Positions 1-64,000 of a DNA stretch of 64,000 bases are shown here, piece after piece (position 1 is the first letter of the stretch; each line of letters opens with the position of its first letter). The notes under the pieces were generated by a model. That model did not search any database. It was not told the DNA's origin and worked only from the letters and a program-made list of their open reading frames with translations. The stretch is from Lama guanicoe (taxonomy: Eukaryota). The translations under genes were made by a program, and so were the position numbers. Location: positions 1-64,000 of the forward strand of contig MU053584.1 in NCBI GenBank assembly GCA_013239625.1. Direction: 5' to 3'.

Positions 1-477
1 ATGTTCTTGTATCATGTAATCCTGGGTATTGGTTGCCAAGGATTCTGGGTTTTTTTTAGTGATTTAGCCCACTTGTCTGTAGGGAAGTGTTAAATTGAGC
101 ATTTTTTTCCACTAGGAAACATAGTTTATCCGTAGCACATTTGAGTTATATATCCTATTAGTCTTCATGACACCATCCCATTTAAGGTATTTTTCCGATT
201 TTTGCTGTTGTTAAAAAATCTGTGATGTGCATATTGACACTTTTCCTTTTTAGACCAAATTGTCTAGTTAAAATCTAAAACTGGATGAGAGAAATGTTTA
301 TTTTTAAGTTGGCCAGTTTATACATGTCTGTTAACTTCCGACTGATGTTTTGAGTATTAGCCAAAGCATTGTTAATCTTAATGTCAGCAGTGAAGCAGCC
401 CTACTGTGTCACTGACGTTGACATGTGAGCATTTAGTACATTTGGAGACTACAGTATGTGTGTAAATGAACTATATG

Positions 478-855
478 NNNNNNNNNNNNNNNNNNNNNNN
501 NNNNNNNNNNNNNNNNNNNNNNNNNNNNNNNNNNNNNNNNNNNNNNNNNNNNNNNNNNNNNNNNNNNNNNNNNNNNNNNNNNNNNNNNNNNNNNNNNNNN
601 NNNNNNNNNNNNNNNNNNNNNNNNNNNNNNNNNNNNNNNNNNNNNNNNNNNNNNNNNNNNNNNNNNNNNNNNNNNNNNNNNNNNNNNNNNNNNNNNNNNN
701 NNNNNNNNNNNNNNNNNNNNNNNNNNNNNNNNNNNNNNNNNNNNNNNNNNNNNNNNNNNNNNNNNNNNNNNNNNNNNNNNNNNNNNNNNNNNNNNNNNNN
801 NNNNNNNNNNNNNNNNNNNNNNNNNNNNNNNNNNNNNNNNNNNNNNNNNNNNNNN
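478..855. other. Assembly gap (N run), followed by a poly(A) tract at 856-869
   Basis: Run of N seen directly. The poly(A) suggests the 3' end of a retroelement lies in the gap. Confidence 0.99.
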
Positions 856-2353
856 AAAAAAAAAAAAAAGTAGTTGTTAAGCATATAAAGGAAAATACGA
901 ATAAAAAATTGCTAACACTCATTCATGCATGCATTCTGAGCCGTGGATTGTTTAATCACCTAAGAACCGACAGTGTAAGTGTTGTTACCTCCATTACAGG
1001 TAACAGAAGCACAGAGAGGTTAACTCACCCCGGCTTCCCTGGCCAGCATGTGACAAAGCCTACTTTTGAACCCAGGCAGTCTTGTTTTTGAGTTTATACT
1101 CTTAATCATTTTTAAAAAATTCATTTTAGTCCACTTTTGTAAACTTAAGACCTTTGTACCCACAAGTGTTGGCTATGTTTATTACAAAGAAAACAAAATG
1201 TCGGAAAAAACCATGACCAAAGTCAGAGTTGAGTGGAGGGTGGCAGTGCCTCTCATGCTTCCAGCTTTCCTGGGGCCAGAGGCTGGGCTTGCGGTTGGTC
1301 CTCCTCGCTTTCCCTAGCTTTCCCCAAGGTAAGTGTTGCTCCTTGTTCAGTTAAGGCGCCTTGTGACAAAAATGTCACCTTAACTCTTTGAGCAGAGTTA
1401 TTTTGGTGCTGTTAAATCAACATTCGTTTTGACTGTTGTGAGTTTTCCATTAGGCCTTGCCTTCTACAAATTAGCTGCTTTCTAGGAACTGGGGAGTTTT
1501 AGTTTTTGTTTTATAAGGGTCTTCAAGTAGTGGTCGGTTACGGCTTTGTACATATTTAGGTGAAGATGTAGGTGAATTTGTGTGCACAGCATATGCATGT
1601 GAACCCTCAATTCAGTTTTATTTTGCTTTTTGTGATAAAATGATTTATTCAATCTGAATGGGAAAGAGTTAATTTTTATGACTGTAGTCAACCTTTGATT
1701 ATCTTTGTCCATGTAGAGAAAGAACAGTCTATATAAGGTTAACATGAGTTGTGTTTTGTTTGGATTTTTTCTAAACAAAGCTATTCCATATGAGTGGAGT
1801 GATTGTGCAGGCATTCAAATAAAAGATTTGGAGCCATACTGATGAGAAGGAGATGGAAGGTTGTCCTGTTTCACTATCTGATTCTCATGTTTTTATTAAG
1901 CAGAGCCCGTGTCCCTGTGGGCAGTGACTGAGTAATTTAGTTTACGGAACTCGTCTTTGATAATAGCCTGAGGTTGGGGCTAGCCGTCTGAGAAACACTT
2001 TAAAAAAAGAAAAAAGCCGTAGCAGAAGGATCTAGCAAAGGAGTTGACAAGCGGTAATATCACTGGTGTTGAAACTGGTTTGCGTAGATGACACCTTCCT
2101 TGCCTGGCCCCAGTCTTGTGTGTAACTAAGAGCCGACTGTCATACATGATTGCGAAAGAAGAGCATATTTTAAGTACTCAGCTTAATAAATCACTAAGTG
2201 ACTGAATGTTCTTACAGGAATGAATGCTTTTATTAGGAAAAATTCTTTCTCATTTCTGATTTGATAACAATCTAATTTTATTATCATCTCCTACTACTTT
2301 ACCTTCCAAAGCAGTATTTAGATTAAGATAGATTTTCATTTGATTTTTGTAAG

Positions 2354-2485
2354 GTATGTGAATGTCATGCAAAAAAAAAGTTACGAAGATACACAAATAC
2401 CCTTAATCAACCGTAAGAAGTCAGAAAAGCAAGAAAAAGCTCAGCACACGGTGTGTACGGATTGCAGTAGCTACAGTACGTACTG
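2354..2485 (+). CDS. USP3: USP3-like exon 3 (ZnF-UBP), 132 nt, phase 2-2, with a compensated frameshift
   Basis: taag|GTATGTG...TACTG|gtaag; reads (R)YVNVMQKKSYEDTQIPLINRKKSEKQEKAQHTVCTDCSSYSTY(C), versus recalled human RYVNGHAKKHYEDAQVPLTNHKKSEKQDKVQHTVCMDCSSYSTYC. Confidence 0.9.
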
Positions 2486-5400
2486 GTAAGTGTTACTGTT
2501 CCTTTACCGTGAGTGCAAGTGTTTTCTCATCTTCCTCGCTCTTTGCGCTTGCCCCAGCCTCTAAAGCAGTCGAGACGGCCACTGCTGCCTGTGAGTTCTG
2601 TGGGGACTCACAGAGGACGGGGCCACCAGGACCACCTGTACGTATTCATTTGCTTTGCCCTTTCAGCCTCTCCGCTGCCTCTTCTTTCCCACCTCCCGTA
2701 GGCTGCAGGGAAATGAAAAGTAACTATTATTTGTTGTTGCTCACTGTAAGTCCTTTTCTTTTTCTTGTTTTGTTTTTAATTGAAGAATGAAAGGATTAAA
2801 AACTCAGTGCCCCACCTGAGATAAAAACCCATGTTCCTATTGTCCAGTTAACATTTTGTTATATAATCTTAAATTTATAACTTATTTGTTTAAAAAATTA
2901 TTTTGACATTCTCCCCACCCCCAACACAGTTCCGGTCTCCTCTTCTCTTCGGTAGATACGTGTCAAGATTTTTGCTTATAGCTTTTCAGACCAATTTTTG
3001 TTTAAAGTATCACATCTTTTAAAAAGATTTTGGGGGCCCTGTTCTCCTTGTAATAATGTCTACATGTCTGTTTCATATAAATGACAATAAAGTAAGTGTC
3101 TGTTTTTGTGGCGACTTAGAACTAGGCTGTTTAGATTACAAGTGATGTTTAATAACCCATGTCCATTTGGTCTGCTCAGAAATTCAGTGTGTTTTACAGT
3201 TTTAACTTTAGTGTGAAGCAAATTTCTTTCCTTGTCTAGTAAATTATGAACAATTCTTTACTTGTTTTAATCACTTTACTGAATTCAAAAGGTGTTTGAT
3301 ATTGAAAGGAGAAAAAAACCCAAGCTATTTAAAGGCTCTCTTTGGATGTGTTGTAGCTGCCACACAGCCCTTGAATCAATGTCACACAAAGGCCGTAGGT
3401 CATACTGGGCAGGGATGGGGATTTAAAGTCCAGACACCGCTTTTGATTCATACTTTCTACTGAAGTTGTGTGCTGGTCCTTTCTGCATCGTCCTTAGTTG
3501 GTTATTGTAGAAAGCTGTCCATCAAAAGGAAGGAAAGAAAGGTCGGTGGTTTAACATTGCTGTGATGACTGAGTAAAGCCTCGTGAGGGCTAGCCATCCA
3601 GATCACTACCATTTCGGTGATCCTTTGTGCAGAAGGTGTCCGGACCTGGGTGAGAGAGAAGCTAGAGGCAGATGGCAATGTCAGTAGAAGTGAAAATCTC
3701 AGGATTTTCACACAAGGCCTAGTGCTCAGTTTATTGCCATTTGTTCTCATAAAACACTCCTACGAAAGTTAAGTGTTAGCCAAGCTGTTAGAGTGTTTTC
3801 ATTAGTTTCCCCCCCCCTTTCCCTCAGGAAACTAGAATGACAGAGCTACCTAATTGACAGAACTGTGTGTTACTATAAGTTTGTAAGTATTTCTCTTTAG
3901 ACAGCAGAAATTAAGATCGTTCTTGAAGTGTCTGTCTTACAGTCATCAGTGTAGGTCATGGCATCCTGTTCGTACCAGACATTGAAAACATTCAGTCTTC
4001 TTGGTTTTCAGTTAGTAATGTGCATGAAAGGCTTAATGGGGAAGTTTGGAGATACAGCTAAATCTCTGTGTGCAGTGGGTTTTCTTGCTATTGGTGAGAT
4101 TATGAGGAAATGGTAACTCTTTGAGGAAATTTAAAGAATTACCTTAGAATTTTCTTAATGGAGTGGAATTCTGTTCATAGGTCTCTTTAAAGATAAAGAT
4201 TATCTACTTTAATGTCTTTGTATATTGCATTTTGGAGGAATACCTTTATTAACTAGAATTGGAATTTAATTTGTTTTATATTTAATTTAATTTAATTTGT
4301 TTTATGTTGGAGTAGCGTGCTAAAGTACAAATCGTTTCACGGCTGAATTGGAATTAAATGGCGGATCTTGAACCTTGGGGAATAGACACCATGGCAGGGG
4401 CTTCTTGGCCAGTTCCAGTCTTCCGTGAGTGTGTGGACACCCAGAGCTTCTGAAGTGCAGGGAGCTGCAGCTGGTCACAGAACCATCCCATTTGTGGTTT
4501 TAGAACAAAGTGCCAGGGAATTTTGCTCCTGTAGCGTGATACTGACAGCCTATATGGAACCTGTGAGAGTGGTAGACCCATGAGGCTGCAGGTGAAATTC
4601 ACATTTCCCACACCTCACTGTGATGAAGAGACAAACAAAAAAGGCTTTCTTCCGCATGGGGTGTGTGTCTCTGTGTGTATTATTTCCCAGTGTACTTTAG
4701 TATTTTCACTCTAGTTTGTAAATTTTCCTTGTGTATACATTTCTTGTGGTAAGACTGAATGGTTTGTTTCTGAGGTAAAATGTTGGTATATTAGGTTAAA
4801 CCTATTTGATTGTTAATTATTATTTGTAGTCAAAAGACTTTGATTATAGCTAATGTTGAAGCTCCTTTTCCAAGACCTCTGTGCTCTGAGGAAGTTGAAA
4901 CATGTTCTGAGGCTGTTTTTCTGTCCTTACCTTCCCTTTTCCAAGAGGCCCTGTGCGTCTGTCTGTGCAGATCCTTTATGAAGTTATCACTGAGCTGTCC
5001 ACACTGTGCCACCCCCGCCCCCGCCCCCGCTCCAATTGTAGCTGGATGTGATCTCTCCTAAACTCAGAGTTCCTGAGATACTTGTAATTTCCTGCTGCAC
5101 GTTAGTTATTTGTAAATGTCCCTGGGGCCTGCAGGAGCCATATGTCACATCTTTGTATCGACCACAGTACTCAGTGTCTGGTGCAGAGCAGGGCGTAGAT
5201 GTTTGAAAGATTGAATTTTGTTAACTATCTTCCAAAAGTGGGGAAGGTTATACCAAATTTATATTACTGTGCCCTCTTGATCCTCTTGGAGGACTGAAGG
5301 GCTACGGAACATTTTTCCTGAAGATCTAAAATCATAGCATGTGTGAGCTATTCCATATACCTCCCAAGAGGGACACCCTTGCAGAGCAGCTCGCTTCACT

Positions 5401-6993
5401 TCTGATGTAAGGAGGGCATCCAGAAGAGGCACGTATCAACCAAGCAGAACAGCATAAAATAGGCCACTATTTCAAAAGAGGGAAAACGACACCAAAGGGA
5501 GTAATTCTGCTCTGACACAGACGCAGTGCTTTGGGAGACAAATGAAGATTTCAGTAAAAATGAAAATCTCAAGATTTTCACACAAGGGCAAGTGTTCAGT
5601 TAATTGTGTATTCAGTAATATTTCCTTTCCTCTCACCCCAACTCCCCTCCCCCGGTCAACACAAATGGAATTGTATGTGGTGTGCAGTACTGGATCAAAA
5701 AGAAAGACTAAAAATTAGGGGCTTTGATTTCTTACGTAGACAGATATTTAGAGTTAATATATTTTAAAAATACTGAACAGATAATTTTTGACACCTGACA
5801 TAGCCTTGTCAACGTGTAATAGCTGAATTTCTGAAGATTCAAAAGTATGAGAGGGATATTAAAACTAACCAGAATTTTTCCTTCTTGGCAGGGTAATGTT
5901 TGAAAGCACTCCTTCAAATGGAGAAATGTGAAATGTGAGTCAATTGATTTGTCTAGAAAATGGACTTCTAGTTCAGATTTTAAACACCTATAATAAATAG
6001 CCATTTTAATTAAAATTAATAAAAATAAAGCTTTTGTTTGTGGGCTTAAATTGATAGTGAATCATTTTCAGAGGCAGTTGTGATTAAAAACAGGAAGATC
6101 TTTTATTGACTAGCCTTGTAAACTTTTGGACACAAAATTTCAGTGTTGTAAAGATTAGATAACAAGAAGAATTTTTTAAATTTAAAAACAGTATTTTGCA
6201 ATTTTAGTAAAAAGAAACCTTTTAGTGCATGGTCTGAAAACAAAAGTCTCTTTCTTAATAAGCTGGTGCTTGTCTGCTTTTAACAAAGGAAATGGATTTT
6301 CTCTGCAGGTATTCTCATTTTCCAGAATTGGCTGATTTGAGGCTGATTTGATGGCAATACATTAGAATTGAATAAAAGAGAATTTAAAAATAAGCTTATA
6401 TTCTAAAAGAGTTCTTTAGTTTTTACTTTTCTTGGTTTGAAATAGGTGAAGTCATTAGAACATCAGCTTTTTTTTTTTCTGTATCTGTATCTTGTCATTT
6501 ATAGTAAAACTAGAGGTCAGAGTTTCCTCTAGATATCCTATTGTGATGATATTATCTATTAAACAGGGAAATGAAAAAGAATTTAAAATGTAATGATCTA
6601 TTTGCCCTTGTCATTCCTTGAGGGTTACTTTTTACATGAAAGTTTTTTTGTACTAATATTACACAGGACTTAGTGTATAAAGATTGCTTCATAGCCAGCA
6701 GATTAAAGGACTTGTTTCCTTACTGTTGCTTAAAATACTAGGTTAATTTGTACATTGATTACTTCTTGTTACAAATGAGTCAAAAATGGTTTGGTCTGAG
6801 AATATTTTCTTAGTTCTTCAAGAATCTGATGTGGAGCCTTATGACTTGGGTAGCTTCAGTAGCACTAACAACAGGAATGGAAAAAGCTTCAGAATTTTAA
6901 AGCTGAGAAAGAGAGAGAGAGAGTTCTATTTTGGGCATGACATCTGTGCCATACAATTCGGTAGCCGTTGAGCAATTAAAAGTCGCTAGTGGA

Positions 6994-7487
6994 CATTTAC
7001 AACAGCCAAGACATGGAAGCAATCTAAGTTTCTTACCAACACGTGATTGGATAAAGAAGATGTGGTGTAGATGTAGGTACAGTGGAATACTACTCAGCCA
7101 TAAAAGAATGAAACATGCCATTTGCAGCAACATAGATGGACCTAGAGATGATCATACTAAGTGAGGTAAGTCAGAGAAAGGCAAATATTATATGGCATCA
7201 TTTATATCTGGAATCTAAAAAAATAATACAAATGAACTTATTTACAAAATAGAAAGAGACTCACAGATACAGAAAACAAACTTACAGGTTACCAAAGGGG
7301 GAAAGGGGGGATAAATTAGGAGTATGGAATTAACAGATACACACTACTGTATATAAAATAGATAAAGAACAAGGATTTACTGTATAGCACAGGAAACTAT
7401 ATTCAGTATCTTGTGATAACCTCTAACAGAAAAGAATCTGGAAAAAGAATGTTCATATAAATATGGATACCTGAGTCACCTTGCTGT
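6994..7487 (+). mobile_element. L1 3' end fragment inserted into a hAT-Charlie (MER3/MER33-like) element
   Basis: Typical L1 ORF2-end/3'UTR text (gccaagacatggaagcaa...ggataaagaagatgtgg...actgtatagcacagg). Flanked by the near-duplicate agtcgctagtgg / agtggctagtgg. Confidence 0.85.
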
Positions 7488-7619
7488 AAAAGAGAGTGGC
7501 TAGTGGGACTGAGGAATTGAATGTTTTTATTTTATTTTAATTATTATGTTTAAATTGCCAATTGATTGGTAGCTACTGTATCAGAGTGTGGCATCAAACT
7601 TAATATTTAACATTAAGTA

Positions 7620-8410
7620 TATTACTACTATAAAACTTTCCAAACCTTAAGACAAAAATCGGATAGAAACTCCAAAAAGAAGTCAATTTTGCTAATTAAA
7701 ATAGTTGTAAGTTTACTTAAAGCAAATCTGATCCAGTAAGATGTGTCAAAAAGACAAATTATATAATTACTGAATTAATTTCATAAGTTTGCATATTCAT
7801 ATTTATTCATATATTCATTTTCAAAGGAAAACTCAGATTATTGTACCATTAGAAGCAAAAGTACGTTTATAAATAAACCATTTCTGATTTTTGAGAAACT
7901 GATAGCATTGAAATAAAAGGAAACTATTCAAATATGATAGTCCCCCCTAGAAAGGAAGCAGCTGTCACACACTGGTTGGTGGAATATTAAAGCAAAGCCC
8001 TTTCTGTTACATCAGAAACAAGGCAAGTGTTTCTGTCATCGTTTACATCCCTGTCACTATTTTTAAACATCGCTTTGGCCCTTCTAACTGTTGAAATAAG
8101 GCAAAGAATAAGTAAACAATTGCTCTAAATATTGGAAAGGAAGAAAAATTATTTCTGCTTTCAAATTATATAATAGAATACCCAGAAAACTCGAGGGCTT
8201 CAGTACAGGTAGAATTAATAAGAAATTTTGAAATAGTGCATGATAAATATGCAAAAACTAATAGTTTTCTCTTCATTAGCAGTCATTAGTTAAAATTGGA
8301 AATGACCAAACAAAAAAAATTCAACATGACAAAAACTATAAACTATATCTAGAAATAAATATAATAAAGACACAAAGCAAAGATACAGATCCTTTATGAA
8401 GAAAACTCGG
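7620..8410 (+). mobile_element. Old, degenerate L1 ORF2 remnant
   Basis: A-rich sequence with decayed L1 reverse-transcriptase-region phrases (gcaaagccctttctgttacatcagaaacaaggcaag). Confidence 0.55.
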
Positions 8411-11400
8411 CATTATAAGCAGTTTCTTTCTCTTCCCCCGGATTTTTACCTTCAAAACCTTTATTTGAGACAAGGTCCTCAAACATAATGTGAACAATTC
8501 TTAAAATCAGAATAGTATATATTGTTTTTATTCAGTAAATATTCATTGAGAACCTGCTACGTGTTAGGGGCCTGCTTTTTAGAGCAGTGGTCTCTAAAAT
8601 AATGTACTTGGGGGTATGGGAAGAAAATATCAGAATGTCTATTAAATCCTTTTATCTAAAGAAAAGAAAAAAAGGCTTTGCAAATATTTAGTCTGCCTAC
8701 TGCCACTGGTCGGTAGGTGAGATGGTTACGTGGCGTGAACCAAACGCGGAGGGTCCTGACTCGGAGCTTCACGTGTTGTCCTCACCCTTGCTGCCGTCTG
8801 GCCTTGGCCAGTGTGTAACGGTTTCTGTCTGCCTAGTTATGTGGATTCACTTGATATTACCAAATCAACCCTCATCAGATGGATACATATTTTTAAAAAT
8901 GTGCACAAGAAAAAATCCTCCAAGGTAACACTAACAGTAGTAACGCAAATACTGGTGAACAAGGAAGAGGCAAGCTGACATATGTTACTGTGAGCCCATC
9001 AGACATACCGCAAAGTAAAGATACTGGCTCTAATAAAAACACAGACCAAGCAGATCTGATTAATGGGACAAAAAGTTCGAGAGATCACATGAAGTAGGAA
9101 ATTACATCCACTGTCATTTATCTCAAGTATCACCCTATGTGTATATTGTATTTTGAGATAATAGATTCATAATGCTCTGAAGATATGAATAGCAAGATAT
9201 TTTAAAATAGTTTATTTCATCTCTAGATGATTCTTCTAAAATTTTTCTTTTTTAACTATACGTGTATTATTTTACACTTACTTGCATATATAATTAATGC
9301 AATTAATACAAACATATTGGGTGTGGTGGATGCTCAGTTTTGTGGCTTATTTTTTAACTTGATTAGGAGCCATTGACAATAATTTGATTAGGAGCCATTG
9401 GTGTTTTGTCTTTTATAATTAGAGGGGGCATGAGGTGCAGGGCAAAAAGAGAAAGGAAGCAAGTGCTTCTAAAATTAGGATTTTTAAAAGGAAGTAAACC
9501 TACATTAAATTGTAGGACAAGCAAGTGATTGAGCCGTGCTGCATGTTTTAATTTTTGGAGAACGGGGAAAGAGTACAGATGGGGGTGGCCACGTAGGAAA
9601 TAGTTTTTACCATTAAAAGAACTAAGTGGTGCTACTTGGAAAATACTGAGGAGGGTAAGGGAGTTGGTGTATGGGACAAAAGCGTATATCTAAACGTAAA
9701 GCATTTAATGCTGAAGGGAAAGGGAAGATTTGGGGGGAAAGGCGAGAGAGAAGAAAATTGAGGTGAGGTTGACATTGCGCAGACCATCAAGTACTGTAGC
9801 TTAATTCAGATACAGGTATCTGTGGATTTGAAAGTCACTGTATTTGGGGGTTGGGGGGATATCACCCCAAAGGAGGTAACCAAGGTATAGAACAAAATGT
9901 TAGTTGAGATTGAGGAGAAAAAAGATGAGTTTGGGGGAGATTATATAAAGAAACATAGAAAGGATTAGGTATGATTAGATGTGAGAAGTTAGAAAAAAAT
10001 CAAGATTACAGATGTACACATAAAGAATCAATGTAATGAAAAAAATTGGACAGTTTTGCTGTTTATTAGAGTAATCAGAATTGAAAATAACTTAAGCTGT
10101 GGTTTTTATCAATTTTTAACCTAATTATATAATAGTATAAATAACGTGTGTTTCTTATGAAAATTTACCTGCTACCTGGTAGATACTCTTTCAACACAAG
10201 GTGGTCAAATTAATTGTGTGTCTTCTGCCCTTAACAGTATGTAATACTCTACATTTAATTAGTTTGTTAACCTTTGGCTTAAAGTAGTGTAGAATTACTT
10301 TAGGATCATATTTGGCTCAAGGAACTTGGTTTGAGGCTAAGTTGTATGTAGCTAAGATGATAGTGTAGTTTGTCTCAAGGTGTTGGGCGTAGAGGAAGTG
10401 CCGGTCGTCCTCCTGCCTTTTTATATCTGATTGCCTCATCTACCGTCTCTAATATGTTTCCTAATGTGATTTCGAAGTATTTTTTTGTCTTTAGTGTTCA
10501 GTTTGCCTAAGTTTTCTTACGCAGTTCTCTCTTCTTACTAAATACAGAAGAAAATGTTTTCCTTATGTGACAAGTGGTCTGTTAGAAGTAGAGCTCATCT
10601 TTTCTGGAAGGATCACCTAAAATCATTAAAGTAAAACTTGCCTAAGTGTTAATTTAATAGCCAAAACATTGGTCAGGCGATATAGGTAGTTCCTGACTTT
10701 GGTTTGATAGACACATGAAGTCCTGTTTATATGAAGGGGCACCAAAACCTGGACGTCTGCTCCAGTTTCTCAGTGGAAAGAAGAAAAGGGTGGCACTTTT
10801 TATATTATTTCAGTTACATTTTGGGAACCAGGTGTATTTTCACTTTACAACATATAACCATACATTATACCGTTTTTCTTTCAAAATGGGAAAAAGGAAT
10901 CGACATTTCAGAGGCCAAATCTAGAAGCTTTTGAAACACAACCTGAAAGTTACTATCTTTTTTTGTACTTCTTATTCTGGTGTGACCTTTCTGAAGGGCA
11001 AACTAAGAAAAGTGGCTACATTGTTTGCAGGTGTTGGAGGAAAGCATGATTCTGACTTAGCTTCAACACAATGGTAAACCAGGAAGAGACCTTTAGAGTT
11101 TGTTTACTTGAATCAATGTCTCAGCTAAAGACTAAGGCAACAGACAGCATTTAAATTCTTATTTATTTCCTACTTTTGTAACTTATTTTCTTTTGACCTC
11201 TGGGTCAGGGAGGAAGAAGAAATCAAAATGGGGGATGGGGGCAGCTAGAGGAGAGAGGGCTGTAAGGCAGCTCTTGGTTCCGCCATGGAAGGAAGCTCAC
11301 ACGTATCCACCCTCTACCACGTGCCAGGTGCTCTTGGAAGTTTTGACCCTTAGAAGCAGATGCTTTCCTTTCATCATCAGCAGCTAACACAGAGCGCAGT

Positions 11401-11632
11401 AGATTCAGGCAGTGTGCAGTTTATAATCTTGGCAGGAAATGTCCTTCCGAGTGACTGTAAGAAGACCTAAAATTGACTCTTGACAAATAGGGATAATTGT
11501 GAAAACTTAAAATGTGTTAAGCCAGTGTCCAGTTAAGTCCAGTTGAAGTTGATTTCTTATAATTCAATAAAGTTATAGTTGTTACCTGTTTATGATGTTG
11601 GGCAGGTAGCATCTTAGATATTCTTTAGACTA

Positions 11633-12000
11633 GCAGTGCTGTCCAACAGAAATAATTTATCCCGTATGTAATTTATAATTTTCAAGTAGCCACATTAAAA
11701 AAGCAAAGAGAAATAGGCTAATTAATTTTAATTGTGTATTTTATTTAACCCAGTTATCCAAAGTATTATGTCAACATGGTAATTTATATAGAATTATTAG
11801 AGATAGTTTGCGTCTTTTTTTATGAAACCTTCAAAATCCAACGTGTATTTTATACATACAGAATGTCTCCATTCAGATGCTAACTTTTCATCCGAAATGC
11901 TTGATCTGTATTTAGTCATTAAAATTGCAGTTAAAAATGTAGATTACAAACACTATTAAGATTTTGCCAGTTAATGAGTAAAGTACCAGAAAACCCCATT
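11633..12000. mobile_element. hAT-Charlie (MER33/Charlie1-like) DNA transposon fragment
   Basis: cagtgctgtccaacagaaat terminus; tagccacattaaaaaag...aattaattttaat. Confidence 0.7.
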
Positions 12001-13600
12001 TTCTTCAGTATTTGCATCTGTATTGACAAGACTGACGCATCTTTTTAGAATAATTGATTTGACTCTGAAGCAAGAGCATATCAGTTTCAAAACTGTATGT
12101 AAGTTGAGTAAATCCACTATTGTAACAACTCATTATTGAATTCAGAGGGCGATTATGTAAACTGAAAATCACCTCTAAATTTACCCATATCACAAAGCAT
12201 TCTTCATTTTTTTTTTGTAGATTCTGCATCCGACTTAATGCTTTATCATTAAAATCTTGTGCATCTTTGTTCATGCTAAAGTGTGTAAGAATCATTATTG
12301 ATTTGTATTATGAATAGTATAAATTTTAACAAAAGTTCTAATACCTGTCTGTCTAGGTCACAAACAAGCTTGCTCTCTCCTGGGATTTGTAAACTGAGCT
12401 CAGGCGTTTGTGTTGTGATCCAGGTGAGTCGTAAATCCTGCTGTGATGTTTTCTCTCTGCTGAATACAGGCAAGTGTGCCTTTTGTTTCAAGAAAATCTT
12501 GAATTAGAGTTAACAGTACAGTGAACCTTTGTTAAATTCTTCCATGACTTCCAGTGAACACTGGGAGAGAACACATCGTCATTAAATTCATCATCTTCTA
12601 TTTCTTTTAACAGCTCCATAAACTGGTGATGATTCGTAGCATTTGTACATATGTATTATACAATTTCCGTAACTGCTTCCATGATAGTCTGCTTCAGAGC
12701 ACACGTATTTTCAGTAGGTTAACACTCACTAGAGCAAATAAGGGAAATAATTCCGGTAAATCTGGGCTTTTGATCCCATATGTCTGTCTTAAGTTTTTTT
12801 AAATCTAGCTGAAAGTGATGGATATAAAAGATTAAGAAATATTTACAGCATGAGATTGATTGTTTTTAAGGTTGCTAATAGACAAAGGCATTTCAATTTG
12901 GAAGTCATTTGAGACAAAATGTCCCTAAAGTATTAATTGGCCACCATTTCTTGTCTTGTAAAAGTCATCTAAAGCTAAAAATAAAAATACGTAAAAATTT
13001 CAGATGTTGAACTGATTGATCTTACTAGAAAGGTCTTTTATTCACTGATAGTTGCTTGGTGGATCAATTGAAGATCTTTCACTTTTTATAAAATAGCCTT
13101 TTTAATCTTGACCTCAAAATTTTAAACATAATTCCTTTAGCTAAAATAATAATTTATTGTTCCATCTTGCCATCTGAAAATGATTTTCTTTCTTAAGAAT
13201 TCAAGCTGTTTTATAGCTGGCCAGAATTACAAGTGCAAATCCTTAAAATTACCAAGAAATTTTTTTTATTATACATTTCATTCTGATTTCATTGATTGTG
13301 AAAAATTACGTTGATTATATTTTGACTGTAGAGAGCTAACTTCTCAAATTATTATGCACTTGCTGAAGATGACTCTTAATATTGTCTGCTTTATTATCTT
13401 ACAAGTTTTTTTACACAGCTTGGTAATTTTGCTCTGTTGTAGTAAGTTATAATTGCCGTTCTTTGTAAAATTTGTGATACACCTTCTCGACTTGATTCTG
13501 CCTCATTAGTGTGCCTTCATTTGGAAGTGAAAAAATTTTTCATTCTTAATTTTTAAGCCGGAAGGATAACTTAATTATATTATAATTAAAATAAGTGTTT

Positions 13601-13697
13601 GTTTATTTATTTTTAATGCAGGCACTGGGGATTGAACCCAGAACCATGTACATACGAAGCAGGCACTCTGTCACTGAGCTATACCCACCCCCACCCC
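13601..13697 (-). mobile_element. tRNA-derived SINE, camelid vic-1 type
   Basis: Reverse complement gives gggtatagctcagtgacagag...gggttcaatccccag (Pol III A and B boxes) and an A-rich tail. Target-site duplication aaataagtgttt at 13589-13600 and 13698-13709. Confidence 0.85.
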
Positions 13698-15999
13698 AAA
13701 TAAGTGTTTTAATTTAACTACCAATTACAGTTTACATAGGTGTCCCTGTAACTCATGCTGTCTGCATAAGATATGCAAATAAACACATTATGGTGCTGCA
13801 TTATTGTATAGAAAAATAACTTTAATTGAGTCTTTCTGTTGACACAAACTAGACTGGTGATGCGCTTAGATGCGGTCCTAGAAATGGCACGTGCACCCAC
13901 CATGTGCACTGCAGTACGTCTTACACTGTATAATCATAAAAGTGAAATATAGTATTACCAAAACCATGAAGTTATATTTAATGGAAAAATATTGTATACT
14001 GCTTCAGTTGTTAAGTAAAATTTTGTGTCAATTAAAATGTTTAAATTCAGCTTCTCAATTGCATCAGCCACGTTAGCACAGCTCTTGAGCCCAGAGCAAC
14101 TTGCTTGAATGGTGACCATTAAGAGAGCGGGAGCAGCTAGACCCGGTTAAGCCAGGTTAGTTCAGAATGGAGCAAGCTGTAAATAAGTCTGTATTTCAAT
14201 GTATGAAAATGTTACTTTAACAAATGTTAAAGCCTGAGTCCATGTCACACCAAAAAGAACTACTTTAATAAAAAAAGAATTAGTTATTTCATATCATGTG
14301 AAACAATTCATTTCTTAAAACAAAGCAGCCATTTTTTGGCGGTGGTTAAGGGGTTTACTTTTCAGTTAGCTACTCTAGCAGCATGTCAATACATGAAAGG
14401 TGATCTGTGTTTGCTCTTAAACTTCCTTTCCCAGATGAACATTAGCATTTGGTGGTGTTTTTATTTTGAACGCTGAGCACAGTTTTAGCTGAAATACATG
14501 CATCTATTTATGCAAACATAAAATAAAAACATGAGCAGGAGTTAGAGTAACAGAGCAGTTTCATTCGTCAGTGATGCCTGGGGTTCCTGGAGGAACCAAG
14601 TGCCTTAAGCCCAGGTTTACAGAGCAGACCTTACCCCCTTCACGTTTATGCCGAGAGGAAGCAGGAAATTAAACCTTTTCAGTAATTTAATTCCTCTGTG
14701 TATTTGTCATAAAACTGATAAGGGATTATTCTCCTGCCATTGCTGGTATTTGACCATAGAGAAAGGGTCTAGGATATAAGAGGCAGCTTTTGCTACACGT
14801 GGAAATGTTAGGGTTCGAGCACAGGCACTGGGAGAGCACGTCAGGGGTTCTTGATTGTCAGTGTAGGTAGTTAATTAATGGGGGGAGGGAGTATTAAATA
14901 ATCACATATATATTTTAGTTAAAGTTTTTGAAAGCATTCACAGTTTGACTCCTGTGAATAAAAGATGGAAGCCATACTTTGGTGCGTAATTTTTTTAAAA
15001 TTCCTTTTTCTCATCCTCTTTTCAATTTTTTAATAGACTGGTTTTAGGTATGTAAGAAATGTTTTTTGGATTCTGCTAGAGATGACTTAACTTTTACTAA
15101 TTGCTATGCATTCAAAGTTTTGTTTGCTCAGAATGGCAGTGTTAGTGTCATTATTCTTTGGTAGTTATAGTAAGTAGTTTTGTTCAAAGCTGCAGTTCAA
15201 AAGAATGTATTTGTACTAGCTTGTAAGTTGTTTGTTAAGATTGGCCTTATTTCAGGAAAAAAAATGAATGCTAATGTACAAGTTGAAGTTATGTGTGATT
15301 CCTTATATTATTTGCTTATTGTCTTGCACAGATACACACACACACACAGTATCAGTCTTAAAGAATACCTTAAATGTCTTTCTTCAAAGCGGTTGTGAAT
15401 TTCATGAAAGATGTATCCACTCTTTTACACTTTTGTCTTCTAACACTTCAGAATGAAAAGATGCATTCTTCTCAGCCATCTGAATTTAATTTATTTAAAT
15501 TATGTATAAAACGTATAGCTTTTCATTTTTTATCCAGCTATCCCCACAGGTTAATTGTCTTTACCCTGCTTTTCACTTAAACCTCTCCCTCCCCGTAAAC
15601 TCCCCATTAATTTGAGTTGGGAAGGATCACGTGATGTTAAAGCTTCAGGCTTCATGCTCCAGGAATAGGATTGGAGGTTTGTGTTTCATTTTCCGTGTAT
15701 TACACACCACTAAAAAGAATATAACACATGTAGCAGCTTATTTCATTTTTGAAAGAGGAATTGGAGAGCCTTTGAATAAAAATGTGAAAAGAAGTTAGTG
15801 TTCATTGCCTACATGGCTTTTTGAAAAGGCTCTGAAAAAACATTCCATTGTGAGTTCCAAGTCCTCTTTCAACTCACCAGCGACAGTAACTGCCTGCAGA
15901 GCCATGTGATCGTCTTGACAGCAGCCAGGCCTTTCAGTGATTCCATTACTGTGGTTTCCATAAGCTCTGTACACGCATTGATTAATGTTTTCCTTGCAG

Positions 16000-16083
16000 T
16001 TATCGCTGTGATGATTTTGTGGTCAGTGACACCAAGCTGGGACTGGTACAGAAAGTCAGAGAACACTTACAGAACTTGGACAA
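16000..16083 (+). CDS. USP3: USP3-like exon 4, 84 nt
   Basis: tgcag|TTATCGC...GGACAA|gtaagt; (C)YRCDDFVVSDTKLGLVQKVREHLQNLD(N). Confidence 0.92.
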
Positions 16084-18848
16084 GTAAGTAACAGGCCTTG
16101 GGAGAGAAGGGGTGGAATGGGATTGAGGGGTCTTGTAGAATTTCTGAGCAGGATTTTTGTTTATGAGTTCTGTATTTCATCATGTTTTTAGTGTGATTGA
16201 AACGTGAATGACTCAAACCTCAGGTATGGGTGTCTGAAAATGCCCATGGTTCCTGATCATAGCTCAGCGTTCATGTCATTTAACGTTTATATCCATATCC
16301 GAGGGCTCCAGAGCCCATTTTCTCAGTTATCACCCCACCAACCTGTCAGCTCCCCAGTTTATTTGCAAGGGGAATTTTGGGACTGCACGGGACGGGCAGA
16401 AAACAAAATAATCATTATAGAGTTTCCTTTGTTATTAGAAAAACCTTGTGAAATGTACTATGAGGTCTTCGTAGAAGCTCTGAAATTTATCATTTTTAAG
16501 GGAAATTAGGATGAATTACATTGTTCTTCACTTTGCATCAGTGTTACAGCACAGGATCCTACTTTCTTTCCCTTTTTTGGTAGGGACAGTATGTATCACT
16601 TGAAAGTACAGGAAGCTGTGAAATGCTTTGTCATCATAAGGAAGTTAAAGTACCTATGTGCATAGTTTTGTTTGTTTGTTTGTTTGTTTTTGCTATGGCT
16701 AAATCGGTTAGTCACAGAAAACCCACTGGACCCAAAATTCAAGCAGTAACAAAAGCCCCAGTAGCCGTGGTCTTTGAAGCTGCAGTGGATAAAAGCATGG
16801 CCTAGAATGACCACTGAGTCAGGTGGAATTTGTGTAATTCACTCCTAATTGTCAGGTGCCATCTGATTTATTTGGACACTGTTGTGAGATCACACCAGAA
16901 GTGAGGTCCCTTAGCAAACTTAAATGCAAAGCCAATAGAGTATTTTGAAATTGCATACTGAGGGGGAATAACCCAAGTTCTTTGCGTGAAACACTGTCCA
17001 GCTTTGGTTAACCAAAGTCTCTTGCATGTCTCCACCAGATAGGTTATAAGCTGATAAAGAAAGAACAATTGATTCTTTAAAAGTCTCAACCCGTTAGAAC
17101 ACTTTGGGTTTAAGTACTTTTTGGCTTGTCATCTTGTGTCTCCTCTCTTTTTCAAAGAGCCTCCTCCCTTCTTTTAATTTGAACAAAGCAGCAGGAGCCC
17201 TGTCTGGAATGAGTCACAGGTACAGACGCATAGATGCAACATACTGAATTTCGTCTCAGATTGTCACAGTTACCTGCAAAGTAGGAGACTCCTGCAGTAA
17301 TTTATGTAACATCACTCTCCGATGTGGTGATGTCGTTGTAAAGATCTCACTAACCTGATTCTTTGTTAGAGAAGTGGGTAGCTACCAGGTTATTTTTTCC
17401 TGCCACTCAGAATTTTCTCTAAGAAAAGGCTGCCATCTCAATGCCAGATAACTTCCTTAGAACTAAGTCAAACAGAAAACAGGACATTCGGGAACCTGCT
17501 TGCATTTATGCAGTTATCAGATCTTTTATTGCCATCGACGACGTCACCGGGTAAAAGATGTCACCGATCGCCTCGTCTACACTTCTGCTTGGCCCCACTG
17601 GAAAAAAATCTACCTGCAGTCCTTTTCCTATGTCAAGGAACATTTCCTAGGTTTACTTTTATGTTTTTCAAATGCAAATTCAAATGGATCTGAAGGATTC
17701 TGCCCTTTTGAGAATCACTGATGGTAAAGTTTAATAACTTTTTGAAAAGCTAAATGCTTTATTTATATAAGTTGAAACTGAAAGTCAACTATCAGGCATT
17801 GTCACTAAGTAGTATATACACAGTGCTTGTGACTCAGCTTCTTTACTGGCAGGATTTGTGAGGAAGTAAGTTAGCATCACAGTCCATGGGGTTGATCTTG
17901 TCTTGTCTTGTAGTCACCAGGGCACTGAGGGACACACACACAGTTCTGAAGACTTGTTTCCTAAGAATATTTTTAGATTTGAAGCAACTGACTGTCACTA
18001 GTATCTGATGCTCCAAAGACATTGTAGTTCCTGTGGAAATTCTGGAAAGAAAAATAATTATGTATTTACTCTGAATTAGCCTGGCACTTTTGGAATACAG
18101 GAAGGAGTTGGTAGACTTAAAAGTGTGTGTTGTTTAATAGTAGTTTTTACTTCCTTTAGATCAGTTCTCCTAATACGTAATAATTTGAAAGTGATGCTTT
18201 GAAGATAGGAATCACTTTCTGGTAAATTTCAAACAAAATCTCTTTCATCAAGAAAAATTTAAATAATTTAAATTCAGGACTTATGTGCTAATTAGGATTT
18301 CTTTTAGAATATGCTTTGTACCATAGCTGAGTCAAATGAATTTATATATGCCTATGACTTATTTATCATTCTGCAGACTCAGTATATCATCATCTATTAC
18401 AACATATGAACAAAACATGATCCCTTTATTAAACTTAAGAAAGAAGTAGCATAGTGTCTGAGACTTGGTGTTAACTCTCAGAATAATCGTGTCAGACCAG
18501 GGCTGTCCTTTTGTTACAAGGAAGGCCTGTGCTCCTGTTGGAAGCTTCACCATCATTTAGATAGAGTGGTGGCGGCGAGGGACTGTCTCACTGGCCACGT
18601 GTACCTGGCCAGCTTTTCTGGGAAGCTCCTGCTGGAGGAGCAGCGGGGATTTCCAGGAAAGTGGAGCTCCTGCGTTACTTGAAATCCTTGTGGGCCGCAG
18701 TGGGCCCAACGCGTCCCTTCCTGGCCTGTCTGAGCAGCCAGGCTCCGCACCCTGGACGCTTCAAACAGCCACGCTTATTCTTTACCTTGTTGTGGAGTGT
18801 GTCTGTACTAATGTCTTTTTGACCATCTGTCTCTTTGTGTTTTAATAG

Positions 18849-18930
18849 CTCAGCTTTCGCAGCTGACAGGCATAGGAAAAGAAAACTTTTGGAAAACTCA
18901 TCACTAAACAGCAAGTTATTGAAAGTAAAT
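18849..18930 (+). CDS. USP3: USP3-like exon 5, 82 nt
   Basis: aatag|CTCAGCT...GTAAAT|gtaagt; SAFAADRHRKRKLLENSSLNSKLLKVN. Confidence 0.92.
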
Positions 18931-20130
18931 GTAAGTAATTAAAATTTATTCAGCTGTAAGAATTGGTTGAGATCTAGTCACTGTTTGATTACAGTTCTAA
19001 CATTAATGTTGCCCCTTGTAAACTTTTGTAACTGCATGCCTTGGACTTGGATTATTTTACGAAATGTTTGCCACTTGTACTAATGATCCTTCATGCTACT
19101 CAGTTCCCCAGGGGGTCCGTCTGTCAGTGCCTTCCCTCTGTCAGGACTGCTGCCCTGCTCCTCCGCCTTAGCAAGCGTTTGTTCTTCACGCTTACTCGGC
19201 TGCCTTGTTACTCCGTTTCTGTAGGACCCCAGAGTTCTTGCTTCCTTCTGTTTAAGGTCCCCAGTGCAAACTCCAGGGGTCTGAAGTTTGGGTATGTTTT
19301 CTTTCTTAGGACTGCATTAATACAGTTTCACCATAAAAGAATATGCTTTCTCATTCTGATATGCAGCTGTTACCAGATGTATGAGCCATGAATGGAGTAA
19401 CAAAATGTAAAGATCACTAAATATTTCTAAATACAACAGTAATTTCAACCTGCATCTACCCCCGTGCTGTCACGCTAGCTATGTTTATACACACACTTAG
19501 CTAAAGTGTTACAACTTCGTGGAAGAAAGCTGACATGACGCTTTGGCTTGGATTGGTAGATTGACTTCCCACGTGTAGTATTCAGACATCGTGGTGCATT
19601 TGTACAGCTAATCAGAAAACTAAACCTTAGTCTTTAAGGGAAGTCCAGGTGGTGTTTTAAGATTGGTATTCCATTGCTAGGAAAACATGTATTAATTATT
19701 TCCGTGGCTTAGAATTAAAAGTTGGGGGACAGAAATACTTGAGATGTACATATTTATACTTTTTCTGATTTGTAGTAGCTTTAATAGAATCTTATACAAG
19801 TATTAAGTCCTAAACGTATTTCTTTGAAGGACCTGCCTGGTTTCTGCAATGTGTACTCCACAGTAGTTAGTAATGCCGATCTCTCATAAGCTTCCATAAG
19901 ATACTCCCATTTAGAACAGTTCTAGGATCAGAAACAGCCTTCTAAAAATATCCAGACACTTATACAGAGAATAGAAAAGGAATTTGAAATACTCGCTGGG
20001 CAGAAAAGAATCAGTTCCAAGCTGGCTGGATGCTAGAGTTTCAAGTCCAGCCCTTCGCTCCGCTTTGATGTTCGGAACAGTTGGCCTTCTCTTGGCGTTC
20101 CTGATGGCTGCCTCTTGTTCCATTTTACAG

Positions 20131-20213
20131 GGAAGCACCACTGCCATCTGTGCCACAGGCCTGCGGAATTTGGGGAACACGTGTTTCATGAATGCCATCC
20201 TTCAGTCCCTCAG
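20131..20213 (+). CDS. USP3: USP3-like exon 6, Cys box with the catalytic Cys intact, 83 nt
   Basis: tacag|GGAAGC...CTCAG|gtaatg; GSTTAICATGLRNLGNTCFMNAILQSL(S), containing the USP-family GLxNLGNTCFMN motif. Confidence 0.95.
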
Positions 20214-20260
20214 GTAATGTTACAGCCAGAGCCTAAGTACCTGACATCAGTTTCGAGTGG

Positions 20261-20479
20261 AACGGTTAAGAGCAAAGGCAGTGGGTTCCGATCCTGTCTC
20301 TGCCACTAACTCTAGGAACTTGGGGCAGGTACCCCAGCTCCCTGTGCCTTGCTTTTCTCATCAGTGGAACGGGGGATAGTAGTGAACCTCACAGGGTGGT
20401 TGGGAAGCTATTACACAATTTGTACAAAGTGCTTAGAACAGTGCCTGGCAGCTAATAACTGTTAGCTGTTATTATTATT
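20261..20479 (+). mobile_element. MIR SINE
   Basis: ggttaagagc...tctgccactaac...ttggggcagg...tttctcatc...aaagtgcttagaacagtgcctggca MIR core. Confidence 0.8.
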
Positions 20480-20511
20480 TGGTTCCTGTTGCTTCTCGAA
20501 TAGGGTTGAGC

Positions 20512-20710
20512 ACAGGCCTGCAAACATCTGTAAAAGGCCAGGTTAAATACATCTTTTTAAGCTTTGCATGCCACATCCAGTCTCCTCCCTTCAGCAGCCC
20601 CTCCGTTTTACACAACTCTTCAGAAATATAGAAGCCACTTTAAAAATGTAAAAGCTCACTGGTGCAGGGCCAGATTTGTCCCGTGGGCCACAGCTTGCAG
20701 ACTCCTGGGC
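20512..20710. mobile_element. MER58-like hAT-Charlie element
   Basis: caggcctgcaaac...tctgtaaaaggccag and gggccagatttg...gggccacagcttgcagactcctg termini. Confidence 0.7.
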
Positions 20711-21433
20711 TATAAGGAACCTTGTTCAGAGAACTTGGTTCAATGATTCATTCTTAAGTATGGTCATAAGATCAGAGGTTTAGAAGATCTTGAAAATGTA
20801 AGATGAGCAGTAAAAGTAAAACTGACAACAAGGCTGACCTGTTACATAAAAGAAGTTATTTTGAAAGTTGTGTACTTTTAGATTTTTAATGTGGCATCAA
20901 AGACCAGAATAAATTATATTTTCCCAAGGCCACCTTGCTAATGAGGAGCAGAAGCCGAGTTCAATCTCTCCTTAAAGGTACTGACCTTTACTAGGTACTG
21001 ACTTGCCTAGTCTTGCTCAAGGAAGAAGTTCTAGTCACTGCTGAATTCTCCTGGTGACTCTGTGGGGCGTATTTAAACAGCGTGGTTTGTGTCATGATTT
21101 GTTTTTATTTGAGGAAATTATTGAACGCTTGGGAGCAAACACCCTTAAAAGAAACGACCGCAATCTATAGATTGTGGGTGCGGGGAGGAGAGGGGCTTGG
21201 GGATTTTTTGAACAGAGGTTTTGCTCTGAGGTCTTTATTTCTGCAAAGTCATCTGCTTCTATTGTTTCCTTGGAGTAAATGAGGAGACTTAGTGAAGAGA
21301 CTGCACTGAGGTACAGTTCTAATGAGAAATTGAAAGGTGACATTTTCAAAGTCCGTATGTAGGTCTCAGAGTACTTTCTTCACAGTCTTAGTACATTAAA
21401 AAAAATAATTTTCTTCCCTTCCTTTTAAAATAG

Positions 21434-21547
21434 TAACATTGAGCAGTTTTGCTGTTATTTCAAAGAACTGCCCGCCGTGGAGTTAAGGAATGGGAAGACA
21501 GCAGGAAGGCGGACGTACCACACCAGGAGCCAGGGGGACAACAACGT
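21434..21547 (+). CDS. USP3: USP3-like exon 7, 114 nt
   Basis: aatag|TAACATT...AACGT|gtgagt; NIEQFCCYFKELPAVELRNGKTAGRRTYHTRSQGDNN(V). Confidence 0.94.
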
Positions 21548-22999
21548 GTGAGTCTAAGAATGTGTCCTTTCTGGCTTTGAGCTGCTGAGCAAATGGCCCT
21601 TACTGGTGATTTCCATTGCATTATGCGAGTTAATAGGCACATGCATTTCAAAAACAGCCTCTTCTTCTAAAAATTGCATGTAAGTATCTAGCTGGCAGTC
21701 TTAATAATTATTGGGATTCTTTTGTGTCTATTTACCTAATAGGCAGGATAAATTTAGTACTCTGTCTACCTGCTGGGTCTGTGGATTTGGACATTCTCAA
21801 AGTGACGTGTGTATGAACTACAGTTCTGGGTGTAGACCAGCATGAGTGTCGTTAGGCTTTGTGAGCTGATTTGTCTGATAGGGTTAGGTAAACTGGTCTT
21901 GGATAATTAAATTAATTTGTAGTTATCAAATTACTTGCGGGGGCAGTACAGTCAATTTTTATGTAAAGTGGAAAGGAAAAAAAATGAAAAGTGATTATTG
22001 AGAACCAAACCAATATGCATTCAAATTCAGTGCAGCCATGTTCTCGTTTGGGTTTAAAGATGCATCATATTATGAAAGCCTTGATGGCTGAGGGGGAACA
22101 GGAGACCGTGCTAGAACAGTGTGCAGCACGGAGCGCGCAGCAGGCCAGGGTGGGCGGGAACCCCCACGCCGGGCACGGGAGCAGGGAGGGCGTGATCTCA
22201 CTGGAAGCGCTGTGTCAGGAGCTTACTTCAGTAGCAGCACGTGGATGAGCTGGAGCGTGCTGTGTTCCAGGAGACTTCACACTTTTGAGTAATTGGTTAG
22301 AGGAAACGGTGAAATGACAAGGAAGAACTACACGTGCACAGAAGTTCGGGAAGAATTAGGAGCACTCGATGCATTAGCGTCGTTTAGGGTGTAGTTACAC
22401 ATTGCAGAAGTTGCCTCTGGCCATCTTCGGCAGAAAAGGAATGTCCGGAAAGCGTGTTGGTGAGCTCACCGTTACTGGATGGGTAGAAAATCGGGTCTGG
22501 AGTCCAGGCCTGCATAAGGATGTCTCATCAGGACCCCTGCCCAGGGCCGCAGCGGAGGTCCCACTGCCCGCACGGCTGGAGTTGGGTGCCGGCTGGATGC
22601 TGTCACTGCTGTCCCTGCCCTCCCGATGGTGCTCTTGGCCACCAGGAAGGATTTGGCACTGTCTCGGCTTCTTTGCATCACTAACTCCTGCTTCACAGAG
22701 GCAGAACCCAGGCCACGTGCCCAAGTCCTGGCTGCCAGGGGTGCTGAGAAAGCAAGTATCTGGCCTTTGCAGCTTCCATAGTGGGAGGCAGGCTCGGACT
22801 CCCACAAGACCCTTCAGGTGGGGCTCCTCAAACACAGGAAGAGGGTTCAGGGGCTGGGAAGTAAGAGACACGAACCTGTTGGATGACGGGGGTTGAGAAA
22901 GAAGATGCCGAGATCCTCGGAGGCATCAGGCAGGTGTCCATGAGTATGGCAGCTGAAGTGACGGACATGGTCTGAAGTGGACGTTTATCAGTTGACCTC

Positions 23000-23270
23000 C
23001 GTGCACAGAAAACCAAGACTGACAGTGACTTGAACTTAGTCGTGGTTTATTTTCTCACGTCAAGTTGGAGGTTATCCATCTAGGTTTATTTCACACGACC
23101 ATCAGGCTCCTTCTGGCGCTCTGCTGCACTCTCCCTGGGGTGAGGCTCTCATCCAGAGTCCAGGGTGATGCTGGAGCAGCAGCATTTCGTCCTCATTCTA
23201 GCTAGAAGGAAGAAGGAAGGGCTTAACAAGAAGGGCTACTCTTTCTCTTTAAGGAAATTTCTCAGAAGTT
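23000..23270. mobile_element. MLT1-type MaLR LTR fragment within L2-like sequence
   Basis: acagaaaaccaa...cagtgacttgaac...gtttattttctcac MLT1-like opening. Confidence 0.55.
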
Positions 23271-23972
23271 GGACACGTTCAAAGGAGAAAATGGAAGTTG
23301 TATTCCTGTGAGAGAAGGGGCGATCGGATATAGAGGGACAGCAGGGAGGATGCAGACAGCAGGTTTAGTGCACACTGCTTCTCAAGAGACAAGAGGACAT
23401 GCAGTAGAGAATTCCTGTTGGAACTGGGAGACTCCTGAATCAAAGCGGTGACGAAAAAATCTGGCTTTCAGATTTGGCTTTGAGAGTCATTGGTATAAAC
23501 TTGAATGTTGATCCTTGAGTCCAGATGAACTCTCTGAGGCAGAGATGAGCAGATGGTCACACACTGAGGTCTGGGAAGAGTGCTCCTAGTGAGGGCTAAG
23601 AAGGAAAAATGGAGAAGACGACGACGAGAAGGAGAAGAAGAAAGATGCTGTTCCTTATTTTAAGTTTTTTAAAATGAACATTCTTAACTAATTGGTTTGT
23701 AACCTACCCATTGGTTTATTCTACAAGTATGACAGTACTTGGCAAACTCAGAGTTCACTATACGTTAAAAAACTAGTTTTGTCAGTAATTACTGCTGTTT
23801 ATGTGGGTTTTTGAGATGCTATTACTTAACTGTCAGACTTCGTTCAGAAGAGACCACAGCCTTTTTATGTCTTCATTTTTTATTACGAATTTCAGACAAC
23901 TGAACATTGTGTATTGAAATAGTAGCCTCTCACTAAATGTTAAGGGAACCATCATCCCTTCCTCTTTTCCAG

Positions 23973-24086
23973 GTCTTTGGTGGAAGAGTTTAGAAAGACA
24001 CTGTGTGCTTCATGGCAGGGTAGCCAGACTGCTTTTAGCCCAGAGTCCTTATTTTATGTTGTTTGGAGGATTATGCCGAATTTGAG
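23973..24086 (+). CDS. USP3: USP3-like exon 8, 114 nt
   Basis: tccag|GTCTTTG...TTGAG|gtaagt; SLVEEFRKTLCASWQGSQTAFSPESLFYVVWRIMPNL(R), versus recalled human ...CALWQ...WKIMPNFR. Confidence 0.93.
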
Positions 24087-26277
24087 GTAAGTATTATGTA
24101 ATGAGGGCTATTTGAAATATTAATATTAGTCCTTACTCTGTTCCTGAGACAATTTCCAACAAAGTGGTGGTATTCTAAACAATAAAGGCTAGTGTGTGTT
24201 GGCTTTTTAAAAGAAGAGCAGAAGTTCGATATATTCAACTAGATAAATGTGTTTATATAAATAATAGGTAGACCTTAGAAATGTCTTTAACTAGAGGGTA
24301 GGACATTTTGTTGTATAAAACCAAAGCCCTTCTAAATAATTTATGTGCCTTTGGAAAACAAACTGGACACATTTTCCTTGATTCTTTCAAAATCTTGTAA
24401 GCAATAATTATCATCATACACTATATTGTTATTTCAACTTAAAAGAAATTCCACATGTAGTCAGTATAAAACTGGTATTGTATTCACTGTTCTGGATTCT
24501 GAAGACCTTAGAAGACGAGTGAAGTCCACTGGGATTCACTTTCCAGGAGGTAGCACGATGACCAGGGTCACCTTCTAATGTGGCTGTAAAGTCACCGTGT
24601 TTTCTACGTTCTCTGTATAGTCTCGTGTGAGTGGGCAGCCAGCCGTGCTGTTAGAGGACGTGCCCTCTTGCCCTAGGCTGGTCATCCCTGTGGGGAATCA
24701 GGTGTCAGCAGATTTGAGGCCCTGCAGGTGTTTGACAGCAGCCTTTGCCACCTTCTGCTGATTTTATCCTTGTGAAGCAAGTCGTGGTTCTTCCTAGTCA
24801 TGGTTTTGGCACCTGAAGTACATCTCTCTCCTTCTTTTTAAACAGCATGCTGTAGTGAGACAGCAATGTGTCTGGCTATATTGCCTAACAGTGGTTTAGA
24901 TGTATTGATAGTTTGGAGAAATGTTTAAAGGGTAACAACTTTAAAGGACTGTGATTTGTTGCCTTACTGAAGAGTCTAGCCTTGAGGATCAGATGTAGTT
25001 GACTCTCATTACCCTGGTCTTTGTTGTGAAGGAAACTTCTTTTATGTTTGATGTCATTTAAATCCCCTCTCAGGTGAGACTAATTTTGCAAGAATCATAG
25101 AATTTCTTGACTCTAAATAGAAAGGTAGAAATGACTGTTAAGTTACCATTAATCAGGCTCAGATTTATTAGAAAATTTCTAACAATCACCTATTCAGACT
25201 GTTGATAGAGATTTAATATTTCTATTTTACTATTATATAAAAATAACTTCCGTTTAGTCAGAATCAAAGCACTTCCTAGTCTTAGAAATAGAGGCTTTTT
25301 GTTGTCTGGGGAAGGTCACAAATTGAAACAGATGCCTGTAACTTACCTTTATAAACCTTTATAAAACAGCTGAGTGTTCCATGATCTCCTGTAGGTGAAA
25401 AAATGTGTTTCTAATGGTAAAGGGAACATAAGAAAATAATGTATTTTGATACAAGAAAAGAGAATCAAGAGAATCATGGTGTGGTTGGATATACTTGTTA
25501 ATGTACAATGTACATTACTTGTACAAGCACATATACTTGGATAATGTATATTATTTATGCAAGTACAAGTCCATATACTTGTTAATGCACAGTGGCAGAT
25601 TGTTTTAAAAAGGGATGGATGTGTGTTTGATGAAAATGCAAATTGGTGTAACTACAAGGTCCTAATTTTCATGATCCATTTTAGAAAATGCTTAGACACT
25701 AGGTTATTTTGGTAAGAGAAAAAAACATTTTTATGTGTGATAGAATTTGAGATGTGACCGGAAATACTAATCTTACCTTTGAGTTACGAAAAAAAAGTTG
25801 TGTTGAAAAAGTTTAAAGCACCTCCTTGGATATCGAAAGGAACTATTAACTTTGAATACTTTTGACTGAATTTTAGCATTTTATTCATAATAATCTTATA
25901 AGAAATGCTTGAACATATGTTGATATTTAGTTGCTAAATAGTTTAGAAACATTTATGAAATGCTAAATGCTAAATTGACTTCTGATTTAAGTTCCATTGA
26001 TTAGGCAGATCATTTCCATAATTTATAATTTCCAGAAGAAACTTAAGGAAAGGGGGAAAATATGTATTGAGGGAAATTCTGGTTGTAGTTCGTATTTTCA
26101 GACTTGTTTTTAAGTTATAGAACTCTTTCTTGAAGAGAATTTAATGTATAACACGTGGAGGAAGGAGCAGGTAGCCTCCCTGAGCTCTGAGCAGCAGCCC
26201 TTCTGGGCGCGCTGCCCTCCCGCTCCAGCGGGGCCCACGGGGCCGCACGGGGACTGACAGTTTCTGTTTGCTCCAAG

Positions 26278-26424
26278 GGGCCATCAGCAGCAGGACGCCC
26301 ACGAGTTCATGCGCTACCTGCTCGACCACCTGCACTTGGAACTCCAGGGCGGTTTCAACGGGATTTCCCGCTCAGCAATGCTGCAGGAGAATTCTGCTGT
26401 GTCTGCAAGTAACAAACATTGCAT
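26278..26424 (+). CDS. USP3: USP3-like exon 9 (QQDAHEF box), 147 nt
   Basis: ccaag|GGGCCAT...TGCAT|gtaaga; GHQQQDAHEFMRYLLDHLHLELQGGFNGISRSAMLQENSAVSASNKHC(I). Confidence 0.93.
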
Positions 26425-28669
26425 GTAAGATTTGGCTTCCTTTTGCTTTCTAGGAAGACTTCAGGCATTCCTATGGCTGTTATAGTTTATTGCATTTGTA
26501 ATGGACAGCAGAGAATGTTCCTGGACCTCTGCTGAAACTTTTGTGCACTTGAACTTTGTGACCAAGTGGACTAACACATGTCTCCTGCTTCTAGACCAGA
26601 GGCATCTTGTAATTATTTCCATCTTGGTGTAGCTAGGTTGTTATTTACTATAAATTATTTTAACTTATTTACAATTTATGTATTTAAAAATTTTCCTCCA
26701 AATGTACTGAATAATAGGTAGGCAACTTAATTTTCATATACTGAAATAATTTGTTCACTGATAACGAAAGCTTACAATATTTTCAATGTGAATTTTCCTA
26801 AAGCCTCATTTTGGACTCAAATTTTCCTAGAATATGTCTGTTTTTTAATCAAATTGAGGCATTTGTACGTTTTCAGAATTCTTTCTTGCCTCTCAATATG
26901 AACAAAACAGACCTTTTAGTTAGCTTTCCCAGGTACTAAGGCCCCCAAATGTACATGGAGTTCAGAATGTTTGTTTTGCTTGAGGAAGGGATAGTTGAGT
27001 TGTATTTCAGCTTGGATTTTGGTTAATTGTAGTCTCCTATTGCTCAGATTAAAAAAAAAAGTTTTACATTGACCTGTGCAGGAAAGGAACGTATAAGGCA
27101 GACTCCCCAAAGAAAGAGCGAAAGAGTAAGTAATATACAGGGGCGGCTGCAGTATTACTGCCTGGCCGTCCACAAATCAGATTTCATGTGAGATGGGGCT
27201 TTTTAATCAGAGAGCAATCTCACAGCGACCCTGGCCTTGTCAGCGGGCACTAAGAACTGCCTACTTCTTCAAATGCTTGGCCCTCCAGGTCCTGTGGCTG
27301 AGATTCGCATTAGACTCCAGTACAGAAGGGAAGGGGCCTGTGACCTGGGGGCACTGTCCTTGCTGCCAGCACCAAATTACACACGGCAGTCAGTGAAAAC
27401 CACTCTGTACCTGATGCTGGTGCGCTCTGGCCCAGGGGAGATTAGGCTGGGTTCTATCACAGACAGTCTGTGTGAAGTGGGGGGGGGTCTTTATTATTTG
27501 ACACCCAGGTGCCCTGTTGGAGTGAGCGTGTGACATTTACAAGGTATCCTTTCAGTAACTAATGAGTTTTCAATATTAATTCTTATAGTATTTTCAAGAA
27601 TAGTAATTGTACATTCCTTTAGTGAGTTAGGAACAAAAAATTAATGTCAGATATTCAAAATGAGGTTTCCTTATATTTTCTTAAATTCACTGGATACATT
27701 TGAGGATCAGGATTGTATTTGCTAAAACTACAAAAACAGATTTCCTGTACAGTATTTATTTACTTGTATAAACACATCCAGCCCTACTGAAGGTGGGGGT
27801 GGGGGTGGTAGACATAAATGGCAGATGGTTTTTTTAATGTGTAGAAAATCATTAGTGCCAATAAAAAGGACCTTCGCAGCATAACAGCCTGTCGAAGTAG
27901 CCAGTATGGAAACACTCTTGGTGTGCAGTATAACAAATGGAGCAGCGATTTTGAAATCAGCTGCAGATCTTGTTTTCAGTCATTGTATACCTAAAATTAA
28001 TGTCATACACGTCAGATGGCCAAGACTTGATTAATGTCTTTTTTTCAGAGGAAGAAATTCTAAAGGAAGAAGTACACGGAGTTTAAATGTATTGTTTTTG
28101 TAATAAGGCAGTTTCCGTTTTAATTAAAGGCAGCCGTGTATGTGAACATCAGTATGAACGGATCAGTCACAGGCCCTTTATTTTCAGTAGTTTTTTAAAA
28201 AATGTATCCTTGGTTTATGACAGCCATTAGATCTAAAACCTGAAATAGCCACTATATCCTGTAACTCCTAATGTCTCCTCCCTTTTTAATTAACTAAAGC
28301 CATATATCTTATGAACAACTTTTAAGAAAAAAAAGCCATTATATTTCTTCTGCCAGTAAGGAAGGAAGCCCTTTCCTAGAAGAGGAAGCAAACTTTAAAA
28401 AGAAGAGAATTGCTTGGGTAGGTTTTGTCTCTCTCTGCAGTAGGTTTAGCTTGGAGCAACTCACAGTACAGTTCAGTGTGCTGGAAGTGTTACTGATTAT
28501 AAGTGACAGAAACCACCTCAAATTGCTGTTAAGAAAAAAGAGCAAATCACAGGCCTAAGTAACTGCAGAAGTGCCGTCATGTGTGTTAGTGCACTAGGTG
28601 AGGGTATGTGTCTGCTGCAGTCCTGTTAATGAAGCATCCTCAGTATCCATTAATATTGGTTCAGTTCAG

Positions 28670-28875
28670 AGAAGGAGCGCAATGTTAAGAGTAGGTGCTC
28701 ATGTCAGACCAGCTGTGTGAACTTGGACCAGGTTACTTAACCTTTGAACCTCAGCTTCCTGGTCTGAGAAATGGGGATAATGGTGGAATTATAATAGTGT
28801 TTTAAGTGAGCTTTTTAAAAGGCTTGTTGACAGTAACACCTGGCACTCCAACTGTAAACTGATACCTCCATCAGT
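28670..28875 (+). mobile_element. MIR SINE
   Basis: gttaagag...cagctgtgtgaacttggaccaggttacttaacct...cctcagcttcct...aaatggggataat. Confidence 0.75.
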
Positions 28876-29353
28876 AATTACTAAATATGTATTAAATTTG
28901 TTTACCCCCGCCCCAAATCTGACCATCTCAAAAATCTAAAACCACCTTTGATGGAAGTTGTGGTTCAGAGTAAAGTGAGAGAGCTGCCTGAGTAATAGGA
29001 GGCTTTGCAAAGGCTGCAGTGTACAGCCCCCTCTTTCCTGAGGGTACGCTTGGGAAGAAAGGGGCCCGCCTGCCCTGAGAACAGGCATGTGCGTGATCTG
29101 CTTGTTAGTAACGGCAAGCGTTCAGTGTTGCTCGTGGAGAAAGTGGTGAGACTGAAAGAGGGCTGGGGGAAGGCCAGTCAGTGGCTTAAACCTTTTATTT
29201 CGTATACATCTATTAGAGCTTTGAAAGTTTTGTATTTTTAAAATTTAAATGAGTATATATGATGTATATGTCCCCCCAAAGGGAGTCACCTGTAGGAGCT
29301 CTTAGACACATTTAGGTTTTTTACTGAGTTTCCTGTGTGTTGATTTTCTTTAG

Positions 29354-29495
29354 AAATGGAGCATCTACAGTCATCACGGCAATATTCGGAGGCATTCTCC
29401 AAAATGAAGTTAACTGCCTCATATGTGGGACAGAATCTAGAAACTTTGATCCATTCCTATTTTACATCTGGATGCATGATAGTGTATTAAAATAA
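29354..29495 (+). CDS. USP3: USP3-like exon 10 with no splice donor; reads through to TAA at 29493-29495
   Basis: tttag|AAATGGA...; NGASTVITAIFGGILQNEVNCLICGTESRNFDPFL, then TTTTACATC where G|GT is expected (29460/29461). Read-through adds FYIWMHDSVLK*. Confidence 0.88.
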
Positions 29496-29624
29496 TAACT
29501 GTAATGTTTCCTTTGAAAATGAAGGCAGTAAAGAGATAAATGTTAAAAAATAATTTCAAAAACTGATGTATTTTGAGTGTAGTTATAAGCTTTTAACAGT
29601 CCTCTACTTTCCTTTCTTTTTAAG

Positions 29625-29705
29625 ACCTTTCATTAGATATTCCAAGTCAGTTCAGAAGTAAGCGCTCCAAGAATCAAAAAAATGGACCAGTTTGTTCGTT
29701 ACGAG
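29625..29705 (+). pseudogene. USP3: USP3-like exon 11, 81 nt, phase 1-1; last USP3 exon found
   Basis: ttaag|ACCTTTC...ACGAG|gtaaag; (D)LSLDIPSQFRSKRSKNQKNGPVCSLR. Confidence 0.9.
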
Positions 29706-30496
29706 GTAAAGATACTTTAACGGTCTAGAATTCGTTTCCCCCCTTGAGTAGCTGGACAGATTTCTAAGCTCCATCCACATGTGCTGTGTTGTTAACTGCT
29801 CTGATGAATTTGTGTTATAACTTAACAAAAGTGAAACTTGAATGTCACTTTCTAGCAAAAAAAATTCGGTTTCGCAAGAATGCCTGCCAGAGATTTTAGG
29901 TCAAACTAAACATTTCTCACCTTTCTCCTCTTTTTAGATACTAATTTTAAACTTGAAAGTCTATAGTAAAACTTTTTCTGATCTAATGAAACAATTTATT
30001 CTCTGGATATTCCACTAGAAGCCAAGAGAAAGAAAGAATACTTCTGTGACATTTAATCTGTTGTATGACTAATAATTTGAGAACTCTAGTGATGATACAG
30101 CTGTTGGTTAAGCCTGAGGCCTTGCTTTTAATTGCAAGATTATTAAAATTCACATTTACGTTGAGATACTTTGAAACAAACGTTTTCCCTTGATGAGTAT
30201 TAACTGCTTAGTCAAGGCAAAAGACCTGCCCGTGACCAACCACTAACATGACTATGTTTTCTCTTCATTCATAAAAAGAAACTAGGATAGAAAAAAGATA
30301 GAGTATCTAGTGTGCATTCTCATTAAGCACCTCTGCACTAAAGGCAGATAACAGAATTCCTACCTTGAATTGCTTGTCCACTGTAAGTAATTTTCTTTTC
30401 CTCTTCAACTGTTTTAGGGAGTTTTGTCATAATGATTAATAAACATATAATATAATATTTTCTTAGAAAATAGAAGATTCTATTGATCTATAACTA

Positions 30497-30680
30497 CACT
30501 GTCCAGTATGGCAACTGTGAGTCACAGATGCCTATTAAAATTTAAAATTGGGTTGCTCAGTTACACTAGCCACATTTAGAGTGCTCAGTAACCACGTGCG
30601 GCTAGTGGCTGTTCTACCGATCAGCACAGACGCAGAACGTTTCTGTTTCTGCACAAAGTTCTATTGGACAGTGCTGCTCT
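30497..30680. mobile_element. MER3-like hAT-Charlie element
   Basis: Inverted termini cactgtccagta ... tattggacagtgctg; internal cactagccacattt...gtgctcagta. Confidence 0.75.
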
Positions 30681-31989
30681 GGAATCAAGTTACCCTTCAA
30701 AATGTACCTGAATACACTTTGTAGATGCTTTTAGTGTGTTCCCCACCTATCCAACAGTGTTGATTGTCTCTTTTGAGCAGAAGTACAGAAGAAATTTAAG
30801 GAAGCCCCCATCCACTCCTCTTCCTCCTAAAATAGTGGCTACAGTATGTGTCTCCAAAGCTCTTCTTTGGCCTATTTGAGATTAAGAAAATAGCACAGTG
30901 TACTTGATAGCAAATGTCACCACTTTCCCTTTATATTTATGGCACATGAATATAGGCTAACTGAATCATAAAACACACATTTGGTCATTGAGAGGGGAAA
31001 TCCGTGAAAAGTAAGTATTTTCAGCAATTAGCTTCCCACTATATAGTCTAAATTAAATTATGACTTCATCTGATAATTTTGGTAAGAACAGTAATACTGA
31101 TGTTACTACAAAAAATAATGTCCCTTTATATATAAATACAATAACATATATATTCTATATATGCATGTATTTGAAAACTATTTCCTCATGTTTAACAAAA
31201 TCCAGTTAGTCCAGATGGGTTTTGGTTGGAAGACCCAGAGACACTCACTTGTTCAGGATTCTTTCCTTCCTTCCTTCTGTGCTGAGTCCCCCACCCCCAT
31301 CCCAGGTTGGTCCTATACATGGTTCTTACTGCCTTCCGTAGCATTTCACTTATGCTTATCCCTGAGTGCTCTCATGGGAGACTTTCCTTTCTTGAGGCCA
31401 CCAAGGAGCATGTCTGACAGCTTCCCGAGGTGGCTGACTGGGGCTACATACAGGACAGTGGCAGATGGCATTCGCCTCACATCCCAAGTAGTGTTCTTCT
31501 TGGCATCTGATGTGACTGGTATTCGTGTCAGGAGGCCCAGACCACCCTGAGGTGTTTAGGTTTGGCTGGAAACGCGTCTCCTGTATCTCAGCTGGCTTTC
31601 CTGTGGACTGTCGGATTTGATTTTTATTTTGTTGAAGAGCTTACTGTCCGCTTTAAAAAGTGTATGATAGGGTCTGGTAGTGCTGCATTCTCTTTTTGTT
31701 TACCACTAATATCAGTTAAGAGCTCTGATTTTTTCTTGGACAATGCAGAGTGTGATGAATTAGAGTTGACTGATGCCCATTTCTTTACTAAATGGGGATG
31801 GAGATGTGTGATTACCTGATAAGTATTTTGCTTTTACATGCTTATAAGTCTGCTTGGCAAGAATTTCTTGTGTGCTTTTTGGATCTGTAATTGTTAAAGT
31901 TAGCTTTCATTTAAAAAGGAAAAGTAATGGTGAGAAAGACCACTGGCATCTGAAATTATTTAACTTTGAAAGGATGCGTAGTAAGACAG

Positions 31990-33900
31990 GTTAAAATAAC
32001 CCCAGGTCTAAAAACCTAACTGATATCATCAAAAAGGAAAGAGAATGTCGCTTATTCTTACTAATACTATATAAATCAAAGAATCCTAGGTAAAATGCTA
32101 GCAAATAGAATTTAGTGCTGTACTAAAGCAATGGAAACCAGGGAGGATGTATTCCAATAATGCAAGACTGATTTAATCAGTAATGGATTTGGAATTTTAT
32201 CAAAATCTACATTTGGGCATTTTAATTTTTTTCTCCCCAAAAATCATACTTTCTAATATTAGAAGAAAAAACGTGCTGTTATTATAGAAATAGACATGGA
32301 TTATCCATGTCATAACTACTAGTGGTGCACTAATGACTTTCCATTACAGTCAGGAATCTGAGTGAGGGACGAGGCACTAGATGACGAAAAGAACCAAGAA
32401 TAAATACTGAAGAGGAAAGACCAAGGTATCGACACACCTAGAACGTTTCAGGAGGATCAGCTGGAAGTGGGGAGGAATGTGTCACAGTAGCTGTCTCTGG
32501 AGAGCAGGACTGAGCAGGAAGTCTGCCTTTCCAGCCTTCAATTAAAAATTAAATACAGATACTAATTTGATAAATAAGTTGTTAACATGGAGCTAAAACG
32601 TTTAGTCAGCTGGCCAAATAGAAAATTAATAGGCAAAACAATTGCTTTCCTGTATATAGCAAAGGATCCTATTCGCAGTTGCAGTGAAAGCTCAGAGTAC
32701 TGAAGAATACAGTTAATGAGAACTATGCAAGACCCCGATGAACAAATTATAAAGCGTTACAGGACAGACAGAGCCATGGCATGTTCTTGGGTGAGAAGAC
32801 CCAACATGACAGAGATGTCAGTTTTCCCCAAAATTACTCCCTAAACTTATTCTAATTACTTAAGCATTTCTTCCATACACAGATATTGTTAAGAGAGACT
32901 AAAACAGTTTTAAACATAATGGAGCAGGGCAGAGATGAAGCAAGTCATGGCCTAGAAGTACTAAAGCAGCAGGTGCTGGGCAGGAATGTGTAGGTCGGGA
33001 TGTGTTATATGGCAAAGGAAGAATTTCAAATCAGTGGAGGAAAGAAGAAAGTAGTCAATAAATGGTATTACTGTAAATGACAATTTATGTGGGAAACATG
33101 AATTTCATCCCTAACTCATATCTTCCCAAAGTAATGAGAGGTTTCAGGATTTAGTGTGAAAAATAAAACCACAGGGACATTATAGGAAAACATCTTTTTC
33201 GATCTTGTTGTCGGAGGGAGATCCTTCCAAGTATATCACCAAGGCCAGAAATGCATAGATTTAACTGCATAATGGTAAACGATGCCGTAAACAAAAGTAG
33301 AAAAAGATGACAAACTTGAAACAAATATTTGTAATGTATATATGAAAAAAAGTAGTTGGGCAAATACATGAATAAGGAGGAGAAATGCACGTGGTCAATT
33401 TACATCTGAAGAAAATACTGAGTCTCACTTATTCAAGAAAATGTAAGTGAAGCAAAATTGGTCAAAACGATGTAGATGAATCCATTGTCAGTGACGGTTC
33501 TGGGAAGTGGGCGCGCTCATACTGATGGAAGGAGTATGAGTTGGCACAGTTGTTTTCAGAGGGTGGTGATCACCATTTTTAACAGGTGTTTTTTTAGGCA
33601 TAGTCGTTTCCCTTGTGAATGTGGACAGTAACGTATGTAAAAGATATTCATGGAAACAGTGTCCACCAGTAGGGCCCTGGTTTAGTATCTTGTGGAATTT
33701 AAGAAAGATAAAACTGATCAACAGCTAGGCCACAGAAAGGTAGGTATAAAATACTGTAGAGTAAAAAACACTATCCATGGAATATGAATAGGATTACTCC
33801 ATGAATTCTACCATTTGTATAAGGGTGGAAAAAATATGTGCATTAAAATTCTTCAGCAGTGTACGCCTTCTGCTCACAGTGATGACCTCAGCGGGGAGTA
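31990..33900 (+). mobile_element. Old, fragmented L1 (L1ME-like) ORF2/3' remnant
   Basis: Decayed ORF2 phrases (aaaatgctagcaaatagaat; catgttcttgggtgagaagacccaacat; ttcaaatcagtggaggaaaga...tagtcaataaatggta). Confidence 0.65.
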
Positions 33901-35822
33901 GGAGAGCAGTGGACCTGGGGCTATCTTTTCATCTCTTTCATATTCGAGGTTTTGTTTTTTTTTTTGACGTATTGTATCACCTTTTTATATTTGTTTTGGG
34001 GGAATGAAACAAGATGTGGATTGTGTATGAATACTTTTCACTTACTGCTTTGTTAAATTTATGTAGTGCATAAACTCATCTAGCAGCTTCAACAAACCAG
34101 TGTTACTCCCTGTCCTCCACAGGGATGCTGTTTAACCGTTCATATACTGTGGGAGACTGACGCTTGTAAAATGTATGTCCTGAAACCTTGAACAATGTTA
34201 GGTGTTTCAAAAACCATGGTGCATAAATATATTTTATTCCCTCATGAAGCACAGTAAAGTACTAATGAAAAGATCAAGCAGTTTCCTCAGATCCTTCATG
34301 AGAGACGTGAAGGTACATAGAGAAAAAAGCTGGGCTGAGATGTGGGTGCTGGGTGCCTAGGGGACTGTCCCCTGGCCACGGGACTCACTTCTACCTATGA
34401 GCTCTGAGGTGAGATTCATATTCATGAAGCTGCAAAATATTGAAGTAATGCATTTCAGGGCCATTCAGACTTTTTGGATAGTGAAAACGGCAGTTGCCGA
34501 AGCTGTGAGTGTTGAGGAGGTGTTGTATCTAGGCAGTCTTCCTTTTAAAGAGGTGTTTGTGTGTGTATGTTTTGATCAAGGAAGGAAAAATGTTTTTATG
34601 TGTATTCTAGAACTTAGGGACAATTTAAAAGAGCACAAAGGAAAATAAACATCCTTTATAAGCCTACTGTACAGAAATAACCACAGTTAAGGATATTTTA
34701 ATTTAAAAACCAGCTGTGGGTAGGCACCATCTCCTCCCACCAATAAGCCCCTAGTCAAGGCCTGTGGAAGCAGATCTCTGTTCTGGGCATAGGTAAGGGG
34801 GAAAAAGCTGCCTCTTCCTCCCCCTCCTCCCCCTCCTCCTCCCCCTCCTCCCTGGATTAGCTAAGAGAGTTGTAGTTTTATTTAGTCAGAACTTTGAATG
34901 TGGATGAAAACGTCTTTTATCTGTTTGAAAATTTTTTTTTAATACACACTGTGTACTAGTTGCATCCATTTAGTTTCCCAGGCAGTAAAATTGCTTGATA
35001 ATTTGGTACAATTAAGATTAGGATACACTAAGAATGGAAATGCTTTTTCCCAGCTTTGGCTTACAAAGAAAGTAGAATGGATTTATTTGAGAATGAAAGG
35101 CATGCTCATGAAGTCATTGGATCAGTTCTCCTATAATGATTATTTGGGACATCTTTCTAATGGTCTTACTGAACTGAATATTTCTATTTTCATTAATATT
35201 TACTCCAGATATATTTCTGCATTAGTCATCTCACCTATACTGGTTTCCACAGGGAAAACAATCACAGGCAGTAGAATCTTACCAAGTTTTAGAAAATTTG
35301 GTGGTTCTTCCTCTGTTTTGGATGAGAAAATGGTCAGCTACTTTTATCGCTGAATTAGATCTTGTCAGGGAACTAGATGTGAGTAAGAAACCAGTTCTGT
35401 CCGCACGGAGCATAACTTGCAGTTAAGGAGATAAGACATGAATATAGATAATCAAAATGACAATGAGGGCAGTGAACTTGGGTGGTGCCAAGTGATAGAG
35501 GCGGTGGAACTGTCAGGACCCCAGTCATTTATTGATACACGTACCAGGTTAAAGAGAAGGAGAAAGTATTCAAGGATGATTCAGAGGTTTTGAGCTCTAG
35601 GTGACTGATAAACTTGGGGTGCCAACCGGAAGAAAGGGAGCAAGTTTTAATGAGAATGAGCTCAGGGTTGAGTCTTCTGAGGCTGAGGAGCCCTTTGACC
35701 GTCCATTCAGAGAGGACTTCTGGGACTGGGCCTCTAAACTGACTTACTGTGACTACTTAGTATGTGAAAGAATATGTTTATAAGCTTGAAATATGGAGAG
35801 GAAAGTCATTTCAACTTAATTT

Positions 35823-35981
35823 ATTTTTTATTTTTCTAAAGTATGACTTAAAAAAATTTGTCTTTTCATGAGGCAAGGTAATTAGGTTTATTTACTTATT
35901 TTAATGGAGGTACTGGGGCTGGAACCCAGGACTTTGTGAATGCTAAGCACACGCTTTATCACTGAGCTATACCCGCCCCTC
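35823..35981 (-). mobile_element. tRNA-derived SINE, camelid vic-1 type
   Basis: ggtaattaggtttattta...aatggaggtactgggg...gaacccagg...cactgagctatacc. Imperfect target-site duplication tttcaac(t/c)taattta on both sides. Confidence 0.85.
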
Positions 35982-38311
35982 TTTTCAACCTAATTTAAAT
36001 GTCATCACCTTACTTAACAGTGGAGAAAGCGTATGCACTTTATTTCCACGAGTAGGTGACTTGCAAGCACCTCCTAACCTATCATTTCTGAGCAAATGCA
36101 TTGTCCTTTGAGAGTGAGCTGGCACCTCCTTCTGACAGCGTGAGTAGATACAAGGTGGAATTCCACCCAGTTTCTGGAGGGGAATGGCAAGCAGTGAGTA
36201 GACACCTCCTGCAGCACCCTCCTCCTGGTCGAGAGCTCGGGGCCTCCTTGTCAGGGCTCTGAGCACAGTGCTGGGCGAGGAGCAAGAGGCATGGAGACGG
36301 GGCTGAACTGAGTCTAGGGTGCTTTCCATTTCTTGGTAAGCAGGCACTTCTGTTTGGGCTTAATTAGAAGGAAAGGACTTGACTTAAATTCTTACAGTTT
36401 CTAAGAGTTGCAGAATAGCAATACAATTTTTAATTTAAATTTTCTTAGAGGATGCTTAATTTATCCATGAGTTTATGCAAGATCATAGAGGAGGAAGGGA
36501 ACATGGAAGATGATCTAGTTTTGCCCACACATTTTACAGATAAGCAGCAGCTGGGAGAATAAATTGTGTGAATTGTCCAAGATCTCACTGTAGTCTGATG
36601 GTTTCCAAAAACAAATGACAAGAGCCTCATTAAAATCTGATTTCAAAGCTCGTTGCAGAACTACTGCAGTGCAATTGTAGTAGAAAACATGGAAGCGATA
36701 ACATAAGTTGTTTTTATTGTTTAACTTTCCCCCTAGTTTTACGTGAGCCGATTGGAAAGTAGCGCAGTCCTGAAAGACCTGAAGCCCGACACCGAGTGCG
36801 TTGTTGACATGTCTTCAGTGGTAGAGGATGAAGGACACAGAAAAACCTGTAAGTCCATTTTTTAAAAAAAGATCTTCTTGTTTTATTTTTTAAGATAAAG
36901 AGGTGAAAGTCCATGTGGGATTTTTGTCAGCCTTCCGAAGCATTCCTTTATTCAGTATCCATTCAGCGCACAGTTACTGAGTGCGCTGCTCGTGCTCGAT
37001 AAACACCGTGTGGTTTTCTGCTTGCGCTGACTGGTCCTGCCGTCACGGGGCCCCAGGGGTGGAATGGGTAGTCATGGCCACAGATACCTCATGGGGAAAA
37101 GTACCCTTCTCAGTTACACACTTTTTTTCTTCACGTTTTTAGAATTACTTACAATTTATTAATGAAATCAGAGCTGTCAACACCCAAAATCTCATTTGCT
37201 TAGGCACCTAAACTATATGGCTTTTACTCTAACCATGACCTATCTACAAGTAGTTCTCCACTTCTTAAGGGAAGAGACCGTGTGGGGAGTGGGTCTAGGA
37301 TTTTCTGGAAGAGCAGCTGTGCAGGAATGACTGGGTTCAGTGCTGCATGTGGCCAGATCTTCATGCTGGCAGTGAGATCTCCCCTTTTTCTCCCCTGCCT
37401 TTTGGACTCTGGCCTTTGCTAGAGAAGCTCTGATGGCTTTGGCTTTGAGTAGAGCTTTTGGGCAAGATGTTCCTCACTCCTCTTCCCGGTAGGGTGTCTG
37501 AAGCCATATGAAAATACCCTTTCCTCCTCCCATCTTCTTGGCTGGTCTCTGGGAAGGAGGGAGGTTGCTCGTAAGAGGAAGGAGTGGGCGTAACTCTTTC
37601 CAAGGCAAGAATTGACCCTACTCACTGCCCGGTCTCTTAGGTCCTTATCCCTTCTCTCATTTCCTTTCATGTTAGACCAGCAGAGGTGGGAAGTAATGTA
37701 TTTCATAATGGGCAGGATTAATCTGATAGTTCCTTAAAACCTTAAACTTAATCTTTGGACAAAAAATAAAAAGCTGTGTGGGTGCTACATGAAGAGGAGA
37801 CTGTAAACCTTTTACTCTGCCTCATGGGCTGATCTACAAAAAGCCCATCGTCCCCTAGGTTTCACTTACTAGTATATGGCACGCTTGTTTAAAATTTTTA
37901 AAAAAGAAGGATGAAATGAAATACTGTGTTGGTTTTTTATGTATGAAATTCTCTGATTGAAGAACAAAAATCAACTTAAAGATGTTCCAGAAAAACAGAT
38001 CAAAATCTCAGGAGGTTGGTCTGTTCTGGCTGCCATATGGACTCACTGGAATGGCGTTTTAAGTTTAAACTTCTTTTCTCTGTGAAATAGTTATAACATG
38101 AAGTCCCTGGGTATGAGGTGGAGATAAACAATGAGCCTGAGGAGCTTTTTTTTTTGGAAAGGAAAGAATTGTATTAACTCCCACTGATTTCTCACAGCAA
38201 TCCCTTCTCTATTTAGTACGTACAGATATCAATGATTAAGTGGGAGACAGCAATTGAAAAATGAGCAGAGTAAGAGGAATTAGACTGATGTCTGCTTTTA
38301 CATTCCTACAG

Positions 38312-38454
38312 TGCCAGTCCCTGTAGTCTGCCTCAATCTTTATGATGTTGGCTCTACCACCAGGCAGGTCCAGTGGCAGCCAGTGGGAGGGGCTGCTGGA
38401 TACACCTTGTTATACGAACCCATTAATGCCATAGAACCGACCAAACCCAAAGAG
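38312..38454 (+). pseudogene. COL12A1: COL12A1-like FN3 exon A (N-terminal half), 143 nt, phase 1-0, open
   Basis: tacag|TGCCAG...AAAGAG|gtggga; [47 protein letters not shown], versus recalled [47 protein letters not shown]. Confidence 0.9.
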
Positions 38455-38669
38455 GTGGGAGATGTTTGTTTTCTTTATCTTTGGGTCTTCCTAAGACCTC
38501 ACTGTTTTAGAGTCTCCATGAAACAGCAGTGACTTACGAACTCATTTATATATCTTTACATGTGAAATAGAAAAACAGGTTAGATTTGTGGCCCATGACA
38601 CATCTTAGGAAACACTAGCATGAGAAAGGAAAAGCAGTTCAGAGAAATGAAAAATAAAAGTTGTCTCAT

Positions 38670-39105
38670 GTGCATGTTTATGGACAGATGAATGGATAAA
38701 GAAGTGGAATATTCATCTTTATCCATACACAAACACACAATGGAATATTACTCAGCCATAAAAAAGAATGAAACAATGCCATTTGCAGCAACATGGAAGG
38801 ACCTACATACAGATTGTCACACTAAGTGAACTATGTCAGACAGAGAAAGATAAATATTGTATGATATCTCTTACATATGGAATCTAAAAAAATGATACAA
38901 ATGAACTTACAAAACAGAAACACACTCACAGGTACAGAAAACAAGCTTACAGTTACCAAATAGGAAAGAGGGGAGGGAAGAATGAGGAGTTTGGGATTAG
39001 CAGATACACACTACTATATATAAAAGAGATAAAACAACAAAGACCTACTGTGTACACGGGAAGTGTAATCAATATCTTTTGATAAAGTATAATGGAAAAG
39101 AAAAC
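38670..39105 (+). mobile_element. L1 3' end fragment between COL12A1-like exons A and B
   Basis: gacagatgaatggataaagaag...ggaatattactcagccataaaaaagaatgaaa...gccatttgcagcaacatgga. Confidence 0.85.
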
Positions 39106-39171
39106 AAAATCTAGTGGTTACAAGTTAGTGTAATTTGAGCATCTCACTCCCTTCGGCATGTCCATCTGCAG

Positions 39172-39301
39172 ATGCGAGTGGGGCTGACAGTGAGCGGCAT
39201 GCTGCTGAGGGGGCTCTTTGCCAACACCGAGTACACGGTCATGGTCCAGGCCATCGTGTGTGACCTCGCCAGCGAACCTGTCAGCACAAGGGAGGTCACC
39301 T
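39172..39301 (+). pseudogene. COL12A1: COL12A1-like FN3 exon B (C-terminal half), 130 nt, phase 0-1, open
   Basis: tgcag|ATGCGA...CACCT|gtaaga; MRVGLTVSGMLLRGLFANTEYTVMVQAIVCDLASEPVSTREVT, versus recalled [43 protein letters not shown]. Confidence 0.88.
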
Positions 39302-40569
39302 GTAAGACGTCGCTGGTTTTCCTTCTTCCCTTGTTGCTGTGAACATCATGTTTGTTAGGCTGTTTCTTCTACTCGATGATGCCAACAATAATTTGATCAT
39401 TTGTGCATAAGTTACAGGATAATTACTTACTGCAGTCAAATTTGAGAATTAAGATAATTTCTAGCCTTGCGGCAGCATCTTGCATTGATTCTAGGATTTG
39501 CATTTATCTTTCCGTGTTAAACATGCCTGATTTTGAGTGGTGTCTGACAGTTGTTTTTGGTGAGGTGTCAGTCGGGGAATAAGACAGAAAGGATTGGAGC
39601 ATCTTACAGTCTATGTTGTAGATCCATGAAAGATGGTGTATAGCACTGGCGAGACAGGAATGTTTGGTGAGTGCAGTTTTGGTGGAAGATACTAAGTTTA
39701 AGATCAAGATGTTCCACATTCTTGTTGAAGTAGAAATTCTGTGGCACATATGAGTAATCTCTTTCAGTTAAGTAAATTATTTAATCAACAAACTCAATGT
39801 CACAACATACTGATCATCTAGGACACTCCAGTCCTGTGCTTAGGTGTTGGGAATGAATAATACAGACAGCACGGAGCACATGGACTCCTTCGTGGTTTGC
39901 ACTTCTCATGTGTGTGCTCAGCCCCTTTTGTGTTCCTGGTTTGTTTCAGTAGCATTTAGGTGTTATTTCTTGAAAAGTGTCAGTGATTGCATCTAGGACC
40001 CTGGCCTTGCCTAGTTTTGTTTCTTGCTTCTTGAGGTGGGCACACTGGGATGAATGAGATGGCTTAAATGTCAAGAATCTCAGCTCACATTTCTGAGGAA
40101 ATTAAGATGTTGGAAAGAGCCTTCAACGGGGGAAGGAGATGAGACAAGCATGGTGAGACAGAAAAGAAGCACCTGCAAGGTGGGGCAGGAGACGTTAATT
40201 GACAGCAAGTAATTGTCTTGTATATGTTGGGTCCTGTCGGGAGCTGGTGGTCTGCAGGAGTGGAGTGGTGGCAGATGGGAAGAGTGAGGAGCCAGCCAGG
40301 GGTGGAGGCGTGTGCTGGGAGTGCTGGGGGAGAAGTCCCAAGAGTCACGGTGCGAGGAGAGATGAGTGTGGTTCTAGGTTGGGATGTGGGTCTGGACTGC
40401 AGCAGCAGAGGATGGGAGGGCACAGAGACAAAAACACTGAAGGGACAGAGGTGGAGACAGAGATTCGGGAAGAGAGATGCACAGAGCTGAAAGAGACAAA
40501 GGAACTTGGTTAGATAGACAGCTAGAAAGACTGAGAGATGTCTCAGAGAGCAGAAGAAAATCTCCAAGT

Positions 40570-40710
40570 GCAAATTTCAAACTCCCAGTGGAAATGTTAG
40601 GTCTCTTGATTGTGGTGGTGGCTTCATAGGTGTCCACATCTGTCAAAATTCATCAAATTGTGCATCTAAAATATGTGTAGTTTACTGTACAGAGATTGTA
40701 CCACAATAAC
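40570..40710 (+). mobile_element. Old L1 (L1MB/ME-like) 3' terminus
   Basis: ggaaatgtt...tcttgattgtggtggtgg...gtcaaaattcatcaaattgtgca...caataa. Confidence 0.65.
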
Positions 40711-41205
40711 GTCGTGGATTTTTCATGGGGATTTTCTCCCAACCGTTTAGACTTCTGCGCTGAAGTTCAGCTCATCTTCACCCTTCACCCTTGTAACCGT
40801 TTGTTTTTCTGTAACATTCTTAAGGGAGCATATCGCCGATTTTGATTTCTTTCTGAACTGCTGTAACTATCTGTAAAGAAACATGAGCTATACACTTAAT
40901 GGTGAATTATGCTTTATTATAGCCGAGCAACAAATAAGACTTATTTAAATAGAGTAGAAGAAATTTAACATAGAGAAGTTAGAGTTGGAATAAAAATTTA
41001 AATTTACCGTATTTTTAAGAAGCCTTCTTAAGAAGAATGCAGCTGTACCTGGTAGAATCATGGTGCTTGTGTCATCATAACCAGTTTGTTACTCTGCTGC
41101 GCACCTTTAAGTTTTCTCCAAACAACTTCTTGAAAGCTTGTGTGGATGCTTTAGAGCTTTGTGGTTGAGAACCGCTTCTGGACCTAATTTGTCCTGCATC
41201 TCCAG

Positions 41206-41342
41206 GGCCTTTGCCCAGTCCTTGAGACCTGGAACTCCAAGACGTGACTCGCAGCACCAGGAATGTCTTGTGGGAACCTGCCCCTGGAAAAGTGCATAAA
41301 TATATTGTCCGCTGCAAAACACCAGAAGAGGTTGTCAGAGAG
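41206..41342 (+). pseudogene. COL12A1: COL12A1-like FN3 exon C, 137 nt, in-frame TGA at 41223-41225
   Basis: tccag|GGCCT...AGAGAG|gtaggt; [44 protein letters not shown], versus recalled [45 protein letters not shown]. Confidence 0.9.
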
Positions 41343-42291
41343 GTAGGTTGAGATTAGAATGGGTTTAGAAATACTTGTTTTCCTAGTAGGTTTAACAAAA
41401 GAACCTAAACAAGCATAGATGGTAGCATATTTTGCATACTTGTCATTTCATTGATCTAGTGTTGGAAACTTGTTCTATTATATATTAATAAAGCACTGTT
41501 AGAATATTGATAATATGTTGGGCTGTCTCGCATTTTGTTTAGAAATGGTTTGCTGTGTGATGTTAATCTCAGAAACATCATCCCTTAGTAGATGAAGAGT
41601 TATAGACTCTAGGTGGTGTTTCCCTCTCGTCCAGGTGCCTGTTATGGTGCTCTGCCATCTATGGATGACTAAAAATTGTCATAATAATGTTTCTAAAAAT
41701 GAGAGCTAGCAAGGGGATGCTCGAAAGAGACGGGGGGTTGTCAGGTAAAAGGAGTACAGGACAGTTGAGTACGATGAAGGGAAAGCATGAATAGCATGTT
41801 AGAGGAGTGTGCCTTGGCACTGAGCATTTTTGAGATGATGTTGGGGGTGGAGAGCTGTATCCGTGACAACCTGCTTCCAAGTGGGAGCAAGTCGAGGGGC
41901 TTCAGCTGCAAATGGATTTAAAACACGTTTGCTGGAGGGGCCATTCATGTGAGGATCTCAGAGGCATTTTTGGAAGCTAGAGATAGTTTCTGTAAGCTCC
42001 CAGTTATGCCTGTGCTGCTCCTTTGGGTTGTCCAGAAGCTCATTTATACACATGAACATGTTCATTTCTTTCCAGGGTTCAATTTCAAAAGGAGTACAAT
42101 GACCATGGGGTCTCACTTCTTGTGTGTAATAAATAAGCTAATACACAGGAGAATTTCTCTGAGAGAAATAAGGCAGTGATGTGAAGGGAGGCAGGGGAAA
42201 CGATTCTGTTGTTTGAATTCCTAGGCTGACATTTACCAGACAGTGGTGAGAGACATGGCTCTGGTCCATGCATTTTTGGGCTCTCTTATAG

Positions 42292-42417
42292 GTAGAGGTG
42301 GACAGGTCACGGGCCAGGACGCCCCTTGAAGACCTCTTCTCACAGACCATGTGCACAGTCGGCGTTTCTGCAAGGTGTGACGGGGGGCTCCCCCAGGAGC
42401 TGCTCAGGAAAGCACCC
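42292..42417 (+). pseudogene. COL12A1: COL12A1-like FN3 exon D, 126 nt, frameshifted near the 3' end
   Basis: tatag|GTAGAG...; VEVDRSRARTPLEDLFSQTMCTVGVSARCDG, then a frame change to PGAAQEST, versus recalled [43 protein letters not shown]. Donor degraded to gtgatc. Confidence 0.85.
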
Positions 42418-42665
42418 GTGATCTGCGCTTGCGCTTTATTGATCCTTGGGAAACAACACTGTGCGCGTGTCACTGAACCTCCTTGGTTACTTCATTTCTT
42501 CATGTTATTTTTTTGCCCAGGTTTGATAATGTTTGGGTTCCTAGACTGTTTTTTGCTAATTTTCTTCCCATCTTCTATCTTTGTGTCCATTCCTTTTATG
42601 ATAATTTCTCTCCTTTTAGTCTACCTGCCACTGTCACTCATTCATCTTCCAGATACTTGATGTCT

Positions 42666-42668
<3 letters not shown>

Positions 42669-42695
<27 letters not shown>
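42669..42695. repeat. (TG)n microsatellite
   Basis: Seen directly. Confidence 0.95.
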
Positions 42696-42696
<1 letters not shown>

Positions 42697-43249
42697 GAGA
42701 GGGGTGGGGAGAAAGAATATTCTTGATGTATGTTGGACATTGTCTCTGGAAACCATGCAGTAGTTATCAGATGTTTTGAGATCTTCCTATATGTAAAGTG
42801 CTATCAGGGCTAGGAAAATCTAAGCATCCTTGCCCTCAGTAGTTCGTGATTTCGTTGCAGAGGTAACAGTACCTGAGATCATGTAAGGTAGGTGAGGCGC
42901 GTGGCTCTCAGAGGGAGGGTCGACTTCCGCAGTGGAAACGTGGGGGAGATGCTGGGCCCCTGCCCGGGCCCCGCCTTCCCTGCTCCATTCCGAGGCCACT
43001 TCAAGGAATAGGTATCCCTTTCTCTCCCTCTCATGGTACTTGCATAGTGTGTAACCCAGTTATCATTGCCTGTTGGTCTTTTTCTGTCTATTGGACTTTC
43101 CCCTCCTAATGAGGGCAGAGATAGGTTTATTTTGCTCAATTTGTGTCTCCAGTTTCTGGCCCAGTGCTCAGCACATAATTTCCTAATTGAATAGTGGTTA
43201 AGAAATTGAGGTCTGGAACCAGCTAGGATCCTAAGAAATATCATGGGGG

Positions 43250-43540
43250 CCACACAGGTAACTCAGAATTTTCTAGTAGCCACATTAGAAAAGGTAAAGA
43301 GAAAAATGAAATGAATTTTAATAATGTGTTATGTTTTACTCTATATCCAGAATATTAGCATTTTAACATTTATCAGTATCATTATTAATGAGAGATCTCA
43401 CATCTTTTTGGTAATATTTTTTTTCAATCCAGTGTATATTAATTTACATTTATAGTACATCTCAATTCAGATGCCACATTTCAAGTACTCAATGGCTGCA
43501 TGTGGCTGGTGGCTCCCATGGTGGACAGCACGGGCCTAGA
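43250..43540. mobile_element. MER33-like hAT-Charlie element
   Basis: aattttctagtagccacattagaaaagg...acatctcaattcaga...gccacatttcaagtactcaatgg...ggacagcac. Confidence 0.75.
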
Positions 43541-44795
43541 GAATTTAAATGACTTGCCCAGCCTGGCCCAGGAAGCGCGTGGTGGGATCAGAGCTATAGT
43601 CTGGGACTTTTCCTTCCTATCCAGCAAGTCTCATGGAGGCTTAGAAACTTCTCCTTTGGGGCCCAGCGTCTGTCCATGCTTAAGACATCTTGTCAGGTGT
43701 CCCAGCCTGCTCCGAGCATCAGCCAGTACCCACTTCTGCTCTTTTCAGGCCAGGCAATACCTCTTAGCAACTTCAGTTGCCTTCTTGGCATTAGTTCTTA
43801 CCTGGAAGGGTAGTGGCTAGAGATGGAAATGTGTCCACATGAGCAGAGGGACAGGTTTTTCATCAACAGCAGGAGTGGTCAAGAGAAGAAAATGTCAGGA
43901 AGAAAGACCAGTGGAAGCAGGTCATTTAATATACCAAAGGGATACTTTTAATGTATGTTTGTGATCCTTCAGATTTCCTAAGAACTTTCAGATACATCCA
44001 AAGTGCATTACCTTATGATTGGTTTGCTTTGCAGTTGTGCTTGTGAAAGTGGTACCAGTCTCTTGATCTCAGTGGGCCTTTTCATTATAATGATTAGAAA
44101 CAAGTATTTTGATGGCTCTGGGTTTTGTGTATTTGGCTTTGGTTACCAAATAGAGAAATTGACAATGAAAGCTCCGAACTGGTGGCAGACATTCCAGATG
44201 GCTTGAGCTGCAAACTAACTAGACTGCTGGTCAGTAGCAGGGCTCTTAATTGGGATTTCAGTGTCACCAGCACTGCAGGGCTATTCCTGTCTCTGGATAG
44301 AGTCAGTATGGTCAGCGGCACGTTGTGTTTAAGGTGAGTGATCTACAGGCAAAGCTTACATGTGACTGACTTAGAGCAGAACATTTTATGGACCCCGAAG
44401 GCCCCTGTGCTGTCTGTATTGTGGGCTGAAGTTTGTACTTAATATGTATTGTTGTGTGAAGGAGTCCATGGTTTTCCTTAGATTCCCCCAAAAGTGTGAG
44501 GTGCAAAGTGATTAAGAACCACTGAGTTAGAACAGTGTGACTAAATGTAAGCTTAAAAAAAAAAAATTACCATTTTAGTAGAATATAAATAGTAACCTAT
44601 TACATCCATAAAATGCTTGTGGTTTTCAGAGCCCTGTCTCATAGTTAACTTTCAAATGGACTGAACTGGTAAGATACTTGGTTCTAAGCCATGGTGTCAG
44701 CCAGTTTCCCCGTGTCCAAGAAACTAGAACAAGTTTCATTAAATGCAGTTTGTAGGTCACCTCCAAAAACGTCATGCTGTCTTTCCTCATGGCAG

Positions 44796-44936
44796 GTACT
44801 GTACCAGCCCCAGCACACCTGCAGATGCTGAGGTAGCACCAGAGAGTCTCAGAGGGGCATGGGATCACGGAGCTTCTGATGTGTCTCTCTCTGCAGAATC
44901 ACCTGGGCCCCTTCTGGAAGCTCAGATGAGATGGAG
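44796..44936 (+). pseudogene. COL12A1: COL12A1-like FN3 exon E, 141 nt, two frameshifts
   Basis: ggcag|GTACTG...ATGGAG|gtaatg; TVPAPAHLQ / [21 protein letters not shown] / CRITWAPSGSSDEME across frames, versus recalled [46 protein letters not shown]. Confidence 0.88.
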
Positions 44937-45269
44937 GTAATGTTAAGTCTTTCTTTCTCTTCCCTTTTTCTTTTCTTTCCTTTTTTTTTTTTTAAGATCC
45001 CATTTCATTATAGGGAAACTTGTTTGAAATATGTGTTGCCTCTGTTGCCTGAAAAGCTCTGAATGGAGCACTTTCTACTGTTTTCGGGTCCACGCGAGAA
45101 CTGTAGGAGACGTGGATTTTATCACAAGGGAGCACACCCCCCAGACAGTGGTGACATTCCTGTGCAGGCGCTCTGACCTGCTTACAGCTCTGTTAAACAC
45201 CCCTCCCTCCACCCCTGTGTGCGCCTACTCACGGACAGGCCACTGACTCTATTGTGTTGATTTATTTAG

Positions 45270-45386
45270 GACCCAGCAGGGGACCGAGGAATCTGAGTGT
45301 TTTTGGGGAGACAGCCACCAGCTGATGGGCCAGTTCAGCACAGGATCACTTTCGCTCCTACTGTTGGTGACCCAGTCGATGAATAC
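45270..45386 (+). pseudogene. COL12A1: COL12A1-like FN3 exon F (a much later repeat), 117 nt, internal deletion with frameshift
   Basis: tttag|GACCCA...GAATAC|gtgagt; PSRGPRNLSVFGETAT / ADGPVQHRITFAPTVGDPVDEY, versus recalled [47 protein letters not shown]. Confidence 0.85.
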
Positions 45387-46491
45387 GTGAGTCTGATACT
45401 CATTTGAGCGTTTTGTAACCTCTTGCCTGATTGGAGGGTGAAGTTAAGGTTTCTTCTTTAGGAAGTGCTGTGATGACAGTTGAGACTTTGACTTTTGTGT
45501 GACAGTCACATGTTACATGACTTTCTCTGACCTGGACAATCAGAATCCTCCCCGGCTTGGGGGTGGTGATGTGGGGCTGTGCTTGAAGGTGCAGTGGGGG
45601 CCAAGGCTGAGGCAGGAGACCTGAAGCCCCCACTGGAAGTCCTGGGTCCTGGACCCTCCCACAGCAGGGGACACTGTCACCTCCCTGGTGGTCCTGCCTC
45701 CTGGCCCTCCTGTCCTGGGGCCCTGCTGGGATCCTCTCACCTGGACTGGCATCAGGGGAGTACCTTTCAGAAGGTCTGTCAGCCTCCTGGGCTTATTTTT
45801 CTTCATATTGTCTGCTCACTTTCTGTTGGTTCTCTGTGTTTTTCTTATATTGATTTGAAGACCTATTTTTAAAATTTCTATCACCCGGAGCCTCTGGGCT
45901 CAGAGGTGCTAGACCAGGGCCAGTGTGGTGTGAGCACCAGCTGCACAGGGAGGCCGATGTTGGGCCCCTGCCGGCCTGTGCACAGCACCCCACAGCCCGG
46001 GCTGGACCCAGTCTGGCTGGGAGACCTCTCGGCCCCTGTAGGGTGGACAGGCCAGGCCCCATGAGGCCTGAAGCATTTTCTTTTATGTCGTATAAGTTAA
46101 TCTTTTATTGGTTCTTTTCTCCTGTGGATACTCGTTTTCTAGTCTAGTATTTGCAGGTTAATTTTATTTACTGTTTCCTTCTTGCTCATGCAGAATAATC
46201 CAGTTGATTTTATATACTGAGTCTCAACCCAGTAACCATGCCTTAATTCCGTTCCTAATTGTAAATGTCTTTGGATTATGGTGGATTTTCCATGCATAAT
46301 AATGCCATGCACACAGAGTGACAGTTTCCTCACTTAAAATTTGATCTTTATGCCTCCTATTTTGTTGTTACTGCATTCTTATCCTGACAGTGTCTTCAGT
46401 ACATACTGAACAGGAGTGAAAGCTGGCATCTCGTTCTGGTTACAGAGAAAACTCTCAATATTTGCCTATTAAAAATTGTATTGTTTGTTAT

Positions 46492-47033
46492 TGGTACTGA
46501 GTGCAAACTTGTTCTGCTTGCTGCATGACAGGCCAGTAAATCAGGAGATGAGGTGTTGGGGCACAAGGAATAGCAACTTTATTCAGAAATCCAGCTGACC
46601 AAGAAGATGGCCCATTAATGTCCTGGAGAACCATCTTTTCCAACTCAGACTTAAGACTTCTTCTATACTGAAAAAAAAAAAAAGGAAAAGGGAATACGTG
46701 GTTGTTGCAAATTTCTTGTAGGGATTCTTTATTCTTGGAATCCTGTGTTCTTGCAGCTGTGCATGTGGGTTAGATCATGGTGTCCCTGTAAACCTCCAAC
46801 CAAACAAGTGTTATTTTCTATGTTGCAACTTGTATTCTTTATATGAATGGAAAAGTGTTAATGTCTTTAAAGGTCAGAGACTTGGGAACAGGCTCTCCTG
46901 TCTATTTCAGGCTGTTGGCAATGTTGTTTCACAAAAGGTGCAGAACCAGCAAGACTAAGCCTAGGAAACAACACAGGGTTAAAGTCAAAGGAATGGATCT
47001 AGTGTGGAGTAAGGTTTCTTCTTTGCTATTCCA
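46492..47033 (-). mobile_element. Solo ERV LTR inserted into an old minus-strand L1
   Basis: About 540 bp bounded by TG...CA. Contains tttatt (AATAAA on the minus strand) near 46578. Flanks ttat/ttgt fit an imperfect 4-bp target-site duplication, and L1-like text resumes on both sides. Confidence 0.6.
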
Positions 47034-48269
47034 TTGTCAGTTCACTTAGATAATCAGATTCAGGAAGCTCCCTTCTTTCCTTTTGTTTTTTTTCTAGTTC
47101 ATGGTGCTCTGAGATTATTTCTTCCTGTCTGGATTCTAAATATTGTTGGACTCATCATGCTCACTCTTGTTAGATTCATTTTTCTGTTTCCTTCGTCTGC
47201 ACCTCACTTCGCATTTGTCTAGTAAAAAGCCAGTTTTCAGTCTGTTTCCTTCCGAAGAACATGGACAATACTGTGAGTGGAATTTCTATTGGTAAAGAAA
47301 TAAAGATGGCAATCTTTATTTAGAGTTCTTCTACCTCCAGGGGAGGAATAACTACAGCTGAGGTGACCTGGATAATTGCAACCGCCTGCAGGACCTGCCT
47401 GAACAGTTGCAGGTTTCTGTAAAGCAAAATGGAATTGTCACTTTTGTTTTTGAACAAAAAGCAAGAACTTGCTGTCCTTTTATGTTCTTCTCATGTTGTT
47501 TGCATTTTGTTTAACTGCTGAGTGTGTGATTCCTGTAGTTGGGCACCTGGAGTCTATGAAAATTAATGCCTGGTCCAGGATGCCTTCTCTTTATTCCAAC
47601 ATTGCTCATCCTGAAGTGTTTGCGCTGACTCATTAGAACGGGGTGTTAGCGCGGACATACGTCACTGTGCAGTAGAGTAAGCCTGTCCTTGCCACCCCCA
47701 CCTTCCTTACCCACTCCGGAAATTGCAAGAATAGGACCCAAAATATATTTTTACTACGGAACCACAATTAGACAGTCACTGTATTTTTAGAGTTAATAGC
47801 AGCCCTCTTCTATGTAGCAAAGCAAAATACACACCGCCCCCTCACCCCACCCGCCCGCCCCAAACCCTCCATGCTTAATGAGCTGATTCTGGATGTGCTG
47901 TACTCTTTTAAGCTTCATTTAGATATTTTTATTTAGCAAGAAAATGAATAAGAACAACGGAGTGTCCAATTTGTATCTTGTGCAGAGACCAGAACTAACC
48001 TGTGCTGCTTTTACTACGGCTGCTGTGGCTGAGGCTACCACTATGCCATGACCACTGCCTGTCTTCCTTGTATTTATCTTATTACAATTTTCAAAGCAAC
48101 GTTAACCCCATTCTTTCTCAATACAACTTGCAGGATAGGAAACGCAGGTTTTCATATCCTACGTTTTATATGTATATGAAAATTGAAGTTGAGAGAGCTG
48201 AAGTAGCTGGGACCAGAAGTGATTAGGTAGTAAGATGTAGTCTAGTAGGATGAAAGTCAGTCTGTGCAC

Positions 48270-48510
48270 TTTGTTCTGGTGCCAGGTTTTAGCTACTTGA
48301 AGGACAGGTCTGAGTCCTGGCTCTGCCACTGGCTGTCTTGGGGAAATTGCTTAACTCTTCTCCAAGCCACAGCTTCATTCTCTGAAAAATCATCTATGAT
48401 ACAGATCTTTTTATGATTGATTATCTTGCAAGTGAGACAATGTGAATTAAACCGTTAGCACAATGATCACCAAAGGCAGTGCCCAAGGTTACCATTATTA
48501 TTATTACTAA
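48270..48510 (+). mobile_element. MIR SINE
   Basis: gagtcctggctctgccact...ttggggaaattgcttaactc...agcttcattc...ttagcacaatg. Confidence 0.7.
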
Positions 48511-48574
48511 TGTTGCTAAATATTCATGTTATCCCAAATGTATCCTTTTACAAATTGCATAGTGTTTTTGTGTT

Positions 48575-50060
48575 TGTTTTTATTGAGATATAAATATATA
48601 ACTTTATATTAGGTTCTGGTATACAACATAATGATTTGATACTTAAATGTATTGTGAAATGGCTACCAAGTTAGTTAACGTCCATCATTATATATATTTA
48701 CACATTTTTTTCTTGTGATAAGATTCTACTCCCTTAGTAATATCAAATATTTTATGTGGTATTATTACTATAGTCCCCATGCTGTATGTTTCATGACCTC
48801 ATGTTATTTATTTTGTAAATGGATATTTCTATGTTTTGACCCCACTGACCAATATTTCCCCTCTCCCACTCCAGTCTGTTCTCTGTATCTATGAGCTTGT
48901 TTTTGGTTTTGTCTTACTTAGTTTCCACCTGTAAGTGAAGTCATGCATGTTTATCTCATTTATTTGATCTAGCATAATGCCCTCAGGGTCAATCCATGTT
49001 GATGCAAATAGCGAAATTTCATTCTTTTCAATGACTTAATGGTATTTATATATATATACATACATACATACATATATATAGAAACACACACGACATACCG
49101 GATTACCTTTGTCCATTTGTCCACTGATGGACACTTTAGTTGTTTCCGTATCTTGATTATTGTCGTTAATGCTGCGGTTCAGATGGACATGCAGGTACTG
49201 GCTCAAGTTAGTGTTTTCATTTCTTTCAGATAAATAAGAGTGGAATTGCTGGATCACATAGTAGCCCTATTTTTAATATTTTGGGAAACTTCCGTATTGT
49301 TTTACACTGTGGCTCCACTAATTTACGTTCCCAGCAGGCACAGGTTTCCCTTTTCTCCGTGTCTTGCCAACACTTGCTACATTTTGTCTTGTTGATAATT
49401 GTTGTTCTAACACATGTGAGGTGACATCTTGTTGTGGTATTGATTTCTGTTTCCTTTGTGATAAGGGCCATTGATCCTTCTCATGTTTTAATCAGATTGG
49501 GGGTTTTGTTGCTGTTATTTGAGTTGTAGGAGTTTTTTGTGTTTTGTATGTCAGACCCTTTTCAGGTATATTACTTGCAGTTCTTCTCTCCCATTCAGTA
49601 AGTTGCCTTTCCATGTTATTGTTGATTTCTTCTGCTGTGCAGAAGCTTTTAAGCTGGATGTAACCCCACTTGCTTATTTTTGTTTTTGTTTCCTTTGCTT
49701 TTGGTGTCAAATCCAAAAAATCATCACCGAGATTGATGTCAGGGAGCTTACTGCCTATAATTTCTTATGGTAGTTTTATGGTTTCAGGTCTTACATTCAA
49801 GTCCTTCACACATTTTGAGTTGACTTTCGTGTTTGGTAATAAGACAGGGGTCCAATTTCATTCTTCCGCATGTAGTTATGCAGGTTTCCCCGCATCACTT
49901 AGTGAAGAGACTGTCCTTTCCCCATTGTATATTCTTGGCTCCCTTGTTGTTAATTATTCATCATAGATGCACGGGTTTCTTTATGAGCTTTGTTCTGTTC
50001 CATTGATATATGTGTCTGTTTCCAAGCCAACGCCGTTCTCTTGATGATTTTCACTTTGTA
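48575..50060 (-). mobile_element. L1 (L1MA-like) 3' fragment
   Basis: Minus-strand ORF2 C-terminal peptides in the ORF track (MDLTPKAKETKTKISKWGYIQLKSFCTAEE; TTRCHLTCVR). Confidence 0.88.
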
Positions 50061-50289
50061 ATGGAAGTTGCTTTCTTCTACAGTTTTGCTAAGAGTTATT
50101 TTCATGGCTAGTCAATGAGTTTATTAAATACCTTTTTACATTTATCCTACTTAATTATTGTTTTCTCATTGTGCTTTTCTGCTAATAGGATAATTTACAC
50201 AATTATTTTTGAATCTTGACCAGTCTTGCATTTTTCAATATAGTCTACTGTTCTATTATGTTTATATGATGGCTTAATTCACAAATAAT

Positions 50290-52215
50290 ATTTTGTTTGA
50301 ATGTGTACATCATAGTCATTCAGATATATATATATGTGTGTGTGTGTGTGTGTTCCTTTTCACATTCTATTTCATTATGGTTTGTTACAGGATATTGCAA
50401 AAGTTTCCCTGTGCTGTATAGTAGGACCTTGTTTTTTATTTATTTTATATGTAGTAGTTTGTATCTGCTCACCCAAAACTGCTAATTTGTCCTCCCTCTT
50501 GCTTTCCACTTGGTAATCATAAGTTTGTTTTTTATGTCTGTGAGTCTCTGTTTTGTAAATAAGTTAATTTGTGGCATATTTTAGATTCCACATAAGTGAT
50601 ATCATATGGTATTTATCTTTATCTAACCAACTTACTTAGTGTGTCCATCCATGTTGCTGCAAATGGTATCATTTCATTCTTTATTATGGCTGAGTAGTAT
50701 TCTAGTGTGTGTGTGTGTGTGTATACATAGATGTATATATAAAACACTTATCCATTTATCTAACAAGGGACATGTAAGTTGCTTCCCTGTCTTGGCTGCT
50801 GTAAATAGCGCTGCTTGAACATTGGGATGTGTGTGTCTTTTTAATTTAGTGTTTTCTCTGGATAAGCCCAGGAATGGGATTGTTGGATCACCTGATAGCT
50901 CTATTTTTAGTTTTTTAAGGAACTTCCATACCATTTTCCTTAGTGGTTGTACCAATTTGCAATCCCACCAACAGTGTAGGAGGGTTCCCTTTTGCCCAGT
51001 GTCTCCAGCATTTATTATTTGTAGACATTTTAATGATGGCCATTCTGACTGGTGTGAGGTGATACCTCATTGTAGTTTTGATGTGAATTCCTCTAATAAT
51101 TAGCAGTGTTCATCATCTTTTCATGTGCCTGTTGGCCATTTGTAGTTTTCTTTGGAGAAATGACTAGGTCTTCAGCCTATTTTAGAGTTTGGGTCATTTG
51201 TTTTGTTGTTGTTGAGTTTTATGTGCTATTTGTGTATTTCAGAAATTAAGCCTTTTTTGGTCACATTGATTGTAAATATTTTCTTTGATTTTGTAGTTTG
51301 TCTTTTCATTTTCTTTATGGTTTGCTTTGCTGTGCAAAAACTTAGGTTTGATTAGGTCGCATTTGTTTATTTGTGCTTTTATTTCTTGCCTTAGGAGACT
51401 GACCTAAGAACACATTGCTACAGTTTATGTCAAAGAATGTTTTGCCTGTGTTCTCTTCTAGGAGTTCATGGTGTCATGTCTTACATTTCAGCCTTTAAGC
51501 CATTTTGAGTTTATTTTTGTGTATGGTGTGAGGGAGTGTCCTAACTTCATTCATTTCCATGCTGCTGTCCAGTTTTCCCAACACTACTTGCTGAAGAGAC
51601 TGTCTTTTCTCCATTGTATATTCTTGCCTCCTTTGTCGACGATGAATTTACTGTAGGTCTGCATGTTTACTTCTGGGCTTTCTTTTCTATTCCATTGACC
51701 TATATGTCTGTTTTTATGCCAGTGCCACACTGTTTTGATTACTGTAGCTCTGTAGAATAGTCTGAAGTTTGGGAGGCTCATTCCTCCAGCTTCATTCTTT
51801 TTCTTCAATATTGCTTTGGCAATTCTGGGTCTTTTGTGATTCAACAGAAATTTTAGGATTATTTGTTCTAGTTCTGTGAAAAATGTCCTGGGTGACTTGA
51901 TAGGGATCACATTAAATCTGTAGATTGCCTTGAGTGGTATGGCCATTTTAGCAATGTTAATTTTTCCAGTCCAAGAGCATGGGATATCTTTCCATTTCTT
52001 TAAGGCATCTTTAATTTCTTTAATCCATGTTTTGTAGTTCTCCATGGATAAATCTTTCACCTGCTTGGTCAGACTTATTCCTCAGTATTTTATTGTTTAT
52101 TGGATATAATTTTAAAAGGGATTGTTTCTTTACTTTCTTTTCCTACTATTTCATTGTTAGTGTAAAGAAATGCACCTCATTTGTGCATGTTAATGTTATA
52201 TCCTGCCACCTTGCT
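50290..52215 (-). mobile_element. L1 3' fragment including an open ORF2 segment at 51584-52060
   Basis: [54 protein letters not shown]... is L1 ORF2. Confidence 0.93.
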
Positions 52216-52874
52216 ACATGTTTTTGTAGTTCTTCTCTGTCCTTCTTTCATACTCTTTTCTTATGGTTAGTTGATTTTCTTTATTGTTACATTTGTGTTT
52301 CTCTTACTTGTTTTTGCATAGCTAATGTAGGTTTTCAATTTATGGTTACCATGAGGTTCATATAAGTTGCTCTGTTACGTATCTGATTGTTTTAAAGAGA
52401 TTATCATTTAAGGTCCTATAAGTTCTAAAAGATCTGCTGTTTTACTCCCTCTCTCCTCTTTTTTTTAGTTTTATTTTTTACATCTTCATGTGCCTCCTAT
52501 AAGTGTTTATTGCAAGTATAGTTGTTTTTACAATTTTTGTTTTTTAGCCTTTGTAGCAGCTTCTTTAAGTGCTTGATTCACAGCTATTGCTCCATTTTTA
52601 CTTTAAAGTGGGATTTTCCTCTTTATATAAGTTCTTATTTCTTTTTCTTTTTCACATAAAGAAAACCTAATACTTCTTGTAACGTCAGTTTAGAATTGAT
52701 GAACACTTAGTTTTTACTCATCTGAGAAGCTCTTTAAGTCTCTTTCAGTTTTGATAAATAACTTTGCTGAGTAGGTAGCCTGGATTCTAGGTTTTTCCCT
52801 TTGAGTGCTTTAAGTATATCATGGCTATTCCTTCTGTCCTGTAATGACTGCTAAAAGCTAGCTGATAGGCTTCC

Positions 52875-53178
52875 ATGAGCTCACCTCTCCTTGTGACTAC
52901 AGTGAAACCACAACTGACTGCTAAATAAGCATTGGATAAAAGACTGGAACCTAGCAAAAAAAGACCCTCAACTGGAAACGTAAAGAGGGAACCACAGCAG
53001 GATGGTGGGAGGGGCATTCTCATGATGTAGTTGGGCCCCATACCCCCCGGTGTGGGCAACTTACAAGCTGAAGAATAAGTCACAGAGAACCTCCCACAGG
53101 AGTGAGAGTTATAAGCCCAGCATCAGGCTCCCCAGCCTGGGGTTCTGGCGTTGGGAGGAGGAGGAGACCCCAGGACAT
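52875..53178 (+). mobile_element. L1 5'UTR-like fragment
   Basis: gagctcacct...gactggaacctagcaaaaaaagaccc...ctcccacaggagtgagagtt...catcaggctccccagcctgggg resembles artiodactyl L1 5' ends. Confidence 0.55.
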
Positions 53179-55105
53179 CTTTTTTTTTTTTTAATATTCT
53201 TTTTATTTTTTAATTTTACTGAGTTATAGTTAGTTTACACTGTTGTGTCAATTTCCAGTGTAGAGCACAATTTTTCAGTCATACATAAACATACATATAT
53301 TCATTGTCACATTCTTTTTCTCCATGAGATGCCACAGATCTATATATATTTCCCTGTGCTATACAATATAAACTTGTCTGTCTGTTCTATATATATCAGT
53401 CAGTATCTACAAATTTCAAACTCCCAGTCTGTCCCTTCCCACCCCCCTCGCCCCTGGCAACCACAAGTTTGTATTCTATGTCTATGAGTCTGTTTCTGTT
53501 TTATATTTAAGTTCATTTGTCTCCTTTTTTTTTTTAGATTCCACATATGAGTGATATCATATGATATTTTTCTGGCTTCACTTAGAATAACATTCTCCAG
53601 GGACATCCATGTTGCTGCAAATGGCATTGTGTTGTCATTTTTCATTGCTGAATAGTATTCCATTATATAAATATACCACAACTTCTTTATCCAGTCATCT
53701 GTCGATGGACATTTAGGCTGTTTCCATGTCTTGGCTATTGTAAATAGTGCTGCTGTGAACATTGGGGTGCACGTGTCTTTTTAAAGTAGGATTCCTTCTG
53801 GATATATGCCCAGGAGTAGGATTGCTGGGTCATATGGTAAGTCTATTCCTAGTCTTTTGAGGAATCTCCATCCTGTTTTCCACAGTGGCTGCACCAAACT
53901 GCATTCCCACTAGCAGTGTAGGAGGGTTCCTGTTTCTCCACAGCCTCTCCAGCATTTGTCATTTGTGGACCTTTGAATGATGGGCATTCTGACTGATGTG
54001 AGGTGAGAGCTGATTGGAGTTTTTGATTTGCATTTCTCTGATAGTTAGTGATATTGAGCAGTTTTTCATGTGCCTATTGATCATTCATATGTCTTCCTTG
54101 GAGAATTGCTTGTTTAGGTCTTCTGCCCATTTTTGGGTTGGGTTTTTTGTTTTTTTTCTTATTAAGTCATATGAGCTGCTTATATATTCTGGAGATCAAG
54201 CCTTTGTCAGTTGCATCTGTTGGAGATATTTTCTCCTATTCTGTAGGTTGTCATTTTGTTTTGCTTATGGGTTCCTTTGCTATGCAAAAGCTTATAAGTT
54301 TCATTAGGTCCTGCTTGTTTATTCTTACGTTTATTTCTGTTGCTTGGATAGACTGCCCTAGGAGCACATTGTTGAGATGTATGTGAGATAATGTTTTGCC
54401 TATGTTTCCTTCTAGGAGGTTTATTGTATCTTGTCTTACATTTGAGTCTTTGATCCATTTTGAATTTATTTTTGTGTATGGCGTAAGAAAGCTAGCTTCC
54501 TTGCTTCATTGCTTTACATGCTGCTGTCCAGTTTTCCCAGCACCATTTGCTGAAGAGACTGTCTTTATTCCATTGTATGTTCTTGCCTCCTTTGTCAAAG
54601 ATTAGTTGACCAAAAGTTTGTGGGTTCCTTTCTGGGCTCTCTGTTCTGTTCCGTTGGTCCGTATGTCTGTTTTTGTACCCATTGGTCCATATATCTGTTT
54701 TTGTACCAATAGCATGCTGTTTTGACTACTGTAGCTCTAATATTGTCTGAAGTCTAGGAGGGTTATTCCTTCAGCCTCTTTCTTTTCCTTCAGTAATGCT
54801 TTGGGAATTCTGGGACTTTTGTGATTCCATATAAATTTAATATGATTTGTTCTAGTTTTGTGAAATACGTCCTGGGTAGTTTGATAGGGGTCGCATTAAA
54901 TCTGTAGATTGCCTCGGGCAGTATGTTCATTTTAACAACACTGGTTCTTCCAATCCAGGAGCATGGGATATCTTTCTATTTTTTTAAGTCTTCTTTAATT
55001 TCCTTAATCAATGTTTTGTAGTTCTCCACGTGTAAGTCTTTCACCTCCTTGGTTAGATTTATTCCTGGGTATTTTATTCATTTGGGTGCTATTTTAAAAG
55101 CGACT
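53179..55105 (-). mobile_element. Younger L1 3' fragment with poly(A) tail (poly-T at 53179)
   Basis: MFTAALFTIAKTWKQPKCPSTDDWIKKLWYIYIMEYYSA is the ORF2 C-terminus. Contains a 28-bp internal tandem duplication at 54651-54706. Confidence 0.93.
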
Positions 55106-55569
55106 GCATAAGCTCTTTATGATTGTGTGGTTGTAATTGTGGGAGCAGCAACCAAAATAATGTATATAATAATAAATATTTCTTAATATATATCCAATAA
55201 ATTAAAGAAATATTGAGACAATACTACCAAAATAATATAATAACACCAGATATAAACGTGTGATAACAATTACATCAGATGCTTTGAGTAATGGTAGTAT
55301 GTATAAGTAGAGCTGTATTGTCAACCATAGAAGTAAAAGTTTCCTTAATGTTTCCTGTAGTAAAGTTATATTGTTTGCAGCAAACAATAATAACTTACAA
55401 TACCATTTTTTGTTTGATGATTTCTGTAAAATTAAATTTAAAAATCACATCTGTCTAAGGATTAGATAGAAGTGGCTAAGTTGCTGTTTGGTTGCTTAAC
55501 TTTCTTTTTACTGTTCCTTTCTTGTACAGTCTTATGCCTATCACAATATTTAAGCATCCATTTTTCAGG

Positions 55570-55800
55570 CAGGGAGGGCTAAATGAGGGATTGGGGATTA
55601 ACACACAAGTTAGTATATATAAAACAGATAAACAACAAGGACCTACTGTAGAGCACAGGGAACTGTGGTGAAATATTTGTCATATAAAGTGGAAAAGACT
55701 CTGAAAAGAAAAAATATAGATGTATGTATATGCATAACTGAATCATTTTGCTATACGCCAGAAACTAACATTGTAAGTCAACTATGCTTCAATAGAAGTT
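55570..55800 (+). mobile_element. L1 3' terminus
   Basis: aaaacagataaacaacaaggacctactgtagagcacagggaact...aacattgtaagtcaactatgcttcaat. Confidence 0.85.
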
Positions 55801-56909
55801 TTTTTAAAAATTCCACTTTTGTATATAACTGAGAAAGTAAGTTGAAGATCACATGAACTTCTGTGTTTTCATCAAGGGCAGCCATTTGTGTAAATGCACC
55901 TGCATATTCCCACTGGTAGTTTTTGATATTCAAGGGAAAGGCAACTCAAAACACCAACAGCTCTTTGTAAAAAAGTAACAATGATTGTGGTTTCAGTAGG
56001 GGTTTTTACAAACTTCTCTTTAACTCTATGCCTGAATTATATGACACAGAGAATACTAAAATAAAGTTCTCTGTGTTAGTAAGTGATTTCTCCCAATGGT
56101 TCAACTGTTGTACTTTAAAAATTAAATGGAAAAGCATTAAAGGAATTTAAATATGAATTGTATTGGGTGTGCATTAATCATTAAGTATGAAAGATGGACG
56201 GGGTATTCTTATTAAGTAAATATTCTAGCATTACCCTTCATAGACAGACAACTGTTAAAGATGGATGAAGCAGAAATAAAAATAAAATCTTGAAGATTCT
56301 GAAAGACCTTAGAAATACTGTGTATTCAATAAGCAGTGCATTAGGCTTAAAGTATCAGAGCCTTAAAATATAGTTAATTTATTGATAATAGAAATCTTTA
56401 AAACAGGTATCAGTGAATGCCATTTGGGTACATCTTATTATTTATGTGCAAAGTACTTTTCACCAAGCTAATACCTGTCCATCCAATAAATAACAAAATA
56501 ATAAAGGATTATTTGTTTCATTCAAGACAAGTAAGATACTTGCTTTCCATAGATGCTTTTCCCAGTTTGCAAAATTCTTCCCCAAACCCAGTGCTGCTTC
56601 TTGTAACTTCAAATAAATACACGTGAATATTGAGATTCGTATTACCTAAGTGACTTGCCAGAGTTTTCACAACCAACAATTACAACAGGATGAGTATTGA
56701 AATTTCTATCAATTCACCATAATATGTAGGATTTTCACTTTGTTTTCAACCCCAGTTTTTATCAGAGAGTCTGGATCAAATTGGTCTTAGTAATATGTTG
56801 GATTGAGGTGGACTTCTAGGATTGGTTAACTGTTTACAGAATAAATAATGTCTAGGCTAATTACTAACTGGGAAAATCAGGTAAAAAGATGGTAAAATCT
56901 CATTCATTG

Positions 56910-58800
56910 ATTTTTATTTTTACATTTAAAATTTCAGTATTAGTAAAGCATAATTGACAGACACGTGTAGAAAACATACTGTATGTCACAGTGGTTTGAT
57001 ACACATACTCACAGTAACAGGATTCTCTCCATGTAGTTAATTAACACACATCAGCTCAAATATTTGTCTTTTTTGTTGTTGTTGTTGGTTGAGAAGACAT
57101 AGTTTCTACTCTTAAAAAGCATTAATTATACAGTAAGTGTTGTCAACTATAGTCACCATATGTAACATTAGATCCTCAAAGCTTATTCTTCTCATTGCTG
57201 AAAGTTTCTAGCCTTTTACCAGCCTCTCATTATTTCCCCACCCTCCATTCACTGGCAGTCACTTTTCTACTCTCTATTTCTTTGAAATTCACTTTTTCTT
57301 TTTTAGATTTCTCATCTGCCTGATACCACGCAGTCTGGCTTATTTATTTTGCATAATGCCCTCAAGTTCCATCCGTGTTGTTTGGAAAATAGGAGGCTTT
57401 CCTTCTTTGTCATGGCTGGTTAATATTCCACTTGAGTGTGTGTGACTTCCATATCCGTGCATCCTTGGGTGGTCATTTAGTTTCTGTCTCTTGACTATCG
57501 GGAATAATGCCGCATGACAATGGGTGTGCAGATACCTCTCTGAATTCTGTTTTCACTTTCTGTGGATGTACACCCAGAAGTGGAATTGCTGAATCATATG
57601 ATAGTTCTGTTTTTAATTTTTTTTAAGGAACCTCCATACTGTTTTCCATAATGGCTATACGAACTTACATTTCCACCAACAGTGTATGTGGGTTTCCTAA
57701 TCTCTGCATCCTCTCCAACTCAGGTTGTGTCTGTCTTTTTGATGACAGCCACTCTAACGGGTGTGAGGTGATACCTCTTTGTCACTTTGATGTGCATTTC
57801 CCTGATGATTAGTGACGTGGAGCAGCATTTTATGTCCCTACTGGCCATTTGTATGTCTTCTTTGGAAAAATATTTATTCAGTTCCTTTGCACATTTATTA
57901 ATCATATTGTTTGTTTTTTTGGATTGAGTTGTATGAGTTCGTGTATTTTGGATATTAGTCCTTATCAGTGATATAATTTGCCAATATTTTTTCTCATTCC
58001 ATAGGTTGCCTTTTCATTTTTTATTATTCTGTTTGCCGTGCAGAAATTGTGAAGTTTGATGTAGTTACTTATTTTTGCTTGTATTGTCTTTGCTTTTGGT
58101 GTGAAATTTGAAGAATCATAACCAAGATCAATGTCAAGAAATTTACTGATGTGTTTTCTCATAGGAGTTTGATAATTTCAGGTTTTCCGTTCAAATCTTT
58201 AAACCATTTTGGTTGATTTTTGTCAATGGTATAAAATAGGGTCTGGTTTCACTCTTTGCAGGTTTCTGTCCATTTTGTTCAACACCATTGATTGAAGAGG
58301 CTGTCCTTTCCCCACACCCTTCTTGGCTTCTTGGTCATAAACCAATTGATCACTGATATGCAGGTTTAATTCTGGGCTCTCTGTTCTATTGCGTTGATCT
58401 ATTTGTCCTTATTAAGGTCTGTATTATATTGTTTTGATTATTGTAGCTCTGTAGCATTTTAAATCAACGTGATACCTTTAGCTTTGTTCATCTTTCTCAA
58501 GATTGTTTTTTAAGATTGCTACTTGGGTCTTTTGTGGCTTAATACACATTTTAGGATTGTTTGTTCTGTTTCTGGGGGATATCTCATTGGAATTTTAGTA
58601 GAGATTACATTGAACCTGTAGATTGCTTCAAGTGACATGAACATTTTAACAATATGAATTCTTCCAATCCACGAGCCCAAAATAACTTTTCATTTATTGT
58701 TGTCCTCAGTTTTTTCATCAGTGCCTTACAGTTAATAGTGTGAAGATCTCTCACCTTCTGTGTTAAGTTTATTCCTAGGTATTTTATTTTGATGCAATCA
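56910..58800 (-). mobile_element. L1 (L1MA-like) 3' fragment
   Basis: [48 protein letters not shown] on the minus strand. Confidence 0.9.
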
Positions 58801-59044
58801 TAATTTAAGCTAAAGCTCAGGCTGCGTTTTGTGCAGCTCTTACCTCCATTGTATTGGATCGGCCCTCTGGCTGTTCAGCAGAGCACCATTTCCCAAGGGA
58901 GGTTGATCACATAATGATCATGTAGTTTTATTGCTGTTTTGTTCAATATGAATGCTTTAATAAGTGGTTTTAAATAATACATAGTTTAAAGCTTATGTTA
59001 TACATACTAAGTCTATATCTACTGTATATGTTTTATATAAATAC

Positions 59045-59106
59045 GTGTGTGTGTGTGAGTGTGTGTATACACACACACTCACACACACACACACACACAC
59101 ATACAC
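59045..59106. repeat. (GT)n/(AC)n compound microsatellite forming a perfect 22-bp inverted repeat
   Basis: 59045-59066 is the exact reverse complement of 59071-59092. Confidence 0.95.
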
Positions 59107-59539
59107 TAAATATATTCATTTAGTACATTAGTAAGGTAGGTAGTTTCAAGAATCAAATACTGTCTTTTTGGTCCAAAACAAAACGCTGGTTTGACTAGTA
59201 ACATTTACTATACGCTGAATTTCTTCATTCTGGTAAGATAAGTGCAGTTTTCTCATTCATTCCATCAAGTTACTTGGTGAATCTCTACCTAGGAACAATC
59301 TGTTTCTTCTTAGGAAAGTCATTAAAAATTTTTTCGTGCCCTTGGTTGCCCTTCATGCACCCTCTCTTCCGTCTACAGTGTTAAATACTTCTAAAATTCC
59401 ATAGTCCGCCATGCCTTAAAAAGAGAAGAAAGCCTCTTCCAACACTGAAGTATTTTATGTAGATGATCCAGCTTCTCATAAAGATTCTCTCTGATTATAT
59501 AGCTTATTAAAAGTAGAGAATAACTTCACAGACTGCCTG

Positions 59540-60290
59540 AGAAAGACTGTCTTTACTCCACTGTATGTATTTGACTCATTTGTCAAAGATTAATTGACCA
59601 AAAGTTTGTGGATTTATTTCTGGGCTCTCTCTTCTGTTCCATTGATCCATATGTCTGGTTTTGTACCAATACCATGCTGTCTTGATGACTGTAGCTGTAT
59701 AGGAATGTCTGAAGTCTGCGAGTCATTTCTACAGCTTCGTTCTTTTTCTTCAGTATTGCTTTGGCAATTCTGGGTCTTTTGTGATTCCATTTAAATTTTA
59801 GTATAATTTATTCTAGTTCTGTGAAAAGTGTCCTGGGTAATTTAATATGAATGGGATTTTAAAACTGTAGATTGCTTTGTGTAGTATGGCCATCTTAATA
59901 TTAATTCTTTGAATCTAAGAACATGGGATGTCTTTCCATTTCTTTCGGTCATATTTAATTTCCTTAGTCAGTGTTTTGTGCTTCTCCACATACGTCTTTC
60001 ACTTCCTTGGTCAGGTTTATTGCTAAATATTTTATTTTTTTGAATGCAATTTTAAAAGGGATTGTTTCTTTACTTTCCTTTTCTGATAGAGATTTGCAGA
60101 TACTAACTGATACGTATAGAAAAGATAAACAAGTTCATGCTGTATCTCGCAGGGAACTATATCCAATACATTGCAGTAACTTATGATGAAACAGAATATG
60201 AAAACAAATACACGTATGTTCATATATGAGTGAAGCATTGTGCTTTGCACCAGAAATTGACACAACATTGTGAACTTACTATCCTTCAAT
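59540..60290. mobile_element. L1 with a minus-strand ORF2 piece (59540-60084) fused to a plus-strand 3' terminus (60085-60290)
   Basis: Orientation switches at about 60085. The plus-strand part is the reverse complement of the kind of sequence seen at 53230-53420. Confidence 0.75.
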
Positions 60291-60379
60291 AATATATGTG
60301 TGTATGTATGTGTGTGTGTGTGTACACATATACACAAACAATAAGACAGGATCCCAGGAGGCCTCAGTGCACTTGTCCC

Positions 60380-60600
60380 AGCCCTTAGAAACCATGATTA
60401 TGTGGCAAAGTCCCCATTTAGCATATATCCAGTATTGACCAGATGACATTCAAACAATTCAGTGCAAATTCTTTCCAATCCTGGCATTGCCCAGGTGTCC
60501 TTGACCCTCACTGGCAGGTGGGCACAAATGGACTCACGTGCACATTGACAGTGGGATCTCACCGGCTTGAGCAGGAATGTGCGCAGGAACTCCCTTTGCA
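60380..60600 (-). mobile_element. Possible ERVL/MaLR internal (gag-like) remnant
   Basis: Minus-strand EFLRTFLLKP..ESICAHL..VRVKDT and MGTLPHNHGF loosely resemble recalled ERVL gag motifs (RVWD, MGxLSRDSGF). Confidence 0.35.
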
Positions 60601-61682
60601 AGATAATCTTGGGAGGCCTCAAGAAAGTGGTTTCCCAGCGTCCACACCCATCTAGGCATTGCCAGCAGTCCTATCTCTGGCCATCTCTCTAGTTGCAGCT
60701 CTACCACTGAGGTACCACTATGCCTAGCTGTGTGCCCACCAGCAGCATCGGTCCTTAAGAGCTCAGCTGTTTCTGGAAGGGGGAAGACAAACATTCCCTC
60801 CCTTGGTGGTAAACTCAGTTATAGGGGTCTCAGGCTGGGTTGCTCAGGCCCTGGATGTCAGTGAATTACTGAGATGACATTTGTTCACCCACGCTCTCCA
60901 CTGGATCGGGGGAGCTCAGGCAGTTCAGCTGCAGTAGTAGCTATTCCACTGGCCCTAAACTCCTATTCTGCACCCAACCACAGCAGACCTGGGCTGGCCG
61001 TGCACCGGGGGCCTGGCCTTCATATACCCTATTCCTGAAGTTAGGTGATTCTCTGCCCATCTTGTATGCTCTGACCTCTAACCAAGGGATCCCAATATAT
61101 ATCTCATCTGCACAACACACTGACCAAACTTCAGCTCCAGCCCAGTTTCCCCATTGCCTGAAACCATCTTAGTGCTTAGTATTATTATCCTGGTTTAATT
61201 TTTTTTTTAAGATAAACTGAAGCCTAGTAGGTTTTAAGTAGCTTTTCAGAGATGATATAGGAAGCAGTGGAACAGGAATTGAAAACTTGATATCTCTTGA
61301 GAGAACTTGAACGTCTTTGTCCTTCTCACTCCTGCATGTTGTACCCAGATGCCTGTTACTCTGTCTGACTTTCCCTCATCACCTGGGGAAGGCTTACTCT
61401 AACCTGTCCCAAGAGCAAACCCCAGATGCCCACTACAGAGAGACTAAGGTAGGGGTGGAGCGAAAGGGCTAAGCAGAGGACAGAAGGAGCCAGTGAGCCT
61501 GGGAGTGGGGCCTCGACTGCCACTGAAGTCACCGGCAGGGAGAGGGACTAGAAAGGTCTGTCTTCAGGGACTCCCTGCCCTCCCAAATGGTGCGCTGGCA
61601 TGGGCTGCTAGTGCTCATTGCCAAAGTCAAACACAGACAAGCTACGGAGGTGAGAAGAAACTAACAGAAATCATACGCTTCT

Positions 61683-61870
61683 GGTTTCTAGTCTAGGGTA
61701 CGAGGAGCTTGGAAGTCATCCCTCCCATCCTCAAAACAAGAAAAGATGAACAGACCGAAAAGAAACAACTCTTCCTAGACCCATCAGAGAACTGAGGTCA
61801 CAGGGCAAACCACTGCCCTGAGAATTGGAGAAGCAGGCAGATGCTTTATACGGTATTATCAGAGAAGCCC
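61683..61870 (+). mobile_element. Old L1 (L1MC/MD-like) 5' end fragment
   Basis: ggagcttggaagtcatc...caactcttcctagacccatcagagaactgaggtcacagggcaaaccactgccc. Confidence 0.55.
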
Positions 61871-62204
61871 AGGCCCAGTGTAGGCAGGGACTGGAACCAG
61901 CACTGTGACACGCAGGCCCCAGGTCCAGCTTCTCCACGGGATGAGCATTCCAGATGAGGGGAGCACTCCAGATGAGGGAAGCACCAGCCTCTCTCCTGCT
62001 GGTCAGGGCTGGCACAAGCTGTGGTTGCCGCTGTAATGCTCAGCAGACCCATGGCTGAGTCAATGAGTAGCACTTACCAGCCTTGACACCTGTGTGCCTT
62101 GGCTGCGGTCAGTGCCCATGAAGTCTTGAGGAAGGCCAGTCTTCCTCCTGCAGGGAGGCAATCTTCAATAAGTAAACCTTGCCCTCTCGTTACTTCAAGA
62201 ATCA

Positions 62205-62948
62205 AAACCCAGCCATGACAATCTCAGGTATACAGCTATGAGAAATGAAAACATATTTCCCCACAAAAGCTTGTATACAAATATTCACAGCAGAACCTTA
62301 TGATATAATGCATAATTGTGAGAAAAGTGGGAAATAAGGTATATTTTCATTTTTGCTTGTATCTGAAACATTGGAAATACCATATAAGAAACGAAGTAGT
62401 TATCTAATGATGGTAGGGGAACTAAGGTGTCATAAGGGTGGAAGTGAAACTTCTCAATGTACAGCATTCTGTTATTTTAACTTTAAATTGTGAATGTGTT
62501 CTAAATTTGAAACATGTTTAGAAAACCATAGGAATTATAGTCACCAACTATACTTGAAATATTGGAAGCATGAACAATGTTTTTAAAATATATAACTATT
62601 CAAAATTTGAGTTGGGGAGAACAGTGGTAGAAGAGAATCTGTTAAATTTTCAAAACAGACTCAATAGATAATTTCTAAATTGGAAATACAGAATTTAGAA
62701 AATACATAATGTCTTTAATTTATTTCACAACCTCTTAATGCATTTCATAATTTTATTTACTTACTGATTTCCCATCACAAAGATACATTCATTTGAAATG
62801 CAGTAATTTCTCCAGTTTTGTTTTAGTTTTTTTCTTCTATTAAGTTCAAATAAAATTACAATGAACAATTTTGGTGTAAAAAAAAAACTTGTATACAAAT
62901 ATTCATAGCAGAATTAATCCTAATAGGCAAAAAGGTTACAAATCTGTA
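62205..62948 (+). mobile_element. L1 ORF2-end fragment interrupted by a poly(A)-tailed insertion with 26-bp flanking direct repeats
   Basis: gagaaatgaaaacatatt..cacaaaagcttgtatacaaatattca.agcag is L1 text. The repeat lies at 62270-62295 and 62888-62913. Confidence 0.7.
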
Positions 62949-63850
62949 GGGACACCAGACCCGCCCCCGGGGACACGAGAGCCAATCCGAGTGCACGCTT
63001 CCTGGCCCCGCCCCTCCCTCCACCCACCCTAAGGTCAGTTTGCCAGGCGGTCAGGCGGCAGCATGTCGGAGCAGCTGGCGGTTCTGCGGTTCTCGCGAGC
63101 AGCGCCGGCCTTGCTCCCTCCGGCCAGCGGCGGCGGCGGCGGCAGCGCAGTCCCTCCGGGAGGCGCGGTGTTGGCCGAGCGGCGGCCGCGGAGCTTCTTG
63201 TCCAGCGCGGCGGCGGCGGCGGTGCGGCCCCGAGATGGTGCGTGGGCAGGTGTTCGACGTGGGCGGCGCTCCAGCAACCTGCTACACCGGCGAGGGCTCC
63301 CCCGGCGTCCTGTGGTGAGTGTCCGCGCCCCGCCTGCCGGCCGCGCCCGCCCGCGCGTTCCCCCGTCCGGCATCGGCGGGCGCAGCTGCGGCGTAGGCCC
63401 CGAACCCGCGACCCCAACCGCGAGCCCGGCCCCAACCCCAGCAGGATTGCCCCGCCGTCCGCGCACCGGGGGTCTCGGGCGGAGCCAGGCGGCTCGCGCT
63501 GGGGCGTTACTCGTGGCGCTTCCCGGGCCGGCCCTCGCTGGGCGCGTTGAGTAGGGGAGTGGCGAGGGGGTGGGAGGTGGAGGCCGGGACCCGGGCACTC
63601 AGGGACTCTGAGGACCGTAACAGGGCCCCGACCCCCGGGTGCTCCCCGCGCGGCTTTCCCTTGACGTCCGACTGGGAAGCCAGTAAGTCCTGAGAAGCTC
63701 GCGGCGGGGCCGTGGTCTGGAAAGCGGTCGGCAGCGGCGTGTGTGCACAGCCCCGAAATCATCTTGTTTGCCCCCCTCGCCTGCGTTTTCCGCGGCCGGC
63801 TTTGCTTGAGCCCCTTCCGTGCTGCCAGGGCTGCTCTCCTGCGCAGCCTT
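62949..63850 (+). promoter_or_regulatory. CpG island with TATA-less core promoter (GC boxes, CCAAT box) of MAPK1 origin
   Basis: Abrupt switch to very GC- and CpG-rich sequence. CCGCCC at 62961-62966, CCAAT at 62982-62986, GGCCCCGCCCC at 63004-63014, followed by MAPK1-like 5'UTR. Confidence 0.85.
63010..63314 (+). pseudogene. MAPK1: Degenerate unprocessed copy of MAPK1/ERK2 exon 1, followed by intron 1
   Basis: A (GCG)n tract, then [29 protein letters not shown] and TG|gtgagt, versus recalled [40 protein letters not shown] with a phase-2 donor at the same position. The native first ATG is absent. Confidence 0.9.
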
Positions 63851-64000
63851 TCTAAGCAGTATGAGCGGCTGTAGTGTTGGTGTGGAGTGTTTCAATCTTG
63901 AAGTTTTAAAGTGGATGTTGATGTGGTACTGTTCCCGCTTCAGGAAGGATAAGTCGGCGTTCCTGTCTTGATTTCTGCAGGGGTCGTTTGGAGTTGGGCC

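What the first reader, a model, noticed from the sequence alone, without database searches (positions are those of the whole stretch)
2354..64000. Three-gene mosaic: intron-containing pieces of USP3, COL12A1 and MAPK1 joined on one strand
Seen: USP3 exons 3-11, six COL12A1 FN3 exons and the MAPK1 promoter/exon 1 lie within 62 kb, all on +, all with introns and splice sites, and none complete. Known: in human these genes are on chromosomes 15, 6 and 22, and USP3 is normally followed by exons 12-15, then FBXL22 and HERC1. Inferred: this is a DNA-level (not retrotransposed) interchromosomal duplication hub in a camelid, of the kind that produces new chimeric genes. I do not know of a description of this arrangement.
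Basis: partly seen in the sequence, partly recalled or inferred. Interest (0 to 1): 0.88.

Follow-up and report, generated by a model that had tools for sequence, protein, structure and literature searches.

The report
Camelid mosaic of duplicated gene fragments
This stretch is a real patchwork of old, decaying DNA copies of parts of three genes (USP3, COL12A1, MAPK1), belonging to a larger family of duplicated blocks in camelid genomes; this is a known kind of genome structure that has not been described for these genes.

Summary
The window is the first 64 kb of a 76.8-kb scaffold. On the + strand it carries USP3 exons 3-11 with introns, seven decayed COL12A1 exons, and a decayed MAPK1 exon 1 inside an intact CpG island.

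Intact parent genes lie on three other scaffolds: USP3 on C1293, COL12A1 on C4240, MAPK1 exon 1 on C5414. The window copies are diverged paralogues. K2P distance is about 0.09 for USP3 outside near-identical patches and 0.14 for COL12A1; MAPK1 identity is about 70-90%.

The USP3-to-COL12A1 junction is not an assembly error. Scaffold C5553 carries the same junction at 91-94% identity. Three Camelus "USP3" protein models contain COL12A1-derived segments.

The pieces belong to multi-copy modules. The MAPK1 5' element gave 53 matches on 30 contigs. COL12A1 fragments lie on 9 non-parental contigs. USP3 has at least 3 partial copies.

Only the join at 60,087, on the MAPK1 side, lacks independent support.

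Verdict: a mosaic segmental duplication with a core-like MAPK1 CpG-island module. It is a new member of a known kind and of moderate interest.

The parts
1..34665 (+). USP3-derived duplicon (intron 2 to intron 11), holding exons 3-11. Exon cores: 2352-2483, 16001-16081, 18847-18936, 20125-20211, 21432-21548, 23974-24087, 26276-26425, 29355-29459, 29627-29704.
   Evidence: Collinear with C1293:1368313-1405275. Overall identity is 94.5% over 33,156 aligned bases, patchy at 89-93% with tracts of 98-99.9% at 8-10 kb and 16-23 kb. Exons by tblastn. All 9 are open. dN/dS against the parent is 0.54.
478..855 (.). Only assembly gap (N-run) in the window.
34666..34851 (+). Junction J1: about 187 bases matching neither parent, ending in a CT-rich tract.
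   Evidence: The same junction lies on C5553:66007-70000, collinear across it at 91.5% and 93.6%.
34852..45055 (+). COL12A1-derived duplicon, running from the intron after the last VWA exon through the FN3 exons. Seven pseudo-exons: 36104-36190, 36737-36832, 38308-38457, 39169-39300, 41208-41345 (stop), 42292-42387, 44806-44948 (broken).
   Evidence: Matches C4240:7409707-7420502 (parental COL12A1) at 81-86%, K2P 0.137. Matches C5183 at K2P 0.145.
45055..48400 (+). Module X, a further multi-copy duplicon of unassigned origin, with an FN3-like remnant at 45321-45395.
   Evidence: 12 other contigs match at 74-85%, most at 80-82%. C5553:78040-83233 matches at 87-89%. FN3-like match.
48401..60087 (-). 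Interspersed repeats, mostly antisense (L1-like by recalled ORF2 motifs). Includes repeat R at 59537-60088.
   Evidence: Many genome-wide matches at 80-87%, with 69,927 first-look candidates.. Negative AT skew. Pfam: 0 of 12 ORFs hit.
60088..62900 (+). Module Y, upstream of the MAPK1-derived part. Not shown to be the MAPK1 promoter.
   Evidence: C4142 92%; C811 x3 88%. Only 60474-61844 matches C4304, C7914 and C2983, at 87%. No C5414 hit among the 40 of 628 candidates scored.
62900..64000 (+). MAPK1-derived 5' end. CpG island at 63001-63900. Degenerate exon 1 ends at about 63314 with its GTGAGT donor kept. [13 protein letters not shown] is encoded at 63226-63264.
   Evidence: ATG lost, several indels. 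CpG observed/expected 0.82-0.97 at GC 64-79%. Parent at C5414, ATG at 1029245. Homology to C4142 runs on to 64283 of the scaffold.

Best explanation
The window is part of a camelid mosaic segmental duplication, a block built by DNA-level copying of pieces of unrelated genes into one place and then copied again as a block.

Order of events inferred from divergence:
1. A 5' piece of MAPK1 with its CpG island was copied and amplified many times.
2. A COL12A1 piece (VWA to FN3 exons) was copied and spread to several sites.
3. A USP3 piece (exons 2-11) landed in an intron of one COL12A1 copy, splitting it.
4. The resulting mosaic was duplicated again, giving C5553 and later C246.

Patches of near-identity to the parental USP3 point to gene conversion or to mixing by the assembler.

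The coding parts are not maintained. USP3 lacks exons 1 and 12-15, so it has no His box. Its remaining exons change at a near-neutral rate. The COL12A1 and MAPK1 exons are broken. The block can still be transcribed and spliced into chimeric USP3-COL12A1 RNAs, as Camelus gene models show.

Shown here: the duplications, the intact parents, the shared junction J1, the copy counts and the decay. Inferred: the order of events, their dating and the mechanism.
For: Intact parents.

Collinearity with introns.

J1 shared with C5553. The spacing from the last USP3 exon to the COL12A1 FN3 exon is 8.6 kb on both scaffolds.

COL12A1 VWA exons lie upstream of the USP3 part on C5553 (8.6 kb) and C246 (17.7 kb), while C5183, C7703 and C8784 carry an undivided COL12A1 copy. 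The breakpoint falls at C4240:7409707, between the VWA exon (7408310-7408480) and the FN3 exon (7410917-7411108).

K2P distances:
- COL12A1, window to parent: 0.137
- USP3 tail, window to parent: 0.088
- Window to C5553: 0.058-0.079
- Window to C246: 0.005

MAPK1 5' element: 53 matches on 30 contigs, self included, at 68-89%, from 40 of 155 candidates scored. In a tree of 10 copies the window is sister to C4142.

Exons 1 and 12-15 of USP3 occur only on C1293.

The alpaca model P0013 fits the window copy at 97-100% in the diagnostic exons, against 88-92% for the parent. Camelus models P0003, P0005 and P0026 hold COL12A1 segments (E 2e-10, 8e-10, 2e-14).

14 DNA runs under five coded organism labels hold 66-79% of the sampled words of 29000-38999.
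Against: Continuity of the scaffold therefore rests on the assembly itself and on paralogues.

The join at 60,087/60,088 is not seen on any other scored scaffold. Relative to C4142 and C811, repeat R is inverted and about 1.1 kb is missing. That could be a misjoin in a repeat.

The near-identical tracts coincide with orphan contigs at 89-94% identity by the search (C11251 is 96.5% by blastn). Part of the USP3 stretch may therefore be parental sequence placed here by the assembler.

The three COL12A1 copies compared are about equally distant (0.134-0.145). The order of their duplications is set only by shared amino-acid changes.

Genome searches scored only the best 37-90 candidates, so all copy counts are lower bounds and absences are weak evidence.
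Confidence: 0.8

Rival explanations
1. Assembly chimera: the scaffold joins unrelated loci through shared repeats, so the three-gene adjacency does not exist in the animal.
For: This is a fragmented assembly of 55,231 contigs. Many 200-800-base orphan contigs overlap the window. The join at 60,087 lies in repeat sequence and is unique to this scaffold.
Against: No junction sits on an N-run. J1 and the COL12A1-to-module-X join recur on C5553, and the latter also on C7703 and C5183. Camelus gene models combine USP3 and COL12A1. MAPK1-like and COL12A1-like or X modules co-occur on C4142, C811 and C243.
Confidence: 0.05
2. Only the MAPK1 side is misjoined. USP3-COL12A1-X is real, but the link to the MAPK1-type module at 60,087 is an assembler error or a private inversion.
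For. No other scored scaffold crosses 60,087. Repeat R has the opposite orientation on C4142 and C811.
Against: The sequence is contiguous with no gap. The window's MAPK1-like copy is distinct: it is 88% identical to its closest relative and is its own tip in the tree, so it must lie somewhere. The same modules co-occur on other scaffolds.
Confidence: 0.2
3. The acceptor site is the USP3 neighbourhood itself. Older COL12A1/MAPK1 duplicons landed next to USP3, and a local tandem duplication then copied USP3 exons 2-11 into them. On this reading USP3 was not moved to a distant hub.
For: The alpaca model that fits the window copy is named 'USP3 isoform X4', not 'USP3-like'. As I recall NCBI naming, that implies the same gene locus. 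Long conversion-like tracts to the parent are commoner between neighbouring copies (recalled).
Against: The parental scaffold C1293 shows no such block within the 60 kb I read. The window scaffold is unplaced. The naming rule is recalled and was not tested.
Confidence: 0.35
4. A selected new gene: the truncated USP3 copy or the USP3-COL12A1 chimera encodes a maintained protein.
For: All 9 USP3 exons are open. There are no indels in 501 exon bases, where intron density predicts about 7 over both lineages together. Gene models exist in three species.
Against: dN/dS is 0.54 against a constrained parent, as expected if the copy drifts. Amino-acid changes fall almost entirely on the window copy. 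The His-box exons are absent. The chimeric tail has a stop in the window where the dromedary model reads on. The indel test overstates its case, because the parent cannot take indels and introns hold indel-prone tracts.
Confidence: 0.07

Closest known systems
Mosaic (interspersed) segmental duplications and 'core duplicons' of primate genomes (Bailey & Eichler 2006, seen cited in PMC13751797; Jiang et al. 2007, recalled)
   Same: Intron-bearing pieces of unrelated genes are juxtaposed, and the block is then re-duplicated. An older, higher-copy module (MAPK1 5') is flanked by younger ones (COL12A1, then USP3). There is patchy identity suggesting gene conversion. Chimeric transcripts are modelled.
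   Different: This is a camelid, not a primate. The core-like module holds a CpG island with a broken exon and no intact gene family. Chromosomal spread was not established here.
Pseudogene-rich repetitive blocks on alpaca chromosomes 11, 17 and 36 (PMC13751797, 2026; passages read)
   Same: Same animal group. These are multi-copy, fragmented gene-derived sequences in repeat-rich domains, attributed there to segmental duplication followed by decay.
   Different: Those blocks carry NEK10, ATF5, FMN2, uS3m, ACTB and ABHD17A fragments and are reported as absent or reduced in camels. 'Ubiquitin', 'collagen', 'mitogen', MAPK1 and COL12A1 have 0 occurrences in that paper's main text. The present mosaic has counterparts in Camelus gene models. 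I did not open that paper's supplements.
Processed pseudogenes (retrocopies)
   Same: They are also non-functional extra copies of parts of genes.
   Different: Here the introns are retained throughout and homology runs through non-coding DNA, so the copying was at DNA level.

Membership tests
Segmental duplication (DNA-mediated) | At least 1 kb at 90% identity or more to another locus of the same genome (definition recalled) | tested here: met
   Window to C1293: 94.5% over 33,156 bases. Window to C246: 99.5% over 10,759 bases. Window to C5553: 91.5-93.6%. The COL12A1 and MAPK1 parts are below 90% to their parents, so they are older than the usual cut-off.
Segmental duplication (DNA-mediated) | Introns and flanking non-coding DNA are copied along with the exons | tested here: met
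   Collinear intron alignments. Exon spacing equals that of the parent.
Mosaic duplication block | Adjacent segments derive from different ancestral loci that still exist intact | tested here: met
   Parents lie on C1293, C4240 and C5414. Whether these are different chromosomes was not tested.
Mosaic duplication block | Junctions are shared by paralogous copies, showing secondary duplication of the mosaic | tested here: met
   J1 is shared with C5553. The COL12A1-to-X join is shared with C5553, C7703 and C5183. The module Y-to-MAPK1 order is shared with C4142, C811 and C7914. The join at 60,087 is not shared.
Core duplicon | One module is present in most blocks, at the highest copy number and the greatest age | tested here: inconclusive
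   The MAPK1 5' element gave 53 matches on 30 contigs at 68-89%, against 9 non-parental contigs for COL12A1 and at least 3 partial USP3 copies. Counts are lower bounds, and the blocks themselves were not delimited.
Core duplicon | The core carries an expressed, rapidly evolving gene family | tested here: not met
   Exon 1 is degenerate in the window and was absent or degenerate in all 11 other MAPK1-like copies fetched. No downstream coding exons were found on the scaffold. Expression was not tested.
Processed pseudogene | Intronless copy of an mRNA | tested here: not met
   Introns are present between all exons.
Active USP-type deubiquitinase | Both the Cys box and the His box of the UCH domain are present | tested here: not met
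   The Cys box is present. Exons 12-15 (aa 365-520) occur only on C1293.

The most novel reading that the evidence does not exclude
The MAPK1-derived CpG island is a camelid 'core duplicon'. It is a promoter-type element amplified to 50 or more copies. All 10 copies with an ungapped island keep a full-strength CpG island, with observed/expected about 0.95-1.05, despite 10-30% sequence divergence. That would mean these copies stay unmethylated in the germ line. On this reading they act as live promoters that seed lineage-specific chimeric transcripts, such as USP3-COL12A1, in reproductive tissue.
Probability: 0.2. Interest if true: 0.6.

Novelty: new member of a known kind. Interest (0 to 1): 0.35.

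Why it matters
As I recall, interspersed mosaic duplications with a core module have mainly been worked out in primates. A documented camelid example, with shared junctions, dated layers and annotated chimeric models, would give a second lineage in which to study how such blocks grow.

It has a practical side. Camelid 'USP3 isoform' models that contain collagen XII segments are products of this block and should not be read as USP3 biology.

CpG islands kept in many diverged MAPK1-like copies are a testable hint of promoter activity.

Tried and rejected
There is therefore no read-level support, no depth and no splice joints.

Pfam on 122 ORFs of 34.8-46.8 kb gave one weak fn3 hit (E 0.0036, below cut-off) and two chance-level hits. 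Half-domain exons are too short for Pfam.

Pfam on 12 repeat or module-X ORFs gave 0 hits.

A PDB search with a COL12A1-like ORF gave 0 hits.

A protein search for MAPK1 with the degenerate exon gave 0 of 1135 candidates. The parent was found by DNA instead.

I first took C4142:135-140 kb for the MAPK1 parent. I rejected this because it shares the window's degenerate exon and the scaffold also carries COL12A1 VWA remnants at 60-61 kb.

Y-linkage was considered but could not be tested. The alpaca Y paper has 0 mentions of the three genes.

The end of collinearity with C5553 beyond 48.4 kb is therefore unknown.

RNA shares of 0.17-0.19 (X18-X20) are too small to use.

Earlier scan notes by place and by sequence gave nothing for this stretch.
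Full report
**Setting.** The window is bases 1-64000 of contig C1232, a 76,808-base scaffold of a 2.05-Gb assembly in 55,231 contigs. Its only N-run is 478-855. Earlier scan notes call the genome camelid. An alpaca protein model fits the window's USP3 copy at 97-100% in the diagnostic exons.

A 520-aa mammalian USP3 (P0017) aligns to nine collinear + strand exons between 2352 and 29704, covering aa 51-365. On the parental scaffold the gene has 15 exon matches, so these are exons 3-11.

A Camelus ferus partial protein and a Marmota 'Collagen alpha-1(XII)' fragment align to seven exon remnants between 36104 and 44948. There is a stop at 41208-41345 and a broken frame at 44806-44948. A further FN3-like bit lies at 45321-45395.

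Bases 63226-63264 encode [13 protein letters not shown], identical to ERK2 chains in the PDB. Against the parental exon the ATG is lost and there are several one- and two-base indels, while the GTGAGT donor is kept.

**Parents.** Three intact parent loci lie on other scaffolds.
- C1293 (5.07 Mb) holds all of USP3, aa 1-520, at 1340546-1422447.
- C4240 (8.36 Mb) holds COL12A1 exons at 90-99% to the camel protein.
- C5414 (1.26 Mb) holds an intact MAPK1 exon 1 ([38 protein letters not shown]), with its ATG at 1029245.

These are extra, diverged copies.

**USP3 module.** Window 1-34665 is collinear with C1293:1368313-1405275, apart from a 3.3-kb repeat insertion in C1293.

Identity is 94.5% over 33,156 aligned bases but patchy. 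It is 89-93% in most 1-kb bins and 98-99.9% at 8-10 kb and 16-23 kb. This is either gene conversion or parental-type sequence placed here by the assembler. Orphan contigs at 89-94% by the search cover the same tracts. One of them, C11251, is a distinct fourth version.

Other copies are C246 (K2P 0.005 over 10,759 bases) and C5553 (exons 3-11 at 62-83% protein identity, with stops). Exons 1 and 12-15 occur only on C1293.

The window's nine exons are open. dN/dS against the parent is 0.54. The amino-acid changes fall almost entirely on the window copy when a bat USP3 is used as reference. That is what a drifting copy paired with a constrained parent would give.

The 501 unconverted exon bases hold no indels, where intron density predicts about 7. 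I discount this test. The parent cannot accept indels, and introns hold indel-prone tracts.

**COL12A1 module and junction J1.** Window 34852-45055 matches C4240:7409707-7420502 (K2P 0.137) and a copy on C5183 (0.145). Those two differ from each other by 0.134. The window and C5183 copies share derived residues and a stop, so they descend from one first duplicate.

The breakpoint in COL12A1 lies in the intron between the last VWA exon and the first FN3 exon.
- C5553 carries COL12A1 VWA exons at 7.8-8.8 kb, USP3 exons 3-11 at 31-63 kb and COL12A1 FN3 exons at 71-74 kb.
- C246 carries a VWA exon at 17.7 kb upstream of its USP3 part.
- C5183, C7703 and C8784 have VWA and FN3 exons side by side.

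I infer that the USP3 piece was inserted into an intron of an existing COL12A1 copy.

J1 itself (34666-34851, unmatched filler ending in a CT-rich tract) is present on C5553:66007-70000, collinear across the junction at 91.5% and 93.6%. Two scaffolds about 6-8% apart share the join, so it cannot be an assembly artefact.

**Further modules.** From about 45055 a module X begins. It matches 12 other contigs, mostly at 80-82%, and C5553 at 87-89%. C5553 therefore stays collinear with the window from 32.9 kb to at least 48.4 kb.

Bases 48.4-60.1 kb are interspersed repeats. I call them L1-like from memory of ORF2 motifs; Pfam gave nothing.

Bases 60088-62900 (module Y) match C4142 at 92% and three units on C811 at 88%. 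A 1.4-kb part also matches C4304, C7914 and C2983 at 87%. There was no hit on the MAPK1 parent among the 40 of 628 candidates scored. I do not accept this stretch as the MAPK1 promoter.

**MAPK1 module.** A 601-base query over the exon-1 region gave 53 matches on 30 contigs, self included, at 68-89%, with 40 of 155 candidates scored.

Of the 12 loci fetched (the window's own and 11 others), none has an intact exon 1. The parent was found separately.

In a tree of 10 copies the window is sister to C4142. The C811 units come next, and the parent lies about 0.23 away. Two short C243 rows and one C811 unit without a hit were left out.

Ten of the 12 loci, including the window's own, keep a full CpG island (GC 0.77-0.82, observed/expected 0.95-1.04). 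The other two were interrupted by gaps or lacked the island.

**The weak join.** At 60,087/60,088 the window joins repeat R (59537-60088) directly to module Y. On C4142 and C811, R is in the opposite orientation and 1.1 kb away. No other scored scaffold crosses this point. It is either a private inversion or an assembler misjoin.

The wider association of MAPK1-like with COL12A1-like or X modules does recur, on C4142, C811 and C243.

**Other species and expression.** Three Camelus 'USP3' models contain COL12A1-derived segments.
- Bactrian P0026: aa 1-38, E 2e-14.
- Dromedary P0005: aa 154-190, E 8e-10.
- Dromedary P0003: aa 57-90, E 2e-10.

P0005 maps on the window as USP3 exon 11 followed by 36752-36850 and 44798-44926. 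In the window the last of these has a stop where the dromedary model reads on.

The mosaic therefore predates the split of Old and New World camelids. This is an inference, consistent with K2P 0.06-0.14.

With a generic mammalian rate of about 2.2e-9 per site per year (recalled), the layers date to roughly 30 My (COL12A1), 20 My (USP3), 15 My (window/C5553) and 1 My (window/C246). Slower rates stretch these dates.

Fourteen DNA runs under five coded organism labels hold 66-79% of the sampled words of 29000-38999. Three runs listed as RNA (one of them a guess) hold 26-29%.

**Literature.** Three full-text searches (listings only) found no paper linking these genes in camelids.

PMC13751797 (passages) describes pseudogene-rich repeat blocks on alpaca chromosomes 11, 17 and 36 with other genes. 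It has 0 occurrences of MAPK1, COL12A1, 'ubiquitin', 'collagen' and 'mitogen'. Its supplements were not opened.

PMC6598621 (passages), PMC7830431 (passages), PMC11513024 and bioRxiv 10.1101/2025.08.28.672513 (term counts only) mention none of the genes I searched them for (USP3 and MAPK1 in the first; all three in the others).

An earlier scan note reports a comparable camelid family of partial TRAPPC9 copies. I did not test it.

**Verdict.** This is a real mosaic segmental duplication of decaying gene fragments, with a high-copy MAPK1 CpG-island module. It is a new member of a known kind. Interest is moderate. The CpG-island retention and the annotated chimeras are the parts worth following.

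Noticed in passing
window 63001-63900; loci L025-L033: The CpG islands of the MAPK1-like copies stay at observed/expected about 0.95-1.04 and GC 0.77-0.82, although the copies differ by 10-30%. Decay would be expected if they were methylated in the germ line.
   Followed up: partly
C811:25198-27567, 44911-48082, 64237-68214: Three MAPK1-like units lie in tandem with a period of about 19.3 kb. Two of them differ by only about 0.6% in the tree.
   Followed up: partly
window 8000-10000 and 16000-23000: These tracts are 98-99.9% identical to parental USP3 within a 89-93% background. Orphan contigs at 89-94% identity by the search cover the same places. The cause is either gene conversion or mixing by the assembler.
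   Followed up: partly
C5183:3252013-3252357 and 3254126-3254470: The COL12A1 copy on C5183 carries its first VWA exon pair twice, an internal duplication.
   Followed up: no
C5553:79519-81039 and 81714-83233: Both stretches match window 46874-48400 at 89%. This is a local tandem duplication within module X on C5553.
   Followed up: no
window 59045-59092: This 48-base stretch matches itself on the opposite strand at 96%, so it is a palindrome. It lies just left of repeat R and the unsupported join.
   Followed up: no
window 29000-38999 (runs X15, X16, X17): Runs listed as RNA, two labelled 'reproductive system', hold 26-29% of the sampled words of a mostly intronic stretch. This hints at transcription of this copy or a near-identical one.
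   Followed up: no
C4142:60091-61422: COL12A1 VWA remnants lie 75 kb from a MAPK1-like unit, near the start of a 4.6-Mb scaffold. This may be the edge of a duplication block anchored in unique sequence.
   Followed up: no
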